64,000 nucleotides of DNA from a virus (Duplodnaviria > Caudoviricetes). Numbering within the stretch: the stretch's first letter is position 1; each line of letters begins with the position of its first letter. Location of the stretch: IMG/VR virus record IMGVR_UViG_2905444465_000001, positions 1-64,000 of that record. One strand, written 5' to 3'. The translations under genes and the position numbers were made by a program. The notes under the pieces were generated by a model. It worked only from the letters and a program-made list of their open reading frames with translations, made no database searches and was not told the DNA's origin. Below are positions 1-64,000 of the stretch, one piece after another.

Positions 1-67
1 ATTTAAAATGCTGTGGAATTTACTTTTGCACTGGAATTTACTTTTTCAAGTCAGCTTTCAAAACCTT

Positions 68-808
68 TTATTCCTCATCATATTTTTTACAATAAATTTC
101 AATTGCTCTAGCCACAAACTCTGCCGTTCCTTCACCACCATATTCATCAATATTTTTCGTAATTTCACCACCACCTGAGTAAATCTTACCAAGACCTCTG
201 AGAATCTTGTTACTACAAGTATACAGATTTTCTGTAATAAAATTTTGTATTCTCTTAACAAGATCTTGTGCTTCAGATGATGCTGCGCCACATTCTTTTA
301 AGCCACCAGCTTCTTTAAAAAGCAGCATAAATCTATCTGCTAAAAGCTTATCATCATCTGCCGAACGATTATTCTGTTTCTCTTCCATCTCATTATACTC
401 TGGGGTGTTACTATACAGTTCCTTTGCCTGTTTAGAATATTCATCCAATTTACTTCGATCAAACGCTTTAAAATCCATGTTCTTCACTCCTAACAATTTT
501 ATTCCAAGTGCAAAGTTCATAAGATTATCAATATGTTCTTTCTTAAGCTTAAGCAACTCGATCTGTTGCTCCAATGCTTTTTCTCTATCGAAATCCGGAC
601 TGTTAAGAATCGCCTTTATGTCTTTTAAAGGAAATTCCAGTTCACGAAAAAGTAAAATGTGCTGTAACCTCTCCAGGTCTGTATCGTCATACAGCCTGTA
701 TCCTGCATCTGAATGTCCTGACGGATGCAACAGGTCAATTTTGTCATAATACTGCAAGGTGCGTATACTCACCCCTGCAAGTTTGCTTACTTCATGTATT
801 GTCATCAT
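68..808 (-). CDS. MerR-family transcriptional regulator, TipA/Mta type (HTH plus TipAS-like effector domain)
   Basis: N-terminal MerR HTH (TIHEVSKLAGVSIRTLQYYD...GYRLY), coiled coil and C-terminal TipAS-like region; 246 aa. Confidence 0.9.
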   Translation of the reverse strand: MMTIHEVSKLAGVSIRTLQYYDKIDLLHPSGHSDAGYRLYDDTDLERLQHILLFRELEFPLKDIKAILNSPDFDREKALEQQIELLKLKKEHIDNLMNFALGIKLLGVKNMDFKAFDRSKLDEYSKQAKELYSNTPEYNEMEEKQNNRSADDDKLLADRFMLLFKEAGGLKECGAASSEAQDLVKRIQNFITENLYTCSNKILRGLGKIYSGGGEITKNIDEYGGEGTAEFVARAIEIYCKKYDEE

Positions 809-839
809 AGCGGATTCCTCTCTTTCACTTGGTAACCTT

Positions 840-870
840 ACTTTAAACTATTACGCAACGTAGGAGTCAA
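840..870 (-). promoter_or_regulatory. MerR-type promoter with 19-bp spacer and dyad operator (Mta/TipA-like autoregulation)
   Basis: Minus strand reads TTGACT-cctacgttgcgtaatagtt(19)-TAAAGT, with the dyad TACG-TTG-CGTA in the spacer, directly upstream of the MerR gene; resembles the B. subtilis mta promoter. Confidence 0.8.
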
Positions 871-893
871 TAGAATATTTAAAATTTTTTATT

Positions 894-1610
894 CTATTTA
901 AGATTTTCCACATATTCTTCCAAGCACAATCCACTCTGATGAATCTCCTCTGCTGCTTCTTTTCCCACATAGCGATAATGCCACGGTTCATTAGCAACTC
1001 CTGTAATGCTTGTCTTTCCGGACGGATATCTTTGAATAAATCCGTATTTGTATGAATTCTCCAGTAACCAGTTATAAACATCATCACGAGAACATTTAGA
1101 AGTATCTGCATTGATATCTACCGCAAGTCCAAGCTGATGCTCGCTTGTCCCCGGTAATGCTACCCATTCCATTGCTGTTTCCTCTGCCATGTGTTTTGTA
1201 TAACCTTCACTTCGATATGCGGCTATCTTGTCATCTAAAATCTGTTGCTGCTCCTCTGCTGTTCTGTAACCATTTCTAACAAACGGATATACACCTGCAT
1301 TTCTCGCATCATCAAACATTTCCTGCAAGTATGGATAGATTCTTGAATCTATTTTCTGACCATTACTCAATTCCATGAGATCCATTTCATAATCATCTGG
1401 AATATAATTATCCCGATTTACCAACACCAATTCCCATCCATACTTATCACTTGCAATGGGATGTTCTTCCTGTTTTATAGTCCCAAAACCTTGTAACTTT
1501 TCCGGTAGCCCGACCGCATCATTGGTTACAAATGTATGTCCTACATGAATAAGAAAGAAAAGAACGAACAACAGAGTTATCTTTTTCAGAAAGCTCTTTT
1601 TCCTTTTCAT
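894..1610 (-). CDS. D-alanyl-D-alanine carboxypeptidase, M15B (VanY-like), membrane anchored
   Basis: SxHxxGxAxD (TSEHQLGLAVD) and EPWH zinc motifs; N-terminal hydrophobic anchor. Confidence 0.9.
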   Translation of the reverse strand: MKRKKSFLKKITLLFVLFFLIHVGHTFVTNDAVGLPEKLQGFGTIKQEEHPIASDKYGWELVLVNRDNYIPDDYEMDLMELSNGQKIDSRIYPYLQEMFDDARNAGVYPFVRNGYRTAEEQQQILDDKIAAYRSEGYTKHMAEETAMEWVALPGTSEHQLGLAVDINADTSKCSRDDVYNWLLENSYKYGFIQRYPSGKTSITGVANEPWHYRYVGKEAAEEIHQSGLCLEEYVENLK

Positions 1611-2834
1611 CTACTTAATCTCCGTTTTATGATAGACATGATACATAAGCGGAACCATCAAAATACTTAGGATTGGATAAATGACCAGCATGATTGGTAT
1701 CGAGCCGACAATCTTACCGCCAATATGATATAAATCAAATGTATTGATAATCTCATTGATCTGTAGCAAGCGGTCTGGGAACACACCCAATATTCCCGAT
1801 AAGAAATCGAAATTTGATACAAACAGTGGTAAAAACAGGATTGCAAAAGGTATTGTAACCGCAACAACTGCTGTATGCGTCTTTGCTGACACAAGCATAG
1901 ACAGAAACAGGCAAAATACGGTTCCAATATATCCGGCAACTACCGTGAGCAAATACAACTGCATATAGGTGATATTGTAAAAAGATTTCCAATGCCAGAA
2001 GCCTGTCTGTATCATGACATTTCCACCTTGCGATCCAAGACATCCCAATACCACAAGTGAATACAGCGATATTACAATAAAGTAAATAACTGATACCACG
2101 ATAAATCCTGCCATGATCTTTGCTCTCGTTCCCCTATCCCTTCCATATTTTGTTGAGAAAAATATGGAATCTGATTTCCAACTAAATTCATTGGAAAAGA
2201 TACCTGACACCAAGAATGCTGACACAAGCATAATGAGCATAATAATCGTCTGAGCGTAACTCAGTGCTGATTTCCAGCCATCGTAGTCCTCATAGTATAA
2301 AGGTGCTTTCATCTCACGGTACTGCTCTATCAAAAATGCTTTCTCGTTTTCATCGAATAAACCATCAGCATCTTCGGAGTTCAACCATTTTTCCAAACTC
2401 TTTCCACGGTTCTCATAGATCTGTCCCACTTCTTCTTTCGATAAGGAATCAATACGATAATAATTAAAGTCTCTAAATTCGCAAAATCCCATATTGATCA
2501 TGTCCTTGATTTCTGAAAACCCTTGTACCTTGGAATCATGCAATAAGTTAGCAGAATCATCTCCAGGGCGAATGGGATATTCTTCACTAATCTTTTTATA
2601 TTCATCCAGGACCGCTTGTAATGCTGCTTCATCTAAAACACCTTTCCACTTCTGCTTTTCTTCCCGCAGACTCTTTGCTGCTGCGATTCCTGTATGAGAT
2701 TTGCCCTGCTCATCCAAAAAACTGACATTCGTGATTGCGAAATAGCAGGATATCAAAAGTGAAAATAACAACACGACCAATGATACTTTACTGAGGCTCT
2801 TAGAAAAGATTTTCTTAATCTCATATCTAATCAT
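1611..2834 (-). CDS. ABC-2-type transporter permease
   Basis: N-terminal TM helix, large extracytoplasmic loop and about 5 C-terminal TM helices; ATGA overlap with the ATPase gene. Confidence 0.85.
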   Translation of the reverse strand: MIRYEIKKIFSKSLSKVSLVVLLFSLLISCYFAITNVSFLDEQGKSHTGIAAAKSLREEKQKWKGVLDEAALQAVLDEYKKISEEYPIRPGDDSANLLHDSKVQGFSEIKDMINMGFCEFRDFNYYRIDSLSKEEVGQIYENRGKSLEKWLNSEDADGLFDENEKAFLIEQYREMKAPLYYEDYDGWKSALSYAQTIIMLIMLVSAFLVSGIFSNEFSWKSDSIFFSTKYGRDRGTRAKIMAGFIVVSVIYFIVISLYSLVVLGCLGSQGGNVMIQTGFWHWKSFYNITYMQLYLLTVVAGYIGTVFCLFLSMLVSAKTHTAVVAVTIPFAILFLPLFVSNFDFLSGILGVFPDRLLQINEIINTFDLYHIGGKIVGSIPIMLVIYPILSILMVPLMYHVYHKTEIK

Positions 2835-3709
2835 TCCATCTCACCACCCTTTTCACCGAAATAATATAAGAACACATCCTCCAATGTCGGCTCCACCACA
2901 GATGCTCCAGCAATCGGTGGCTCACCGGCAATAATACGCAATTCCACCATTCCCCTTTCCGATTTCATATTAGACACCTTAAATTTTTTCATCATCTTCG
3001 TTGCATCTGCCTGTGATACTTCACACGCATATACCTTTTCCTGCATAGAAGCAAGTGTCTGATCAAGGTTTCCCTGCTGCATGATTTGTCCATCCTTCAT
3101 CAGCCAGATTTCATTGGCAATATACTCTACATCTGAAACAATATGCGTCGATAAAATAACAATCCGATCCTCTGAGAGTTCACTAATCAGGTTTCTAAAA
3201 CGCACCCTTTCCGTCGGATCAAGTCCAGCCGTAGGCTCATCCAAAATAAGAATTTTGGGATTGTTTAGCATTGCCTGGGCAATTCCTGCTCTACGTTTCA
3301 TTCCACCGGACAGCTTCTTCATCTTCTTATTTGCTGACTTTGTAAGTCCAACCTGTGCAAGCAAGTCCTTTACCCGTTTACCAGCAACCATAGGTCGAAT
3401 ACCCTTTAAGCTGGCAATATACAGTAAATAGTCTTTTACTGTGAAATCCGGATAGAATCCGAACTCCTGAGGTAAGTATCCAAGCAAATTTCGATATTCT
3501 CCATCCATTTTGAAAATATCCTTTCCATCGCACAGAATCTGTCCGCGTGTCGGTGGCAAAAGGGTACAGATCATTCGCATAAGCGTTGTCTTGCCTGCAC
3601 CATTCACACCTAAAAGTCCATATACTCCATTCTCTATCGTCAGGTTTAAGTTCTCTACTGCCCGAAAGTCCCCAAACTTTCTTGTAACATTAACCATTTG
3701 TAATTTCAT
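2831..3709 (-). CDS. ABC transporter ATP-binding protein
   Basis: Walker A GVNGAGKT, signature LSGGM, Walker B ILILDE, H-loop STH; start taken at MKLQMV (3709). Confidence 0.95.
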   Translation of the reverse strand: MKLQMVNVTRKFGDFRAVENLNLTIENGVYGLLGVNGAGKTTLMRMICTLLPPTRGQILCDGKDIFKMDGEYRNLLGYLPQEFGFYPDFTVKDYLLYIASLKGIRPMVAGKRVKDLLAQVGLTKSANKKMKKLSGGMKRRAGIAQAMLNNPKILILDEPTAGLDPTERVRFRNLISELSEDRIVILSTHIVSDVEYIANEIWLMKDGQIMQQGNLDQTLASMQEKVYACEVSQADATKMMKKFKVSNMKSERGMVELRIIAGEPPIAGASVVEPTLEDVFLYYFGEKGGEME

Positions 3710-4460
3710 ATAGATTTCCCTCCATCGTCGAACATAAGCGGTTGCAGTCATGTATTGCCTTATACACAGCACCAATCAGGAAACAGCTTGCTAATCCAAA
3801 TAAGATACTCCATACAGGAAATGTAATCTTAGCATAAATAAAATCATTCATTGTAACCATCCACCAGATCACACTCCACAAAAAGCAACCGAGCATGGAT
3901 GCTGCCTCATTCAAAGCGCTGCTGTTTAACATGGCAAAGCAGATTCCAGCAGCAACGACCATTGGGAACAAAAACTGCACCAAAATATCCATAAACTGCA
4001 TTCTCATACCCACACAGCAAACGAACATAAATAGCGTTATCATAAATACATCCGCCACTCCTATCAAAAATACTCGTGCGGAATATATCTGTCTGAGGGA
4101 ATATAGGCACGCTGCCTCAACCTGTAAGGAATCACTTTCTTTGTTTCTCCAAAATTCCGGAATGATCATAACGATAAAAAGGACAGAGGAAGTTCCCAGT
4201 GTTCTCATCAAATATTCGCTATCATCCAGATAATTCATGAGAAAAAATGTCACTATCAGTAATGCTGCCTGCAACATCCACCATCTCTTTCGAATCAGCC
4301 GAAATTGAGAAAATAAAAACTCTCCATAGCTCATCGTATGTTCAGACTGAACTTCCATCATAACTTCCTTCGATTTTTGAATCGTTTCCAGAATCTTTTC
4401 TTCTCTTGGAATAACTTTTGTTTCCATTTTATAGTTTTGTATCATCTTTTCCAAATTCAT
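3690..4460 (-). CDS. Multi-pass membrane protein directly downstream of the ECF sigma (anti-sigma or permease-like)
   Basis: About 6 hydrophobic segments; overlaps both neighbours. Function is inferred from position only. Confidence 0.6.
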   Translation of the reverse strand: MNLEKMIQNYKMETKVIPREEKILETIQKSKEVMMEVQSEHTMSYGEFLFSQFRLIRKRWWMLQAALLIVTFFLMNYLDDSEYLMRTLGTSSVLFIVMIIPEFWRNKESDSLQVEAACLYSLRQIYSARVFLIGVADVFMITLFMFVCCVGMRMQFMDILVQFLFPMVVAAGICFAMLNSSALNEAASMLGCFLWSVIWWMVTMNDFIYAKITFPVWSILFGLASCFLIGAVYKAIHDCNRLCSTMEGNLYEITNG

Positions 4461-4983
4461 CAGAGTCCTCCTCTCCCAAAAGTTTTTTTAATTCTTCTTT
4501 TGCCCTTTTATGTCGGTACTTAACCAGCGGCAAGCCAATTTGTAAGATATCAGCTACCTCTTTTAGCTTACAGTCTCCAAAATAAATTAACAGTATCACT
4601 TCTCTTAACTCTGGGGCTAACCTGCCAAGTGCCTGTTCCACATCCATTCGTTTTTCTTTCCTATGAATACCGCCATCCGAAACCAGCTCTCTTTCCAATA
4701 TTTCCTGCTCTACACTCTCTGCCTTCCATTTCTTTGCGTAGTTCTTACATAAATTACCTGCTATCACATACAGATAATTCTTTGCTTTCCCAATATGCTG
4801 ATAAGATGCAATATTTTCCATAAATCGAAGGAAGGTTTCCTGTGTGAGATCTTCTGCTTCTGCCTGATCCAAACAATGATATCTGCAATAGGATAGAATT
4901 TCTGCATAATATTTCCGTACAAATTTATCAAAAGCCTTTTCGTTGCCCTGTTTCATTTGTAGGATTAAAAGAAAATCATTCAA
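4429..4983 (-). CDS. ECF RNA polymerase sigma-70 factor
   Basis: Region 2 (AEAEDLTQETFLRF...KNYLYVIAGNLCKN) and region 4 HTH; TTG start at 4983 follows an AAGGAGG RBS. Confidence 0.9.
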   Translation of the reverse strand: MNDFLLILQMKQGNEKAFDKFVRKYYAEILSYCRYHCLDQAEAEDLTQETFLRFMENIASYQHIGKAKNYLYVIAGNLCKNYAKKWKAESVEQEILERELVSDGGIHRKEKRMDVEQALGRLAPELREVILLIYFGDCKLKEVADILQIGLPLVKYRHKRAKEELKKLLGEEDSDEFGKDDTKL

Positions 4984-5140
4984 GTTGCCCTCCTTTCCCA
5001 TTTCAGTAATGTATAAACGTTTATTCCATTCTAATATGTATAACAACTGACTACACAAAAAAGATAGTCTATGTTTTAGATTTCTCAAAAAAAGACACCA
5101 ACCCTCTATGGTTGATGTCCTATCAATAGCATTTGTACTC

Positions 5141-5455
5141 CTATATCATCTGAAAATGTCTCAAAGCATCCTCAATTGCCTTCTCCTTCTCAGCCGGGCA
5201 CTTTGGCTGCCTAGCATCTTCACTCTTCGGAAGATTGAAATTCTCCCTCATATCAAGTCCATGCTTTGCCTTTACCTGCGCAATATACAGACTTGATACC
5301 TTGTATCCGGTCTGTTCCTTCACATAGTCCTTAATCGCTTCGTATGTGGCTCCCTTCTTAAATCTGGACATATCCATATTTGCGAGAGACATTTCAACCT
5401 TTACTTTCTGAGAGTCGATTATACCCTTGGAAAGCAAGACAACCGTCTCAACATG
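5141..5455 (-). pseudogene. rlmD: Detached 3' end of 23S rRNA (uracil-5)-methyltransferase, with C-terminal extension
   Basis: Reading upstream of the listed ORF gives HVETVVLLSKG, the C-terminal motif of RlmD/RumA; the 5' part of the gene is not adjacent. Confidence 0.8.
5442..5452. repeat. att core ACCGTCTCAAC (left boundary of the phage-derived island)
   Basis: Identical 11-mer at 31132-31142; both encode VETV of RlmD on the minus strand. Confidence 0.8.
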
Positions 5456-5535
5456 GCTCGATAGGTCCGGATTGATGTCGGTTATCTGGAACCTATCCAG
5501 ACTAATATGGTTTGCACCAAAATATCTCCGTTTGT

Positions 5536-5595
5536 TTACGGAAACATATCAACAAATTCTGTAGAAAAAATATCTTGATACATTCTGCTATCCAT
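5536..5595 (-). CDS. Putative 19-aa peptide MDSRMYQDIFSTEFVDMFP
   Basis: ATG to TAA with GAGGT 12 nt upstream and a consensus promoter just upstream; ends in an RlmD-like VDMFP. It may be incidental. Confidence 0.3.
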   Translation of the reverse strand: MDSRMYQDIFSTEFVDMFP

Positions 5596-5655
5596 ATCAC
5601 AACCTGAACCTCGTTCGTCCACGGAAAAAGTTCAACTTTTTTATTCGTTTCTACT

Positions 5656-5683
5656 ATTATAGTGATTCAAACATAAAAGTCAA
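5656..5683 (-). promoter_or_regulatory. Near-consensus sigma-A promoter facing out of the island
   Basis: Minus strand TTGACT-N16-TATAAT. Confidence 0.6.
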
Positions 5684-5700
5684 ATTTTGCGAGGACCCGC

Positions 5701-5790
5701 CATCGTCTCAACCTTGTCCGTTCTTCCTACAAAAACAGGTCAACGGCTATTTTTAGCCCTAACTGATGGCCTTGCTTCCATGCACTCGAC
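5701..5790 (-). pseudogene. Degenerate rlmD fragment (fossil att-like sequence)
   Basis: Translates as SLPRSSAWKQGHQLGLKIAVDLF...RTDKVETM with a frame break, resembling RlmD SLARD...GY...AVDMFPRTxHVETV; contains CGTCTCAAC at 5704-5712. Confidence 0.55.
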
Positions 5791-5823
5791 CTTGGCAAGC
5801 TGAAAATTTTAATGGAGATGCTA

Positions 5824-6870
5824 CTACTTCTTCGCATTCTCTTCCAGTTCCAGCATGTATTTATCAAAGTCAGACATGAACAATCTGTCCTGAATAACAC
5901 GATACTTTTCAAATTCAGTCTCAGCTTTTGCCTTGGCAATCTCAGCAGTAATTTTGCCTGCATCCTGAAGGACCTCTCTGTCATCAGCCATCAGGAATAG
6001 ATCCAGTCGCTTTGACCAATCCTCCATCGTCATCGGGATATGACGCTCTGCTCGATCCTCTGCCAGATCCAAATAAGCCGAAACGATACGCTCTAATGAA
6101 CGCATTTCCTTTTCTGAAAGATAATTCTTTGCAACGCTCACATCACTTTTTACAATCTTGCCTTCCGGTGCTTCTGCCCACGTGGTCAGCCCCATATGTG
6201 GCTTATCAGCATCTGCTCGCTCATAAATCAACTCTGCTGCCGTATGTCCGTGAACTGCATAATGCATCTTGTTCTGCACCTTGGCAAAAAACTGCTTTGT
6301 TGTTTTGGCTGTGCGGTCGTAATCAAGAGCTGTAGCATAGATGTCCGTTATTTTCTGATAGAATCTACGCTCAGATAAACGGATCTCACGAATATGCTCA
6401 AGCAAACGATCAAAATATTCTGTTGTAAGCACTGATCCACCATTTTTTAGACGTTCGTCATCCATAACCCAGCCTTTGATGGTGTAGTCCTTGGCAATTT
6501 GATTGACCCATTTACGGAACTGCACCGCACGCTCAGAATTGACCTTGAATCCAACAGCAATGATCATTTGAAGATTATAATGTTTCGTATCACGAGTGAC
6601 CTGGCGTGAACCTTCGGTTTGAACTATCCGGAAATTCCGGATAGTTGCCTCTTCCTCAAGCTCTGAGTCGGAATAAATCTTCTTAATATGCTCATTGATT
6701 GTACGAACATCTACATCATATAGTGTGGCCATCATCTTCTGTGTCAGCCATATATTCTCATCTTCGTAGCGCATCTCAATACTGTCCTGCTGATCACCAA
6801 CAGAGGCAACATAGGTCAGATATTCCGCTGCGCTGGAACGGATGGTTATTTCATCTTTTTTCTTTTTCAA
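5824..6870 (-). CDS. rhuM: RhuM-family (virulence RhuM) DNA-binding protein
   Basis: WLTQKMMATLY, HYNLQMIIAVGFKVNSERAVQFRKW, IRLSERRFYQKITDIYA and KNYLSEKE motifs. Confidence 0.85.
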   Translation of the reverse strand: MKKKKDEITIRSSAAEYLTYVASVGDQQDSIEMRYEDENIWLTQKMMATLYDVDVRTINEHIKKIYSDSELEEEATIRNFRIVQTEGSRQVTRDTKHYNLQMIIAVGFKVNSERAVQFRKWVNQIAKDYTIKGWVMDDERLKNGGSVLTTEYFDRLLEHIREIRLSERRFYQKITDIYATALDYDRTAKTTKQFFAKVQNKMHYAVHGHTAAELIYERADADKPHMGLTTWAEAPEGKIVKSDVSVAKNYLSEKEMRSLERIVSAYLDLAEDRAERHIPMTMEDWSKRLDLFLMADDREVLQDAGKITAEIAKAKAETEFEKYRVIQDRLFMSDFDKYMLELEENAKK

Positions 6871-6884
6871 ATAGGATGCCTCCT

Positions 6885-7922
6885 TTATAAATCGAAATGC
6901 GTTTTTGCTATTGTATTTAGCTGTCCTGCTATTTCATCAAATGGTAAATTCAAATCCAGAGTCCTGACAGTAATCTGGTTTCCACTCATCTGATACACAT
7001 TATTCGGATATATCTCTTCATCAGTCTTGGCATACAAAAGCATTCCCGAAACCGTGTGGTCCTTCTCTCTCATTTCATATTCCTTGTTTTTCACATAAGT
7101 AAAAATCTGATAAAGATTGCCTGAATGAAGTGTATGCTTGTCAAACTGCACCTGTGTGCTGTGCTCATAGTACTTTGCGTCAATAATAAGAACTTTCTCA
7201 CCATTTTGGAGCATAATGTCACTTTGCATCACAGGCAACATAGAGTTTTCTTCATCGTCCAGTTGCCAAGGAATCTGTGATGCATTTGCGGTAATCTGAT
7301 TTTTAAACTCTCTCCTGTAATATTCCAGGATGAACTTCTCATACAATCGACACATTCGCTGCTCGTCTAAAAAGTCCATCAACTTGGTATGCCCATTCGA
7401 TTGTGTTTGCAATAGACCCTTTACTACCAGGTAGCATATTGAAATTAGCATACGATAAGTCTGGTTATTTCGATTGTACTGAACATTCCAATTTACCGTA
7501 TACAAATCAATAAAATCCACCTCGCTGAAATACACCATTAACTTTCTAAGATTTTTCTTGCGCTGTTTCGATATATTCGAACGAAGGAGAAGTTCAACTG
7601 TAGATTTGATGATCCGATTCATGATGCTGTTAACCGAAAACTCATCGTATGTACAGATTAGCTGTTTCCGTAACATTGACTGTGTCTTGATAGACTCTGC
7701 AATATCAATCTTTCCTCGCAGAGAAGAGAGCGTCTCCGTCTGCGGAATATATTCTTTGCCAAGTCCTCTCTTTAGCTGAATCGCGATACCTTTTTCTAAG
7801 ATAGCCGCCATCAGCTCGCCAGTATTATTAAATTGTTCTGTGGCTATATTCTTATAACCTTGCTCATTCAATACCTGAAATGCATAGGACAGCATATAAT
7901 AGATGTTTTGAATCGGTATCAC
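6885..7922 (-). CDS. mcrC: McrC subunit of a modification-dependent restriction endonuclease
   Basis: MIPIQNIYYMLSYA start, PD-(D/E)xK core IIDAKYY, NLYQIFTY; coupled to mcrB. Confidence 0.92.
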   Translation of the reverse strand: MIPIQNIYYMLSYAFQVLNEQGYKNIATEQFNNTGELMAAILEKGIAIQLKRGLGKEYIPQTETLSSLRGKIDIAESIKTQSMLRKQLICTYDEFSVNSIMNRIIKSTVELLLRSNISKQRKKNLRKLMVYFSEVDFIDLYTVNWNVQYNRNNQTYRMLISICYLVVKGLLQTQSNGHTKLMDFLDEQRMCRLYEKFILEYYRREFKNQITANASQIPWQLDDEENSMLPVMQSDIMLQNGEKVLIIDAKYYEHSTQVQFDKHTLHSGNLYQIFTYVKNKEYEMREKDHTVSGMLLYAKTDEEIYPNNVYQMSGNQITVRTLDLNLPFDEIAGQLNTIAKTHFDL

Positions 7923-10405
7923 TTAATCGTACTCCTTAGATTTTCGCTCCAATCTTTCACCTTCATAGGTTCATCAAACCAGTATTCTTTCAATAAAGGT
8001 ATCAGCTCATATTCCACAACACCATAAAGCCAACTATCGTCAATTGTATCAGGCTGTAAATTACAGAAGTAGCTGTGACCAATACAGAACCCTTCGCCCA
8101 GAGATTCATCGACGGAAATCTCTCTATTCAAACTCTCGACGCAACTGATCAGTTTGTTGAACTTCTCATTATCTAATGCCATGCGATACTCACGGAACCC
8201 CGGAGTCTCAAACCCCGGCTTGATATCAAAGAAAGCAAACCTTCTACGAAGTGCATAATCCAGCATAGCCAGGCTTCTGTCTGCAGTATTCATCATGCCA
8301 ATAATATAGACATTCTTCGGCACTGCAAACTTTTCATCCGAATACAGAAGCTGTAGCGCATTTCCTCGCTTATCATTTTCAATCAGCATAAACAGCTCGC
8401 CAAAGATCTTACTCAGATTGCCACGATTGATTTCATCTATGATAAAGAAATACTCATTATCACTATCTACCTCGGCCTTCTTGCAGAAATTGTAGAATGC
8501 CCCCTTCTTCAGTTCAAATCCTGTAGCAGATGGACGAAAGCCCATAATAAAATCTTCATAGGAATAACTCTGATGGAACTGTACCATCATGACACGCTCT
8601 ACATCTTTTACACCCATCATAGAATAGGCCAAGCGCTTAGCAACATATGTTTTTCCTACTCCTGGTGCACCCTGCAAGATAATATTTTTCTTATTTCTAA
8701 GCAAACCAACTAATCTGGTATAATTATCTTCAGACATGTACACATCATCCAGGAAATTTTCTGCCGTGTACTCCGGATAGGCAATTTCCTGCTCATCATC
8801 TACAATATCGTCTTCCTCAAACAAAGCCTTAATTTCTTGTACGAAGTCCCTATATGGCGTAATATTGGTCAGAGCCTTCTGAGGGGACTGATGATTAATT
8901 GTCCAATCGCCCTTGTTCGTCCAATTTACTTTTCTAACATTGGAATATTCATCTGTGCGATCTGCATCATATTCATAATCAGACTCAACAATTCCTTTGC
9001 CAAGAATTCCATTATTGCCTTTTTTTACGTATACCACGTCGCCAATCTTAATATCATGTACAAACTGCCAAGTAGCATGAGCTGAATTCTTATAGGAACT
9101 GCTATCACCGTATTCTTTCTTCATCTGCTGTTTCATTTCATCCTTAGAGCTGAATACTCCAAGATCTCCAATCTCACCCCAGCCCAGTAGCATATAACCG
9201 TTCTTATAACACTCTTCCCATTTATCAGCGTTTTGTCCCGGAGCATAAATCCAGTAATGAACTGTATCGACATCACTATCTGCAAGAGCATCGCTATCAT
9301 TCGTTTTCTTACTCTTTGCATCAGAGACACCTTTTTTGAAAATATCAGATGCCATCTCCGCTGTTAATTCCACTGATTTGCCTGCTTCAGTAAGTGTCCA
9401 CACACCTCTTACGCTTTTATCAATATATCCCGCTCCAACGAGATAGTTTCTGGCGAAAGCAACTTCATTTTCAAATTTGTTAACCTTCGTTTTCCCTCTG
9501 GTTTCGCTTACTATCTCATCCGACAAATGCTCGTTTTCTATAATTTTCTTTCTCGCTTCTACCGGTGTCGCAGATCCTCCTAAATCGCGTAACGCCTGTA
9601 GCAATGGCATAAACCACTTAAGAAATTCCGCTTTCGAAGTCTTTTTATCTTTTTCAGCAGCCTTTTCCTGATTGACTTGCTCAGAGATCACCCAGGCCGT
9701 AAAGGATAAATCAGGAAAGTTCTTGTATTCATATTCACCTGCATCCAGAGCTTTCTTACACAAATCTTTTATTTCAAGATAATCTGCAGCATACGGCACT
9801 TTCTTAAGCTTCTTCTCGGCTGCGACAACAAACTCGCCAGGCATATTCTGGGCATCTGCTATAAACCAGCGATTTCTGGAATCCAAGTTGATAAATGTAT
9901 AAGGACGAATCCAATAAAGGCCCATCGTAATATTCCAGCGAATGCAAAGCTGATCATGCACCTTGTCATAAGCCTCGGAGAATTTCTGACGGTTATCTTC
10001 TGTGTCATTGTCAGCCAATGCAAGAGCTACCTCAAACAAACTCCACAAGTTATCAATATCATTTGCTTTTCTATCATCCTTAAATCCATAAAACGTAGCC
10101 TTCAGATTATTAAGAACCGGGATTCCATCAAAATTGCTCGGCACAGTTGCAGCAATTCCAAACTCTGACGCTATCCCGTTAAGAATAGCAATTCTATTAG
10201 CATTTGTTATTCCCTTGTTAAATGTGCCAAAGATGGTAAACGGATCAATATCAACAATCGCATCACCACTTTCAAGTTTCGGAACGCTAATTCCAACAGT
10301 GTCATACACCGCATATATTTTCTGAATAAGAGCCTTTCTATCAGTTTTGAAAGGAAGAAGCTTAGTAGCAAACTCTGTATAAAAATCTATCCAATCGTAT
10401 TGCAT
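7919..10405 (-). CDS. mcrB: McrB-family AAA+ GTPase with long multi-domain N-terminus (unknown domain, Mrr_N-like wHTH, EVE/PUA-like)
   Basis: GAPGVGKT, IIDEINRGN and MNTADRS in the C-terminal third; about 550 aa of extra N-terminal domains. Confidence 0.9.
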   Translation of the reverse strand: MQYDWIDFYTEFATKLLPFKTDRKALIQKIYAVYDTVGISVPKLESGDAIVDIDPFTIFGTFNKGITNANRIAILNGIASEFGIAATVPSNFDGIPVLNNLKATFYGFKDDRKANDIDNLWSLFEVALALADNDTEDNRQKFSEAYDKVHDQLCIRWNITMGLYWIRPYTFINLDSRNRWFIADAQNMPGEFVVAAEKKLKKVPYAADYLEIKDLCKKALDAGEYEYKNFPDLSFTAWVISEQVNQEKAAEKDKKTSKAEFLKWFMPLLQALRDLGGSATPVEARKKIIENEHLSDEIVSETRGKTKVNKFENEVAFARNYLVGAGYIDKSVRGVWTLTEAGKSVELTAEMASDIFKKGVSDAKSKKTNDSDALADSDVDTVHYWIYAPGQNADKWEECYKNGYMLLGWGEIGDLGVFSSKDEMKQQMKKEYGDSSSYKNSAHATWQFVHDIKIGDVVYVKKGNNGILGKGIVESDYEYDADRTDEYSNVRKVNWTNKGDWTINHQSPQKALTNITPYRDFVQEIKALFEEDDIVDDEQEIAYPEYTAENFLDDVYMSEDNYTRLVGLLRNKKNIILQGAPGVGKTYVAKRLAYSMMGVKDVERVMMVQFHQSYSYEDFIMGFRPSATGFELKKGAFYNFCKKAEVDSDNEYFFIIDEINRGNLSKIFGELFMLIENDKRGNALQLLYSDEKFAVPKNVYIIGMMNTADRSLAMLDYALRRRFAFFDIKPGFETPGFREYRMALDNEKFNKLISCVESLNREISVDESLGEGFCIGHSYFCNLQPDTIDDSWLYGVVEYELIPLLKEYWFDEPMKVKDWSENLRSTIK

Positions 10406-10654
10406 TTACATCACACCTCCATTACTTTTTCCTCCATACGAAACCAGCACTTCTGCCACCATACTCAGTTCCGTTTCAGATATGAATTGATAGAGTTCCT
10501 CTTCTTTCTATGTCTCTATATTATCTATCCAAAGCTCACACTGGCAAATTGCCGTTCTGATTGAGAAATCATAATTATACTGGTAAACAGGAATTATGAA
10601 ACGCGTCCTAAAGCCTTCCATTTATTCTATTAAACCATATTCTGAATCCGTCAT
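10406..10654 (-). pseudogene. Internally deleted DUF262 (GmrSD-like) relic
   Basis: One frame reads MTDSEYGLIE*MEGFRTRFIIPVYQYNYDF...YGGKSNGGVM*; FIIPVYQxNY is the DUF262 N-terminal motif; two internal stops; the final stop abuts the mcrB ATG. Confidence 0.6.
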
Positions 10655-10673
10655 TTCACATCAATCCATCCTC

Positions 10674-13229
10674 TTATTGAAGATCGGGATCGCTCCCCAG
10701 AGGAGTAATTCCGTTTTCTTTAAGCATTTCATTTATTTCATAAATTGAATTCTCTGCACAGGCTCCCATTACGCATTGATAAACGTATCCTTCGCCCTTC
10801 AATGAATTTAATTTAAAGTCCGTTTTACCAAGAAACATTTCAGCCTCCGGCAGTGGCAGCTTTAGTCCTACGCATAACGCCAGAACTGTCTGTACAGATG
10901 TTGGATACTCTTCATCATTTCTCAAACGCTGGATGGTCTTTTCTCCTACAAGCGAACGGTCTGCTAACTGTTTATTTGAGAGCTTTCTTTCTTTTTGTAA
11001 AGCTACCAGCGTTTCGGCAAAGGAACCGGGATATCTTCGCAGGGCTTCTGACCGGCGCTTGGCGTTCTGAATCTGGTCGAGTAGCGTTCGGTTATGCGCG
11101 TTTAGTTCAAAGGAATACTCAACCTGATTTTCAACAGGAGCGGCGTTCCGCATGAACTGCGTATAATACTTTGCCCCTTGATATTTCGATTGATAGCTAT
11201 ACCCCTTTGAGAAAACAACACAGCACTCATCCATGTGCGTGAGTGCATATTCTGACAGTGTCGCATTTCCGGCCTGATCCCTCGCTATATATTTCTCATT
11301 GTTAAGAACGAGGTGACGATCTGTAAAAACGAACTGGCCGCTGTCAATCAGTTTCTTAAACTCGCGGTCGAAACAATAAGCTTTAAACAAATCGGCATAA
11401 GGAATGGTGAATGTCTGATTCCTATCCAAGGCACCTGCTTCAAATGAATATCCACGAACATACTGACCATCCACAAACGGATATGCACCTTCGGCTTTGG
11501 AATACCCCAGATCCATCAAACGAACCTTTGCGGCCTGTCTTGACACATCGAACAGCTCCGCCAGTTCATCAATGACATTCTCATAGGCTGTAATGCTCGC
11601 ATCATCAACCCCTCCATAAGTTGCAAGAAGCTGATTTGCCTTCAAGCACGTCGTTTTTGCGGGCATCAAGATTTTCTGAGCAACGCCTTTGGCTTGCCAC
11701 TCCATCCAGTCTACAGCCTTCCATTTATTTGAATCAGTGTTGTTTGCAGCTATTTGGCACTGGATAGCCCTTCCAAGATTATCGTTAGCACCTATCATTT
11801 TCATCAACACATGATATGGCTGATGACGGTGCCAGTGAAAACACTCATGTGCCAGCGTAGTACGCTTTGTTCCTACAGATCTCTCATAGGAAACACGCGG
11901 ATCAAGGTATACAGTTCCGCGTTTAGCATTGCGAATTGTAATCTTCCGGTGCTTATCGAGAACATTACCGTTATCAAATATGATTGTCCCAAAATAAGTA
12001 AGATCATCCGATAGAGGTACATCCTCGATAACATGTAACTTCATATCGCTGGCTATCGTCTCGATTGGAACTCTCATCGGTTTATCCAACGCATCCGGAC
12101 AATACCTTGTCAGGAATTTTTCAGTCTCGTCTTCAAACTGGTCGCGAGAGATAATAGGTACAAGCTCTCCGGACAGGTGGTCATTATCAGATTCCTCTTG
12201 CGGCTCACAGTTACCAACAGACATGATTCGGAACCCGCTCATATCAATGCCAAGAGTGACCTGGCAATGAATCTTAAGCCAGCGCTCATTAAAATATCCC
12301 TTGTGAGAAGCGGACGGCATTTCGACATCGCATGATGCAATTACATCGAATGCAATCATGCCATCTTCTGGCTGTTCAATATGGATAACATTCTCGATTT
12401 CCATATCAACGACCGACAGCCTTTTCGTGTCACCAGAACGTTCCTCTTGAATATAAGCTATGGCCGCATCCCGTATATCGTCATAACGAGAGTGGTCGAT
12501 CAGTTTCTGCAGTGGGCTTTCATCCTGTGCTTCATAGTAATCCAGCCTGATGTCATTGAGTTCTTTACGAATTTCGCGCCAATTAGGCATGCACTTATCC
12601 ATGTGAGCGATAAATGTAGCGTCATGCTTTCTTGTGATTAAATGTGTAAGCTCATGTAAAATAATATAGTCAAGGCAGGCATACGGTTTCTGGGCGAGCT
12701 GCAGGTTGAACCACAGCTTCTTTTTACCCGTACTGCAGGCCCCCCATTTTGTAACCATATATTTTGTTTGCCAAGAATCACATTTAAGTCCTGTCTGCGC
12801 CTCCCACTTAGGCAGACGCTTTTCTATTTCTTCCTTCAGAATCTTTCGATATTCTTCTTTCACATAAGCATCTCGCTGTTTCACGGTACTCTTGGCACTC
12901 ATGGATAGAACAATATTTTGATTCTGAATCTCGAAACTGTTCTTTTGATTGTCAGGCTTAAAGATAAGAAAGTACTGCTTTCCCCATATATACATCGTCT
13001 CACCTGAAACATACTGCCGCTTCGATGCTCTTGGCTGATCCTGAAATTGCGCGATAGCCTTCTTGATAAAGCCCAGCTGAGTTCTGGCATAAGCCTCTAT
13101 AGCTTTATCGTCCACGGATAAAGGCGCAGAAATTACCACATGTCCATCCGGCGGCTTCACCTGAAGGTGCATATTTTTTATATTCTTTTTTTGCACATCA
13201 ATCGGGATGCCGGAAATGACAATGCGCAT
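10674..13229 (-). CDS. Fusion protein: YgjP/DUF45 (M48-like) metallopeptidase + ImmA/IrrE-like metallopeptidase + XRE HTH
   Basis: HELTH at about aa 192-196 in a YgjP-like N-terminus (KWGACS...FNLQL); HECFH at about aa 461-465 followed by EWQA...ILMP (IrrE/ImmA pattern); C-terminal HTH (LSNKQLADRSLVGEKTIQRL). Confidence 0.8.
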   Translation of the reverse strand: MRIVISGIPIDVQKKNIKNMHLQVKPPDGHVVISAPLSVDDKAIEAYARTQLGFIKKAIAQFQDQPRASKRQYVSGETMYIWGKQYFLIFKPDNQKNSFEIQNQNIVLSMSAKSTVKQRDAYVKEEYRKILKEEIEKRLPKWEAQTGLKCDSWQTKYMVTKWGACSTGKKKLWFNLQLAQKPYACLDYIILHELTHLITRKHDATFIAHMDKCMPNWREIRKELNDIRLDYYEAQDESPLQKLIDHSRYDDIRDAAIAYIQEERSGDTKRLSVVDMEIENVIHIEQPEDGMIAFDVIASCDVEMPSASHKGYFNERWLKIHCQVTLGIDMSGFRIMSVGNCEPQEESDNDHLSGELVPIISRDQFEDETEKFLTRYCPDALDKPMRVPIETIASDMKLHVIEDVPLSDDLTYFGTIIFDNGNVLDKHRKITIRNAKRGTVYLDPRVSYERSVGTKRTTLAHECFHWHRHQPYHVLMKMIGANDNLGRAIQCQIAANNTDSNKWKAVDWMEWQAKGVAQKILMPAKTTCLKANQLLATYGGVDDASITAYENVIDELAELFDVSRQAAKVRLMDLGYSKAEGAYPFVDGQYVRGYSFEAGALDRNQTFTIPYADLFKAYCFDREFKKLIDSGQFVFTDRHLVLNNEKYIARDQAGNATLSEYALTHMDECCVVFSKGYSYQSKYQGAKYYTQFMRNAAPVENQVEYSFELNAHNRTLLDQIQNAKRRSEALRRYPGSFAETLVALQKERKLSNKQLADRSLVGEKTIQRLRNDEEYPTSVQTVLALCVGLKLPLPEAEMFLGKTDFKLNSLKGEGYVYQCVMGACAENSIYEINEMLKENGITPLGSDPDLQ

Positions 13230-16200
13230 TAAAACTCCTCCTGCTTTTCAATGATCTTATAGATGCGCTCCACTTCAGAGTCATCACCCAAAATCTCATA
13301 GAGTGCTTTCTTTATTCTTCGTATTACTACCTGATTATCTCTGAACCCAAACAGTGCCTGCTTTTTCACAGCTTTGTGAATTCTGATAGCAAGTTCCTCA
13401 TCTTCTCCAGTGTTATCATAAATAGCCATGAGGGCTTTACTCTTGCGAATACTTTCCGAATATTTGTCGTTATCCTCTGGGCAATCAACATCCTTGGCCA
13501 GCTTTATATATTTCTCAAGCATCTCAGCGTAGTCAAGAACTCCCTGCTTACGCTCTTCAATGAGCTTATCAAGGATTTCTGACATCTTTGCATAATAGCG
13601 TGGATTGACTGTGACCTTTTCGATAACCTTCTTACGGATGTTATTCTCGATTGCCTCTGCTGCACCTTCCTTGTGGCCGCTATCACCTTCACCAGTAAGT
13701 GTCTCACCCTGCTTTGCTACGAAATCCAATAGGGTAAGATCATCAAAATCGCCAATCTTCTCGGCATCTGCGGCCGTAATGTAGTTATCGATCATCTTTC
13801 TCATATCAGGTTCATATGCCTTCAAATCAAGAAAGTCTCCACTGGCCGTACCGATAGTTTTCTTCAACTCGATGTAGAAAGTGACCTTCTTATCATATTC
13901 ATTCAATTTGCCAGATGAGATGTCATCAATCAGATATGGTTTTGCTTCCGCGAAGGCTCTGATAAGACTGCTCACAAGACGATAGAGTTTTTCTCTTAGG
14001 CGTGCATAAATCTCGTCGCTCTCCTCAGACTGTCCAGAAACGCCACAGAAATAATGAATGTACTGGATCTCTCCACAAGGTTCCTCGACGCCTTCACAGA
14101 GTTCCTCGACAGCATCATACACTTCCTCAAAATAGGATACCGTAGCATCATGGCGATCTTTGACAAGTCCTTTTACATCCTCCGGATCATATCCTTCAAA
14201 AGCGCCAGAAGTATAGTCCTTCATTGCAGTCTGGAGCTGTCCAAACAACTGCTTGTAATCCACGATATAGCCAAAGTCCTTAGTATCATCATCCAGACGA
14301 TTAACCCGGCAGATCGCCTGGAAAAGGCCGTGGTCTTGCATTCTTTTGTCAATATAGAGATAGGTGCATGGAGGCGCATCAAATCCAGTGAGAAGCTTGT
14401 CCACGACGATGAGGAGCTTCATATTCGCAGGCTCCTCTACGAATTTGCGCTTTGCTTCCTTTTCAAATTCCTCCACCTTGGCTTGAACCGATCCCGCATT
14501 CGGAAGATCAGATGAATCGAGTCCCAGCATCTTCAGATACGTCTCGTATTTAAGGAAGGTTTCGGTATCATCCTCGTCGCTGACGGTATCAGTTCGCAGT
14601 TCTCCCTTGTTCGGTGTATAGGAAGATATGATGGCGCACTTTTTAAAGCCCATCTGCTGGAAAATTTCATAATACTTACAGGCCGTAGGAATACCATCGG
14701 CTACAAGAATCGCATTGCCGTTTCCATCCATCAGACGCGGCTTCATATTAAAGTCCTGAATGATATCCCATGCCACCTTTTCAAGACGCGAGCGGGAGCT
14801 ATACACCTTCTGCATCGTGCCCCACTTCTCCTTGAGCTTTGCCTTTGCACGAGAGGAAAGGCCTCTGGTCTTTACGTCGAACCACTGGTCCACTCGATCC
14901 TGTGAAGACAAATCCTGTGGAACATCGCGGTATTCATAACGAAGATCCAGAACAACACCGTCGGCCACGCCTTCGTTATACTTGTAAGCGTGGATATATG
15001 TACCAAAAACCTCAATGCTGATCTTCTTATCCCTTTTCAGCAGTGGAGTGCCCGTAAAGCCTATAAATACAGCATTCGGCATGATGGTCTTCATTGCCGT
15101 ATGAAGCTTACCAGACTGTGTTCTGTGGCATTCGTCAACAAACACCACAAGATTTCCTTTTGCCTCGAAATTGGCAGGGAGGGACGCTTTCAGCTCTTCT
15201 ATGTACTTGTCATAGTCATTCTCTGTCGCTTCACCGCCACGACGTCCAAACTTATGCACCAGCGAGCAAATCAACGAATCATCATATACATTCAGGCGAT
15301 TCAGCAAATCCTTACCGCTCTTGGTTCGAGCAATATTCTCATCCACGCCAGTGAATGTTTTTTCTATCTGCTCATCAAGTTCATCTCGGTCTGTCACGAT
15401 AAGGACACGGGCATTAAGCTCTGCCCAATGTGTCAAAATCCACTTTGCAAGCCATACCATTGTCAGCGTTTTTCCGGAGCCCTGTGTATGCCAAAGGATA
15501 CCACCCAACGGTTTATCCGGTTCTCTGTTCGGATTGTGAAGCTCCGTTCTCAGATTAGTAAGCCTCTGCTGGGTACGCTTGATACCAAAATACTGATTGT
15601 ACCGGCATACTTTTTTGATGCCTTTATCAAAGACAACAAAATTCATGATAAGGTCAATAAAACGTTCCTTATCGAACATGGCATATATCTGCTTCAGGAG
15701 TTTATTCTCTATGCCTTCGCAGGTTTTACTGATACGGACATCGACCGGATCACGCTCTTCTTCATGTTCTTTGAATCCGTCATCCTTCCACTCCATATAA
15801 AACTTCTCTCCGGTCAGGAGCGTGCCATAGCGCAGGCCTTCTGATTCGTTTCCAGCTACGCAAAATTGCATTGTAGAAAAGAATCCCTGTATGAATGAAT
15901 TTTTCTGGTTTGTCAGATTCTGGCGGATGCCTTCTGAAACAGAGATACTGCTTCGCTTCAGCTCGATTACAGCAACAGCAACACCGTTCAGATAAACAAC
16001 AAGATCTGGTCTCTTTTCTGACTGCTCAACGACCGTCACTTCCTCAGCAATAGCAAAGTCATTGTTCAAAGGGTTTTCCTCATCAACAAGTTGCACAGTC
16101 ACCGAAGACTTTTCAGGACTCTCGCTCACCGGAATACCATACTTTAAACGAGAATATACAGTTTTGTTGGCGTCATATAACCCACGTGAGAGATTACCCG

Positions 16201-16408
16201 CTTCCTGTTGAAGCTTCGTAATGGCTCCGTCGATCAGCTTGTCGGCATAGCCCTTCAGTCGAAGGTACTGACGCAGGCGATCTTCTTTGATGTTTTTATT
16301 TTGATAATCTGACAGGTTACCAATATACTGGTAGCCCAAGATCTCCGGATCTTTAAAAAAGCGGATCACTCTTTCCTGTGTTTTGATTTCGGCATCGCCA
16401 ATACTCAT
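13229..16408 (-). CDS. hsdR: Type I restriction endonuclease subunit R
   Basis: RPDLVVYLNGVAVAVIELK nuclease motif, HTQGSGKT, DECHR, GFTGTP, LLTGFDAP, QAICRVNR. Confidence 0.96.
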   Translation of the reverse strand: MSIGDAEIKTQERVIRFFKDPEILGYQYIGNLSDYQNKNIKEDRLRQYLRLKGYADKLIDGAITKLQQEAGNLSRGLYDANKTVYSRLKYGIPVSESPEKSSVTVQLVDEENPLNNDFAIAEEVTVVEQSEKRPDLVVYLNGVAVAVIELKRSSISVSEGIRQNLTNQKNSFIQGFFSTMQFCVAGNESEGLRYGTLLTGEKFYMEWKDDGFKEHEEERDPVDVRISKTCEGIENKLLKQIYAMFDKERFIDLIMNFVVFDKGIKKVCRYNQYFGIKRTQQRLTNLRTELHNPNREPDKPLGGILWHTQGSGKTLTMVWLAKWILTHWAELNARVLIVTDRDELDEQIEKTFTGVDENIARTKSGKDLLNRLNVYDDSLICSLVHKFGRRGGEATENDYDKYIEELKASLPANFEAKGNLVVFVDECHRTQSGKLHTAMKTIMPNAVFIGFTGTPLLKRDKKISIEVFGTYIHAYKYNEGVADGVVLDLRYEYRDVPQDLSSQDRVDQWFDVKTRGLSSRAKAKLKEKWGTMQKVYSSRSRLEKVAWDIIQDFNMKPRLMDGNGNAILVADGIPTACKYYEIFQQMGFKKCAIISSYTPNKGELRTDTVSDEDDTETFLKYETYLKMLGLDSSDLPNAGSVQAKVEEFEKEAKRKFVEEPANMKLLIVVDKLLTGFDAPPCTYLYIDKRMQDHGLFQAICRVNRLDDDTKDFGYIVDYKQLFGQLQTAMKDYTSGAFEGYDPEDVKGLVKDRHDATVSYFEEVYDAVEELCEGVEEPCGEIQYIHYFCGVSGQSEESDEIYARLREKLYRLVSSLIRAFAEAKPYLIDDISSGKLNEYDKKVTFYIELKKTIGTASGDFLDLKAYEPDMRKMIDNYITAADAEKIGDFDDLTLLDFVAKQGETLTGEGDSGHKEGAAEAIENNIRKKVIEKVTVNPRYYAKMSEILDKLIEERKQGVLDYAEMLEKYIKLAKDVDCPEDNDKYSESIRKSKALMAIYDNTGEDEELAIRIHKAVKKQALFGFRDNQVVIRRIKKALYEILGDDSEVERIYKIIEKQEEF

Positions 16409-16423
16409 CTGACAGGCACCTCC

Positions 16424-17665
16424 TTACACTAATCTGACCTTGCCGGTCAGCAATTCATCCATCATACCTTGTTTTATTTTCTGATATTTCGATAGTTTTT
16501 CTTCGAGTTTATAGATATCCAAATCCATATCGAAAAGGATACCAGTAATAGCTTCTTGTTCTTCTGTAGTAGGCGGAACATACAAATCAAACTTCACAAG
16601 ATCCTTCTGATATAAGTGATTAATCGTTGATCCTGCCGACAACTGCTGAAGAAAATCTTTAAATACTGAAGATTCCAGCACATAAAACATGAAGTGCGCT
16701 GTATACGCATTAGTTATAGGCTTTACAACAAACACACCGCTGTTTAATGTTGCTGGCCTATCTAAATCTGATATATACGCAACTTTACCTATGGTACCAT
16801 CTTTTGTAAGAAGAAGATCGCCATTTGAGACTTGAATGTTCGGATCTTGCATGTATCTGCCATAATTCACATAATGACAGCCATTCCAATTGATACGCCC
16901 ATCTTTAAAATCCGTTCCTGTAATCAAATAAGCATAACCTTCATCCAAATATTCAGCTGTAGTTAATCCCTGCCAACCTATACGTGCTTTAAGCCTTGAG
17001 TTTTTTGCCAAATTAATCTTAACCCAATCTTCTGAGAAACCCTCCAGTCGTTTCTTTCCAGTTACAAGCATTTGCAATGTTCCTTGACGGATATCCTTCT
17101 TCTTCTGGATGAGTTTTTGTAAGTTTGAAATTGCTTCATCCATATCTGATAAAACAGACACTATTTCATTTTGTTCATCAAGATTTTCAGGATAGATGGC
17201 GCTAAGATTACTTACTATACCCACACTCAATCCATCCATTATCCCACCAACAGCCAGCCTTACTGTCTGATCGCTCAAATAATGATATTGATCAGAGAAA
17301 AGCTGAAGTAGATAGTTCGGATTAATCTTCTTTTCATCAATACGAAGCCTTATCAAGTGAGAATCCATTATTCCACACTGTATTGAATCTGGAACAATAG
17401 CACATTTTCCTATTGTTCCCATAGTGCTCATTACAAAATCACCCGGAATAATTTCACATGAGTTCAGGCGATTAAAGTGCTCTCTCGAAAGATACCTGTC
17501 ACCTAAGCTAAAATCATGATTGTATACATTTTCCTGTCCATATACCCGATATTGTCCATCGGACAAAAGTATTTCTTTTTTTAACTGACTTCCAAACGGG
17601 CCGATTTTGATTCCATTAGGTTTCAGTACATCCAATATCGGTTTTTCAACCCATCCCTTTACCAT
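16424..17665 (-). CDS. hsdS: Type I RM specificity subunit S
   Basis: Two TRD/conserved-region repeats (EQNEIVSVL...LQKLIQKK; EQEAITGIL...KQGMMDELLTGKVR). Confidence 0.95.
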   Translation of the reverse strand: MVKGWVEKPILDVLKPNGIKIGPFGSQLKKEILLSDGQYRVYGQENVYNHDFSLGDRYLSREHFNRLNSCEIIPGDFVMSTMGTIGKCAIVPDSIQCGIMDSHLIRLRIDEKKINPNYLLQLFSDQYHYLSDQTVRLAVGGIMDGLSVGIVSNLSAIYPENLDEQNEIVSVLSDMDEAISNLQKLIQKKKDIRQGTLQMLVTGKKRLEGFSEDWVKINLAKNSRLKARIGWQGLTTAEYLDEGYAYLITGTDFKDGRINWNGCHYVNYGRYMQDPNIQVSNGDLLLTKDGTIGKVAYISDLDRPATLNSGVFVVKPITNAYTAHFMFYVLESSVFKDFLQQLSAGSTINHLYQKDLVKFDLYVPPTTEEQEAITGILFDMDLDIYKLEEKLSKYQKIKQGMMDELLTGKVRLV

Positions 17666-20337
17666 TTGAATCCCATCCTTTCCAGATGAGACTTTACCTT
17701 TGCCTCATATTCAGTAATGACTTTGTCAAGCTCCGGAAGGGTATTCTCATATCGCTCAGCAAGTTCGATAATCCTACTCGTCAAGCGATGGGAAATCGCA
17801 ATATATAAATCACTGATCCCAGAGAAAATACTATCAAACCACTTCTTGTTCACAAGCAAATCTAATATTTCATTATCTGTAAAGCTTTCATATCTTGCCC
17901 GGCACTTTTCATCCAGAGCCTTGTTCAGATCTTTAACAACCTTATTGTAATCAGATACCTTGCCGCAAAGTTCTAAAGCTGCCTTCAACTGGTTTACATC
18001 ATCCTGCAGGCTATCAGGTACACATTCTTCTGTACGAATAATACGTAACCGATATTCAATAGAGCTCTTTGTAATTTTTCCATTTTCGTTGACTGCGCTC
18101 TTGCAAAGCGGATGCCCCACAAGGTATGCTTCCATTCGTTTCTTCGTATTTACAAGATGAAGATCAGCGCGGATCACTTCCAGTTCTATAGTTTCCTCTG
18201 TTTCAATCGTGCTTGTCAATTCAATTATTTTTGTTTCGATATCCTTGGCTTTAACTTTTCCATTCTCAGCCACATCAGCAAGAGCAGATTCTTCGTCCGC
18301 ACTCTCAATCAGAGTAGAAAGCTGAGATTCCGTCTCCGCAACAATGTTCTCGGCTTCTTCTATTGCATTCTTTTCCTCTCGGAAAAAGGCATCTATTACA
18401 ATAGATTTCGGGATCAAACGACCTTCCCATCCGATGACCTTCATTTCACCCTTATTCTTTCCCTGCGTAATTTCTTCCTCGATATTGTCTGTCGCTCTGG
18501 CGTTGATGTAGCCATCCGATTCGCTTATGATAAGTGACACATCATCGTTCATGACCTCATTCCAATAGGCCAGCAACACCTGATATACATCGTATTTGTC
18601 AATCAGTGTCAGGTGTTCAAATTCGGCAATGATATCTTCAGCAAGACTTACAATCAGCTCTCTTGCAACCACTTCTTCATTAAGGGCAGAAAGGACCGGA
18701 TATTCTTTTTCCTTCCATGCAGCAAATGCCTCGTCGAGTTTCTCACCATACTCCGAGAATTCAGTATTTTTATATATCGTTTGTCGAATACTTTCGTGCT
18801 CAACATTCAAGCTGTAGTATTTTTCGCTAATAGCTGACAGCAGCTCTGATTTCAGCGAAGGAAATGCATTCCAGTATTTAGATAGACCGTCGATGTCAAT
18901 CGCAGGAATGCCGCCATGAATATGAGCATAAATATCCTGAATATCCTCCGGATCTGTGGAATCAATATAACGGGTAATGTTCAGGTTATACTCATTCTTC
19001 TTTTCAATTTCATCATTAGGTACGAAACGCGCATACTTAGGATCTGTAGTAATCTGCTCATTAAAGGTAGTAATGATTCTGTAGATATCGCGTTCTCTCA
19101 AACGATTCTTATTGCCATCCTTAACATACCCACGGCTGGCATCAATCATAAAGATGCCCTGTCGGTTTGCAGCACCTTCTTTGTCAATCACGAGTACACA
19201 TGCAGCTATTCCAGTGCCATAAAACAAGTTTGCCGGAAGGCTGATGATACCCTTAATCCAATGTTTCTTTATAATAGTCTCTCTGATGGTAGCCTCTGCA
19301 TTTCCACGAAAGAGGACCCCATGAGGCAAAATAACTGCAGCCTTGCCATTTGACTTCAAAGTTTTAAGGATATGCATAAGCCAAGCATAGTCCCCGTTCT
19401 TCTCCGGAGGCATATCCCCATAGCCCTCAAACCGACCATATTCTTTACCGGCAATTCCATCCCGCCAGTTTTTCATGGAAAAAGGCGGATTGGCCACTAT
19501 GTAATCAAAACGTTCAAGTACGGAGGTATCTGATTTATCCATGTACTGCGGATTCGAGAATGTATTACCACTCTTGATGGTAATTTCAGCCTTACGGTGC
19601 AAAACAGCATTCATCTTAGCAAGACCAGCTGTTGTGCTTTCTTTCTCCTGACCATAACCCATGATTGGAAATGGTGCTGCATCGATAGCCCGGATTAACA
19701 AACTGCCGCTACCACAGGCCGGATCACATACCGTAGCGCTACTATTAGCGCAACGGTTAATTCCTACAACATTAGCAAGAATTCTGGATACCTCCGCAGG
19801 CGTATAAAATTGTCCCTTACTTTTTCCGCTTTCCGTAGCGAATTTACGCATCAAGAACTCGTATGCATCACCAATGATATCATCGCCTTCTGCCTTGTTT
19901 CGAGAGAAGTCGAGTTCCGGACGCTGAAAGATGGATATGAGATCGGTCAACTTATCAACCATTTCCTTACCATTTCCCAATTTCTTCTCATCATTGAAAT
20001 GAGCAATATCAATAACGCCCTTCAAATCAGTATTCTCGTCAGCAAGACGGGCTATGATTTTATCCATACCCTCGCCGATATTCTTCTTTCCTTTCAGAGC
20101 AATAAAGTCGTCAAAGGAGCAGCCTGTCCGCTTCTCCGGATCGGGATCTTTATCATGCGCCTTATCAAAGACCTTAATATCTTCATAGGCTCCTTTATTC
20201 TTAAATTTATCAGTAACATACTTCATGAACAAGAGTGTCAGGATATAGTCTTTATATTCTGAGGAATCCATGCCTCCACGAAGTTTGTCACAGCTTGCCC
20301 AAAGGGAGCTGTATAGCTCTGTTTTCTTTACTGCCAT
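17659..20337 (-). CDS. hsdM: Type I RM N6-adenine methyltransferase subunit M, long form (892 aa)
   Basis: GQFYTP, DPACGSGSLL, NPPF, AVILPHGVLFRG; about 400-aa helical C-terminal extension. Confidence 0.95.
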   Translation of the reverse strand: MAVKKTELYSSLWASCDKLRGGMDSSEYKDYILTLLFMKYVTDKFKNKGAYEDIKVFDKAHDKDPDPEKRTGCSFDDFIALKGKKNIGEGMDKIIARLADENTDLKGVIDIAHFNDEKKLGNGKEMVDKLTDLISIFQRPELDFSRNKAEGDDIIGDAYEFLMRKFATESGKSKGQFYTPAEVSRILANVVGINRCANSSATVCDPACGSGSLLIRAIDAAPFPIMGYGQEKESTTAGLAKMNAVLHRKAEITIKSGNTFSNPQYMDKSDTSVLERFDYIVANPPFSMKNWRDGIAGKEYGRFEGYGDMPPEKNGDYAWLMHILKTLKSNGKAAVILPHGVLFRGNAEATIRETIIKKHWIKGIISLPANLFYGTGIAACVLVIDKEGAANRQGIFMIDASRGYVKDGNKNRLRERDIYRIITTFNEQITTDPKYARFVPNDEIEKKNEYNLNITRYIDSTDPEDIQDIYAHIHGGIPAIDIDGLSKYWNAFPSLKSELLSAISEKYYSLNVEHESIRQTIYKNTEFSEYGEKLDEAFAAWKEKEYPVLSALNEEVVARELIVSLAEDIIAEFEHLTLIDKYDVYQVLLAYWNEVMNDDVSLIISESDGYINARATDNIEEEITQGKNKGEMKVIGWEGRLIPKSIVIDAFFREEKNAIEEAENIVAETESQLSTLIESADEESALADVAENGKVKAKDIETKIIELTSTIETEETIELEVIRADLHLVNTKKRMEAYLVGHPLCKSAVNENGKITKSSIEYRLRIIRTEECVPDSLQDDVNQLKAALELCGKVSDYNKVVKDLNKALDEKCRARYESFTDNEILDLLVNKKWFDSIFSGISDLYIAISHRLTSRIIELAERYENTLPELDKVITEYEAKVKSHLERMGFKW

Positions 20338-20373
20338 TGCCAGAATCTCCTTGTCATTTTTTTGCTGTATCGA

Positions 20374-20568
20374 TTACTCGATAGCACTTTTTCCACTTTT
20401 AACCCACACATCAAGTTCAGAACATTTAAATTTCCACTGTTTCCCAATTTTGTGTGCCGGTATTCCTTTATCATTACGTATCCATCCTCGGAGCGTCACT
20501 GGCTTGACACCTAGGTATTCAGCAGCTTCTTCAATGTTTATCCATTTATCATTCAACTTATCTTCCAT
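20374..20568 (-). CDS. Small excisionase-type helix-turn-helix protein heading the RM operon
   Basis: INIEEAAEYLGVKPVTLRGWI...IPAHKIGKQWKF (HTH_17-like). Confidence 0.85.
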   Translation of the reverse strand: MEDKLNDKWINIEEAAEYLGVKPVTLRGWIRNDKGIPAHKIGKQWKFKCSELDVWVKSGKSAIE

Positions 20569-21114
20569 GTTCCACCTCTCGAAGTTACGTATAGATACAA
20601 TTACCCAATAATATTATAGTCATTTTCGACAGCAAAAACAAGTAGTTTCTTGTTATTTGCTTATATTTGTTACTAGTTTTCTTAAAAAGTTTACAGCTTG
20701 TTCATATTTATTTTTTGATAGCCGGACATGTATGTGTCCGGTCTTTTCTTTTGCAAATCTAACTTTTAATCCCTATCTGTTCCATAAATCAACTCTTTAT
20801 CCCCTAAAAAACGGACATAGGCATGTCTGAGGTTTTTATTTTGAAATCTGGCATATTTAAGATAGTTATTAAAAACTCGTCTCGGACAAGACGTTAACCA
20901 GTCTAACTTGTTCCTCAACTCACCGCCTTCGTGGCCACGTGGTGTGTTCGTAGTTGATGAACAAGAGAACACTATCAATAGAGTGCCAGCTTACGAACGG
21001 CTGGTCACCGGAAAGAAGCGGAGTTATCCGCATGAGGTGACCATCTTATGAAAAACACTGGCAGCCATATCGGTTATCTCCGCTTCGGTTCAAATGCCGA
21101 AAGGAGAAAATCAA

Positions 21115-21633
21115 ATGGCAATCAAAGTAAATCAGAGTAAACAGTATCGTATCTACATCAAGGAATCTAAAAGCTGGGTGGATGTCAACAAAGAGTTCTA
21201 CACGGACTACTATCGTGACATCAATTCCTATCGCAAACGTCAGCAGGAGCATGGCCGTTGTGTCTGCCCTGCAAGTAAACGTTATTTATGCGACATGGAC
21301 TGTATGACCTGTCCGTATGCCAAGGCTGGCGACCAGCTTTCTCTCGATAGCACCGTAAGCGACGGTGAAGGAAATGAAAAAAGCTGGCTTGATGACATGC
21401 CGGATGAATCTGTAGCTATCGTAGAAGTAATGGAGGACGCAGAACTTCTTCGTGCCCTCTATGCAAAGCTGAATGAGCTGGACCCAGAAGGTCGCCTTAT
21501 CTGCCAGCTTATCATGGACGGAAAATCGGAACGTGACTGTGGCAAGGAAATGGGACTCTCCCGTAATACCTTTGTATACCGCAGGGACAAGCTGTTCCAG
21601 AAGCTTCGTTCCGAGCTTAAAGACTACATCTAA
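21115..21633 (+). CDS. Phage sigma-70 region 4-like regulator
   Basis: C-terminal HTH (GKSERDCGKEMGLSRNTFVYRRDK), Cys-rich centre; start follows an AAGGAG RBS. Confidence 0.75.
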   Translation: MAIKVNQSKQYRIYIKESKSWVDVNKEFYTDYYRDINSYRKRQQEHGRCVCPASKRYLCDMDCMTCPYAKAGDQLSLDSTVSDGEGNEKSWLDDMPDESVAIVEVMEDAELLRALYAKLNELDPEGRLICQLIMDGKSERDCGKEMGLSRNTFVYRRDKLFQKLRSELKDYI

Positions 21634-21642
21634 TATGAATGG

Positions 21643-21668
21643 TCGTCCTCTGATTCTTCAGGGGACGA
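21643..21668 (+). terminator. Intrinsic terminator
   Basis: TCGTCCTCTGA-TTCT-TCAGGGGACGA followed by a T-run. Confidence 0.65.
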
Positions 21669-21776
21669 TTTTTCTTTTCAAAAAATTTTTATAACTTTTC
21701 GGCCAAACAGCCATCTCACCTCCATTGAGTAGTGTAAGGCGAAACAAAACGACCTACAGAAAGCGAGGTGAACACC

Positions 21777-21899
21777 GTGAATCAGACCTTTCACAACAGA
21801 AGAGATACTGACGTAGAAGTAATTGCTACTCTCACAGCAATCAGTCAGGTATCCGCAAGAATGGCGAAGAATCTTAGACTCATCGCCGCACAGAGATAA
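21777..21899 (+). pseudogene. Small phage gene, probably truncated by a nonsense codon
   Basis: GTG start after GAGGTG; the frame stays open for 28 codons past TAA 21897-21899 (SKEGGTTNVKNERYGYDHRR...). Confidence 0.4.
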
Positions 21900-21921
21900 T
21901 CCAAGGAAGGAGGAACAACAA

Positions 21922-22242
21922 ATGTCAAAAATGAACGATATGGCTATGACCATCGAAGAACTGAGAAATGCTGCCGCTGCTATTAACGATGCAGCAAACT
22001 GGCTTGCACAGCAGTTTACATCCGATGTTCAGCAGCAAAGAGAAAATATTGCTGCTAATACAGAGGAGAAAGCAAAACCTGCACTGACCCTTGAAGAGGT
22101 TCGAGCTGTTCTGGCTGACAAATCTCGTGCTGGACATACGGCTGAGATTCGAGAGCTTCTTAAAAAATATGGTGCAAGCAAGCTGTCACTCGTAGATCCG
22201 AAACATTATGAAGCCCTGCTCAGGGAAGTGGAGGTGCTCTAA
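21922..22242 (+). CDS. Conserved phage early protein (often mislabelled rRNA biogenesis protein Rrp5)
   Basis: LTLEEVRAVLADKSRAGH...LLKKYGASKLS motif; GGAGG RBS before MSKMND. Confidence 0.7.
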   Translation: MSKMNDMAMTIEELRNAAAAINDAANWLAQQFTSDVQQQRENIAANTEEKAKPALTLEEVRAVLADKSRAGHTAEIRELLKKYGASKLSLVDPKHYEALLREVEVL

Positions 22243-22243
22243 T

Positions 22244-23383
22244 ATGCCACCAAAAGGACATGCACTCCTCTCCGCATCCTCTTCTGACAGATGGCTTCAC
22301 TGCCCACCGTCAGCAAGGCTCTGCGAAACCTATGAGGATAAAGGTAGTGATTATGCTGCAGAAGGTACCGACGCACACGCTCTTTGTGAGTACAAGCTTC
22401 GTAAAGCTCTCGGCATGAAAGCTACTGATCCAACAAAAAGCCTAAATTGGTACAACGCCGAAATGGAAGATTGTGCCACAGGGTACGCCAGCTTTATTAT
22501 GGAGCTTTTGGAAGATGCCAAGCAGACCTGCTCCGATCCAGTTGTTCTGATTGAACAGCGAGTGGACTTCTCCCGTTGGGTAGAACAAGGCTTCGGAGCC
22601 TCAGATGCTATTCTCATCAGCGATGGAACTATGCATGTGATTGACTACAAACACGGGCTTGGAATACTTGTTTCCGCTGAAAACAATCCACAGATGAAAT
22701 GCTACGCCCTTGGCGCTCTGGAGCTTTTCGATGATATTTATGACATCGATACGGTCAGCATGACCATCTACCAGCCCAGACGTCAGAACGTTTCCACCTA
22801 TGAAGTCAGTAAGAATGACCTGTATCAGTGGGCCGATGAAGTTCTGAAGCCTACCGCTGACCTCGCCTTTTCCGGTGATGGAAATTTTCTGTGCGGTGAA
22901 TGGTGCGGATTCTGTAAGGCAAGGCATGAATGCCGGGCCAGAGCGGAAGCCAATCTTCTACTCGCACAGCATGATTTCATACTACCACCTCTGCTGGAGG
23001 ATTCGGAAATCGAAGTTGTCCTTTCCCGTGTCGATGAACTGGTCTCCTGAGCCAACGACATCAAGGAATATGCACTTCAGCAGGCAATCAGCGGTAAAGA
23101 ATGGACAGGCTGGAAACTGGTCGAGGGTCGCTCCAACCGCAGATATATCAACGAAGAAGCTGTATCGAAAGCCGTCGAAGCTGCTGGCTTTGACCCTTAT
23201 GAAAAGAAGCTACTTGGTATCACTGCTATGCAGAAACTGCTCGGCAAATCTCGTTTTGAAGATCTCCTTGCAGACTATATTGAAAAGCCACAAGGCAAAC
23301 CTACTCTTGTGCCGGAAAGCGATAAACGCCCGGCAATTAACACAGCAAAAAATGATTTTATGGAGGAATATGACAATGAGTAA
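22244..23383 (+). pseudogene. DUF2800 (Cas4-like phage nuclease, APSE p51 family) broken by one in-frame TGA
   Basis: HALLSASSSDRWLHCPPS, DYKHG and GEWCGFC motifs; TGA at 23048-23050 (LVS*ANDIKEYAL, W codon expected); the frame continues to TAA 23381-23383. Confidence 0.85.
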
Positions 23384-23948
23384 AAATGTAAAAATGACAA
23401 ATCCCATGAAGGTTATCACTGGTCCTAACACACGCTGGAGCTATGCCAATGTCTGGGAACCTAAGTCCATCAACGGTGGCACTCCGAAATATAGTGTCAT
23501 CCTGATTATCCCGAAATCCGACACAAAGACTGTTGCAAAGATTGAAGCTGCTATCGAGGCTGCATACCGTGAAGGTGAAGCAAAGCTCAAGGGCAACGGT
23601 AAGTCCGTACCTGCTCTTTCCGTACTTAAAACGCCACTTCGTGATGGAGATCTTGAAAGACCGGATGATCCTGCATACGCTGGCAGCTACTTTGTGAATG
23701 CAAATGCAACCTCTGCACCTGGTATCGTAGATGCAGACCGCAATCCTATTCTCATTCGTTCTGAGGTTTACTCTGGAGTCTACGGTCGTGCCAGCATCAG
23801 TTTTTACGCTTTCAACAGTTCTGGCAATAAAGGCATCGCCTGCGGCCTTAACAATCTGCAGAAGATTCGTGATGGCGAGCCTCTTGGTGGTAAGGCATCT
23901 GCTGAATCTGACTTTGCAACTGATGACGACGATGATTTTCTTGACTAA
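23376..23948 (+). CDS. DUF2815 phage ssDNA-binding protein
   Basis: TRWSYANVWEPK, KYSV..IIPK, GIACGLNNLQKIRDGEPLGG and an acidic tail; the true start is MSKNVK at 23376. Confidence 0.88.
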   Translation: MSKNVKMTNPMKVITGPNTRWSYANVWEPKSINGGTPKYSVILIIPKSDTKTVAKIEAAIEAAYREGEAKLKGNGKSVPALSVLKTPLRDGDLERPDDPAYAGSYFVNANATSAPGIVDADRNPILIRSEVYSGVYGRASISFYAFNSSGNKGIACGLNNLQKIRDGEPLGGKASAESDFATDDDDDFLD

Positions 23949-23963
23949 TGGAGGTAACAAACT

Positions 23964-24152
23964 ATGGAGACAATCATGATTAGCACAATTCTTGTAAACA
24001 TCTGTATCGGCTGCTTCGCTTGCGTCGGTCTTACTACTGCAATCTCTATGATGCAGAGTATCATCAACGACCATAAACGTGAAAAGCGTGAGCAGGAAAA
24101 GGACAAGCGTGACCTCGAATACCACGAAAAGCGCATGAAAGACTGTAAGTAA
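23964..24152 (+). CDS. Small phage membrane protein, hypothetical
   Basis: GGAGG RBS, one hydrophobic helix and a charged tail; followed by a hairpin at about 24164-24190. Confidence 0.6.
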   Translation: METIMISTILVNICIGCFACVGLTTAISMMQSIINDHKREKREQEKDKRDLEYHEKRMKDCK

Positions 24153-24217
24153 CTTATCAAACTGCTGGCGGTGGGCTCACTACCGCCAGCACATTTTCTG
24201 ACAAAAGGAGACAATCT

Positions 24218-24402
24218 ATGAATGAATTTGCAGAGATCTTAAATCTATTTATTGCTAATGTCATTGCCTATACCTTTTTTGCGGCGGTATATGGCTTCAT
24301 CATCTACAACGCAGGAAAAATCATTTTTACCTTATTCGTTATGCGGTATACCATATTCGCCGTGACATCAATAAATACAAATCCAATAAAGATAAACAGT
24401 AA
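24218..24402 (+). pseudogene. Small phage membrane gene with probable 1-bp frameshift in a T-run
   Basis: Adding one T after ATCATTTTT gives ...KIIFYLIRYAVYHIRRDINKYKSNKDKQ* ending just before a hairpin. Confidence 0.45.
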
Positions 24403-24456
24403 CACGGCAGGCGGCAGGGATTTCTCTGCTGCCTGTTTTGTAGAAAGGACAATCTC

Positions 24457-25762
24457 ATGAAAACACTTAACCATCGTATTTGATGTTGCTGCCGATATGG
24501 TGCGTATGTGTCCTGCACTGAACCGACGAGTAAAAATTCTTGCTTCCCAGAAGCGTATTGTCTACCAACCGACCAATAGCTTCTATCAGGTACTGTCTGC
24601 TGAGGCTTACTCAAAGCATGGTTTTATCATTCACGGTGTCGTATTCGATGAGCTACATACTCAGCCCAACCGAAAGCTCTTTGATGTTATGACCAAGGGC
24701 TCCGGCGACGCAAGAATGCAACCACTCTACTTTCTTATCACTACCGCCGGAACAGATACCAACAGTATCTGCTATGAAACACATCAAAAAGCCAAGGACA
24801 TCTTGGAAGGTAGAAAGATAGATCCAACCTTCTATCCTGTCATCTATGGCGCCGATGAAACCGATGACTGGACAGACCCGGAGGTTTGGAAGAAAGCAAA
24901 TCCTTCTCTTGGTATCACAGTCGGCATTGATAAAGTCGAAGCAGCCTGTGAATCTGCAAAACAGAATCCCGGCGAGGAGAATTCCTTCAGACAGCTACGA
25001 CTTAACCAGTGGGTCAAGCAGGCAGTTCGTTGGATGCCAATGGAGAAATGGGATGCCTGCTCGTTCAAGGTTAATGAAGAATCCTTAGAGGGTCGTGTCT
25101 GTTACGGTGGTCTGGATCTTTCCTCCACCACAGATATTACAGCCTTCGTGCTGGTATTTCCTCCACTTGATGAAGATGACAAGTTCTGCATCCTTCCGTA
25201 CTTCTGGATACCGGAAGATACGCTAGATCTTCGAGTAAGGCGAGATCATGTTCCTTACGATGTCTGGGAACGACAAGGATTTCTGGAAACCACAGAAGGA
25301 AACGTTGTCCACTACGGCTATATCGAGAAATTCATCGAGCGTCTTAGAGAACGCTTCAATATTCGTGAGATTGCCTTTGACCGCTGGGGAGCTGTTCAAA
25401 TGGTACAGAACTTAGAAGGTATGGGCTTTACTGTTGTTCCGTTCGGTCAGGGATTTAAGGATATGTCTCCACCGACAAAAGAACTCATGAAGCTGACGTT
25501 GGAGCAAAAGCTGGCCCACGGTGGTCATCCGGTGCTTCGCTGGATGATGGATAACATTTATATCCGCACTGATCCTGCCGGCAATATAAAGGCAGACAAA
25601 GAAAAATCCACAGAGAAAATCGACGGAGCTGTTGCCACCATCATGGGCCTTGACCGTGCGATCCGCTGTGGAAACAATACCGGTGCTTCTGTCTACGATG
25701 AAGAGGCATTTTATTCATATAAAAATGGAGCCCTTGTTTTCACACAAAAACTCCATTCCTAG
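24457..25762 (+). pseudogene. terL: 5'-truncated phage terminase large subunit joined to a 13-nt stub of the next early gene (MKTL, probably DNA polymerase)
   Basis: Walker B GVVFDELH, ITTAG, nuclease motifs GGLDLSST and KIDGAVA; no Walker A. The terminase frame begins mid-gene at 24470 (TIVFDVAADMVR). A 1-bp loss near the 3' end removes the expected ERGILFI* ending. Confidence 0.85.
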
Positions 25763-26092
25763 TTACTTATTTGAATTTATAATTCCTTCGATGTCACGAC
25801 CACCGTAAAATATTCGTGCTACTGTAACTGCCCTTTCCTCGTCATCAACCAGATAATACACGATAAAGTTGTCAACCGGAAGCTGATGCATTTTCATCGA
25901 ATGCCAAGGTTCCCAGTCAACTAACGCATGGCGAGCTGGCATGAAATCCAGTGAACGAACTTCTTTTCGGATACGGCCCAACTGAGCGGTAGCAGTTTCC
26001 GGAACGAGGAGTTCATTCGCAATATACAAATAAATTTCACGTAAATCATCAAGTGCATCTACAGAATAGCCGACCTTATAGCTATCCATCAT
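25763..26092 (-). CDS. RelE/ParE-family toxin
   Basis: YSVDALDDLREIYLYIA...YIVYY..D....VTVARIFYGGRD pattern; ATGA overlap with the antitoxin. Confidence 0.85.
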   Translation of the reverse strand: MMDSYKVGYSVDALDDLREIYLYIANELLVPETATAQLGRIRKEVRSLDFMPARHALVDWEPWHSMKMHQLPVDNFIVYYLVDDEERAVTVARIFYGGRDIEGIINSNK

Positions 26093-26394
26093 ATGCCAAA
26101 CTCCTTTGCAAGTGCCGCATCGACTTCATCTGCAGAATATACCTTTCCTGCTTTGATGGAATCAACACCCTTCTGGAGTTCTGCATCAAGCTGTTCTCTG
26201 GTCATTGCGCCAACATCTAATGGCTTAGAAGAAGGAAGTTTCAGTTCAAATGGCATCCCCTTTTTCAGTACAATCTGGCTATAAAGCATCTGAATTGCAC
26301 TGGATGGAGAAATGCCAAGCTGAGAAAGAATGCTCTCAGCATTATCCTTGAGATTGGTATCTATTCTTGCATAAACAGCGGATGTATTTGCCAT
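26089..26394 (-). CDS. RelB/DinJ-family antitoxin
   Basis: VYARIDTNLKDNAESILSQLGISPSSAIQMLYSQI...GMPFEL; start MANTS follows AGGAGG. Confidence 0.88.
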   Translation of the reverse strand: MANTSAVYARIDTNLKDNAESILSQLGISPSSAIQMLYSQIVLKKGMPFELKLPSSKPLDVGAMTREQLDAELQKGVDSIKAGKVYSADEVDAALAKEFGI

Positions 26395-26514
26395 AGTATC
26401 GCCTCCTTTTTCTTTATTATATTCGCTTTTGCTTGCAATTGCAAGTATTTGCATAGATTATTTTATGACAAAACTTTGAATTTTATACGACCTTTACGGC
26501 AGAAAGGAATATTT

Positions 26515-27447
26515 ATGGGATTCTTATCAGGACTGTTTCACTCAAGAGACAAGCCCACCAACAGCACCAATGGCAGTGCCTATCGCTTTCTCTTTGGTGG
26601 AAGCAACTCCGACAAAGCCGTCAATGAAAGAAGCGCCATGCAGATGACTGCAGTTTATGCCTGCGTCAGGATTCTTTCTGAGGTTGACCAGTACATGGCT
26701 CCGGTTCATCACGAAGCGATTATCAGTCATTCAGACTTCGACGCAGCGAATGCTCTGGTTAATCAACGAGCCGCAGAAAAAGGTATTGAAAAAGGCAGTG
26801 ATAAATATCAGCAACGTTATGCCTTCTCCGGGAAAATAATCTGTGGAGAATGTGGCGACACCTTCAAGCGCAGGATACACTCTTGCACCACATACAAGTA
26901 TGTCGCCTGGACCTGCAACACGCACTTGAAGAATAAGAAAGCGTGTCTTATGAAATATATAAGAGATGATGAGATAAAAGCTGCATTCATTACAATGCTA
27001 AACAAGCTCATTTATGGCTATCGCTTGATACTTACTCCTTATCTCAAAGTACTTGAAAACTCATCTGGCGACGAGGCCATTCAACGCATTCAGCACTTGG
27101 AGCAACTCATCGCTCAAAACAGTGAGCAGCGAGAAACATTAACCAAGCTGATGGCACAGGGCTATATCGACCAGATTCTCTATAATCAAGAAACAAATGC
27201 ACTCCTCCTGCAGGCAGAGACATATCGCTCTGACATTGAAGCAATTACCATCGGAATGACCGGCGACGCAGCCAAGGTTACGGAAACGAATCTTCTGCTA
27301 CACTTTGTGTCCCATACTGATATGCTTACAGCCTACAGCGAGGAGCTTTTTGAAAACTACACAGACCACATTGAAGTCATAAGCAGAAATGAAATCAGGT
27401 TTGTTATGAAATGCGCTCTGACATTCACAGAAAGGATTGGTGATTAG
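26515..27447 (+). CDS. In-frame chimera: phage portal N-terminus (56 aa) + C-terminal half of a large serine recombinase
   Basis: MGFLSGLF...SAMQMTAVYACVRILSE (portal start) then VDQY...HHEAIIS...FSGKIICGECG...WTC (recombinase and zinc ribbon); junction at about 26682. Confidence 0.8.
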   Translation: MGFLSGLFHSRDKPTNSTNGSAYRFLFGGSNSDKAVNERSAMQMTAVYACVRILSEVDQYMAPVHHEAIISHSDFDAANALVNQRAAEKGIEKGSDKYQQRYAFSGKIICGECGDTFKRRIHSCTTYKYVAWTCNTHLKNKKACLMKYIRDDEIKAAFITMLNKLIYGYRLILTPYLKVLENSSGDEAIQRIQHLEQLIAQNSEQRETLTKLMAQGYIDQILYNQETNALLLQAETYRSDIEAITIGMTGDAAKVTETNLLLHFVSHTDMLTAYSEELFENYTDHIEVISRNEIRFVMKCALTFTERIGD

Positions 27448-27863
27448 ATGGGCCATACACCATTTGGCTATAAAATAGAAAACGGTATCGCAGTTATCGA
27501 TCAACCGGCTGCAGATAAGCTCAGACAACTCTATAAAAATTATCTGAGTGGTATGTCTTTATCAAAGGCTGCATCTGCTGCCGAAATTAAAACTTATCAC
27601 GGCACCGCTAAACGATTGATGGAAAACGCCCATTATCTTGGAGACAGTTTCTATCCTGCCATTATCGATGAAGATACCTATCAAAAAGCACAAGAAGAAC
27701 GCAAACGTCGAGCCACAGCACTCGGACGAAATAATAAGCAAACACAAATGAGGAAGCTACAGATACCTACCCATTTCCATATGGGTGAGGTTGCTGCCCT
27801 TTATGACAATCCCGTCAAGCAGGCAGAATATCTGTACAGCCTCATAGAAAGCGAGAGTAAATA

Positions 27864-27864
<1 letters not shown>
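27448..27864 (+). CDS. Small recombinase-domain protein (middle gene of the three-gene recombinase module)
   Basis: [11 protein letters not shown]...YLG..FYPAII recombinase-domain pattern without a catalytic domain. Confidence 0.75.
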
Positions 27865-29432
<1,568 letters not shown>

Positions 29433-29448
29433 GCCCCATAGACGCACG

Positions 29449-29480
29449 AAACCCTCCTGACCGTGATGGTCGGGAGGGTT
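29449..29480. terminator. Bidirectional intrinsic terminator
   Basis: AACCCTCCTGACC-GTGAT-GGTCGGGAGGGTT between convergent genes. Confidence 0.75.
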
Positions 29481-29485
29481 ATTTT

Positions 29486-30286
29486 TTATTTACTCCAAGG
29501 TAAAAATTCCGAAATAAAATCTGGTATCTGATTAACATTAAGTATCCATGAAACCACTATTATTATGGCAATAATCAAGCATGCAATATTCAGTGCTTTG
29601 ACATTGAATAGTCTTGCGTTTTTTTCGTTTATAGTAAAAATGAATTTAACCAAAATATAAATCACATTAATAAGAACAAACGCCAAAAAGTCAACAACCA
29701 GCAACAATCGAAAAACACTAACCGCAGAAATATTCTGTAAAACAGATGTTGAGAATGTAATTCCCCCAACAAAAGCAAGAACAATAGAAGCGAAAATACC
29801 AAGTATGGAGATGTATTCTTTTTCAACGCCTTTTATCTGTTTTTGCAAGTTTTCTTTCGCTTCTTCTATGCTATCTGCAAAAATGTTATTGACATTTTCA
29901 ATCTGATGTAACGCTAGTTGAAAATGATCATAGATTTTTACAATCATTTTTTTACAGTCTTCATCTACCGAATTATCATCATCAAGAGAATATAACAATA
30001 GTTTTTCTAAATTTGTAGCAAAAACTCCTCGTTGAGACATTTCTAACGAATAAACATAATTGCTGATTTCCGAATAAAGAATCCTGTCCAACTTATTTGT
30101 TGATGTTATATATGATGCGATATTCTCAACCGTTTTCTGCGGATCATACTTCTGAGTATTCATGGATAATGCTTTGCAAATTCCATTGATTTTTCTTTTA
30201 GTGTTATTAAATTTTTTCGATTGCTCTAATGACATTGTTGTATTGTCAGTCGTCCGGAGCAATACATCTAAATTGTCATCAGCCAT
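29486..30286 (-). CDS. Hypothetical protein with 3 C-terminal TM helices (candidate PanT toxin)
   Basis: Overlaps the Panacea gene by 8 nt; soluble helical N-terminus followed by hydrophobic segments. Confidence 0.7.
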   Translation of the reverse strand: MADDNLDVLLRTTDNTTMSLEQSKKFNNTKRKINGICKALSMNTQKYDPQKTVENIASYITSTNKLDRILYSEISNYVYSLEMSQRGVFATNLEKLLLYSLDDDNSVDEDCKKMIVKIYDHFQLALHQIENVNNIFADSIEEAKENLQKQIKGVEKEYISILGIFASIVLAFVGGITFSTSVLQNISAVSVFRLLLVVDFLAFVLINVIYILVKFIFTINEKNARLFNVKALNIACLIIAIIIVVSWILNVNQIPDFISEFLPWSK

Positions 30287-30767
30287 TAAAATACTCCCTT
30301 ATTGCATTAATTGTAATCTCGTTATTTTGATATGGAACATAAGCATCAATCCATGGTGACTGTCTATGGGTTAATGATACAAGATCTGTTGCTGAATAAT
30401 CTGCAAATTTGTCTACAACTTTTTCTATAAGAGCTTTGTCTTCATCTGTAATCGTAGTGTCCTCAAACTCAACCCTTTTAGCATTCCATATATCATTTTC
30501 ATCAAACATAATGTATGATTCTATTGTAGGTATATCTCCACTTCCGTACTGCTTATATTCATGGTAAGCTTCTGGAACAACAGGTCCAAAATCCCATGCT
30601 TCTATCTTCTCATCAAAACAAGGAGTATGGTCTTTCTTTTTTGTTAAAAAATAAGCTTGGATAAAATAAAGCACTTTCTGAAGTTTTAAATTTGAAATTC
30701 CATAGTCATGTTCATTGCTATAATTAATTACATGACGACACACATCTAAAACCTTATAGCTCATCAT
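30279..30767 (-). CDS. Panacea-domain (DUF4065/SocA/GepA) antitoxin
   Basis: ISNLKLQKVLYFIQAY, FDEKIEAWDFGPVVPEAY and LVSLTHRQSPW motifs. Confidence 0.9.
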   Translation of the reverse strand: MMSYKVLDVCRHVINYSNEHDYGISNLKLQKVLYFIQAYFLTKKKDHTPCFDEKIEAWDFGPVVPEAYHEYKQYGSGDIPTIESYIMFDENDIWNAKRVEFEDTTITDEDKALIEKVVDKFADYSATDLVSLTHRQSPWIDAYVPYQNNEITINAIREYFNG

Positions 30768-31103
30768 CTCGACCTCCTTCCTCTGTAAATGTATATTATA
30801 TCACAATCGCTAAGTTTTTGGTGAACTTTTTGATTTTTTTTCTGTCATCTATCCCACTGCCAAGTCTGCCCCTTAGTATCGAGTGGCTTAAACTGCGGTC
30901 GGCTCTGACAACAATCCTGGTGCCACAACCGCTGACATCTAATCCACAGCCTAAACCCTACCGCTATTCTCCGTCTACTCAACTTCTCTCCAATCAGACT
31001 GTAAAGTAGATATGTTTCCATACAAGAAAACCGAGCTTTTCGCAAGGTTCCTCTGATGATGCTCACCTCGCAAAAAGCCCGGAAATACGCCACTTTTTGG
31101 TTC

Positions 31104-32780
31104 TTATTTATCTTTTCTTGACAGCAAACATACCGTCTCAACGGTATTACCTTTTTCCCACAAAAGCCGCCTTACCTCTTGACCATCCCGATATATTGGG
31201 AAATTAAACTCTATCGACTTCAAAGGCTGCTCTGACTCCCCGTTTGGATATATCTGAATTTCTTTTATGAGATAAGTAATAAGGCTTTTCTTTTCCTCGT
31301 CACTTATTATATCATAGAGCTTTCCGAAATTCAGCATAAGCTTGTAAATATTGTCCAGAGTGATTGTTTCCATTTCGATAGAACTTTTTCTCAGCTTTGC
31401 ATCTTCAATCCGTTCTTCCAACTCTACAATCGTATCATACAAGGCATCAAGTCTTAAAGTCATATCGTGAATTTTTCTTTCTCTGAAGCGGGTATCAACA
31501 GGCAGATTATCAATTTCTCTCTCCAGACGTGCTTTGTTCAAATCAACTTCTTTCAGTTTACTCTCGTAATTGGCAAGTTCCTTATCAATAGCTGTTGTAT
31601 CGGTCTGTACGCCAATACGCTTTTCAATCTCTTTTGCAAAATACTTATCGCTTACCAATTCCTTAACAGCTTCAATTACAAGTGGCTCAATATCTGTTTT
31701 TCTCAGAGATGCCTTATAGTCACAATGATGTCCTCGTTCCTGCTTATTTCTGCCGCAAATATAATAGTAAACCTCTTTGTATGTGCCATCTTTATTTGTC
31801 CAAGCGTGTTTGTTCGTATACATTGAACTTCCACAAAGGGGACACTTTAATATCCCCGTCAAAAGGTGTGACCTATCCTTACCGATTTTGGATGGCTGTT
31901 TAATTCCTGTTGCCATACGCTTTGCGTGAACCTTTTGCCACAATTCCTCGCTGATAATTCCTTCATGTTGTCCATCTTCCAGAATGTAATCCTCTGCATG
32001 AACCTGCTTATATTCATTTTTTGTACCTTTTACCTTTTCTCGTGTTCTTCTGCCATAAGCAATCTTTCCACAATAAACAGGATTGTCTAATATCAACCGT
32101 ATAAAATGACTGCTCCAAGTTTCCAATGTGCCGTTCTGACGAGGTATCTTCTTTATACCTTGAAGATTAAGATATTTTGCTACTCCGCCAAGTCCTATAT
32201 CAGAATTAGCAAATTTATCAAATATAATTCTGATTGCTTCAGCTTCCGTTTCTTCTATCAAGAGCTGATTGTCTTTCAGATAATATCCGTATGGTGCAAA
32301 TCCACCATTCCACCCACCTTGTCGTGCTTTTTCTCTCCGTCCATTCATTGTCTGTTCAATGATATTTTCTCTTTCTATTTCTGCAACCGCAGACAAAACA
32401 GAGATTAAAAGTTTTCCACTTGTCTGTGACGAGTCAATTCCTTCTTCAATACAAATAAGATTTATTCCATAAGATTGTACAAACTCTAATGAATTTAGAA
32501 TATCCGCTGCATTTCTTCCGAAACGGGAAAGTTTATAAACCAGAATATAGTCTATCTCCAATCCGTTTTTTATATCGGAAAGCATTTTCTTAAATGCAGG
32601 TCGTCCTTCAATAGATTTTCCTGATTTACCTGCATCCTCATAGATACCGACAATTTCCATTTCTTCTCGGTCAGCAAATCGTTTTAATCCGTTTTTTTGT
32701 CCTTCAAGGCTATATCCGTCTACCTGCATTTCGGTACTTACTCTCGGATACAGGACACATTTCTTTCCTTCTCTGTTCAT
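31104..32780 (-). CDS. Large serine integrase of the ICE; ORF reads through att into an RlmD-like tail
   Basis: LYPRVST catalytic Ser, VYKLSRFGRN, zinc ribbon CPLCG; ends ...WEKGNTVETVCLLSRKDK. Confidence 0.93.
   Translation of the reverse strand: MNREGKKCVLYPRVSTEMQVDGYSLEGQKNGLKRFADREEMEIVGIYEDAGKSGKSIEGRPAFKKMLSDIKNGLEIDYILVYKLSRFGRNAADILNSLEFVQSYGINLICIEEGIDSSQTSGKLLISVLSAVAEIERENIIEQTMNGRREKARQGGWNGGFAPYGYYLKDNQLLIEETEAEAIRIIFDKFANSDIGLGGVAKYLNLQGIKKIPRQNGTLETWSSHFIRLILDNPVYCGKIAYGRRTREKVKGTKNEYKQVHAEDYILEDGQHEGIISEELWQKVHAKRMATGIKQPSKIGKDRSHLLTGILKCPLCGSSMYTNKHAWTNKDGTYKEVYYYICGRNKQERGHHCDYKASLRKTDIEPLVIEAVKELVSDKYFAKEIEKRIGVQTDTTAIDKELANYESKLKEVDLNKARLEREIDNLPVDTRFRERKIHDMTLRLDALYDTIVELEERIEDAKLRKSSIEMETITLDNIYKLMLNFGKLYDIISDEEKKSLITYLIKEIQIYPNGESEQPLKSIEFNFPIYRDGQEVRRLLWEKGNTVETVCLLSRKDK
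31132..31142. repeat. att core ACCGTCTCAAC (junction between island and ICE)
   Basis: Identical to 5442-5452. Confidence 0.8.
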
Positions 32781-32832
32781 CGTACCACCTCCATAATTTT
32801 ATAGGGAAATGTGATATGTAAGGCTGCGTAAC

Positions 32833-32985
32833 TTACGCAGCACAATCCAATTCTTGCAAAACTGTCTTTCCGTATTTTTCAACTATCTGCACCATAACAT
32901 TGATAAATGAATTAAATACTTCGTTTTCATCTTTCATCTGTTCATTTTGCAATTCTGGATTTTGGATATAGTTTTCATTTCCCAT
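32833..32985 (-). CDS. 50-aa hypothetical protein upstream of the integrase
   Basis: MGNENYIQNPELQ...VLQELDCAA* with a GGAGGT RBS; below the ORF-track cutoff. Confidence 0.6.
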   Translation of the reverse strand: MGNENYIQNPELQNEQMKDENEVFNSFINVMVQIVEKYGKTVLQELDCAA

Positions 32986-33010
32986 AATGAGTACCTCCGC
33001 TATAAAACAA

Positions 33011-33044
33011 GCGGCTGTACTCTAAATTATAGAAATACAGCCGC
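33011..33044 (-). terminator. Intrinsic terminator after mazF
   Basis: GCGGCTGTA...TACAGCCGC with flanking A/T runs. Confidence 0.6.
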
Positions 33045-33082
33045 ATTTTTACCAATGTGCAAATTTATCGTTCTCGTCCCTT

Positions 33083-33454
33083 TTACACATCTGTTGCCTT
33101 CATTTTCTCCAATGCAACACTAATGGCAAGAGCCTTATCAACCCTTGCCACTATATCGTCTGGTATCATTCCCAAATACTGCCTTAGTCGCTGCTTATCA
33201 ATCGTTCTTACCTGTTCAAGCAAAATGATTGAGTTCTTATCCAAACCTTCAAAATCATTGATTAAAGTGTGCGTCGGCAATTTTGCTTTGGTGTGTATTC
33301 GGCTTGTGATGGGTGCGACAATGACCGTAGGACTGTGCTTATTACCGACATCGTTTGAAATGATAAGTACAGGTCTTGTTCCGCCTTGCTCCGAGCCGAT
33401 AACGGGATTTAAGTTTGCGTAGTAAATATCTCCACGCTTGAATTTTCTTTCCAT
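33083..33454 (-). CDS. mazF: PemK/MazF-family endoribonuclease toxin
   Basis: [29 protein letters not shown]...IVAPITS...[13 protein letters not shown]. Confidence 0.92.
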
Positions 33455-34039
33455 TATGTTTGACCTCCCAATTTTATTTAGGCAGGTATGTTCTGCCTAT
33501 GTAGGCAGCCAAACGTAAGGAAGTATTTAAGGTCGGGAGAATATAAACAAAATCTCTGTTCTTATGACCGCCTTTCGTTTGGCTGATATGATAGGAGCAT
33601 TTCAATTTGTCCTCGACACCCCGAAATGCTATGGGAAGTCGCCAAATGGTCAGCAGCGAACTGACACCACGGGAGTTCCACCCCAACTGTCGTTCTGACA
33701 GAGCCGCCCTCATTGCCTGCGACGGTTTTTTCACGCTCGGGCTGTGACTGGACGGGAGTATCATTATCCTCTTTGTGGGTTATGGCGAAATCGGGAGCTG
33801 CCCGATATTTTGAGTCGGTAAAGATAGGCTCACCACCTTTCAATCGCTCGCTGCCGCTTGGCAGGTCGTGGCGTACCGCTGCACACGCTTATGCTCATCA
33901 CAATCACAAAGAGAAAGTATTTGGCGAATGGGTATTCATTTGTCAAGGAGCAATCCCGTTTTCGCCACACAAAGGAAAACAGGGCAAGAGTTTTTTGTCC
34001 TCTCACCCTGTAGCCCGTGGGAATATTCAATTTTCCCCT

Positions 34040-34468
34040 CTACTCAAAAAACTTTTTTAATTTTTCTTTGAGCCTATCCATTCTTCTGTAAACAGCTTTT
34101 TCAGTAATATCCAGATACACCGCAATTTCACGGGTTGAATATCCTTGTATCTTCATCAAAGCAATCTGCAATGTAAGCCTGTCCACCTTAATCAAAACTT
34201 GATAGAGGTGCTGATTTTCGATGCTGTCCAGAAAATCCTCAACCGTTTTGACTTCGGGCTGTGTAGTATCTTCAGCAAGCTCGTCAAGATATGTACCTGT
34301 TTCCTGCACTCGCTGATAATACCGTCTGTCTGAATTAAAAATCGCCCAATCGTGAATACGGAGCTGTTCTATATCGTCCTCAGTAACGCCTAAGTTCCGC
34401 AACTGCTTTTCCTCGGCTTCTTTCCAGAGCCGCCATTTCTTTTCTTCTTTGGCTTTGTTGTATGCCAT
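34040..34468 (-). CDS. Sigma-70 region 4-like ICE regulator
   Basis: C-terminal HTH (QGYSTREIAVYLDITEKAVYRR); start MAYNKA follows GGAGG; paralog of 62240-62665. Confidence 0.8.
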   Translation of the reverse strand: MAYNKAKEEKKWRLWKEAEEKQLRNLGVTEDDIEQLRIHDWAIFNSDRRYYQRVQETGTYLDELAEDTTQPEVKTVEDFLDSIENQHLYQVLIKVDRLTLQIALMKIQGYSTREIAVYLDITEKAVYRRMDRLKEKLKKFFE

Positions 34469-34873
34469 ATCGTTTCCTCCAATCTGAATTTTTGAAAAAT
34501 CCAGATTGGCAGGCGGTGAACGGCAACCGACAGAAAAGCAAAAAGCCGCAAAGGTACTAAGACCTCTACGGCAATAAGCGTAAGCATATCTATAATTAAG
34601 AGATGTAATCTCTACTTGTAAAATGTAAGAGTGCCACGAGTGAGTGATGATTTTTTCTAAAAGATAATCTTCACTCCACTGTGACACTCCGTAAATAGTA
34701 GCTGCTTCTGATGAGCAGCATTGCGGTCATATTCGACCATCGCATAAAAAAATTCCTCCAAACTCGAAAACGGGTTCGGAGGGAAGTTGAATTTTCGTCT
34801 GGGCGTGTTTATACTGCCCACCAAAGCACCGTTTTTTTTATTTGGTGGGCTTGCTTCATATTGATTTTAAAGC

Positions 34874-35950
34874 TTATCTTACTTGATGTTTTGAAAATGC
34901 CTTATGGGAAATGATTGAACCTATTACTACTAAAGCAATCGCAACAGGAATAGACCATACTGCATAAAGCATACCATTGTGCATTTGTTCAACAGACATT
35001 ATGGAAATATACTGTGAATAGAAAAGGGGCATCAGCACAATAATTCGATATAATGCACTTGTTTCAGAGATAGGAAGCATTATCGGTATCACATGAATAG
35101 CTGCTGAAATTACAAACGCTATCATTTGACTTTTACAAACAGCAGACAGAATTAAAACTATTCCTGTTACACTGATTGCACTCATAAACGCCAACAGGAT
35201 TTGATACTTTAATACTGTTCCGCAAGTAATATTAAACGGAATATACCCTTCTAAAAAATCTATTGGAGCAAAAAGGATAGAGCAGTCCAGCCCCTCTGTT
35301 CCATAAATAGCAACCGCAATAAGCAAATTGAAAATAACAACCAAAGTCGTTATGAAAACGGCTGAAAGTAAACTTGCTAATACTTTTGCTGTGGCACATT
35401 TTGTCTTTCCGTATTTACTTGTCAAAATAATGTTATCCACTCCACCATACTCGCCAGAGAAAACAGGAGCAATTAGCAAAATAATTACTAATGAAAGGAC
35501 AATAAAAATCTTCGCCATATTTTGGCTTGTACTAAGCCAACCGTTTACATACCCAACTTTTATTTCTTTATCGCCAAATACATCTGCTACGCTTAACCCG
35601 TTCCAATTTCCATCTATATCAGCAAAATGGGAGAATACAGAAGACTGCAAAGCATTTTGATAAATGTATTTTGCGTTCATTCCATGTAAATCTTGAGTAG
35701 GCTTAAACTCAGACATCATCTGCTGTACTTTATTGTCAGTTAACTTTCCCTCATACTTCAATGCAATTTGCTTATCAATTTCTACCGCAGCTTTTCCAGT
35801 TTCCTCTGCACCGTTTCCGTCAAATGCGTACATACTGTGAAGCGTGGAAAAAGACAGTATCAAGGACAATAGTAATACGGCAGCAACAGAAATAACCGCA
35901 AAGCGTTTTGTCAATATTTTTCGTAATTCAAACTTGATTAGATTTTTCAT
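34874..35950 (-). CDS. ABC-2-type permease (ICE cargo)
   Basis: N-terminal TM helix, loop, multiple TM helices; APVFSGEY...ILTSKYGK. Confidence 0.85.
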   Translation of the reverse strand: MKNLIKFELRKILTKRFAVISVAAVLLLSLILSFSTLHSMYAFDGNGAEETGKAAVEIDKQIALKYEGKLTDNKVQQMMSEFKPTQDLHGMNAKYIYQNALQSSVFSHFADIDGNWNGLSVADVFGDKEIKVGYVNGWLSTSQNMAKIFIVLSLVIILLIAPVFSGEYGGVDNIILTSKYGKTKCATAKVLASLLSAVFITTLVVIFNLLIAVAIYGTEGLDCSILFAPIDFLEGYIPFNITCGTVLKYQILLAFMSAISVTGIVLILSAVCKSQMIAFVISAAIHVIPIMLPISETSALYRIIVLMPLFYSQYISIMSVEQMHNGMLYAVWSIPVAIALVVIGSIISHKAFSKHQVR

Positions 35951-36822
35951 TATTCGTTCACTCCTTTAAAATAGAATAGATACAAATCCTCTAATGTAGG
36001 TTCTACCTTTATCGCATTTTCCATAGGCGACTGTTCAGAAATCACACGCAGAACCGTACAATTATTTTCAATGTTTCGCAAATTGCTTATATTCAGAGTT
36101 TCAGAATATTGCTCCGCACGACTGGTCGGAACTGTACATTCCCATACCTGTCCGTCAATTTCTGTGGTAATTTCCTGCGTTTTTCCAAAATGGAGAATCT
36201 GACCGTCTTTCATCATAATAATGTCCTCAGCAATAAACTCGACATCAGAAACAATGTGCGTAGAGAGAATAACTATTCTATCTTTAGAAAATGCACTAAT
36301 CAGATTACGAAAACGGACACGCTCTTTTGGGTCAAGACCTGCTGTCGGCTCATCTAAAATTAAGATGCGTGGATTATTCAACATCGCCTGTGCAATACCT
36401 AAACGTTGTTTCATACCACCAGAGAAAGTTTTGATTTTGAGGTTCCTTTTCTCTGCTAAATCAACAGCTTCCAACAATTCTGTTGCTTTCTTATGAGCTT
36501 GTTTTTCACTCAGTCCTTTTAATGCCGCAACATACATAAGGAAATCCCAAGCTGTAAAGTCTGGATAATATCCAAACTGTTGCGGTAAATATCCCAATAA
36601 ATTACGGTACTTCTCTCCGAGTACAGATATGTTTTTCCCATCCAAAGTAATTTTCCCAGAGGTCGGTGTCTGAATATCGCAGAGTAACCGCATAAGGGTA
36701 GTTTTTCCCGCACCATTTGCACCAAGCAAACCGTAAACGCCATTTGATAATGAGAGGTTCAAATGGTTTACGGCTGTTTTTGAGCCATATTGCTTTGTTA
36801 GTTGAATTGCTTTAAGTTCCAT
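35950..36822 (-). CDS. ABC transporter ATP-binding protein (ICE cargo)
   Basis: GANGAGKT, FSGGM, LILDE, STH. Confidence 0.95.
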   Translation of the reverse strand: MELKAIQLTKQYGSKTAVNHLNLSLSNGVYGLLGANGAGKTTLMRLLCDIQTPTSGKITLDGKNISVLGEKYRNLLGYLPQQFGYYPDFTAWDFLMYVAALKGLSEKQAHKKATELLEAVDLAEKRNLKIKTFSGGMKQRLGIAQAMLNNPRILILDEPTAGLDPKERVRFRNLISAFSKDRIVILSTHIVSDVEFIAEDIIMMKDGQILHFGKTQEITTEIDGQVWECTVPTSRAEQYSETLNISNLRNIENNCTVLRVISEQSPMENAIKVEPTLEDLYLFYFKGVNE

Positions 36823-36913
36823 ATCAAAAACTCCTTTCGTCTTAGGGAGCAAAAAAATACTCTCCATGTGTTTACATAGAGAGTATAGAATGCAATTTTC
36901 TACTTTTTATCTA

Positions 36914-38089
36914 CTAATCGAGAGATTTGAAAAAAGCAGTCACTTTTGCTCCGATTGAGCAATTTTCAATTTTCAGATAACCACCGTGATGTTCACATAA
37001 AATTTTACAGATATACAGCCCAAGTCCGAAATGCTCAGAGTGATTTTCTTCTTCCGTAAAATATGGATTGGTTGCTTTGCTTAAAATATTTTTTGAAAAG
37101 CCACATCCATTGTCTGAAACAGAGAGATAAAAGCCATCATTATTACTTGTGTAAGTGATGTTTACCTTTGATGTTGCGTATCGGATTGCATTTGAAATCA
37201 AATTATTATTAACTTGTGAAACAAAAGTATAATCAATGCCAATAGGAATATCGGAAATGTTATTTTGAATAGAAAGAGTTTTTCCACTTTGCTCACACAA
37301 AATTCTTGCACTATCAGCTATTGCGGTCACATAACCGCTTATATTAGACTTGTCACTTATGGGTTGAGCATCTTCTAAACGACGCAAGTGGCTCATACTA
37401 TCAACATATCTTTCCAAACGGAAAATATGTTTTCCCATTGTTACAGCGGTGCTTTTGGTTATTGGGTCATGGTTGGACTGTAAAATTTCATTATACCCTT
37501 TTAATACGGTAAGTGGAGTACGTAAATCGTGAGCAAAAGCAGCATTAAGTTGTTTTCGTTCTTCCATTTGCCGCCACATTTCAGAGAAATTATTAGCAAG
37601 GGTAAAACGCATTGTTTCAAATGATGAACACAATTCTCCTAATTCATCTTTGCTGTCATATTTAATTGAGAAGTTTAAATTATTATTAGAAATCATTTCA
37701 GAAGCGGCTTTTAATTCTGTAAGCGGTTTTTTTAACTTGTTTCTATAGAATAACAAGGTCGCCGTAATAATACATAACGCTGAATAAATCGGAGTTGCAA
37801 TTATTGGGGCAACTTCACATATTGAAAGTAACCGTTGGTCTTTTTCAGACATTGCAACAGGTGCAACTCCAATATAATTGCCATCACCGAGTCTTTCTCC
37901 ATTTTCATTTGTTAAATAATATTTTTCTCCTGTTGGGGGATATTTGCTTTCAATCGTTTTTGTAGCATTATTGCACAAAGTAGCTGTTCCTGCACTTAAT
38001 AGAATGGCAAGAATTACAAACGCTGAGATATAAAGTATTATACTTTTTCGCAATGACAGGTTACACCACATTTTCTTTATCTTATCCAC
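36914..38089 (-). CDS. Sensor histidine kinase (HAMP-HisKA-HATPase)
   Basis: AHDLRTPL H-box, NLISNAIRY N-box, GLGLYI G-box, two TM helices. Confidence 0.95.
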   Translation of the reverse strand: MDKIKKMWCNLSLRKSIILYISAFVILAILLSAGTATLCNNATKTIESKYPPTGEKYYLTNENGERLGDGNYIGVAPVAMSEKDQRLLSICEVAPIIATPIYSALCIITATLLFYRNKLKKPLTELKAASEMISNNNLNFSIKYDSKDELGELCSSFETMRFTLANNFSEMWRQMEERKQLNAAFAHDLRTPLTVLKGYNEILQSNHDPITKSTAVTMGKHIFRLERYVDSMSHLRRLEDAQPISDKSNISGYVTAIADSARILCEQSGKTLSIQNNISDIPIGIDYTFVSQVNNNLISNAIRYATSKVNITYTSNNDGFYLSVSDNGCGFSKNILSKATNPYFTEEENHSEHFGLGLYICKILCEHHGGYLKIENCSIGAKVTAFFKSLD

Positions 38090-38751
38090 TTATATCCACA
38101 CCCCCAAACTGTTTCAATATAAGATTTATTTGTGTATGCTGCAATTTTTGTTCGTATTCTGCGAATATGCTCGGCAACAACACTACTATCTCCCTCACTG
38201 TCATATCCCCAAACTCTTTCATAAATTCTCTCTTTATCAAAAACTTGTCCTGCGTTTTGAGATAATAACTCAACAATGTCAAATTCTTTTTTTACAAGAC
38301 CAATAGGTTGGTTCTGTATATAAACAGTTCTTTCAGAGTAGTCAATTAAAAGTTCTCCTGAAAACTTAACTTTTGTATTCGTTTGATGTCGTTCTTCTCT
38401 TCTTAAATGTGCTTGCACTCTGGCTTCAAGTTCAACAAGAGAAAACGGCTTAACAATATAATCATCACCACCTACGGAAAATCCTTGTACCTTATCATTT
38501 TCTTCAATACGGGCAGTTAAAAAGAGTATAGGGCAAGAAACATAATCCCTAATTTTCTTGCAGACTTCCATCCCATCAAGCTTCGGCATATTTATATCTA
38601 ATAAGATTATATCTGGTTGTAATTCTGCTAATTTGAGGGTTTCTACTCCATTATAAGCAGAAAAGACCTCATAGCCCTTGCTTCTAAAAAATCCTGTAAG
38701 CATTTCAACTATATCAACTTCATCATCGGAAATTAAAATCCTGTACCTCAC
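38077..38751 (-). CDS. OmpR-family response regulator (NisR/SpaR-like)
   Basis: LISDDE, LLDINMP, FLTAR, DDYIVKPF and wHTH ETVWGCGY; GTG start follows GGAGGT. Confidence 0.93.
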   Translation of the reverse strand: MRYRILISDDEVDIVEMLTGFFRSKGYEVFSAYNGVETLKLAELQPDIILLDINMPKLDGMEVCKKIRDYVSCPILFLTARIEENDKVQGFSVGGDDYIVKPFSLVELEARVQAHLRREERHQTNTKVKFSGELLIDYSERTVYIQNQPIGLVKKEFDIVELLSQNAGQVFDKERIYERVWGYDSEGDSSVVAEHIRRIRTKIAAYTNKSYIETVWGCGYKWIR

Positions 38752-38788
38752 ATATAACACCTCCATAATAAACACTAACGAAAAATTT

Positions 38789-38968
38789 TCAATTTTTCAT
38801 CAACTTTTTTCTTGCATCAGCAGGCTTTTCAGCATTTTTCGGAATAAGCCACACACGGTTAATATTCATAACCCCCTCAATACGGTTTCCTTTACAAAGT
38901 CTTTGTACCCATCTTAACGATACGTTCCACTTTTCAGCGGCTTCCTGTGCTGTCATATATTCAAACAT
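38789..38968 (-). CDS. Small excisionase-type HTH protein
   Basis: YMTAQEAAEKWNVSLRWVQRLC...WLIP..AEKP. Confidence 0.8.
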   Translation of the reverse strand: MFEYMTAQEAAEKWNVSLRWVQRLCKGNRIEGVMNINRVWLIPKNAEKPADARKKLMKN

Positions 38969-39162
38969 ATCTGACCTCCTAAGGTGTACTGTATATATTA
39001 TAGCCGTTTGAACGAACAGTATCAAGTGTGCAATTATGAACTTTGACCGCTTGTAATAAGAGATTTTATATCCTAATATCAGAGATTTCAAATCGTTCTA
39101 TAAGAACTCACATTTCTGTAAAATATAATAGTAGCATTTTGCAGATACAAGGTGGTGAGTTT

Positions 39163-39522
39163 ATGGACACAAGAAACAATGATTTTGACTTCGATTTTAC
39201 ACCGATAGGACAGGCAATCAAGAAAGCAAGGACAGCAAAAGGTATGACCAGAGAGCAGCTTGCTCGTATTGTAGATTATGACCCAAGACATCTTCAAGCG
39301 ATTGAAAATGAGGGACAAAAGCCAAGTCTGGAGCTGCTCATTCAGCTTGTGACAATGTTCGGTGTATCGGTTGATGAATACATATTCCCAGATAATGAGG
39401 TCAAAAGAAGTTCCGTCCGCAGACGCTTAGACGCAGAACTCGACAAACTAAACGATAAAGAGCTGTCCATAGTTGAAGCAACTGTCAGCGGACTATGTAA
39501 GGCAAAAGAGCCAGAGGAATAA
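39163..39522 (+). CDS. XRE-family HTH regulator
   Basis: IGQAIKKARTAKGMTREQLA...AIENEGQKPS. Confidence 0.9.
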   Translation: MDTRNNDFDFDFTPIGQAIKKARTAKGMTREQLARIVDYDPRHLQAIENEGQKPSLELLIQLVTMFGVSVDEYIFPDNEVKRSSVRRRLDAELDKLNDKELSIVEATVSGLCKAKEPEE

Positions 39523-39530
39523 ACCTCTGG
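39511..39530. terminator. Terminator between convergent XRE and CHAP genes
   Basis: CCAGAGG-AATAAA-CCTCTGG followed by a T-run. Confidence 0.55.
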
Positions 39531-39548
39531 TTTTTCTTTTGCCCATTT

Positions 39549-41324
39549 TTAATAGGCAGGAACACCGTAACCATAGATGGAGCTGCTTCCAACCGTATAT
39601 TGCTTTTGTCTGCAAGCATCGCCAGAATTACCCTCCACGGTGTAAACGACACCGTTTTCGCATTTCTCCACAATGCCTACATGGTCGGTTTCTCCGTCGC
39701 CTTCCCAATCAAAGAAAATAATATCGCCTGCCTGCGGCTCGTAGTTTCTGTCTTGCCATTGTCCGTTACCCTTAAACCAATTTGAGCCGTCCACGCAGCC
39801 TGCGAATTTCGGGATAATCCCGCTTTCGATATAACCACACTGGTCGGCACACCACGATACGAAGCAGGCACACCATTCTACACGCCCATCAAAGCCATAC
39901 CAACTCCAATAAGGCTGACCGCCCTCATTTCCGAGCTGTGTCAAAGCGACCTCTACAATGGCTTGGTTGCTGCCGCTTGTGAACGCCCGTCCATACGGAT
40001 AATAGCGTAACACATGGGCGGGGTACTGTGTGTCGCCGTATTTTTCCCACCCTAACCGCTGTGCCTGCATGGTGGAAAACTCTACCGCATTGGCGTAGGA
40101 ATAACCGCCGTAGTTGGTTTTCGCCCATGAGATATACCCATTGCCGAAGTTATAGCCCTGCAAGGCGAGCTTGATACGCTCCATGTCAATCGGGTTTTCC
40201 ACCTCGGCAGAGATAAGGGCGGCTTTCAGCTCCTGCACGCCGCACTGGATGGAATACTCTGGGTCTTGTATCCCGTTCGGCTCATGGGGATACCTTGTGT
40301 TAAAGCTGCCCTCCGCCGCCTGCATGGGGTCAAGCCCACGCCCGCCAGACTCCTGCATCATCACCGCCTTGATAAGCTCCACATATTCGGGGATGCCGTA
40401 CTGCTTAGCGTATTTCTGTATCAACGGCGTGTAGGCTTCCACCTCCGCACTGACGGGGGTATAGGAAGTGCTTTCGCTTCCTCCCCCAAATAAGGACACG
40501 GCACATCCGAGTAGGACAACAATCAAGATAATCACGACGGCAATCCAGCCGCCTGCGATTAAAGCGGAAATCAGAGCCTTTGTTCCTGCAATAATCGCCT
40601 TGACCGCAACTATAGTGGCTCTGACCGTAGCTTTTGTTGCTTCAGCGGTTGCCTTTGCGGTGGCTTTTGCCGCCTGTGCTGCCTTTTGGGCAGTTTTCGC
40701 AGAAGCCTTTGCCGCTGCATGTGCCGTTTTTACCGAGGTTTCCGTCGTTTTGATTGCCGCCTTAGAAGTTGCCTGTGCGGTTTTAATTCCCTTTTCGGTA
40801 GTCTTGACTGTTCCCTTAGCAGTTGTTTTCACCGCTTTTTCTGCATTTCGGGCTGTGCTCTTAATCATTTTTTGCCCCTGCTGTCGGGTCTTTATCAACT
40901 GCGATTTTGCTGTCTGAGAAACATCGGGGGCAGAGGAACGGCTTGCAGCCCCGTGACGGATCTGCAAGCCGTGTTGTTCTGACATATTCTGTGCTGCTTT
41001 CTGTTCTGCGGCTTTGACAGCCCGACTTTGCTTGAAATCGGTTATTTTATCTTTTGCCTTACCGATATTCTCCTGCGTTGTCTTGACTGCCTTTTGCCCC
41101 TGCTTATTGAACTGGTGGACACCTTCGTCCTTTGCACGGTCTGCCGCAAAAGAAATCCTGTCCGCAGCATATTCTGTGGCAGAGTTTTCATCAGCGTAAT
41201 ATCCCTGTTCCGCTTTTTCCTTTATCCCCACATAGGCAGACTTCATACGCTCACTGGCTATGGCGGCTTTATCTATGGTCTTTATCGTACCTTTGACCGC
41301 ATCTCTGGTTTTTATATCAGCCAT
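39549..41324 (-). CDS. Conjugation cell-wall hydrolase (lysozyme-like + CHAP)
   Basis: AVMMQESGG...DPMQ lysozyme-like domain; EWCACFVSW...HVGIV CHAP domain; Ala/Lys/Thr-rich N-terminus. Confidence 0.9.
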   Translation of the reverse strand: MADIKTRDAVKGTIKTIDKAAIASERMKSAYVGIKEKAEQGYYADENSATEYAADRISFAADRAKDEGVHQFNKQGQKAVKTTQENIGKAKDKITDFKQSRAVKAAEQKAAQNMSEQHGLQIRHGAASRSSAPDVSQTAKSQLIKTRQQGQKMIKSTARNAEKAVKTTAKGTVKTTEKGIKTAQATSKAAIKTTETSVKTAHAAAKASAKTAQKAAQAAKATAKATAEATKATVRATIVAVKAIIAGTKALISALIAGGWIAVVIILIVVLLGCAVSLFGGGSESTSYTPVSAEVEAYTPLIQKYAKQYGIPEYVELIKAVMMQESGGRGLDPMQAAEGSFNTRYPHEPNGIQDPEYSIQCGVQELKAALISAEVENPIDMERIKLALQGYNFGNGYISWAKTNYGGYSYANAVEFSTMQAQRLGWEKYGDTQYPAHVLRYYPYGRAFTSGSNQAIVEVALTQLGNEGGQPYWSWYGFDGRVEWCACFVSWCADQCGYIESGIIPKFAGCVDGSNWFKGNGQWQDRNYEPQAGDIIFFDWEGDGETDHVGIVEKCENGVVYTVEGNSGDACRQKQYTVGSSSIYGYGVPAY

Positions 41325-41359
41325 AGAAAACCTCCTTTCCCAGAGAATTTGCGTTCAAA

Positions 41360-42133
41360 TCAGCCGACCTTTTTTGCCACTACAACGAGCCTGCCGTTCT
41401 GTGCGGAGTATTCGCAGGTGGAAAGGGTAATGAGCCTGTCGCCGTATCCAGCGGTCACACCTGTATCATACAAAGCAAGCTCCTTGCACTTCCCGATATA
41501 GGAATTAAAATCTTCCTCATTCTCCGCATCAACAAAGTCGTAGTATCGGAAGCCCTCAGAGCTGTACGCCACAGTCTTAAATACAGCGACGATTTCATAC
41601 TCTGCCTGCTCTGTGAGGGTATCAAACTGAATATTCTTGTGTTCCTCATAAAAGCTCTTGGACTTGTAATCCTCCAACGCTCCAAACATCTTGCCGCCCT
41701 TAATGTGATGACCGTAGATAACCAGATTGTCACTTTCAGCAATATCGCAATTCTCCTGCACATAAGGCGTTCCTAAATCGCTGTACTCTTTTTCAAAATT
41801 GTGCTTCAGATAAAAATTCGGATTGTTCCTGCTCTGCATCACAGGATAATTGATTGTCGTGCCGGCAATGGAAATCCAACCGACCATATCCTCATTCTGT
41901 AAATACAATTCCTGATACTTGGCAAGCACATCTTCCCCCTCGCTGACAGGGGCATCGTCTGGCACGGTTTCATCCGTGGGAGCCTGCTCTACCATCTCGG
42001 CAATCTCCTCAAAGGCTTCCGTCTGCTCGTCCACCTCTGCATAGTAATGATAAATGTGGAAGCCGCAAAAAGCCGCCGTACCTAACAGGCACACGGCGGC
42101 TACAACACAGATAATAGATTTATAATTCTTCAT
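41360..42133 (-). CDS. srtB: Class B sortase
   Basis: NLVIYGHH, LITLSTCEY...GR and an N-terminal anchor. Confidence 0.9.
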   Translation of the reverse strand: MKNYKSIICVVAAVCLLGTAAFCGFHIYHYYAEVDEQTEAFEEIAEMVEQAPTDETVPDDAPVSEGEDVLAKYQELYLQNEDMVGWISIAGTTINYPVMQSRNNPNFYLKHNFEKEYSDLGTPYVQENCDIAESDNLVIYGHHIKGGKMFGALEDYKSKSFYEEHKNIQFDTLTEQAEYEIVAVFKTVAYSSEGFRYYDFVDAENEEDFNSYIGKCKELALYDTGVTAGYGDRLITLSTCEYSAQNGRLVVVAKKVG

Positions 42134-42147
42134 AGGCTTTTCCTTTC

Positions 42148-42552
42148 TTATCTTGAAATTTCCGTCTGTTTTCTGGGAGCAGGAAGCTCCCTGCAATATT
42201 CGGGGTATCTGACCTTGATACCCTCCATAAAGTAGGGAGCAAACTCACAGCAAAACAACTCCTCTGGCGTGAAATACCGTTCCCGCCCTTCCTCTGCATA
42301 CCCGTTCCAAAGGTTAAAAGCAAGATGGCAGACCTTGACTGTTCCGCTTGTCTGCCAGCCGCCGTGCATACCCTCTGGCTCGATGCAGTCCTCCTTGAAA
42401 TTGAACATCTGGTTGATGTTCGCCCTCGTTTCCGAAGCGATACCCATCACATAGAAAAATGCCCTGTGATAACAGTCGTTCACTCTGCATTTCATCATAT
42501 TTTCCAGAAAGAAATCACGGTGAGCCGTATCACGGAATTTAATATCAGCCAT
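42148..42552 (-). CDS. Conserved ICE hypothetical protein (DUF6075-like)
   Basis: WQTSG..KV..LAFNLWNG...FCCEFAPYF pattern, typical of these ICEs. Confidence 0.65.
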   Translation of the reverse strand: MADIKFRDTAHRDFFLENMMKCRVNDCYHRAFFYVMGIASETRANINQMFNFKEDCIEPEGMHGGWQTSGTVKVCHLAFNLWNGYAEEGRERYFTPEELFCCEFAPYFMEGIKVRYPEYCRELPAPRKQTEISR

Positions 42553-42567
42553 AAAAGACCTCCTTTC

Positions 42568-44901
42568 TTAGACCTCACCGAACTTGGTCGTCATCAACTT
42601 GTAAAGCTCGGTATTGCGTGGGAACTTGTTTACAAACGGCACAAGGGAGCTGCCAACTTTGAGTAATCCCTGTCCTGCACCGACATTCGTGATATAACTC
42701 ATCTGAAGGTCGGAGATATTAAGGAGCTTGGCAAGCTCAAGTCTGTCCGTAGATGCTTGGTTAAGCATAATGATAAATTCGCTGTTAGCAAGCATCGTCC
42801 TTGCCGTATGGCTCTGCAAAAGGTCGTCTACATTCTGCGTAATACCCGTACAGTACGCACCGTATTTACGCACACGCTTCCAGAGGGTAAAGAGGAAGTT
42901 TGCAGAGTATTCGTGCTGAAAGAGCAAATAGATTTCATCAATGAAAATAAAGGTATTTCTGCCTTTGGCTCTGTTCTGCGTGATACGGTTTAAGATACTG
43001 TCAAGCACCACAAGCATACCGATAGGCTGTAACTGCTTACCCAAATCCAGAATGTCATAGCAGATAAGGCGGCTGTGGGTATCCACATTGGTATGCTTGG
43101 CAAAGGTGTTGAGAGAGCCATCTGTAAATAATTCGATAGCAAGGGCGATTTCCTGTGCTTCTGGTTCGTTCTGTTTAAGAAGTTCCTCACGGAAGTCCTG
43201 CAAGGTTGGCGGCGTTCCCATATAGTTGCCCTGCTGATAGTAGCGGTACACGCTTGCCGTACATCGGTCAATAATGGATTTCTGCTTTGCTCCCAAGTTC
43301 GTGCCGCCGATGAGCTGTTCGCAAAGGGATAAAATAAACTCCGATTTCAGAATGACAGGGTTTGCACCGTCACCGTAATCGGAGTTCATATCCATAGCAT
43401 TGATGTGATTTTCACTTGTCGCAGAGATATGAATAACCTCTCCCTGCATTGCTTTAACAAGCGGGGAATATTCACGCTCTGGGTCAATGATGATTATATC
43501 GGCATTAGGGTCGGTCAGAATGATATTCGTCATTTCTTCCTTTGCAGTAAAGGATTTTCCTGCACCCGACACACCGAGAATAAAGGAATTGCCGTTAAGG
43601 AGCTGCCTGCGGTTGGCGATAATCATATTTTTGCTGATGACATTCTGACCGTAATACACACCATTTTCGTGGTAGATTTCCTGCACTCGGAACGGGATAA
43701 ACACTGCAAGGCTCTCTGTTGTGAGGGTACGCAGGGCATCTATCTTCCGTACACCAAATGGCAGAGCTGTATTCAATCCGTCCATCTGCTGATATTTCAG
43801 CACCGCAAACTGGCACAAATGCTTTCTTGCGGTAGTCAAGAGAGCTTCTGTATCATTGTCGAGCTGCTCTTTGGTATCTGCCGTATGCACCATCGTCAGC
43901 ACGGCAAACATCATTCTCTGGTCACGGGTCGTCAAATCGTCCAGAAATTCCTTGCTTTCCTTTCGCTGCTGTTCCAAGTCATAAGGAATAACGGCAGAAA
44001 AATTGTTGTTCTGGTTCTGCTTCCTCTGCCAATTCGTGATATTGGTTTCCACACCAAGCAGACGGTTTTCCACCTCCCGCACGGCTTCATCTGTGGGAAC
44101 AGGGATAATGTCAACGGACAGCATCATATTCCTGTTCAGCTCACAAAGCTCCGCCACCATACTGTCCTTGATATATGCCGCATACTCTCTGAGAAAAATC
44201 ACACGCCCATATCTGTCACCCATTCTGAAGCAGTCGCTCTCAAATTCAAAGGTATCGGGACAGATAAAATCCTTGAAATCGTGACCTTTCCGCATCGTCT
44301 GGGTAATATCGAAGTGGAACGCTGTTTCTTCTCCTGTACGGTAGAAGTCGTGGAAGATACGCAGCTTGTCGCCTGCGTCCAGTTCCACACATTTCGACCC
44401 CAGACGGTTAAAGTGGGCGATAAGGTCAGCACCCACACGGGCGAAGTAGTTTCGGGCTTCCTCAATATTCTTCTTGCAGACGGATACGGTTACATACTTA
44501 TCCTGTACGATGGAATTAGCCCCTGTCGCCTTATCCAGAAGCATTTTGTTATATTCCTTACGGTACTTATCCAGACCGTCATCAGCCATTGGGATTAAAA
44601 TAGTCTGTTCAAAATCAGCTTTGTTCAAGCGACGGTTGTTGATAGTGATTTTCGTGGTCGCACCGCTGTCAAGGGAATTAAGAAGCTCCGAGTATTCAAG
44701 GAACATTGCTTCCTTATCCTCACGGCTTGCCACGGCATAGTTTATATCCTCAAATTTAAAGGTCTTTGCGTACTTGTTCCTGCCGACAAGGAATATGCCG
44801 TCATCCCAGATTGTCTTAATCGGGATAACATTCTGTACCGACTTCGGCACAACAAACTTTTCCCTGTCCTGCTTGAACAGATTTTTAAGAGTTCTCAGCA
44901 T
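42568..44901 (-). CDS. virB4: VirB4/TraE conjugation ATPase
   Basis: GVSGAGKS, IIIIDPEREY, IFIDEIYL, RKYG...TGITQN. Confidence 0.95.
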   Translation of the reverse strand: MLRTLKNLFKQDREKFVVPKSVQNVIPIKTIWDDGIFLVGRNKYAKTFKFEDINYAVASREDKEAMFLEYSELLNSLDSGATTKITINNRRLNKADFEQTILIPMADDGLDKYRKEYNKMLLDKATGANSIVQDKYVTVSVCKKNIEEARNYFARVGADLIAHFNRLGSKCVELDAGDKLRIFHDFYRTGEETAFHFDITQTMRKGHDFKDFICPDTFEFESDCFRMGDRYGRVIFLREYAAYIKDSMVAELCELNRNMMLSVDIIPVPTDEAVREVENRLLGVETNITNWQRKQNQNNNFSAVIPYDLEQQRKESKEFLDDLTTRDQRMMFAVLTMVHTADTKEQLDNDTEALLTTARKHLCQFAVLKYQQMDGLNTALPFGVRKIDALRTLTTESLAVFIPFRVQEIYHENGVYYGQNVISKNMIIANRRQLLNGNSFILGVSGAGKSFTAKEEMTNIILTDPNADIIIIDPEREYSPLVKAMQGEVIHISATSENHINAMDMNSDYGDGANPVILKSEFILSLCEQLIGGTNLGAKQKSIIDRCTASVYRYYQQGNYMGTPPTLQDFREELLKQNEPEAQEIALAIELFTDGSLNTFAKHTNVDTHSRLICYDILDLGKQLQPIGMLVVLDSILNRITQNRAKGRNTFIFIDEIYLLFQHEYSANFLFTLWKRVRKYGAYCTGITQNVDDLLQSHTARTMLANSEFIIMLNQASTDRLELAKLLNISDLQMSYITNVGAGQGLLKVGSSLVPFVNKFPRNTELYKLMTTKFGEV

Positions 44902-45337
44902 TGTTTACCTCCTTGCTGCGTTTCGCTTTTTTCTTTTTCGTTTTCTTTGGTTTCGGTGTCCTGCCTTTCTGCTTTTTCCGTACTGTCGGCAACCCTTTTT
45001 CATGGGCTTCAATGGTCGGCTTCATCGTTTCGTAATAGAGATTATCTGGCAGGAACATCAGCTTTTTCGGCATCAGAAATTCCGATTTAATCCACGCCCA
45101 GACAAACTGCTCTGCGGTCATACCGTTGTATTTGATAAAGCCCATAGCCGCAAAGGGGAATGCACCTAAGATACAAACCCAACTGAGGGTTTCCGTACCA
45201 AACCGTGGACGAAGAAGGAAATACAAACCCACCGCCACGCCGCAGGCAAGGACAGAAAAAATGAACTGTCTGAGGGACAGTCCAAAAAACATACTCTCCG
45301 TATAATTACGGATTTCCTTATTTATCTTTACTTCCAA
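44885..45337 (-). CDS. prgI: PrgI-family protein
   Basis: KEIRNYTESMFFGLSLRQ and two TM helices; lies directly before virB4. Confidence 0.88.
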   Translation of the reverse strand: MEVKINKEIRNYTESMFFGLSLRQFIFSVLACGVAVGLYFLLRPRFGTETLSWVCILGAFPFAAMGFIKYNGMTAEQFVWAWIKSEFLMPKKLMFLPDNLYYETMKPTIEAHEKGLPTVRKKQKGRTPKPKKTKKKKAKRSKEVNNAENS

Positions 45338-45351
45338 TCATAGCACCTCCC

Positions 45352-46188
45352 TTACAAGCCCATCATTTCTCTTACAACACGGTCTGCCATTTTGACCGCA
45401 CCGACAAGGACGAGCATATTGAACACAAGCTCCCCGATATAGCTCCATACCATTGTAACCGCCGCAGCATCAGGATTGACCACAGGCGGAGAAGAAGCAA
45501 ACAGGGAAAAGATAATGCAGGCAAGCACGATAACCGCACCTTCAAGACACACGGCGGCATAGCTCTTAATGAAGCTCTTGCCAACGCTCTGGCTCGGCTC
45601 TCCCGCAAAAGCGGAAAGGGGTACGGGTGCAATGGCAGTATAGATATACAGCTTGAAAAACCTGCCGTATACCGACATAATCATAATGAATGACAGCACC
45701 GTGATAAACAGCCCGCCTATCAGCGTGACCGCCCATAGCGGGATACTCTCAAAAAATCCGCAGTCTTCAACGGCTGTCACGATTTCCTGCGGCAACACCG
45801 TCTGCTGTGCCGAGCCAAATCCTGCAGCATTCATAATCGTGGAAATCATACCTTGCACAATCTTAAACAGTGCCATCATCAGTTCTAATCCATAGGTCAC
45901 TGCACCTTTGGCAATGGCAAAGCGGATAAACAGTTTCAACGCCTGCTCTGGTCGCTTGACTTCTGCAAAATTTCCACAGGTTCTCATTACACCCACAACA
46001 AAGAACAGCACGAGCAGGGCAAGTCCGATAGCCTGCACTGCACCGTGAATATCCACGATGACATTCCATATCGTGCCGCCCTTAAAATTCTCTGGGGATT
46101 GAGTAATGAGCTGCCATATCTCGGCTAATTTCTCATTCCAAGTGTTTAGGGCGTTCTCTAAATTCTGTACCACCCAGTTATCAGACAT
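45352..46188 (-). CDS. VirB6/TrbL-like conjugation membrane protein
   Basis: Multi-TM; YGRFFKLYIYTAIAPVPLS...FIKSYAAVCLEG. Confidence 0.85.
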   Translation of the reverse strand: MSDNWVVQNLENALNTWNEKLAEIWQLITQSPENFKGGTIWNVIVDIHGAVQAIGLALLVLFFVVGVMRTCGNFAEVKRPEQALKLFIRFAIAKGAVTYGLELMMALFKIVQGMISTIMNAAGFGSAQQTVLPQEIVTAVEDCGFFESIPLWAVTLIGGLFITVLSFIMIMSVYGRFFKLYIYTAIAPVPLSAFAGEPSQSVGKSFIKSYAAVCLEGAVIVLACIIFSLFASSPPVVNPDAAAVTMVWSYIGELVFNMLVLVGAVKMADRVVREMMGL

Positions 46189-46211
46189 TTGACCACCTCC
46201 TTGATGATATT

Positions 46212-46259
46212 AGATAACGGGAGCGAGTTCCGCACTCGGCGGATCTGCTCCCGTTATCT
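46212..46259. terminator. Long hairpin inside the conjugation operon
   Basis: 13-bp perfect arms AGATAACGGGAGC / GCTCCCGTTATCT; an A-run on + makes it a possible terminator, or it may be a processing or stability element. Confidence 0.5.
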
Positions 46260-46279
46260 TTTTGTGTCAGTCTGTTATC

Positions 46280-46636
46280 TTAGCCTGTGATAAGAGTCAA
46301 GATTTCCTTTGCGAAGGTAATGACAACGCCGCCTGCAAGGGTCAAAAAGCCGTTAGCCCTCTGGGACGGGTCGTGGGATTTGAGGGAAAGACCAATCTGC
46401 ACGATACCAAAGCCGAGCATAATCATACCAACAGCCCTCACCAGACCGAAAATGAAATCGGACAGATTGTTGACTACCTGAATGGGGTCATTGGCAGCAA
46501 AGGCGGTTACGGAAGTACCAAGCACAAATGTCATTGCCATAACAGCCATACAGTAATAGCGGAAGCCTTTCTTAACCTTTCCAGTCATCGGCAGCTTCGT
46601 GGTTTTCTTGTTCTCATTCTTCTTAAAAAGTTTCAT
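46280..46636 (-). CDS. VirB2/TrbC-like pilin-type membrane protein
   Basis: Signal-like N-terminus (VTAFAA), two TM helices; lies between VirD4 and VirB6. Confidence 0.65.
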   Translation of the reverse strand: MKLFKKNENKKTTKLPMTGKVKKGFRYYCMAVMAMTFVLGTSVTAFAANDPIQVVNNLSDFIFGLVRAVGMIMLGFGIVQIGLSLKSHDPSQRANGFLTLAGGVVITFAKEILTLITG

Positions 46637-46650
46637 AGGGTAAATCCTCC

Positions 46651-48441
46651 TTATAAATTGAATATTTCTTCCAAGTCCTCATCGGACAGAAGCTCATAGG
46701 AAGTGCTGACAGCTGTCACGCTCACGGCGTTATCTGGAATATCACTGTCAAACACAAGAGTTGCGACAGCCTGCGTAGGCTCTCCGTGGATATACGGCGG
46801 TTGCCCTCCGTCAGCCGTCAGCTTCACATTCGGGTGCTTCAAGATGTCATACTTGAAGTCCATAACGGGGCGTTCTCCACGCACAAAAAGAAGTGCGTAT
46901 CGGTTATCAAGCATACGCACTTCGTCTGGGGTCATCAGCTCACGCCCCGAAATCTGATAATTTGTTGAATAGTTACCACTCCGCCCAGAGCTTTTCCCGT
47001 AGGTGTTGGTATCAATGGTTTCCTTGCCCAAAAGTTCTGACACATATTTGTGGGTGCTTTGCTCGTTGCCGCCCAAATACAGAAACTCATCGCAGTTGCC
47101 GACAATGCTTTCCCATTGCTTTTCAAAAAGGGCTTTGAGCTGTGCCAGATTTTGCAGGATAATGGATACCGATACCCCTCTGGAACGCATAACAGACAGG
47201 ATTTTATCAAAGTCATCAGGCAATGAAACATTCGCAAATTCGTCCATTATAAAATGGCAATGCACAGGCAGGCTTCCGCCGTACTTGTGGTCTGCAAGAT
47301 AAAAAAGCTGCTGAAAGAGCTGGGTATAAAGGATACTGACAAGGAAATTAAAGCTCGTGTCGTTGTCTGGTATCAGAGCGAACAGAGCGACCTTCTTTTC
47401 TCCCAGACTTGGCAGGTCAAGCTCATCGGTGGCGGTAAGCCCTGCAAGGCTCTCCAGATTGAATTTTTCAAGCCTTGCGGCAAGGGTTATCTGGATACTC
47501 TTTAAGGTCTTTGCACTACCAGAGTGGTAATCCCTGTAATACTTGAGGGCGATATGCTCTGGGTTTACCATTTCCAGACGGTCAAACAGCTCGTCCAGAG
47601 GGCTTACATAGCTGTCATCGTCCTCTCGGACTTCGCCTGCACGGAGCAGCTCCATAACCATCGGGAAATTCTGCTCGTCTGACGGTGCTTCATATTTCAG
47701 ATAGAACACCAGAGCCAGAAGCAGCATACTTGCCGCCGTATCCCAGAACGGGTCTTGCGACTGTGAGCCTTTCGGCGTGGTCGCTTTAAACAAATTTGTT
47801 ACCAACCTCTGAACATCGTTATCGTTCCGCAGATAGACAAAAGGATTGTAACAATGACTGCGGTGCATATTGATAAGGTCAAGTACACGCACCTCATAGC
47901 CTTTATTTTCCAACAGACCGCCGATGTCACGGACGATTTCGCCCTTTGGATCGAGTATTACAAAAGATGTGTTGCACTGCATAGCATTTGGCTTGCAGAA
48001 AAACCTTGTTTTACCCGCACCAGAGCCACCACATACTAAAATGTTCAGATTCCTGCGGTGCTTTTTCCCGTCCAACCCGATACGGACATTCTGGGTCAAG
48101 AGCTTATTAGCTGACGGGTCTTTATCTCGGTACTTCTTATTCAAAGCACCTGCGTTGCCCCATTTCGCAGAGCCGTGTTCCTCACGCCTGCGGTAATTCC
48201 TGCGTGTAGAGAAATAAACGCCGATGCCCATAGCGTAGGCAAGCAAAAAAATAAGGACAGTCTTTACGCTGTCCTCACACATCGTTATTTCAAGCGGATT
48301 GCCCATCGCCACGGGTATACCTCGGATAATCTCTACAAGACCGCCGCTGACATAGGGTGCTGTCAGCAGGGCAAGCCATACAACAGGAAGTATGCCGCAA
48401 ACAGTAAGGATTAGGCTCGTTTTCTGGTCATCGTTCCTCAT
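46651..48441 (-). CDS. virD4: VirD4/TraG type IV coupling protein
   Basis: GGSGAGKT, LDPKGE, MDEFANV, LQNLAQLK. Confidence 0.95.
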   Translation of the reverse strand: MRNDDQKTSLILTVCGILPVVWLALLTAPYVSGGLVEIIRGIPVAMGNPLEITMCEDSVKTVLIFLLAYAMGIGVYFSTRRNYRRREEHGSAKWGNAGALNKKYRDKDPSANKLLTQNVRIGLDGKKHRRNLNILVCGGSGAGKTRFFCKPNAMQCNTSFVILDPKGEIVRDIGGLLENKGYEVRVLDLINMHRSHCYNPFVYLRNDNDVQRLVTNLFKATTPKGSQSQDPFWDTAASMLLLALVFYLKYEAPSDEQNFPMVMELLRAGEVREDDDSYVSPLDELFDRLEMVNPEHIALKYYRDYHSGSAKTLKSIQITLAARLEKFNLESLAGLTATDELDLPSLGEKKVALFALIPDNDTSFNFLVSILYTQLFQQLFYLADHKYGGSLPVHCHFIMDEFANVSLPDDFDKILSVMRSRGVSVSIILQNLAQLKALFEKQWESIVGNCDEFLYLGGNEQSTHKYVSELLGKETIDTNTYGKSSGRSGNYSTNYQISGRELMTPDEVRMLDNRYALLFVRGERPVMDFKYDILKHPNVKLTADGGQPPYIHGEPTQAVATLVFDSDIPDNAVSVTAVSTSYELLSDEDLEEIFNL

Positions 48442-48634
48442 TACACCTGCAATGCACGACCTTAACCTTTTTTGTCGGAGCGTGTGCCACCTTACTTATC
48501 AGCTCGTCAACAGGCTCGGTGGGGCGTTCCTCCTGTAACTGCCTTGTACGCAGGGTGTTTAAGGCGTTGATGACGATATTCTTATCGTACTTATCAAGTG
48601 CGATATGGTATCGTTCCTCTCTCATAGTCTGCAC
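48428..48634 (-). CDS. Small conserved ICE hypothetical protein
   Basis: In-operon ORF with GGAGGTG RBS, overlapping virD4. Confidence 0.6.
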   Translation of the reverse strand: MQTMREERYHIALDKYDKNIVINALNTLRTRQLQEERPTEPVDELISKVAHAPTKKVKVVHCRCNEER

Positions 48635-48640
48635 CTCCGA

Positions 48641-49504
48641 TTAGCGTTCCTGCTCTTTGTTCTTTGCAGGCTTGTTCTTCTCCATACTCTTATACATATC
48701 GCTCTGGATTTCGCCCAGAACATCACGCATCGTGCCAAGCTCTCCTTTGAACGCCTGCGTATCCATTTCCGCATACTCTCTGGGAAGTCTGGAAAAGTCA
48801 AAACCTCTGGTATCCACGCCGTAACGAGAGCTTACCATATAGGCAACGCAGAAGGAGTTGAAATCGGAAACATCACGGCTCTCGTTGTACTTAAAGTCAT
48901 AGACCGCCGCCGACACTTCTTTTGCCATACTCACGAACAGCACTTCCTCGGAAAGCCCCTTCTTGACAAAAATGGTCTGCTGAGAGCTGTCATAATAGGC
49001 AGGCAGTTCAAGCTCATCGACAGGAACACAGGGTACAGGGCTTGCATCAATCAGAGCCGACACAAGCTCACGCATGGATTTCGGCTCCTGTTCCTGCTGC
49101 CTGTCCTTTGCCGAGGTTTCAGAAATGTCATAAACCACTTTGGCATTGTAGGAGATACCCTTTGTCCCGTCCTCACGGGTGTATTCCTTGCTCGGCTCAA
49201 GAATAATGATTTTTTGTGCATCCTTGTTCACATAGACACGGCTCGCTTTCCATTTGCTGTACTCTTTAAGCTGCGTTGCTTCGGGCATCTGTGCTGACAC
49301 CAGAATAGCGTTAGCCACGGAGTAACGGTCAAAGCGACCCTGCACATCAAGATACTGACGGAAGCTGTCGCCGCTTGCCATCATTTCAAAGCAGGTATTG
49401 TCAATCAGCTCATAGGCTTCTTTCCGCTGTGCCTGCTTTGCGGCAGCCCATTCCTCTTTATCAAAAGGTCTGTTGCCGCCGCTGAATAGATCATAAATAC
49501 TCAT
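48641..49504 (-). CDS. ArdC-like N-terminal ssDNA-binding domain protein
   Basis: YLDVQGRFDRYSVANAILVSAQMPEATQL...W...VYDISET pattern. Confidence 0.7.
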   Translation of the reverse strand: MSIYDLFSGGNRPFDKEEWAAAKQAQRKEAYELIDNTCFEMMASGDSFRQYLDVQGRFDRYSVANAILVSAQMPEATQLKEYSKWKASRVYVNKDAQKIIILEPSKEYTREDGTKGISYNAKVVYDISETSAKDRQQEQEPKSMRELVSALIDASPVPCVPVDELELPAYYDSSQQTIFVKKGLSEEVLFVSMAKEVSAAVYDFKYNESRDVSDFNSFCVAYMVSSRYGVDTRGFDFSRLPREYAEMDTQAFKGELGTMRDVLGEIQSDMYKSMEKNKPAKNKEQER

Positions 49505-49510
49505 AGCTGT

Positions 49511-50323
49511 TTACCTCGTTTCTTTGGATTTTGGTTTCTTTTTCTTTCTCTGGGGCTGTTTATGCTCCGTTTTCCCGTTAGCACTTTTCGCCCTGTCGGA
49601 AGCTCCGCTTTTGTCCAGGGCGGAAGTGCCAATCTCTGCTTCCTGCTCCTTGCGGCTCTCCTTGATTTTCCGCAGTTCCTCTCTGACAGAAGGTTTCTCC
49701 TTAGTCATAGTAGCCCCCTCTGCGGACTTCTTTGGCTGCTCTGAGGTAGGCTCGGACTGAGGGGATTTTTCTGTCTTTGCCACCGAGGGGTTTGGGGCGT
49801 TTTCCTCCTTCTGGACGGGCTTGCCCATAAGCTCGTCAAGCAGCTTGTCTTTCTCCGCCTTTTCCTGCACACCAATCTCTGGCTCTGGCTGACCGTCCTT
49901 TGCATCTTTGGATTTCTCGGCTTCCGTCACAATAGAAGCGGTATCCACCGAAGCAAGATTAAAGCGTTCCACGATGCGGCTGATTTTCGATGCGTCCTCG
50001 GCACGGGCGATGACATCGACCTCCGCATTGTGGTCTTTGTTTTTCCTGTCTGTGAGGACACAGTAAAGCACACCGTATTTTTTTGCTTCCTGCGTGAACT
50101 TCTTTAAGTCGTCACTTTTGACGGTAAAGACTTTCAGCTCCTTGCCAGAACGGAGCATACTTGTCAGCCTTGCTTTGCCTTTGGTTTTCTTTTCTTCTTT
50201 GAGAATGGAATACAACAGGATAGCGATGTTCTTCGCACCTGCACCTGTGATTTTGGCAGCGACCTCAAAACCCTCCAAGCTCATTCGGACGATTTGTTCT
50301 GCCGCTTCGCCGCCTGTGTTCAT
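49511..50323 (-). CDS. pcfB: PcfB-family (DUF3801) protein
   Basis: GGEAAEQIVRMSLEG...F..EAKKYGVLY and C-terminal KPSVREEL. Confidence 0.85.
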   Translation of the reverse strand: MNTGGEAAEQIVRMSLEGFEVAAKITGAGAKNIAILLYSILKEEKKTKGKARLTSMLRSGKELKVFTVKSDDLKKFTQEAKKYGVLYCVLTDRKNKDHNAEVDVIARAEDASKISRIVERFNLASVDTASIVTEAEKSKDAKDGQPEPEIGVQEKAEKDKLLDELMGKPVQKEENAPNPSVAKTEKSPQSEPTSEQPKKSAEGATMTKEKPSVREELRKIKESRKEQEAEIGTSALDKSGASDRAKSANGKTEHKQPQRKKKKPKSKETR

Positions 50324-51677
50324 TCTTCATCAGCTCCTTTCTTTGCTGTTCTTTTTCGTCTGCCCGTATCGTCTGCAATTTTTCTTTGAGGGTATCACTA
50401 CGGGCAGCGATGCCCTCGCACATTCTGACCTCCTTTCGGATAATTTTCAGCCGTCCCGAAATATCGGAAAGCTCCGCCTTGACCGCTTCCTTTTCTTCAC
50501 CGCTTATCCTGCGGGATTTGGAGTAAAGCTCCTTTCGCTTCTGAAGCAGGGCAGACATCTCCGTTTCCAGAGAGCCTTTATATGAACAAAGCTGCTCCGC
50601 CGTATCAATGTGATTGTGGCAAAGCAACCTTGTTTCCAGTGTGATGGCTTCCATCTTCATAAGGTCGTCCTTTAGGAGATAATGAAGCCGTGCATAATTT
50701 TGTTTTCTGCCTTTTGGCAGGATACCGAGCTTGTAGCAGTAATGGAGATACAGCCCACGCAAGCCGCCCATTTTCTTGGCGTTCTTCAATGAGCCTTTGA
50801 CCCGATAGACCTTGACCTGCGGCTGTGGCTCTGAAAAGCTCTGGAATTTGACCGCATAGGAATTTTCGCTGATACGCTCCATAATCCTGTCATTGGTGTA
50901 TTCCTCTCCAAGCTTATAAAGCCGCTTGGGTCTTTGCCAGCCCTTGCCGATAATCGTCCAATACTTGCGGTTGGGGTCAAAGTTTATGCGGTAACCCATT
51001 TCTGCCAACTGGCGGTCAAAGTCTTTCAGCGTAAATGATTTGCTGATAGCTTCATCCACCGCTTGTCTGGCAACATTATCCCTCGTGGGTCGCCCCTGCT
51101 TTTCGGCTTGGTAAAGGGCGTAGGGCTTTTTCTTGCCGCTTGGGTGTTCGATGACAGACAAGGCGTACTCACGGCAAAGCTCATCGGAACGCTGACGGAG
51201 CAGCCGCAGATTTGCTTTGTTGTCGTGGTAGTGCATACCGTCAGCAAAAGAAACAGCGTTCACGACAAAGTGATTATGCAGGCAGTCGGTATTTAGGTGG
51301 GTGGCAACGATGACTTGAAATCTGTCGCCCCACATTCGCTCGGCAAGTTTAACGCCGACCTCGTGTGCCTGCTCTGGCGTAACCTCACCGTGCTTGAAGC
51401 TCTGGAAACCGTGATAGCAGACAATCTCACTCGTATCGTTCCATTGGACTTTGGCAATCATCATTTCATCTCTGGCGGTGGTCGGGTCACAGTTTATGCC
51501 TGTGACAAAAAAACGCTGCTCGGTCTTATCCTTATTAGTAGCGTACTCCATTACATCGACCATCGCCTGCAGGTCGGCTTCGGTGTATTTGGGGTTGGCG
51601 GTCTTTTCGGGATTTTCGGCATAGTCGATTGGGTGGTCGAGCCTGCCACGCACATCCCATATCTCGCAGACCGCCAT
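50265..51677 (-). CDS. MOB_P relaxase
   Basis: IDYAENPEKT, YHGFQSF, VATHLNTDCLHNHFVVN (3H motif). Confidence 0.93.
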   Translation of the reverse strand: MAVCEIWDVRGRLDHPIDYAENPEKTANPKYTEADLQAMVDVMEYATNKDKTEQRFFVTGINCDPTTARDEMMIAKVQWNDTSEIVCYHGFQSFKHGEVTPEQAHEVGVKLAERMWGDRFQVIVATHLNTDCLHNHFVVNAVSFADGMHYHDNKANLRLLRQRSDELCREYALSVIEHPSGKKKPYALYQAEKQGRPTRDNVARQAVDEAISKSFTLKDFDRQLAEMGYRINFDPNRKYWTIIGKGWQRPKRLYKLGEEYTNDRIMERISENSYAVKFQSFSEPQPQVKVYRVKGSLKNAKKMGGLRGLYLHYCYKLGILPKGRKQNYARLHYLLKDDLMKMEAITLETRLLCHNHIDTAEQLCSYKGSLETEMSALLQKRKELYSKSRRISGEEKEAVKAELSDISGRLKIIRKEVRMCEGIAARSDTLKEKLQTIRADEKEQQRKELMKNEHRRRSGRTNRPNELGGF

Positions 51678-52006
51678 TACGATGACCTGCGTGGAAGCAG
51701 ATACCTTTTGCGAATGTCAATCTGAAATTCGTGCCATTTCCTTGCTTCCACACGGAGCATCGGGGCATCCACAAAACCGAGGGCGTTTGCCTTAACCGCA
51801 AGCTGATTGATACGGTTGCCAATGGCGGACAGCTCACGCATCATTTTATAGAACTCTGGGTCGGGCTTCTCGCAGAGCTGATAGCCCCTTACCATTTCTC
51901 TTAAAAAGGCTTCTTTTGAGCGACCCGATTTTCGCACAAGCTCATTAAGGTGTTCGGCTTCCTCCTCAGTCAGACGGAAAAGTATCTGCACATTTCTTTT
52001 TCGCAT
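51677..52006 (-). CDS. mobC: MobC relaxosome accessory protein
   Basis: RHH N-terminus and LSAIGNRINQLA motif; directly upstream of the relaxase. Confidence 0.9.
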   Translation of the reverse strand: MRKRNVQILFRLTEEEAEHLNELVRKSGRSKEAFLREMVRGYQLCEKPDPEFYKMMRELSAIGNRINQLAVKANALGFVDAPMLRVEARKWHEFQIDIRKRYLLPRRSS

Positions 52007-52118
52007 TGTCCACTTCCTTTCTCTCGGAAAGTCTGTTTATCTGCAAGCAGCACATACACGCAATGCCGAACAGACCACCGAGCATTGTGCCGATAATGAA
52101 AAATAAGAACTCACTCAT
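51966..52118 (-). CDS. DUF3789-like small membrane protein
   Basis: MSEFLFFIIGTMLGGLFGIACMCCLQ... 50 aa with RBS; not in the ORF track. Confidence 0.6.
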   Translation of the reverse strand: MSEFLFFIIGTMLGGLFGIACMCCLQINRLSERKEVDNAKKKCADTFPSD

Positions 52119-52142
52119 TCTTGAACTCCTTTCTGTTCTAAC

Positions 52143-52199
52143 GGGGTATTAGGGGCTGACCCCTAACAAGCGAATTTGGCTAACCAAATTCAGTGCTTG
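52143..52199. promoter_or_regulatory. Putative ICE oriT
   Basis: Adjacent inverted repeats TTAGGGG-CTGA-CCCCTAA and CAAGC-GAATTTGG-CTAA-CCAAATTC-AGT-GCTTG, upstream of mobC and the relaxase. Confidence 0.5.
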
Positions 52200-52209
52200 G
52201 TAAGACATC

Positions 52210-52527
52210 TCATTCTTCGCAATCGTCCTCATACATACCCTCACTGCACACAGGGCAGAAGTACGGGCAGTCCGAACAATCTTCATTTTCCTGTAGTGTA
52301 TTCTCGCCCGCACCGTCAAGACCGTCCTCTCTCTGCTCGGTAATATCGGCTTCACCGCAGACAAAATCATCATCGGTAAAGTTGATAAGGTCGGTATCGA
52401 ACAGGATAATTTTTGTCTTTTCCTTTGCCTGTTCGGGGCTTTCCGCATAGACGCAAACGGTCTTTCGGTAATGGGCAGTAAGGGTTACATCATACTTTTT
52501 CAATGGTTCATTCCTCGCTTTCAGCAT
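52210..52527 (-). CDS. Hypothetical acidic ICE protein
   Basis: In-operon ORF with a C-terminal CxxCPYFCPVC. Confidence 0.55.
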   Translation of the reverse strand: MLKARNEPLKKYDVTLTAHYRKTVCVYAESPEQAKEKTKIILFDTDLINFTDDDFVCGEADITEQREDGLDGAGENTLQENEDCSDCPYFCPVCSEGMYEDDCEE

Positions 52528-52577
52528 TAAATTTTGATTTGGTTTCGGTGTCTTTCTGGGGAAAAACTGCTATACAA

Positions 52578-53567
52578 TCAACGGGCATCACTCCTTTCAC
52601 GCTTGGGCATAGGTCTTGCAATTTTCAGATAGGACAACAAAAAATCGTTGAAGTCCTTGCCGACAGGCGGTGGATCATCAACGATTTTGTAGTCTTTCTG
52701 CAACAGTTCTTTCAAAGTAGCGGTACAAAGCCTGCCTACCTTATCATTATCCAGATGCAGAACTATGGTCTTAATTTGTGGATTGGCACTCAAAAAAGTT
52801 GTGAGAGCTATGGGGATTTTGCTGTCCTTCATCTCTTTCTTTGGCTGATACACGCCCGATAAAGAGAGGAAACTTTCCGATTTGTAGTCCTTGCCCTCGC
52901 ATTTCAGATAAGTGGCATAGGACAGTAAATCAATAGCAGCTTCAAATAAATGCACGGTATCCGCAGGCTTCTTTGCCAGAAGTCGGAACGAATACCGCTT
53001 GTCGCTGCCCGATGCGTCCTGCTTGAAAGTGCTGCCGAGAGTGCCTCGCAGGGCGGCATATTTCGGTGTTCCGCTTTCGTCTTTGCCGATAAAAACAGCA
53101 TTGTGATAATCGGCACTCTCATAGAGCGTGCCATCTGAGATACACTCCTGTATGAGCTGATGGTCAATACCACGCCCGAAAAGATACTGTATCACTCTGT
53201 TACAATCCTTATTTTTTGGCGGCAGGAGCAGAACTTTCGGCTCATCTTTCTTGGGAGTAGGGGGTGGCTTCCAGTCCGCCATAGTCTGTCCCGTGAGAAT
53301 TTCCACGGCTTCCACAAAGTCATATTCCTTGACTTTGATAAGATAATCGAGGGCAGAATAGCCGCCGAAACCTCTCGACCACCAATACCATTTGCCGTTG
53401 GAAATCTTTAAGCTGTCGTGTTCTGCTGTACAGTACACATTGCTTGTGCCTTTGACCTTAACGAGATTGCTCGGCTCAAACTCCCGCAGATAGGATAACA
53501 GGTCAATCTGTCGTACCCGTTCAAGCACATCAGGGTCAATCTGCACATAGGGTCGGTTAGTTCTCAA
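52578..53567 (-). CDS. DUF3991 + TOPRIM (primase-like) protein
   Basis: HDSLKI...W.WWS N-terminus; FEAAIDLLSY and LDNDKVG TOPRIM motifs. Confidence 0.85.
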   Translation of the reverse strand: MRTNRPYVQIDPDVLERVRQIDLLSYLREFEPSNLVKVKGTSNVYCTAEHDSLKISNGKWYWWSRGFGGYSALDYLIKVKEYDFVEAVEILTGQTMADWKPPPTPKKDEPKVLLLPPKNKDCNRVIQYLFGRGIDHQLIQECISDGTLYESADYHNAVFIGKDESGTPKYAALRGTLGSTFKQDASGSDKRYSFRLLAKKPADTVHLFEAAIDLLSYATYLKCEGKDYKSESFLSLSGVYQPKKEMKDSKIPIALTTFLSANPQIKTIVLHLDNDKVGRLCTATLKELLQKDYKIVDDPPPVGKDFNDFLLSYLKIARPMPKRERSDAR

Positions 53568-53595
53568 TGGATAAAATCACCTCCTGAAAATAGAA

Positions 53596-53635
53596 ATAGC
53601 CGAGGGCTTTCGTTAAATGAAAACCTCTCGGCTAT
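53596..53635. terminator. Hairpin downstream of the proteasome-like gene
   Basis: ATAGCCGAG...CTCGGCTAT. Confidence 0.5.
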
Positions 53636-54315
53636 GTAAAATATAGTTCTTTTAGAATGAAAAAAGCATCCCTTTTTCTGTTGCGATATTATAAATCCAT
53701 TTGTTACCCGTAGGGCTTACCAAATTACTAATATTCGCAATTTCCTTAATTGTTTTTTCTACAAACTCTGAATTATGCAACTTATAATTTTTTGCAAAGC
53801 AATCGCAGCACTCCTGCATTTTTGCATCGGCAGGTGGAAAAAGAGCCATTGGAACATCTTTTGCATCTAAACGACCCTTGATATTACCTCCCGATATTAG
53901 GCTTGCATTACCGTCACGCCCTTTACCTGCTATGAGAAAATAGAACGGCAAAGCTAATATAGCATCACAATTTGTATCGGCTACTCGCTTATAAAATGCT
54001 TTTATAATATCAAGTAAATCATCGGTAGTTAGGCAATCTTTATTTGTCGCCTTGTTCAAATCTATTGAAATAGCCTTTTCAATAGCTGCGTTACCTGCAC
54101 TTGAAAAAGCTAAATGGTCATTTATCATAAGGACTTTGTCTAAATCATCTGACAAAGTTTTCCCGTCAATACTTGACCCTCGCTTATCGCCTGCAATAAT
54201 TATACGGTTATTTTCTTTTATTCCAAAGATAACACTCATAAACTGTCACCTCCTTACTGATTTAAAAATCATACCACATTTTTATGAATTTTTCCACCTC
54301 TGCGGCTATGTAAAA
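53623..54315. repeat. 19/20-bp direct repeats flanking an AT-rich single-gene cassette
   Basis: ACCTCT-CGGCTATGTAAAA at 53623-53641 and ACCTCTGCGGCTATGTAAAA at 54296-54315. Confidence 0.75.
53652..54239 (-). CDS. Proteasome-beta/HslV-fold Ntn-hydrolase-like protein with N-terminal Ser
   Basis: After Met removal: S1, D17, R19, K34, G48 (SVIFGIKENNRIIIAGDKR...DKV...SAG), matching the T1/D17/R19/K33/G47 pattern. Confidence 0.7.
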   Translation of the reverse strand: MSVIFGIKENNRIIIAGDKRGSSIDGKTLSDDLDKVLMINDHLAFSSAGNAAIEKAISIDLNKATNKDCLTTDDLLDIIKAFYKRVADTNCDAILALPFYFLIAGKGRDGNASLISGGNIKGRLDAKDVPMALFPPADAKMQECCDCFAKNYKLHNSEFVEKTIKEIANISNLVSPTGNKWIYNIATEKGMLFSF

Positions 54316-54351
54316 GCGGCATCAGCTCCACGCCAATGCCGCCGTTCTCGG

Positions 54352-54699
54352 TTATAAAATTCCTGCCTTTTTGAGATACCCAACGCTGTCATAGCACCCT
54401 CTGAAATAGATTGCTTCCTGCTGCATATCGCTGAGCCTGTTCCGAAGCTCCAAAACTTCTATCAAAGCCTTACACTCCTGCTCGGATAAATCGCTCGGCT
54501 TTTCCGTATCCAGAGCCTCCATCACTTTTGGATACTCCTTGTAGAGTTCCTCTATCCTTTCCTCTATGGAACGGTATTCTGGATTTTCTTTGGGCAGCTT
54601 TGCGATAACGGAGCTTAGATATTCAGCAAAGATGTTGCTATGCACATCAACAAAGGTTTCAAATCTGAAATTATCAAGCACACCTTTCACCTCCGACAT
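54352..54699 (-). CDS. Conserved ICE hypothetical protein
   Basis: Ends ..QQEAIYFRGCYDSVGYLKKAGIL, a pattern typical of these ICE backbones. Confidence 0.6.
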   Translation of the reverse strand: MSEVKGVLDNFRFETFVDVHSNIFAEYLSSVIAKLPKENPEYRSIEERIEELYKEYPKVMEALDTEKPSDLSEQECKALIEVLELRNRLSDMQQEAIYFRGCYDSVGYLKKAGIL

Positions 54700-54758
54700 T
54701 TACTAATCTACACCTATTATACTTCCCAGAAATCAGCAATACAAATATGCAAACCGCA

Positions 54759-55706
54759 TTATCTCTCCCGACTTGCACATTTTCTTTCGGGCTGTTCTTC
54801 TGTCTGCTCTGGCTCAGTATCCATAACGGAAGTATCTTTTTCATTTAGATTCAGCTCAATGTTAAGAGCGTTCAGCCGTTCTGTTTTTTCTTTCAGCTCA
54901 TCTTCAAAGGCAAAAGGCTTCTTGATTTCCTCCTTTGCGGTTTCAAGCTGTACGATAGTTTCCGCCTTTTTGGTCTTGGCAGCTTCCAGTCTAGCAGGGA
55001 GCTTTGACAGCTCGTTTTCAATTCGGGTCAGATTTCCGAGGGCATCAGCACCTAAATCCACCTTATGCTTTGCCTTTCCGCAGAGGTTCATACAGTAATG
55101 GGCATTGACAGTATCATAATAAATCTCCATTCGGAAACCTCGGTAGCTGCCGATTTCGGTAGGTGCGGACATCGGATAATCCTTGCAGATTGCAAGGAGC
55201 ATCTCGCCTGCGTCTGCCTTTTCGGTGTAGGTCATACCTTTTAGGGTCATCGGGCAGAACTTATCCTCACCCTGCGGCTTGTGCTGCTCGGCAAATGCTG
55301 CATCATTTTCATAGCCTGCAATGCGTTCCTCATACTCCTTAATGGTCTGGGGATAGTATTTCAGCACCCTGTCCTCAAGGTCGTAATGTTCGGAAAGATA
55401 ACTCTGCTTTAACACTCGAAGCTTTGATACCTGTATATCCAAATCCATCTTTTCCTTAAAACGGGCATCGCCTGTGGCAAGCATTTTAACCTCCGCAAAG
55501 GACAGGGCAACCTCGTCCACATCTTCAGCAGAACGGACAGGGCTTTTGCTCGTCATTATCTGGCTGATAAATTTCTGCTTGCTCTCCACCAACTGATAGA
55601 GGTAGGCATCAAAAGTTTGCTCTGTCACATAACGGTAAACCTCCACCTCTGGGAACATATTGCCCTGCCTTTCAATACGCCCCTGCCTTTGTTCAAGGTC
55701 AGTCGG
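54759..55706 (-). pseudogene. 3' part of the ICE SNF2-type helicase/methylase gene, split by an inserted element
   Basis: Frame upstream of the listed ORF reads PTDLEQRQGRIERQGNMFPEV (helicase motif VI), then YRYVTEQTFDAYLYQ; the 5' part is absent from the window. Confidence 0.88.
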
Positions 55707-57556
55707 TCATTTTTTGCGGACAGTTCAATACATGCCTGTCTGTTTCGCTCCCTGCTCCTGCGTTTGCTCTCGTTTGATTTCTCCCTCTGTATCTTCTTGG
55801 CACAAGCAGGACAATACTTCGATATGCCAGAGCGGGGAACATATTCAACACCGCACACCGTACAATTCTTAGGCTTTAACGCAGTCCACCGCTTTGTCGG
55901 TGTGATATGTAATTCACCGACAAAGCCGATGAATTTATAATAAATCTTGATTTCCTGCCGCACCATTCCGTCTGTAAGTTTCTCACGTTCCGAAACAAGT
56001 ATCTTGTCTATAAGTGCGTTTATGATGGTTGCGTCCAGTTCCTTAATGCCTTGATAGTTGCGGATTAGGGAGAGGAAATCACGGACACCCTGCGTCTTCT
56101 CATAGCTGTCGCTGAGCGTTTCCGTTACCTCTTTCAGCCTTGCTTCAATTTCAAGCTGTTCTTTCTGGTATTTTCCCGACATCATCTCAAAATTCCGCTC
56201 GGTAATACGCTCCATCACCTTATCTTCATAGAGTGAGGAAAACAGCCTGTCCAGTTCTGCAAGGCGTTTGTTCAGTTTTCTTTGCTCCTTTTCCAGTGCC
56301 TTTGCCTTGCTCTGGTCTGTTTCCGTGAGCCGCTTTTCAATCGCCCTCACTGCCTTTTCATCATTGACTGCCATATCCGCAAATCGGTTGATGTCGGTGA
56401 GGACAGCGTTGAACAAGTCCCTCGCTTCAATGCTGTGTGCGGTACACATGATATTACCGTATCTGCCATAATTATTGCAGGAATATTGTACGCAGTCGAT
56501 GATGTCGGGGCGTTTCCTCCTGTTGGCACTCATAGCCCGCATCGCATAGCCGCAGTCCGCACACTTAATAACGCCTGCAAAGATGTTCTCAAAGCCGCCC
56601 TTGTTTTCTGGTAATCTGCGGCTTGTAATAAGCTGCTGTACGGTATCAAATTCCTCCTGCGTGACTATCCCCTCATGGGTGTCTGGTATCACTTCCCATT
56701 CTTCGGGCAGCTTAGAGGGGCGTTTCTTGCTTTTCATGTTGGCGGCAATCCGCTTGTAGCCTGCAAGGTTTCCCGCATATATCGGGCTTCTTAAAATGCC
56801 CCTTACGCTGTTCTCGCTCCAAATATAACGGTTCTCCTCATTCTCCTCAAAATACCTCTCATAGCCTGTTGCCCCCTGCTCCGCCGCATAAGCGGCGGGG
56901 CGTAAGATATGCTGTTTGTTGATGTGCTTGCGGATTTTGGCGATTCCGTTGCCCGCTAACGCAAGGTCAAATATTTCCCTTACCACATGGGCAACTTTGT
57001 CATCTATCAGCAGATGGTTGTGGTCGGCGGGGTCTTTGACGTAACCGTATGGTGCTGTCGTCCCCATGAATTTCCCCTGCTGAAACCTCGCTCGGTACGC
57101 CGATTTTATCTTGACCGACACATCGGCGGAATACATTTCGTTTAGGATGTTGCGGAAAGGCGTGATGTCCATAGCGGATTTATTGAGCGTGTCCACGCCG
57201 TCATTGACCGCTATATACCTCACATTATGCTCTGGGAAAAACACTTCCAGATACAGTCCGCAATCAAGATAGTTCCTCCCCAGACGAGATAAATCTTTCG
57301 TGATAACGCAGTTTATCAGACCGCTTTCAATGTCCTTAATCATGTTCTGGAAACTTGGTCTTTGGAAATTTGTACCAGAGTAACCGTCGTCCACATACGT
57401 TTTTGCTAAGTGCCATCCCTGCTTTTTCACATAATCCGTGAGGATGGATTTCTGTGTCGCAATGCTCGCACTCTCGTTATCCGTGCCATCGTCTTTTGAC
57501 AAGCGGCAGTACATGCCGACTTCATAAATCTTGTTCTCCATTCTTATTCCTGCCAT
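55625..57556 (-). CDS. TnpX-like large serine recombinase of the nested element
   Basis: YCRLSKDD, ITKDLSRLGRNY, zinc ribbon CADCG, DUF4368-like coil and an extra C-terminal CxxC..CxxC; the stop lies inside the target gene. Confidence 0.93.
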   Translation of the reverse strand: MAGIRMENKIYEVGMYCRLSKDDGTDNESASIATQKSILTDYVKKQGWHLAKTYVDDGYSGTNFQRPSFQNMIKDIESGLINCVITKDLSRLGRNYLDCGLYLEVFFPEHNVRYIAVNDGVDTLNKSAMDITPFRNILNEMYSADVSVKIKSAYRARFQQGKFMGTTAPYGYVKDPADHNHLLIDDKVAHVVREIFDLALAGNGIAKIRKHINKQHILRPAAYAAEQGATGYERYFEENEENRYIWSENSVRGILRSPIYAGNLAGYKRIAANMKSKKRPSKLPEEWEVIPDTHEGIVTQEEFDTVQQLITSRRLPENKGGFENIFAGVIKCADCGYAMRAMSANRRKRPDIIDCVQYSCNNYGRYGNIMCTAHSIEARDLFNAVLTDINRFADMAVNDEKAVRAIEKRLTETDQSKAKALEKEQRKLNKRLAELDRLFSSLYEDKVMERITERNFEMMSGKYQKEQLEIEARLKEVTETLSDSYEKTQGVRDFLSLIRNYQGIKELDATIINALIDKILVSEREKLTDGMVRQEIKIYYKFIGFVGELHITPTKRWTALKPKNCTVCGVEYVPRSGISKYCPACAKKIQREKSNESKRRSRERNRQACIELSAKNDRLTLNKGRGVLKGRAICSQRWRFTVM

Positions 57557-57610
57557 ACTGTAAAACCTCCATATCTGTCCTATCTGTTTTCATGTTCCAT
57601 TGCGTACATT

Positions 57611-57802
57611 CTAAGCGGACAGCCCCTCATTGTCGAAGGTGTCGCCCTCGGCAATCTTCTTCCGAATATCCTCGGAAATAATCGGGATAAACGCTTCTGT
57701 GACTGTCTGCGTGCCGACATATTCACGGCTGATTATCATCTGAACTGGTGCTTTCGGCACGATACGCTTTCTCTTTTTATCTGCTTTCTTATCCTCGCCC
57801 AT
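57611..57802 (-). CDS. Small protein upstream of the recombinase (possible directionality factor)
   Basis: MGEDKK... 63 aa after an AAGGAAG RBS; function inferred from position only. Confidence 0.5.
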   Translation of the reverse strand: MGEDKKADKKRKRIVPKAPVQMIISREYVGTQTVTEAFIPIISEDIRKKIAEGDTFDNEGLSA

Positions 57803-57872
57803 ACTTAAATCTTCCTTTCCAGACAGGGCAGGAGAACGTCTGGAAACGCCCCGCCCTGTCAATCAGATACCA

Positions 57873-58103
57873 TCAATCCCCGCTGTTTACTTCTTTCTGT
57901 AATGCTTCAAGGAGTGCTGCTGCTTCATCAGCGTTCAACGTGATACCCTTTCCGCACTTCTCACGGTTCGGGGAAAAGCTGCGGATGTCATATTTCGGCT
58001 CTCTTCCGTTCCATGAGATAAGATTGATTTCTTTTGTGTAGCCGCTGTCGCCCTTAGACAATACGGCGATTTCCTTTACAATCTCATACTGGATTTCTTT
58101 CAT
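57873..58103 (-). CDS. YdbC/PC4-like ssDNA-binding protein
   Basis: KEINLISWNGREPKYDIRSF...GKGITL. Confidence 0.85.
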   Translation of the reverse strand: MKEIQYEIVKEIAVLSKGDSGYTKEINLISWNGREPKYDIRSFSPNREKCGKGITLNADEAAALLEALQKEVNSGD

Positions 58104-58148
58104 TCTTCATACCTCAATTTTCTGCATTTACCTCCCGAAAAGAGAAGA

Positions 58149-59003
58149 TTAGCGGCTGTCCCTGCCCCGTTTCCTCTGCAATTCACGCTCCAAAAGTTTA
58201 ATGATGGTTTCCTCCATCTGCTTCGGCGTTGTGTTCTTCGGAAAATACTTTTTCAGCTTGCTTGTGTTGATTTTCAAGGTTTCTTTCTGGTTTCCCTTTT
58301 CCTCCGTCATAATTGCAAATATCGTATCCATGTCAAGCCGCCCGCTCTGGCTTAGGCTTTTCATCCGCTGTGCCTGTGAGAGTGAGGGCGTTGCTTCTTC
58401 GCTCTCCATCGTGGCAAAGAGGTTTTCCTGCTCGTCTTTCTTCAAAAAGGACAGTTCCACCGCAGGCGTGAGGGCGATTTTCCCCTCGTCCACCATCCGC
58501 AAAATCGGCGGTATCAGTTCCGTCAAACGGATAAATCTTTGTACGGTCATCCTGCCTACGCCGAAGCCCTGTGCCACCTTGTCGTCCGTCCGCAACTTCG
58601 TCACAACTTGTGACGAGGTTAAGTCTGTGCGGAAACCCTGCCGCTTCATGGCTTCGGATTTCATCTTGTAGGCAAACGCCCGCTCTGATGGCAGGATATT
58701 CTCACGCTGTAAATTACTGTCTACAAGGGTGATGATGGCTCGGTCACGGTCTAAGGGCAGGACAAACGCAGGCACGGTATTTATCCCTGCAAGTTCAGAA
58801 GCACGGACACGCCGCTGTCCTGCAATCACTTCATAACCGTCCCCGTCCTCTTTCGGGCGTGTGATTATCGGCGTGACAATGCCAAATTCCTTGATGCTTT
58901 CCGCTAACTCTGACAGTGTTTCATCTTCTGCCACATGAAACGGATTGTCGGGGAACGGGTACAAGTCTTTGGTCTTTAACACCTTAAAATCCTGTTTCTT
59001 CAT
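58149..59003 (-). CDS. parB: ParB/RepB/Spo0J-family protein
   Basis: LAESIKEFGIVTPI...YEVIAGQRRVRAS, DSNLQRE and HTH. Confidence 0.9.
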   Translation of the reverse strand: MKKQDFKVLKTKDLYPFPDNPFHVAEDETLSELAESIKEFGIVTPIITRPKEDGDGYEVIAGQRRVRASELAGINTVPAFVLPLDRDRAIITLVDSNLQRENILPSERAFAYKMKSEAMKRQGFRTDLTSSQVVTKLRTDDKVAQGFGVGRMTVQRFIRLTELIPPILRMVDEGKIALTPAVELSFLKKDEQENLFATMESEEATPSLSQAQRMKSLSQSGRLDMDTIFAIMTEEKGNQKETLKINTSKLKKYFPKNTTPKQMEETIIKLLERELQRKRGRDSR

Positions 59004-59011
59004 TCACATAT

Positions 59012-59977
59012 CTACCTTTCTTTCGCTCTGCTTCTATGATTTTTCTGCAATTCTTCCAACACTTCGGGCGGTATTTTTGACAGCAGCCGCCCCATCTGCT
59101 CGTTGGTTCTCTGCAATTCAAATATCTTCTGATTCGCTTTCTGCACCTTTAGTTCCTGCTCGTACTTTTCATCACGCATACGCCCCGCATAGTCTGATTC
59201 CTGCCCAATTCTCTCTTTCAAACTGTCGATATACGCCTGCTGTTTCCCGATTTCCTTAGAGAATTTCTCCACGTCTGGCAGCCATGCAGAGAGTAAATCT
59301 AACGCTTTATCCCTTTTCTTCCCTGCGTTAAAGGCGTTGATGTCGGATAGGGCAGACACGATTTCTTCATACTGTTTATCAAGCCTGCCGCCTAATTTAT
59401 AGAGCCATGTGGGGACGTGTTTCCGCTTGGTTTCCATTGAGGACTGCCCCCGTTCAAGCTGATTCCACCGTGAGGACATCCGCTCATGGTAGGCGGTCTG
59501 CCACTCGGATAATGATTTCTGGTTGCCTAAGATAGCTTTCGCTGACAGCTTATTGTCTGGCGTAATCGGCACAAAGCAGAGGTGCATATGGGGCGTTCTC
59601 TCGTCCATATGGACGACAGCGGAGAGGATATTCTGCTTTCCAACACGCTCCGAAATGAAGTCAAGAGCCGTCTGGAAATACGCTTTTTGTTCTTCGGGCG
59701 GTAACTGGTTCATAAATTCTGGTGAAGCTGTGATGAGCGTTTCCACCATCATCACGCTGTCTTTCCTTGTCCTGCACCCCGCTTCGGCTACCATGCGGTT
59801 AATCTCTTTCTTGTAGGTGTACTTTGGTGGTGCTATGAGATGGTAATTGTTTTTAGAGCGTTCCATATCTATATCTGGGTTGCTTTTGTAGGCTTCTTTC
59901 TTCCGCTCGTTGTGGCGTTCACAAGCCGCAACGCCGCCCGCTTTTCGTTTCTGGAAACGCAGGATTGCATAAGGCAT
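59012..59977 (-). CDS. mobV: MobV/Pre plasmid recombination relaxase
   Basis: HNER...SNPDIDMERS.NNY, VHMDERTPHMH; start MPYAIL follows AAGGAGG. Confidence 0.92.
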   Translation of the reverse strand: MPYAILRFQKRKAGGVAACERHNERKKEAYKSNPDIDMERSKNNYHLIAPPKYTYKKEINRMVAEAGCRTRKDSVMMVETLITASPEFMNQLPPEEQKAYFQTALDFISERVGKQNILSAVVHMDERTPHMHLCFVPITPDNKLSAKAILGNQKSLSEWQTAYHERMSSRWNQLERGQSSMETKRKHVPTWLYKLGGRLDKQYEEIVSALSDINAFNAGKKRDKALDLLSAWLPDVEKFSKEIGKQQAYIDSLKERIGQESDYAGRMRDEKYEQELKVQKANQKIFELQRTNEQMGRLLSKIPPEVLEELQKNHRSRAKER

Positions 59978-60019
59978 AGGCGGATTCCTCCTTTCTTTCG
60001 GCGGGTGACCGTCCTTTGG

Positions 60020-60561
60020 GGTGACAGCGGTGACGGTGGTGACAGCAGTTTTGGGATACCCCCTGCCGACTGCCGCAACTGTCACCCTCACCCCCTGCAT
60101 GACGGTCATGTCGATGATGACGGTGTTTTTGGGATACCCCCCTCGCAAGAGCCGTCACCGTCATGCCGCCATTCTTTTATCCGAAGCCGTAAGGCGTAGG
60201 ATAGCAGGGCACAGCCCTGCCTTAAGGGAGTCCAGAGGGAACGTCTGGCACACGACTTTGCAGGGCAAAGTGTAGTGTGTTACACCCTGTAAACGCAGTC
60301 GGAAAAATCGGAATGATTTTTCTGACCGCAGGGGTGGTTTTACACGACCGAAAAGGGCGAGTAAATCTCACGCCTGCATTTTGCGTTTACGGGGTGTTCT
60401 CCCGTAGGGATGACAGCGGCAGGGTATCCTAAAATCACTGTCACCACCGTCACTGCTGTCACCCGCAGGGCAGAGCCGCCAGCTTTACATGGCTTTAAGC
60501 GTCAATGACAGTAACAGGGGGGTATCCTAATATCGCTGTCACCACCATCACCGCTGTCACC
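60020..60561. repeat. Four ~44-bp iteron-like repeats, two direct and two inverted
   Basis: Consensus GGTGACAGCGGTGACGGTGGTGACAGC-N-TTTTRGGATACCC at 60020-60063, 60099-60142 (degenerate), 60421-60463 (inverted) and 60518-60561 (inverted). Confidence 0.8.
60249..60285 (+). promoter_or_regulatory. MOB_V-type oriT (RSA-like)
   Basis: CACACGACTTTG-CAGGGC-AAAGTGTAGTGTG/TTACAC resembles the pMV158 nic region AAAGTATAGTGTG/TTATAC; about 270 bp upstream of mobV. Confidence 0.7.
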
Positions 60562-61527
60562 CGCCCTCCTTGCAAGGGCAATCCGCCTGCCGTCTTTCCT
60601 GCGGCTGTACTGGTAGCAGATACGGTTCTCGCTTAAAAATGTGGTGCGGTATTCATTCAGCCATTTCGTAATCACCGTGGGTATGGTTTCCGTTTCCCCC
60701 ATAGCGGCTAACAGTTCCGTTGCCGTGCCTATCCATTCTTCCTTATCCCTCATAAAATCCACCAACCGAAAAAGGACATCTGGTATCGTTTCTTTCGCAA
60801 GCTGCTCCTGCGTTTTCCGCTCCACAAGCTCCCAACGGCAATCACGGAAACGCAGCGTGTATTCCTGATAAGGCGTGTCCCTGCCCGTCACATACAGCTT
60901 GGCGGTGTCAGACGCACGTTTCTCCTTTTCCAGAACAAAGGTAGCGTCCGCACTCCCCGTTAATCCTGTCGTCCCAGACACCTTGTTGAACACGTCGCTG
61001 TCATTCTGCTTTCGGATGTGGTGTACGACAATGACCGCCAGAGAGTGCCTGTCGGCAAAGTCTTTGATGAGGGAGATGTCCCCATAGTCGCTTGCATAGG
61101 CATTGTCTTTTGAAGCTGTACGGACTTTCTGCAAGGTATCAATGACAATGAGCCTGCTGTCTGGGTAATCTTTCAGATAATCTTCAAGCTGCACGATAAG
61201 ACCGTCTGACAGCTTGCAGCTTGCCACGGCAAAGTGGAGCCGCCCGCTTGCTTCGTCCGTCAAACGAAATAACCTGTCCTGTATGCGGCAGAACGTGTCC
61301 TCAAGGCAGAGGTAAAGCACATCGCCCTCCATTGTCGGCATATCCCATAAAGGGATTCCCTGCGACACGCATAAGCATAGCTTCAGCATGAGCCAGCTTT
61401 TGCCTATCTTCTGTGAGCCGCAGAACAGCGATAAGCCTGTCGGGATAAGGCTGTCCACCACAAAGGATGGTTTCTCAAGCGGTTCATAAAGGAGCGTTTC
61501 GGCGTTGACTGTCTGTAACTTCTGCAT
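60502..61527 (-). CDS. AAA_25/RepA-like replicative helicase
   Basis: GSQKIGKS Walker A, LYLCLED, IVIDTLQ, VVHHIRK, SGTTGLTG. Confidence 0.85.
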   Translation of the reverse strand: MQKLQTVNAETLLYEPLEKPSFVVDSLIPTGLSLFCGSQKIGKSWLMLKLCLCVSQGIPLWDMPTMEGDVLYLCLEDTFCRIQDRLFRLTDEASGRLHFAVASCKLSDGLIVQLEDYLKDYPDSRLIVIDTLQKVRTASKDNAYASDYGDISLIKDFADRHSLAVIVVHHIRKQNDSDVFNKVSGTTGLTGSADATFVLEKEKRASDTAKLYVTGRDTPYQEYTLRFRDCRWELVERKTQEQLAKETIPDVLFRLVDFMRDKEEWIGTATELLAAMGETETIPTVITKWLNEYRTTFLSENRICYQYSRRKDGRRIALARRAGDSGDGGDSDIRIPPCYCH

Positions 61528-61681
61528 GGCTTTCCTCCTTTCGGGCGGTGTCTTTGTTTTCGTTGCACATAGGCGTTGACCTCCTTAAAAATAGATTTAC
61601 TCCCACGGAAAAAAGTGAGAGTATGTAATGCCGCCAATCCCACACAAATAAAAAACAGATTTCTTTTTCGGGCGGTGTCGG

Positions 61682-62156
61682 TCACGGTTGGAGATATTTC
61701 TTCAATTTCCGCCTTTACTTTCTCCTTTGCAATCGCAACAGATTTCTGTATTGCCGAAGCGGTGCAATGCTCCATAGCGGCGATTTGGTAAAAATTGAAC
61801 TCATACTCGTAGTAGAGCAGGAAACGCCGCCTTTGTATCTCTGGAAGGCTCCCAACCGCCTTATAGAGCGTTTCATTCCGTTCTTCCTCAACCATGCGTT
61901 CATCAAGGCTCTTAGGCACACGCAACGCCCGTCTGTAAAGGGTTTCGTCCCATACCTCGTTAAACTCCCTGTGCCGCTCGTCCCATTAGAAAAGATTCCT
62001 GTTCCTGCGCTCCATCTGCCGAAACTCCATAAAGAACTGTTCCGACACTTCCAACTCGTGGGATTTGCCCTGCCCGTCCTTAAAGCTGATAAAATACCTT
62101 GTGCCGCTTTCCGTGGATTCCTCCCGAAGCGTGTATGCCTTAACCCTGTATGCCAT
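61682..62156 (-). pseudogene. Sigma-70 region 4-like gene with a nonsense codon and a 3' frameshift
   Basis: MAYRVKAY...RNLF*WDERH continues in frame to LPEIQRRRFLLYY...EHCTASAI; TAA at 61986-61988; an extra T near the end removes the expected ..MKKYLQP*. Confidence 0.7.
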
Positions 62157-62239
62157 CCTGTTGTCCTCCTGCAAAAAATGAGTGAGGGGATTTCCATCCC
62201 TCACCCAGTAGCCCGCAGGATGGCAGGCTGTTTTAGAAG

Positions 62240-62665
62240 CTATAAAATTTTCCGCAGCTTCTTCCGCAGATGGTCTAACCTCGCATAGATGGCACCAGTC
62301 GTCAAATGCACAAGCGGGGCAATCTCCTTTGTGGAATACCCCTGCATTTTCAGCAGGACGATTTTCAAGGTACGCCCGTCCACCGTGACTAATACTTGAT
62401 AGAGATTTTCGCTCTCAATCTCTTCCAGTAACTCCGCAACCGTACCCACTTCCGCCTGCCGCTCCCTGCCTGCCATGTCCTCAAGATATTCCGCAACGTC
62501 ATTCGTCCATCGGTAAAACCGCCTGTTGGAATTGAAGTCTGCCCTGTCCGCCATGCGTATCTGCTCAATGGTCGCTTCATCAACGCCGCACTCACGCAGC
62601 AGCTTTTCCTCCGCTTCTTTCCAGATACGCCATTTCCTGTCCTCCCGTCCGTGGTTGTATGCCAT
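62240..62665 (-). CDS. Sigma-70 region 4-like regulator
   Basis: MAYNHGREDRKW...QGYSTKEIA; paralog of 34040-34468. Confidence 0.8.
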   Translation of the reverse strand: MAYNHGREDRKWRIWKEAEEKLLRECGVDEATIEQIRMADRADFNSNRRFYRWTNDVAEYLEDMAGRERQAEVGTVAELLEEIESENLYQVLVTVDGRTLKIVLLKMQGYSTKEIAPLVHLTTGAIYARLDHLRKKLRKIL

Positions 62666-62759
62666 TCTTACTTCCTCCAATCAGAATTGATTGAGAGGGC
62701 AGAGAAAAGCCCCCTCATCTTCCCAAAGGAAAAAACAAGGGGGCTGAACGCCTTAAATT

Positions 62760-63272
62760 TTAATTTTCTATTATCTTTCTTAGTTTTATTAGGATTCTGG
62801 CTTTGCGTTTGTTTACAACGCTCTGGGTTATGCCCAACCTCGCCCCGACTTCACGCTCGGAAAGTCCGTCAAAAAAGATTGCCTGTATCAGCTCCTGTTC
62901 ACTATCCGACAGCAAAGGCAGGGCGGCTTTCAGCCTGTCCACCATGACCGCATTGACAACGGTTTCTGCAATGTCCACCGCTTCATCAGTGATAAAGTCC
63001 AGAGGATTCCCCTCGCTGTCCGTAAATCCGTCGAGAGATAGCAGTCTATTCTTTGTATCTAATTTTTGCAGATAACGCCACCGTTCCTTGTCACGGTAGA
63101 AGTCTGTGTATTGCTCCCTCACGACTTCAAGCAGACAGCCTTGAATGGGGATAAACAGCTTGTCCATATAGGTCTGGTCGGATTCCCTGCAACGGCAGAA
63201 CTCCGTGTAGGATAATTCCACATAGCCGCCACTTTCTCTGATATATACCTTTCTTGGTGCATATTTCACCAT
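62760..63272 (-). CDS. Sigma-70 region 4-like regulator
   Basis: LSDSEQELIQAIFFDGLSEREVGARLGITQSVVNKRK; start MVKYAP follows GGAGGT. Confidence 0.82.
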   Translation of the reverse strand: MVKYAPRKVYIRESGGYVELSYTEFCRCRESDQTYMDKLFIPIQGCLLEVVREQYTDFYRDKERWRYLQKLDTKNRLLSLDGFTDSEGNPLDFITDEAVDIAETVVNAVMVDRLKAALPLLSDSEQELIQAIFFDGLSEREVGARLGITQSVVNKRKARILIKLRKIIEN

Positions 63273-63819
63273 AAATACCTCCCATCTGAATTTTTGAAAT
63301 GTAAAAAATCCAGATGGAGAGGCGGAGAACGACACCGCATATCAGAAACAGCCCTACGGCACTTTCCAACAAAAATCGACAAAAGAAAAACCGCAAAGGC
63401 TCTGTGACCTTTACGGTTATAGGAAATAGTAATTCTATTGTATGGAGATTGTACTTCTACTTTCAAGGTGAGAAGTACCGTTGCACTGGCAGAAATTTTT
63501 TTAACTGGTTTCCTGCCGTTCTCTGATATGCTATGTATTGATAAATTTTGCTTCGTATGAGCAGATAGATAACTGCCCGAAAAAAGGACATAAAAAAATC
63601 CCTCCAAATTTAAAAACAAATTCAGAGGGTAATTTAGGGTATAACAAAATAACCCACCCGAATATCGTTTTTTTTATTTGGTGAGTTTGTTCTTTCAAAT
63701 ACGAAACAAATGCTCATGTACGGTAAAGTATCACAAGAAAATTATGTCGAATTGACAGCCGCCTCCGCTATACCGAATAAGGAAATAAAGAGTCCTCAAA
63801 TTTTGCGCTACTAAATGAA

Positions 63820-63847
63820 GACGAGCGGAAGTAATCTCCCGCTCGTC
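63820..63847 (-). terminator. Hairpin after the tet efflux gene
   Basis: GACGAGCGG...CCGCTCGTC. Confidence 0.55.
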
Positions 63848-63868
63848 AGTAAACTTAACTATGCCATA

Positions 63869-64000
63869 TCAATCCCGCTTCTTTCCCGCCACCGGCACTA
63901 AGAACAGCGCGGGCAACAGCAGGAAAGCGGTACAGACCAGCCCCCAGGGTATGGACACCTGCTGGGCTACCAGCCCCACAATAGGCCCGCCGATGATCTG
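63869..64000 (-). CDS. tet(40): 3' end of an MFS tetracycline efflux pump, probably Tet(40) (TetA(P)-related); partial
   Basis: 44 codons: QIIGGPIVGLVAQQVSIPWGLVCTAFLLLPALFLVPVAGKKRD*, matching my recollection of the Tet(40) C-terminus; GC-rich relative to its flank. Confidence 0.65.
   Translation of the reverse strand, partial: QIIGGPIVGLVAQQVSIPWGLVCTAFLLLPALFLVPVAGKKRD

Follow-up and report, generated by a model that had tools for sequence, protein, structure and literature searches.

Probable recent decay of a Ca. Heliusvirales-type prophage with defence cargo beside an ICE at the 3' end of rlmD

Broken phage genes and apparently whole defence genes lie side by side at this locus, and the question is whether selection has turned a temperate phage into a defence element, perhaps a mobile or satellite-like one, or whether a phage is simply decaying in place. 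An earlier note on the sequence favoured the first reading, with the defence cargo and the integration machinery kept by selection. Here we analysed a stretch of 64,000 nucleotides (the window), which opens an 89.7-kb IMG/VR "virus" record made up mostly of ICE DNA and a dead prophage. The locus most probably records the ordinary, recent decay of a temperate Ca. Heliusvirales-type siphophage that lies at the 3' end of rlmD beside an ICE.

Integration site and flanks

The prophage-derived element covers 25.7 kb (5453-31142 of the window). Imperfect 23-nt direct repeats with the core CCGTCTCAAC occur at 5430-5452 and 31120-31142, at a spacing of 25,690.

5141..5452, minus strand: rlmD 3' tail in the left flank (RumA-type 23S rRNA methyltransferase), orphaned by insertions, assigned by PF05958 protein comparison
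5430..5452: left att repeat, core CCGTCTCAAC, family D10, partner of 31120-31142
5453..5823: non-coding left arm of the phage; an att-like scar, CGTCTCAAC, lies at about 5704
30842..31142: right phage arm and att repeat, 85-90% identity in three related contigs (L008, L015, L126)
31104..32780, minus strand: large serine recombinase of the neighbouring ICE (flank), its last 8 codons from the phage arm

The earlier note's placement of the prophage in rlmD held for the left flank, where the product of 5141-5452 is 99% identical to the final 103 residues of 577-aa PF05958 (RlmD) proteins and the insertion point falls at about codon 483 (...HVETV|VLLSK). It failed for the right flank, which is the 3' end of the ICE recombinase gene; no PF05958 match was found in the whole 89.7-kb record. 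The right arm (30842-31142) is common to related phages, with the L015 and L017 matches ending exactly at 31142, and it donates the codons CLLSRKDK* to whichever gene adjoins upstream. In L015 that gene is a PF05958 gene and the arm completes rlmD. The left flank and the L015 right arm thus both place integration in the 3' coding region of rlmD with a conserved core, and on these matches the prophage is assigned to an rlmD-integrating lineage. The left arm has a counterpart in remnant L029 (87% identity to window 5427-6489), and tblastn found no significant recombinase remnant in its 5453-6000 portion.

The ICE carries T4SS and relaxase genes at 39.5-53.6 kb, and its recombinase gene has the VETV att core in common with the phage; in-silico removal of 5453-31142 joins that gene in frame to the rlmD tail. 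Element and ICE stand in tandem at an rlmD 3' hotspot, with one att core serving both. Prophages of the phi-m46.1 group and ICE_prophage tandems have been described at the streptococcal rum locus (PMC5053989), with the same 3'-end integration, serine recombinases and accretion with a site-sharing ICE. Here, in contrast, the phage lineage and the hosts (gut Clostridia) differ, and the cargo is defence rather than resistance; a search against the phage collection found no streptococcal phage DNA match. In gut Clostridia, as in streptococci, phages and ICEs both land at the rlmD 3' end.

Lesions in the phage genes

We checked the lesions against phage NatCom_35866 and the intact IMG/VR contig G001, which is 94% identical to the element at the DNA level.

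20374..20568, minus strand: small gene, 46% identity to the NatCom_35866 "excisionase and transcriptional regulator" gene
21768..21986, plus strand: small early gene, interrupted by a nonsense TAA at 21897-21899
22244..23383, plus strand: DUF2800 / PD-(D/E)XK exonuclease pseudogene (TGA at 23048-23050)
23352..23948, plus strand: Enc34-type ssDNA-binding protein (SSB), intact, PF10991, 90% identity to NatCom_35866
24218..24460, plus strand: small gene, 61 aa in G001, here frameshifted by 1 nt at 24323/4
24469..24470: deletion 1 junction, 12.1 kb absent relative to G001
24470..25762, plus strand: TerL fragment with Pfam TerL_nuclease and the tail of TerL_ATPase only
26679-26682: deletion 2 junction, 15.7 kb absent relative to G001, TGAG microhomology

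Each lesion that the earlier note had located in a phage gene was borne out by this comparison. The first deletion (G001 12203-24302) starts at codon 5 of the DNA polymerase gene and ends at codon 116 of TerL; the second (G001 26519-42228) runs from portal codon 78 to codon 266 of recombinase-1 (rec1), with the lysis genes inside it. Between them they removed the replication, head, tail and lysis genes. Window 20875-24469 corresponds to G001 8612-12202 and 24469-26682 to G001 24303-26518. The junctions are exact, with microhomology of 1 nt and 4 nt, and about 28 kb is lost. TerL has lost its first 116 codons, and with them N-terminal sequence of the ATPase domain, and is 92.5% identical to phage TerL from residue 143 onwards, counted in the stop-to-stop frame; a 1-nt loss at 25700/1 (A3 to A2) frameshifts its 3' end and replaces the final 6 residues. 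The other small lesions are a second 1-nt frameshift at 24323/4 (T6 in G001, T5 in the window) and two nonsense codons: CAA to TAA at 21897 in a 72-aa gene (CAA in G001, Q in NatCom_35866), and TGG, as in G001, to TGA at 23048 in the exonuclease, whose frame continues past the stop at about 82% identity to the phage enzyme.

Both frameshifts shorten homopolymers, and sequencing error could account for them. A wider reading is that the deletions or stops, too, are misassembly or miscalling in an otherwise intact prophage. This is very improbable. Each deletion junction is one clean microhomology join, one of them in frame; both nonsense codons are substitutions; and comparable remnants are present in further assemblies, among them a complete Roseburia faecis chromosome.

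Against the phage collection, megablast with 20300-31200 matched TerL alone, and finer blastn and tblastn searches were needed. Ca. Heliusvirales temperate gut siphophages (NatCom_35866, PV036449.1; PMC11283538) have the same gene order and sequence, with amino-acid identity to NatCom_35866 of 82% for the exonuclease, 90% for SSB and 92.5% for TerL. They resemble the element also in a minus-strand accessory arm, McrBC homologues and right-end serine recombinases, and descent from this lineage is clear. Unlike them, the element is about 28 kb short of G001 and keeps intact only one of the nine marker genes defined for the group (PMC11283538). This is SSB; the exonuclease is interrupted by its nonsense codon, truncation has affected both TerL and portal, and no match to the remaining five turned up in the window. 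With TerL broken and the marker set mostly lost, the element does not qualify as a functional member of the group.

The lineage has at least four further remnants, with different breakpoints (L028/L029, L125, L126 and L131), and L130, with little phage DNA between its portal stub and right arm, may be another. A survey for the present junctions in related genomes, as the earlier note had proposed, found neither of them elsewhere: the two halves of the chimeric portal-recombinase ORF (described below) were never contiguous in IMG/VR or the GTDB representative genomes, and the exact junction words had 0 matches in JGI metagenomes and 0 in IMG/VR. By exact look-up in the sequence collection, the truncated TerL and the YgjP fusion of the accessory arm occur on this record only, and the chimeric ORF and truncated exonuclease, with starts chosen by us, were absent.

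The small size, retained recombinase, defence cargo and packaging-gene fragments recall a phage satellite, which would keep integration and cargo and hijack the capsids of a helper Heliusvirales phage. PICI- and P4-like satellites have their own replication and genes for helper exploitation or packaging. No replication initiator or primase family appears here among the Pfam matches, nor does a small-terminase or capsid-related family; the stretch upstream of TerL (with a candidate small-terminase gene) is deleted, and there is no capsid or capsid-remodelling gene. All that remains is instead collinear with parts of a single phage (94% identity), pseudogenes included, and the independent remnants vary in their breakpoints and have no conserved architecture. 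The satellite-like element envisaged in the earlier note is thus extremely improbable, its replication genes, candidate small-terminase gene and all capsid genes being gone.

Several remnants keep ParE/RelB with TerL and portal stubs, and we considered whether TA pairs set the deletion boundaries. This sample is biased because the query contained the portal stub, and the relB promoter-like sites at 26416-26471 depend on hardly any of the stub; the idea is noted in passing only.

Defence cargo and the age of decay

The cargo comprises a minus-strand accessory arm and two further minus-strand gene pairs.

5824..6870, minus strand: RhuM-family protein, full length (PF13310, E 1e-114; PADLOC PDC-S05, candidate defence, residues 2-346 against profile 2-338 of 342)
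6885..7922, minus strand: McrC, full length (NF007277, 436.8 bits, cut-off 338; residues 1-343 against profile 6-352 of 353)
7919..10405, minus strand: McrB-type AAA+ protein with an Mrr_N N-terminal domain (PF07728, PF14338)
10674..13229, minus strand: 851-aa fusion of YgjP-like metallopeptidase, M78/ImmA-like region and HTH, companion of hsdR (profile matches)
13229..16408, minus strand: HsdR, type I restriction subunit, full length (TIGR00348; PADLOC REase_I, residues 2-1056 against profile 3-1030 of 1034)
16424..17665, minus strand: HsdS specificity subunit (PADLOC Specificity_I, residues 29-412 against profile 49-438 of 443)
17659..20337, minus strand: HsdM methyltransferase, long form, 892 aa (PADLOC MTase_I model PDLC03031, residues 7-890 against profile 7-833 of 834)
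25763..26454, minus strand: ParE toxin and RelB antitoxin pair, intact (PF05016, PF04221)
29486..30767, minus strand: Panacea (SocA-like) antitoxin (PF13274) and an overlapping 266-aa partner of unassigned family

We counted a gene as intact when a profile was covered end to end or the usual length of its cluster was matched. RhuM, McrC, McrB, HsdR, HsdS, HsdM, ParE, RelB, Panacea, the 266-aa partner and the 522-aa recombinase all qualify, which confirms the earlier observation that HsdMSR, McrBC, RhuM and both TA-like pairs keep open frames. The McrB C-terminal match spans residues 545-823 only and, at 319.6 bits, lies under the 637-bit equivalog cut-off; an McrB AAA+ GTPase and McrC are both encoded, as McrBC requires. 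Pfam, PADLOC and NCBIfam matches likewise predict a type I R-M system with full-length HsdR, HsdS and HsdM in one operon. The 90% cluster of the YgjP fusion has 3681 members, 851 aa long in most of those listed. Homology to known systems suggests a defence function for this cargo. Taken with the two deletions relative to G001, the full-length cargo upholds the core of the earlier reading, that lytic functions are gone and defence and TA genes intact.

That selection kept the cargo does not follow. Intact relatives have McrBC, ABC-3C-like genes, HsdM or this very HsdMSR/YgjP block in the corresponding arm, ParE/RelB occupies the same slot in them, intact G001 included, and in the slot between recombinase 2 (rec2) and the right arm the cargo differs among relatives. 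The cargo was therefore not specially acquired, because intact relatives bear the same kinds. Per-gene dN/dS against G001, a comparison of genes other than the defence genes, was 0.02-0.10 for broken genes, the same range as for intact ones (SSB 0.06). The measure proposed in the earlier note thus gives no signal of relaxed selection and does not tell the two groups of genes apart, because the divergence is almost entirely older than the breakage. Since broken genes still look constrained, the decay is recent and left little time for the cargo to decay; cargo retention may partly reflect this lack of time. Independent remnants L028/L029 have lost the cargo, and with decay recent and intact relatives carrying it, selection for its retention is an unneeded assumption. 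The 5.8-kb phage block contains all four small lesions (p about 0.003 if uniform over 25.7 kb, calculated post hoc), which fits differential selection and not pure neutral decay.

Two microhomology-mediated deletions removed replication to the TerL N-terminus, and portal to lysis together with the catalytic half of rec1. Four point lesions struck the leftover phage genes, and self-contained accessory units, also found in intact relatives, are still intact. The element would now be a fixed defence island, in which R-M and McrBC could cut incoming DNA and the TA pairs could act against loss of the DNA that encodes them. A general provirus pattern is reported in which viral core genes disappear and other genes are kept (PMC13626063), shared with domesticated or defective prophages (PMC13626063, PMC8987985), from which this element differs in how very recent its loss is. 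It is a well-documented case of a known pattern of decay, with no new kind of element or mechanism. Its value is that in-place decay in a widespread gut phage family is resolved to the base, with ancestor type, junctions and first point lesions all identifiable, in a snapshot taken before neutral changes have built up in the relics.

Recombinases and residual mobility

26449..27447, plus strand: in-frame portal::recombinase-1 chimera (portal codons 1-78, recombinase-1 residues about 267-521)
27448..27864, plus strand: 138-aa recombinase-domain-like ORF (weak PF07508 and CcrA matches; same length in G001)
27864..29432, plus strand: large serine recombinase 2 (rec2), 522 aa, full length (PF00239, PF07508, PF13408)

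The earlier note had counted two open recombinase genes. Rec2 is one: its 522-aa length recurs in L015, L017 and most of the cluster members listed, and 10 other contigs encode an identical protein. The other is the chimeric ORF at 26449-27447, which lacks the recombinase catalytic domain. The rec1/138-aa/rec2 module of intact relatives is thus incomplete, with rec1 residues 1-266 missing and the 138-aa ORF and rec2 intact, and the integration machinery was not wholly retained.

Autonomous mobility has probably been lost; excision is possible, given intact att repeats and a full-length rec2. Either rec2 could excise the element, or the remnant could leave as a CIME-like passenger with the ICE via the outer att sites and conjugate. 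With the VETV core of rlmD in both, the ICE recombinase could excise ICE and remnant as a unit, and removal of the element gives an in-frame ICE recombinase-rlmD fusion. Tandem mobile elements are known at rum, with transfer reported for some (PMC5053989), and remnant L029 also adjoins an ICE-type recombinase. Against this, the conserved three-gene module has lost the rec1 catalytic domain, rec2 is broken in L028/L029, and the junctions and truncated TerL were found on this record only. L029 is moreover not the same composite, because its ICE recombinase has one common stretch of only 269 nt at 72% identity. Overall, continued mobility is unlikely, and so is the more specific case in which the remnant survives by being mobilised in cis with the neighbouring ICE; that case would let a phage-derived type I R-M / McrBC / RhuM block spread by conjugation. 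In the ICESt1 model (cited in PMC5053989), accretion and mobilisation of a CIME beside an ICE likewise involve a defective element with flanking att sites whose core is common to the neighbouring ICE. The passenger here would differ from that model in being phage-derived rather than ICE-derived, and in being no more than a candidate for co-excision and spread.

Gene content and lesions of the element

The element at 5453-31142 is best read as an ordinary, recently decayed prophage with its defence and TA cargo left intact, placed in tandem with an ICE at a shared rlmD hotspot. The general pattern, in which proviruses lose viral core genes and keep others, has already been reported (PMC13626063; PMC8987985). 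The element contains the following features.

Features of the element
5430-5452 and 31120-31142: imperfect 23-nt direct repeat bounding the element
5.8-20.3 kb, minus strand: RhuM, McrC, McrB with an Mrr_N domain, an 851-aa YgjP/M78/HTH fusion, HsdR, HsdS, and a long HsdM
20.9-29.4 kb, plus strand: early phage genes, DUF2800 exonuclease, Enc34-type SSB, TerL fragment, then a chimeric ORF (26449-27447), a 138-aa ORF, and a 522-aa serine recombinase
Between the TerL fragment and the chimeric ORF, on the opposite strand: ParE/RelB
After the 522-aa recombinase: Panacea antitoxin and a 266-aa partner

The YgjP/M78 (ImmA-like)/HTH fusion at 10674-13229 adjoins hsdR and is one of a large family. Its 90% cluster comprises 3681 members, most of those listed being 851 aa, and it accompanies HsdMSR in several Heliusvirales contigs.

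Among named phages, the intact NatCom_35866 (Ca. Heliusvirales, 64.8 kb) is nearest. In tblastn comparisons with it, the exonuclease is 82% identical, reading through a stop, and the SSB is 90% identical. TerL is 92.5% identical, solely from residue 143 of its stop-to-stop frame, and the portal match is confined to residues 5-70 and runs straight into the C-terminal half of a recombinase. A closer intact relative, the 43.8-kb IMG/VR contig G001, shares 94% DNA identity across three collinear blocks, which allowed both deletions to be placed exactly. The first removes G001 12203-24302, everything from codon 5 of DNA polymerase up to and including codon 116 of TerL, with its junction at 24469/70 in the window. 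The second removes G001 26519-42228: the portal from codon 78 on, the head, tail, and lysis genes, and recombinase 1 (rec1) as far as codon 266; its junction at 26679-82 carries a TGAG microhomology and is in frame. Relative to G001 there are also two nonsense codons (TGG to TGA at 23048 and CAA to TAA at 21897) and two apparent 1-nt losses (T6 to T5 at 24323/4 and A3 to A2 at 25700/1). Since the deletions, stops, and frameshifts are all seen against these intact relatives, the earlier note on this DNA was right in observing them, and every one of its lesion coordinates is correct.

Retention of the cargo

That note went on to propose that selection had kept the defence genes while the phage functions were lost. 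The cargo is indeed intact, but comparable cargo occurs in intact phages: the same arm encodes homologues of McrB and McrC in NatCom_35866, and HsdM, PIN_12, AAA_15, and an ABC-3C CTD6 protein in G001. G001 likewise has ParE/RelB between TerL and portal, and other contigs, of which two have full-length portals, show the same HsdMSR/YgjP block beside early genes. The per-gene dN/dS values against G001 also fail to separate broken genes (0.10 for the exonuclease, 0.02 for TerL, and 0.03 for the portal stub) from intact ones. Because the two classes are alike, inactivation of the prophage is recent, and the lesion-free state of the cargo counts for less. On the other side, none of the four small lesions lies outside the 5.8-kb phage block in this 25.7-kb element; a post hoc calculation gives about 0.003 for this under uniform hits, making some differential constraint between phage genes and cargo plausible.

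The position between the 522-aa recombinase (rec2) and the right arm, 29486-30767 in the window, is a slot for variable cargo. Here it is occupied by the Panacea pair; in its place, the related contig L015 has a 236-aa methyltransferase, L017 a 549-aa protein without known family, and L008 1.6 kb of unrelated sequence.

A tandem array at rlmD

The window covers the first 64 kb of the 89.7-kb record, and most of it is non-phage DNA, which includes the following set.

39.5-53.6 kb: conjugation genes (VirB4-like ATPase, coupling protein, relaxase, PrgI, lysozyme/CHAP protein, and sortase)

Past 53.6 kb come additional recombinases and a Mob_Pre relaxase. The whole IMG/VR record is rated as 82% complete as a virus; its real content is mainly ICE/IME DNA (T4SS genes, relaxases, several serine recombinases, and the Mob_Pre relaxase) plus this dead prophage.

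When 5453-31142 is removed in silico, the 558-aa recombinase gene of the neighbouring ICE (31104-32780, minus strand) joins the ORF at 5141-5452 in frame. This ORF matches the C-terminal 103 residues of 577-aa RlmD-family proteins at 99% identity. The same RlmD tail is found joined to several unrelated serine recombinases; among them, P0025 is just 50% identical to the 558-aa protein. The insertion point falls between ...HVETV and VLLSK, at about RlmD codon 483. L015 has the same right arm adjoining a PF05958 gene, whose coding sequence it finishes as ...HHVETVCLLSRKDK*. No PF05958 match was found within the whole 89.7-kb record, so the 5' part of rlmD must lie past the ICE(s). Together these results identify the site as a tandem array that starts with the 5' part of rlmD, continues with the ICE(s) and the prophage remnant, and ends with the rlmD tail. 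At the streptococcal rum locus, ICE_prophage tandems have already been described (PMC5053989).

In L017 (14660-14800), about 17 nt just past the right arm resemble the left arm of the element. This stretch would read ...LSTHVETVCLMSRKDK* and would fit an attP in which both arms mimic rlmD coding sequence.

The phage arm supplies the final 8 codons of the ICE recombinase (CLLSRKDK*); without the remnant, the frame would run into the rlmD tail to give a protein of about 651 aa. There are 230 contigs with the exact 558-aa form, whose 90% cluster includes 654- and 661-aa forms. The C-terminus of this recombinase therefore depends on the ICE's neighbour.

Another att-like core, CGTCTCAAC, is found at about 5704 within the left phage arm (window 5680-5750). 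In one frame the surrounding codons read ...GRTDKVETMAG, resembling the recombinase end ...EKGNTVETV, and the arm is conserved in the remnant L029. The core has the look of an old att scar.

Mobility and other remnants

The element has lost its replication genes, the region upstream of TerL where a small terminase would sit, and all structural genes. The integration machinery, thought earlier to have been kept, survives in part: rec2 is full length (522 aa, as in relatives), but rec1 has lost its catalytic domain. An identical rec2 is present on 10 other contigs. The chimeric junction was not found in IMG/VR or GTDB representative genomes, nor were exact junction words found in JGI metagenomes or IMG/VR, and no other record carries the exact truncated TerL. 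It is improbable that the element still excises or is co-mobilised with the ICE.

Other remnants of the same phage lineage have different breakpoints.

Remnants of the same lineage
L028/L029: cargo lost back to a truncated RhuM; 322-nt deletion in rec2
L125, L126: other internal deletions
L130 (possibly another remnant): RelB kept, ParE cut by the contig end, portal stub, right arm about 0.7 kb further
L131, 9360-10264 (Roseburia faecis JCM 17581, complete chromosome): 94-aa ParE (109 aa in relatives), 119-aa RelB, and 97-aa portal stub only

These remnants show recurrent, unpatterned decay rather than a conserved reduced architecture. They were found with a portal-stub query and are thus a biased sample for shared retention of the TA pair, which we therefore left out as evidence. 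In the R. faecis chromosome the lineage survives as a minimal relic, its toxin apparently truncated and its antitoxin kept; no further phage DNA lies within 10 kb of it.

What the first reader, a model, noticed from the sequence alone, without database searches (positions are those of the whole stretch)
10674..13229. Double-metalloprotease/HTH fusion embedded in a restriction-defence operon
Seen: one 851-aa ORF, its ATG sharing a base with the hsdR stop, carries two separate HExxH motifs (HELTH about aa 192, HECFH about aa 461 followed by EWQA...ILMP) and a C-terminal XRE HTH. Established: about 230-aa YgjP/DUF45 proteins are common stand-alone companions of type I hsdR. ImmA (with ImmR), IrrE (with DdrO) and CapP (with CapH) are stress- or ssDNA-activated proteases that cleave HTH repressors. 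Inference: the RM-associated YgjP has been joined to the phage's ImmA/IrrE-HTH regulator, possibly giving a sensor that couples DNA damage or infection to control of the HsdMSR-McrBC-RhuM operon, or to restriction alleviation. The 64-aa HTH at 20374-20568 or its own HTH are candidate substrates. This is my best candidate for an undescribed system here; I cannot check novelty.
Basis: partly seen in the sequence, partly recalled or inferred. Interest (0 to 1): 0.82.

Follow-up and report, generated by a model that had tools for sequence, protein, structure and literature searches.

The report
RM protease fused to prophage regulator
The 851-residue gene is a real, widespread in-frame fusion of the small YgjP protease that normally ends type I restriction operons to a large protease-plus-DNA-binding regulator of gut prophages; the two were most likely joined because they sat side by side, not because they form a new double-protease machine.

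Summary
The ORF lies on the minus strand at 10674-13229. Its ATG shares a base with the hsdR stop. It carries HELTH (aa 192), HECFH (aa 461), EWQA..ILMP and an XRE HTH.

The fusion is not an assembly artefact. Intact 847-863-aa copies follow hsdR in 33 species genomes and in hundreds of metagenome contigs. dN/dS is 0.02-0.2 in every segment.

Residues 1-243 are a complete YgjP/DUF45. Residues 244-851 are a complete copy of PHROG 4031, a ~620-aa core gene of Heliusvirales/phi-m46.1-like prophages. This module has four parts:
- a cystatin/NTF2-like domain;
- a CapP/IrrE-like M78 peptidase with an invariant HExxH...E;
- a domain of unknown fold;
- a CapH/DdrO-like XRE repressor part.

Restriction cassettes land in a cargo slot just upstream of the module, and loss of one stop codon fused the neighbours. 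The two halves decay independently: YgjP loses its histidines where hsdR is gone, and M78 relaxes where the HTH is gone.

New here: a pair of palindromes (CGGACA-N-TGTCCG) beside the module co-varies with its recognition helix. In this window the pair sits at the head of the restriction operon.

The regulator itself was noted earlier in this scan on other DNA. Function remains untested. Verdict: new variant of a known kind, moderate interest.

The parts
10674..13229 (-). 851-aa fusion ORF (P0001)
   Evidence: conserved at full length
12501..13229 (-). aa 1-243: complete YgjP/DUF45 zincin domain (HELTHx5H), including the native YgjP C-terminal tail DESPLQ(K/R)L
   Evidence: Pfam PF01863 E 6e-54. 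Unfused YgjP at 70-74% identity ends at this tail.
12180..12500 (-). aa 244-350: N-terminal domain of the phage module, two helices plus a four-stranded curved sheet (cystatin/NTF2/VirB8-like fold)
11484..12179 (-). aa 351-582: M78 (IrrE/CapP-type) zinc peptidase; H461, E462, H465, H469, E510, P523, R570 and G575 invariant in 68 of 68 sequences; C491 kept in 56 of 68
11034..11483 (-). aa 583-732: alpha/beta domain of unknown fold with conserved Y661-A662, E668-C669 and F673
   Evidence: Model pLDDT 90.5. No fold match in Foldseek or VIA and nothing from the ESM Atlas. Conservation.
10674..11033 (-). aa 733-851 plus stop: XRE helix-turn-helix (recognition helix KTIQRLRN) followed by two C-terminal helices; about the size of a whole CapH/DdrO/ImmR repressor
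13229..16408 (-). hsdR; its stop overlaps the fusion's ATG
16424..20337 (-). hsdS (16424-17665) and hsdM (17659-20337)
20374..20568 (-). 64-aa HTH_17 gene, first gene of the operon and a conserved partner of the module in 'type B' loci
   Evidence: It is followed directly by the module in L092, and is separated from it by cargo in L010, L089, L079 and L056.
20613..20641 (-). promoter-like TTGTTT-17-TATAAT, 45 nt upstream of the HTH_17 ATG, conserved in ten loci
   Evidence: Alignment A4, sequence read. Consensus match only.
20722..20741 (.). palindrome 2: CCGGACA-N6-TGTCCGG
   Evidence: Invariant CGGACA/TGTCC in 10 of 10 loci. More than 500-fold enriched beside the module. Co-varies with HTH helix 3.
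20812..20829 (.). palindrome 1: CAGACA-N6-TGTCCG, followed by a T-run on the minus strand (one mismatch here, perfect in L013 and L096)
5824..10405 (-). variable downstream cargo: McrB-like (7919-10405), McrC (6885-7922) and RhuM (5824-6870), with a promoter-like site at 10520-10547
   Evidence: The slot holds helicase+GmrSD in L003 and DUF4357, helicases, NERD and ADP-ribosylglycohydrolase in L095/96. The same McrBC-RhuM block (96-100% identical) sits behind a different RM-fusion allele in L129/L145.

Best explanation
The ORF was born by adjacency: two self-sufficient units were fused in frame.

Unit 1 (aa 1-243) is the YgjP/DUF45 zincin that normally closes type I RM cassettes, translationally coupled to hsdR. 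Its biochemical job is unknown.

Unit 2 (aa 244-851) is a full copy of a ~620-aa regulator (PHROG 4031) that is a core gene of Heliusvirales/phi-m46.1-like temperate phages of Bacillota. It contains a CapP/IrrE-like M78 zinc protease and, in the same chain, an XRE HTH plus C-terminal helices that resemble the repressors such proteases cleave.

Shown:
- the architecture;
- conservation and purifying selection;
- synteny with the phage early genes (DUF2800 nuclease, Enc34-type SSB);
- a cargo slot between the HTH_17 gene and the module into which RM cassettes insert;
- movement of hsdR plus the fusion as one block.

Inferred:
- The XRE part binds the paired palindromes CGGACA-N4-6-TGTCCG. In this window these lie 150-260 nt upstream of the HTH_17 start, so the protein would regulate its own HTH_17-hsdMSR-fusion operon and/or the divergent early operon.
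- By analogy with CapP, IrrE and ImmA, the protease is switched on by a damage or infection signal such as ssDNA and removes or inactivates the XRE part, in cis or within a dimer. That would change expression.
- The YgjP part keeps its RM-linked role and simply rides on the same polypeptide.
For: Real and common:
- 415 relatives, most of them 845-866 aa at 62-96% identity.
- One 62%-identical form appears on hundreds of contigs.
- 33 species-representative genomes hold intact ORFs, each directly after hsdR. They span Lachnospiraceae, Oscillospiraceae, Megasphaera, Erysipelotrichales, Mogibacterium and Olegusella.
- dN/dS is 0.02-0.2 in all five segments.

Unit 2 is a phage gene:
- PHROG 4031 is matched end to end.
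- Hundreds of stand-alone 50%-identity clusters of 600-650 aa exist.
- In about 65 of 80 IMG/VR loci it lies 1-1.5 kb from DUF2800+SSB.
- It occurs in S. suis rum-site prophages and in NatCom Heliusvirales phages.

Cargo slot:
- In L092, HTH_17 is followed directly by the module.
- L010, L089, L079 and L056 carry other RM/McrB-like cargo in between.
- PV036457.1 has hsdMSR, ygjP (250 aa) and the module (528 aa) as separate overlapping genes.
- The junction keeps the whole YgjP tail and starts near residue 4 of the module.

Independence of the halves:
- P0124 and P0127 are not next to hsdR. Their YgjP part is N-truncated and reads FELLK/CELMN, while M78 is intact.
- Six species carry forms cut right after M78, with no HTH. 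There YgjP omega stays near 0.08 but M78 omega rises to 0.2-0.4.

Protease:
- HExxH...E is invariant in 68 of 68 sequences.

DNA binding:
- 56 of 59 GGACA-N4-7-TGTCC sites in 1.23 Mb fall in the 41 kb of module/HTH_17 flanks.
- Both copies change together between lineages, and each palindrome type goes with its own helix-3 sequence.
Against: - No experiment exists on any member of the family.
- The palindrome/helix-3 link is confounded by shared ancestry. Palindrome 1 also has the form of an intrinsic terminator, so another factor, or RNA structure, could explain its conservation.
- In this window the palindromes lie about 90-190 nt upstream of the predicted -35, which is not a classic occluding position.
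- Self-cleavage is pure analogy. Known M78 regulators cleave a separate repressor.
- One locus (L011) carries an ordinary HTH_3 + M78 pair right next to the module, so the module may not be the main lysogeny switch.
- All 33 intact fusions keep hsdR, and hsdR plus the fusion move as a block. This also fits real functional coupling.
Confidence: 0.55

Rival explanations
1. Integrated sensor. The two protease domains work together on one target. For example, the damage-activated protein degrades HsdR, giving built-in restriction alleviation, or it couples restriction activity to operon expression.
For: - 33 of 33 intact fusions sit directly after hsdR with coupled or overlapping start.
- hsdR plus the fusion co-diverge and move as one block between different backbones.
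- Both halves are under strong purifying selection.
- The HTH-less forms still keep both HExxH motifs behind hsdR.
- ClpXP-mediated HsdR degradation shows that proteolytic restriction alleviation exists (review PMC12707154).
Against: - The halves decay reciprocally and independently.
- The module is found with non-RM cargo, with other RM types or with none.
- The same adjacency exists unfused.
- Unfused YgjP at 70-91% identity serves sister cassettes.
Confidence: 0.2
2. Non-proteolytic, ligand-sensing transcription factor. The M78-like domain acts as a sensor, as in M. tuberculosis PrpR, and the protein never cleaves anything.
For: - The HTH is in the same chain.
- Conserved cysteines (C463 85%, C491 82%, C669 99%) could bind a metal or a cluster.
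Against: - HExxH plus the third ligand E510 are invariant in 68 of 68 sequences across about 25-30% identity.
- The best matches are the active proteases CapP and PprI.
Confidence: 0.12
3. Toxin-antitoxin or abortive-infection type module (COG2856-XRE, RosmerTA-like), in which the HTH-peptidase protein controls a toxin.
For: - HTH-M78 proteins act as antitoxins in RosmerTA-type systems (own knowledge, and earlier scan notes).
- The gene sits among defence genes.
Against: - No conserved partner gene: the downstream genes vary between McrBC, helicase+GmrSD, DUF4357, TIR and none.
- The constant neighbours are phage replication genes and the palindrome pair.
- The domain order is reversed, with the HTH at the C-terminus.
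Confidence: 0.08
4. Artefact: a lost stop codon or misassembly unique to this record.
For: None found. A few relatives do carry premature stops or deletions (L108, L134, L122).
Against: The same reading frame is intact in 33 species genomes, in IMG/VR contigs and in hundreds of metagenome contigs, under purifying selection.
Confidence: 0.01

Closest known systems
CapP/CapH (CBASS- and DISARM-associated regulator pair; Lau et al. 2022, bioRxiv 10.1101/2022.04.27.489752; cysteine-switch paper 10.64898/2026.05.16.725639)
   Same: - Both are linked to defence operons.
- A conserved Cys (C491) lies between HExxH and the third ligand, as does the CapP switch cysteine C114.
   Different: - Protease and HTH are in one chain, with the HTH at the C-terminus.
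- There is an extra N-terminal cystatin/NTF2-like domain.
- No GAF domain was recognised; instead there is an unknown alpha/beta domain.
- The module is a phage core gene, not a divergently transcribed pair.
- Here it is also fused to YgjP.
- ssDNA activation is untested.
ImmA/ImmR (ICEBs1, phi105) and IrrE(PprI)/DdrO (Deinococcus)
   Same: - A place in the control region of a temperate element.
   Different: - Those systems are two separate proteins.
- ImmA is about 170 aa, and immR-immA-int form one operon.
- No cleavage site is known here.
Stand-alone YgjP/DUF45 (annotated 'M48' or 'SprT family') genes after hsdR, for example the RptR-RMS-DarTG-M48 island of EPEC (PMC12255303) and E. coli plasmid NZ_CP148442.1
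   Same: - Same Pfam family and the same position.
- The same start overlap with the hsdR stop.
- 37-43% identity to Gram-negative and cyanobacterial examples and 70-74% to unfused Bacillota ones.
   Different: - Here 608 further residues follow in frame.
- The passages of PMC12255303 returned by my term searches and the RM review PMC12707154 gave no function for the RM-linked YgjP.
PHROG 4031 (unknown function): 620-640-aa 'XRE family regulator'/hypothetical proteins of S. suis phi-SsUD.1/phi-SC181-type and NatCom Heliusvirales phages
   Same: Residues 241-842 match the whole profile (E 1e-135), with the same domains and the same neighbouring early genes.
   Different: Those proteins start at the module's own Met and have no YgjP part.

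Membership tests
YgjP-like / DUF45 (PF01863) | Profile match above the curated cut-off | tested here: met
   183.5 bits against a cut-off of 26, covering profile positions 3-205 of 207
YgjP-like / DUF45 (PF01863) | Zincin motif HExxH with a downstream third ligand | tested here: met
   H192-E-L-T-H196 and H202 are kept in 11 of 13 fusions. They are lost only in the two forms that are not next to hsdR.
YgjP-like / DUF45 (PF01863) | Gene immediately downstream of type I hsdR | tested here: met
   TAATG overlap; 33 of 33 intact fusions; the same arrangement for the unfused gene in E. coli
Peptidase M78 (ImmA/IrrE, PF06114) | Profile match above the curated cut-off | tested here: inconclusive
   The window protein scores 21.0 bits against a cut-off of 22. 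Its relative in phi-SC181 scores 32.5, and many relatives carry a precomputed PF06114 hit.
Peptidase M78 (ImmA/IrrE, PF06114) | HExxH plus a downstream Glu ligand, and the IrrE/CapP fold | tested here: met
   [not shown]
Peptidase M78 (ImmA/IrrE, PF06114) | Signal-dependent cleavage of an XRE repressor | not testable with these tools
   Needs biochemistry
CapP/CapH system | Separate capH gene next to capP, upstream of and divergent from the defence operon | tested here: not met
   The HTH is fused to the C-terminus of the protease. The gene lies inside the operon, and no small XRE gene is in the operon.
CapP/CapH system | C-terminal GAF domain that forms the ssDNA groove | tested here: inconclusive
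   The domain at aa 583-732 gave no fold match, and the result lists were filled by the HTH.
XRE/Cro-C1 HTH | Five-helix lambda-repressor-like DNA-binding domain | tested here: met
   [not shown]
PHROG 4031 | End-to-end profile match | tested here: met
   E 1.1e-135, aa 241-842 against profile positions 8-624 of 626
HTH-M78 antitoxin systems (RosmerTA-like, COG2856-XRE TA) | Conserved adjacent toxin gene; HTH N-terminal to the peptidase | tested here: not met
   The downstream genes differ between loci, and the domain order is reversed.

The most novel reading that the evidence does not exclude
The fusion is a working Rosetta stone. The CapP-like damage sensor and the Wss1/SprT-like YgjP protease act on a shared target, either HsdR stalled on DNA or the protein's own repressor part. 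DNA damage or infection would then both relieve or boost type I restriction and switch the prophage/defence-island operon. This would give the first function for the RM-linked DUF45 family.
Probability: 0.15. Interest if true: 0.8.

Novelty: new variant of a known kind. Interest (0 to 1): 0.45.

Why it matters
- The module is an unstudied single-chain version of the protease/repressor switches ImmA-ImmR, IrrE-DdrO and CapP-CapH. It is very common in human-gut Bacillota prophages and marks the edge of a hotspot where restriction and other defence genes are exchanged. In S. suis, antibiotic-resistance genes sit at the same place.
- If the module binds the palindromes found here, it is the likely control point for expression of these defence islands.
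- The fusion to YgjP gives a natural handle on a long-ignored question: what does the DUF45 gene behind hsdR do? The present evidence suggests, however, that the two parts work separately.

Tried and rejected
- Sequence search of P0001 against PDB chains: no hit.
- Fold of the aa 583-732 domain: Foldseek found nothing at E <= 0.001, VIA-wide rows were filled by the HTH, and the ESM Atlas gave nothing above 0.79.
- NCBIfam: nothing useful.
- RptR, the regulator of the EPEC RM-M48 island, was considered as a relative of the 64-aa HTH_17. It was rejected: RptR is described as a bZIP-like dimer that binds TAGCTA.
- Rfam: there is only a sub-threshold DUF2800 RNA match at 20908-21068 (25.7 bits against 60.2, E 0.33). 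No gathering-level match appeared in eight related loci, so it is not claimed.
- The promoter/terminator scan of 5300-21700 found no more sites than in shuffled sequence.
- Generic repeat search in the two intergenic regions and the strict window pattern search gave little on their own. The signal appeared only when loci were compared.
- The Heliusvirales paper (PMC11283538), the phage-ICE tandem paper (PMC13651849) and the RM review (PMC12707154) do not mention this gene.
- An internal start that could make the module separately was considered. There is no Met near aa 233-245.
Full report
OBSERVATION

The ORF at 10674-13229 lies on the minus strand and encodes 851 residues without a stop. On that strand the junction reads GGAGGAGTTTTAATGCGC. 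The last A of the hsdR TAA is therefore the A of the ATG, and a strong ribosome site lies inside the end of hsdR.

A script placed the motifs as follows:
- H192-E193-x-x-H196 plus H202
- H461-E462-C-F-H465
- E510 in WMEWQA
- I520-L-M-P523

Pfam gives YgjP-like (aa 20-225, E 6e-54), Peptidase_M78 (448-572, 21.0 bits, just under the 22-bit cut-off) and HTH_3 (746-794). PADLOC gives capP at E 1.6e-8.

The window comes from an 89.7-kb IMG/VR virus record.

THE FUSION IS NOT AN ARTEFACT

- A protein search found 415 relatives, and most of the best 120 are 845-866 aa at 62-96% identity.
- A 62%-identical form (P0110) is indexed in 866 blocks of the assembly collection.
- A scan of one genome per species returned 33 intact ORFs of 847-863 aa, each directly after hsdR. 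The hosts include Blautia-type Ruminococcus, Waltera, Merdimonas, Acetatifactor, Agathobaculum, Angelakisella, Caproiciproducens, Megasphaera, an Erysipelotrichales isolate, Mogibacterium and the actinobacterium Olegusella.
- Pairwise dN/dS is 0.02-0.2 in each of five segments.

WHAT THE TWO HALVES ARE

Residues 241-842 match PHROG 4031 (function unknown) across its whole 626-position profile at E 1e-135. An exhaustive profile-free search found only a few full-length 50%-identity clusters but well over a hundred stand-alone clusters of 600-650 aa at about 30% identity.

These stand-alone proteins occur in two phage groups:
- S. suis prophages of the phi-SsUD.1/phi-SC181 type, which integrate in rum/rlmD;
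- NatCom Heliusvirales gut phages.

In 80 IMG/VR loci the module lies 1-1.5 kb from a DUF2800 nuclease and an Enc34-type SSB in about 65 cases. The same early genes flank the operon in this window.

Unfused YgjP genes at 70-74% identity end with the tail DESPLQRL. The fusion keeps this tail, and its next residues align with residues 4 onward of the stand-alone module. The join is therefore a clean end-to-start fusion of two complete genes.

STRUCTURE

Two AlphaFold models (aa 232-600 and 561-851; pLDDT 90 and 90.5) were searched.

- aa 583-732 fold confidently but matched nothing.

Across 68 sequences, H461, E462, H465, H469, E510, P523, R570 and G575 are invariant.

C491 lies between HExxH and E510 and is kept in 56 of 68 sequences. 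It sits where CapP has its zinc-capping switch cysteine (10.64898/2026.05.16.725639). This is a positional analogy only.

HOW THE FUSION AROSE

Many loci share the layout SSB <- DUF2800 <- orf179 <- | -> HTH_17 -> [cargo] -> module.

- In L092, HTH_17 is followed at once by the module.
- In L010, L089, L079 and L056, other RM or McrB-like genes lie between them. L010 carries a methyltransferase, a 1,026-aa protein and a restriction endonuclease.
- In Heliusvirales phage PV036457.1 the order is hsdM, hsdS, hsdR, ygjP (250 aa) and module (528 aa), as separate overlapping genes.

A type I cassette whose last gene is ygjP therefore sits right in front of the module. Loss of one stop codon gives the fusion.

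hsdR and the fusion then travel together:
- Against L016, the block 16507-10569 is 94.7% identical while the flanks are about 74%.
- Against L003, the flanks (HTH_17 100%, RhuM 95%, DUF2800 90% at protein level) are far closer than HsdR (72%) and the fusion (62%).

The slot behind the fusion is variable: McrBC here, helicase+GmrSD in L003, and DUF4357, helicases, NERD and ADP-ribosylglycohydrolase in L095/96. The McrBC-RhuM block of this window (96-100% identical) is found behind the other RM-fusion allele in L129 and L145.

ONE MACHINE OR TWO?

Two natural experiments point to two units.

1. P0124 and P0127 (46-47% identity) are not next to hsdR. Their YgjP part is N-truncated and reads FELLK and CELMN instead of HExxH, while the M78 site is intact.
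2. Six species, among them Acetatifactor muris DSM 23669, carry forms that stop right after the M78 domain and lack the HTH. YgjP keeps omega near 0.08, but the N-domain and M78 rise to 0.2-0.4, compared with about 0.05 in full-length forms.

So YgjP depends on the RM, and M78 depends largely on the HTH. This favours a fusion by adjacency over a concerted double protease. It does not exclude some coupling, because every intact fusion still follows hsdR.

A CANDIDATE OPERATOR

Aligning the 300 nt upstream of HTH_17 from ten loci showed an invariant CGGACA...TGTCC palindrome. In this window the two sites are 20722-20741 (CCGGACA-N6-TGTCCGG) and 20812-20829 (CAGACA-N6-TGTCCG, followed by a T-run).

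Where the module and the early genes share a strand, the layout is as follows:
- the first copy lies 20-45 nt after the module stop, with a T-run;
- the second copy lies 100-130 nt further, next to a GGGCAA-N17-TAnnAT element.

In 1.23 Mb of viral loci, 56 of 59 GGACA-N4-7-TGTCC sites fall inside the 41 kb of module/HTH_17 flanks. That is 1.35 per kb against 0.0025 per kb elsewhere.

Loci with this palindrome have the recognition helix K/R-T-I-Q-R-M/L-R-N. Other helix types have their own palindromes at the same spot:
- KTYDRIKN goes with GGACTTC.GAAGTCC.
- RMIQDYRN goes with GGAAGT-N3-ACTTCC, present twice.
- KTLRSYET goes with GGAAATT.AATTTCC.
- KTYERIRD goes with CGACAT..ATGTCG.

Both copies change together, which points to a shared trans-acting factor. 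The adjacent XRE domain is the obvious candidate.

Caveats:
- The pattern is confounded by ancestry.
- Copy 1 also looks like a terminator.
- In this window the sites lie about 90-190 nt upstream of the conserved TTGTTT-17-TATAAT promoter (20641-20613).

MECHANISM PROPOSED

The C-terminal XRE part, probably as a dimer through its last helices, binds the palindrome pair. It would thereby control the HTH_17-hsdMSR-fusion operon and/or the divergent early operon. The CapP/IrrE-like protease would be activated by a damage or infection signal and would inactivate the DNA-binding part, in cis or within the dimer. This step rests on analogy with CapP, IrrE and ImmA. The YgjP part keeps its unknown RM-linked role.

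Architecture, origin and spread are shown. DNA binding is supported by comparative evidence only. Activation and cleavage are inferred.

COMPARISON AND NOVELTY

The type of switch is known: an M78 protease plus an XRE repressor. This module is a new variant of it:
- it is a single chain with the HTH at the C-terminus;
- it has two extra domains;
- it is a phage core gene at a cargo hotspot;
- here it also carries YgjP.

It is not a CapP/CapH or ImmA/ImmR member in the strict sense, because the two-gene arrangement was tested and not met. I found no function for RM-linked YgjP in the passages my term searches returned from the RptR island paper or in the RM review.

Earlier notes of this scan on other genomes reached the same reading of the stand-alone module, and one described the unfused ygjP + module pair. 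They are AI notes, not independent evidence.

VERDICT

It has some support on operon control. It is not supported as a new integrated system.
- Interest is moderate.

Noticed in passing
window 20722-20741 and 20812-20829; same positions in L003, L013, L016, L017, L096, L092, L089, L010, L079; after the module stop in about 40 IMG/VR loci: A paired palindrome CGGACA-N4-6-TGTCCG is more than 500-fold enriched beside the module gene. Lineage-specific variants track the module's HTH recognition helix, so it is a candidate operator pair. Copy 1 doubles as a terminator-like hairpin.
   Followed up: yes
L136-L140, L142 (e.g. Acetatifactor muris DSM 23669, Blautia sp.): A sub-lineage of 581-628-aa proteins after hsdR keeps YgjP, the N-domain and M78 with both HExxH motifs but lacks the middle domain and the HTH. 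dN/dS of the M78 part is relaxed to 0.2-0.4.
   Followed up: partly
L093 (P0127) and L094 (P0124): Diverged fusions that are no longer next to hsdR have an N-truncated YgjP part with the catalytic histidines replaced (FELLK, CELMN). One of them sits beside a rolling-circle Rep-like gene.
   Followed up: partly
window 5824-10405 against L129 and L145: The McrB-like/McrC/RhuM block is 96-100% identical (protein) in genomes whose hsdR and fusion are only 72% and 58% identical to the window's. Defence cargo is being shuffled behind the fusion gene.
   Followed up: partly
window 7919-10405 (-): The McrB-like protein is 828 aa and has an Mrr_N domain (263-345), a region matching PADLOC candidate family PDC-S02 (384-498) and an AAA_5 domain. 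This is an unusual N-terminal reader arrangement for a McrBC system.
   Followed up: no
window 20908-21068 (+): There is a sub-threshold, full-length match to Rfam RF02960 (DUF2800 RNA; 25.7 bits against 60.2, E 0.33) upstream of the orf179-DUF2800-SSB operon. No gathering-level match was found in eight related loci.
   Followed up: partly
window 10520-10547 (-): A promoter-like TTGCCA-16-GATAAT lies in the 268-nt gap between the fusion gene and the mcrB-like gene, so the downstream cargo may have its own promoter. No terminator-like site follows the fusion gene on its strand.
   Followed up: no
L011 6680-9902: One prophage carries an ordinary small HTH_3 gene and a 266-aa M78 gene immediately upstream of the 633-aa module, all behind hsdMSR and a GGACT gene. 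That gives two protease/HTH sets in a row.
   Followed up: no
L002 (Streptococcus phage phi-SC181) 21-8878: In S. suis prophages the antibiotic-resistance cargo (optrA and cat, flanked by IS1216) sits directly upstream of the stand-alone module. This is the same slot that holds restriction genes in the gut phages.
   Followed up: no
window 24497-27447 (+): There is a terminase large-subunit ORF of only 421 aa with a partial ATPase match, and a 332-aa ORF with only the zinc-ribbon part of a serine recombinase. Both fit a prophage that has lost its structural genes.
   Followed up: no
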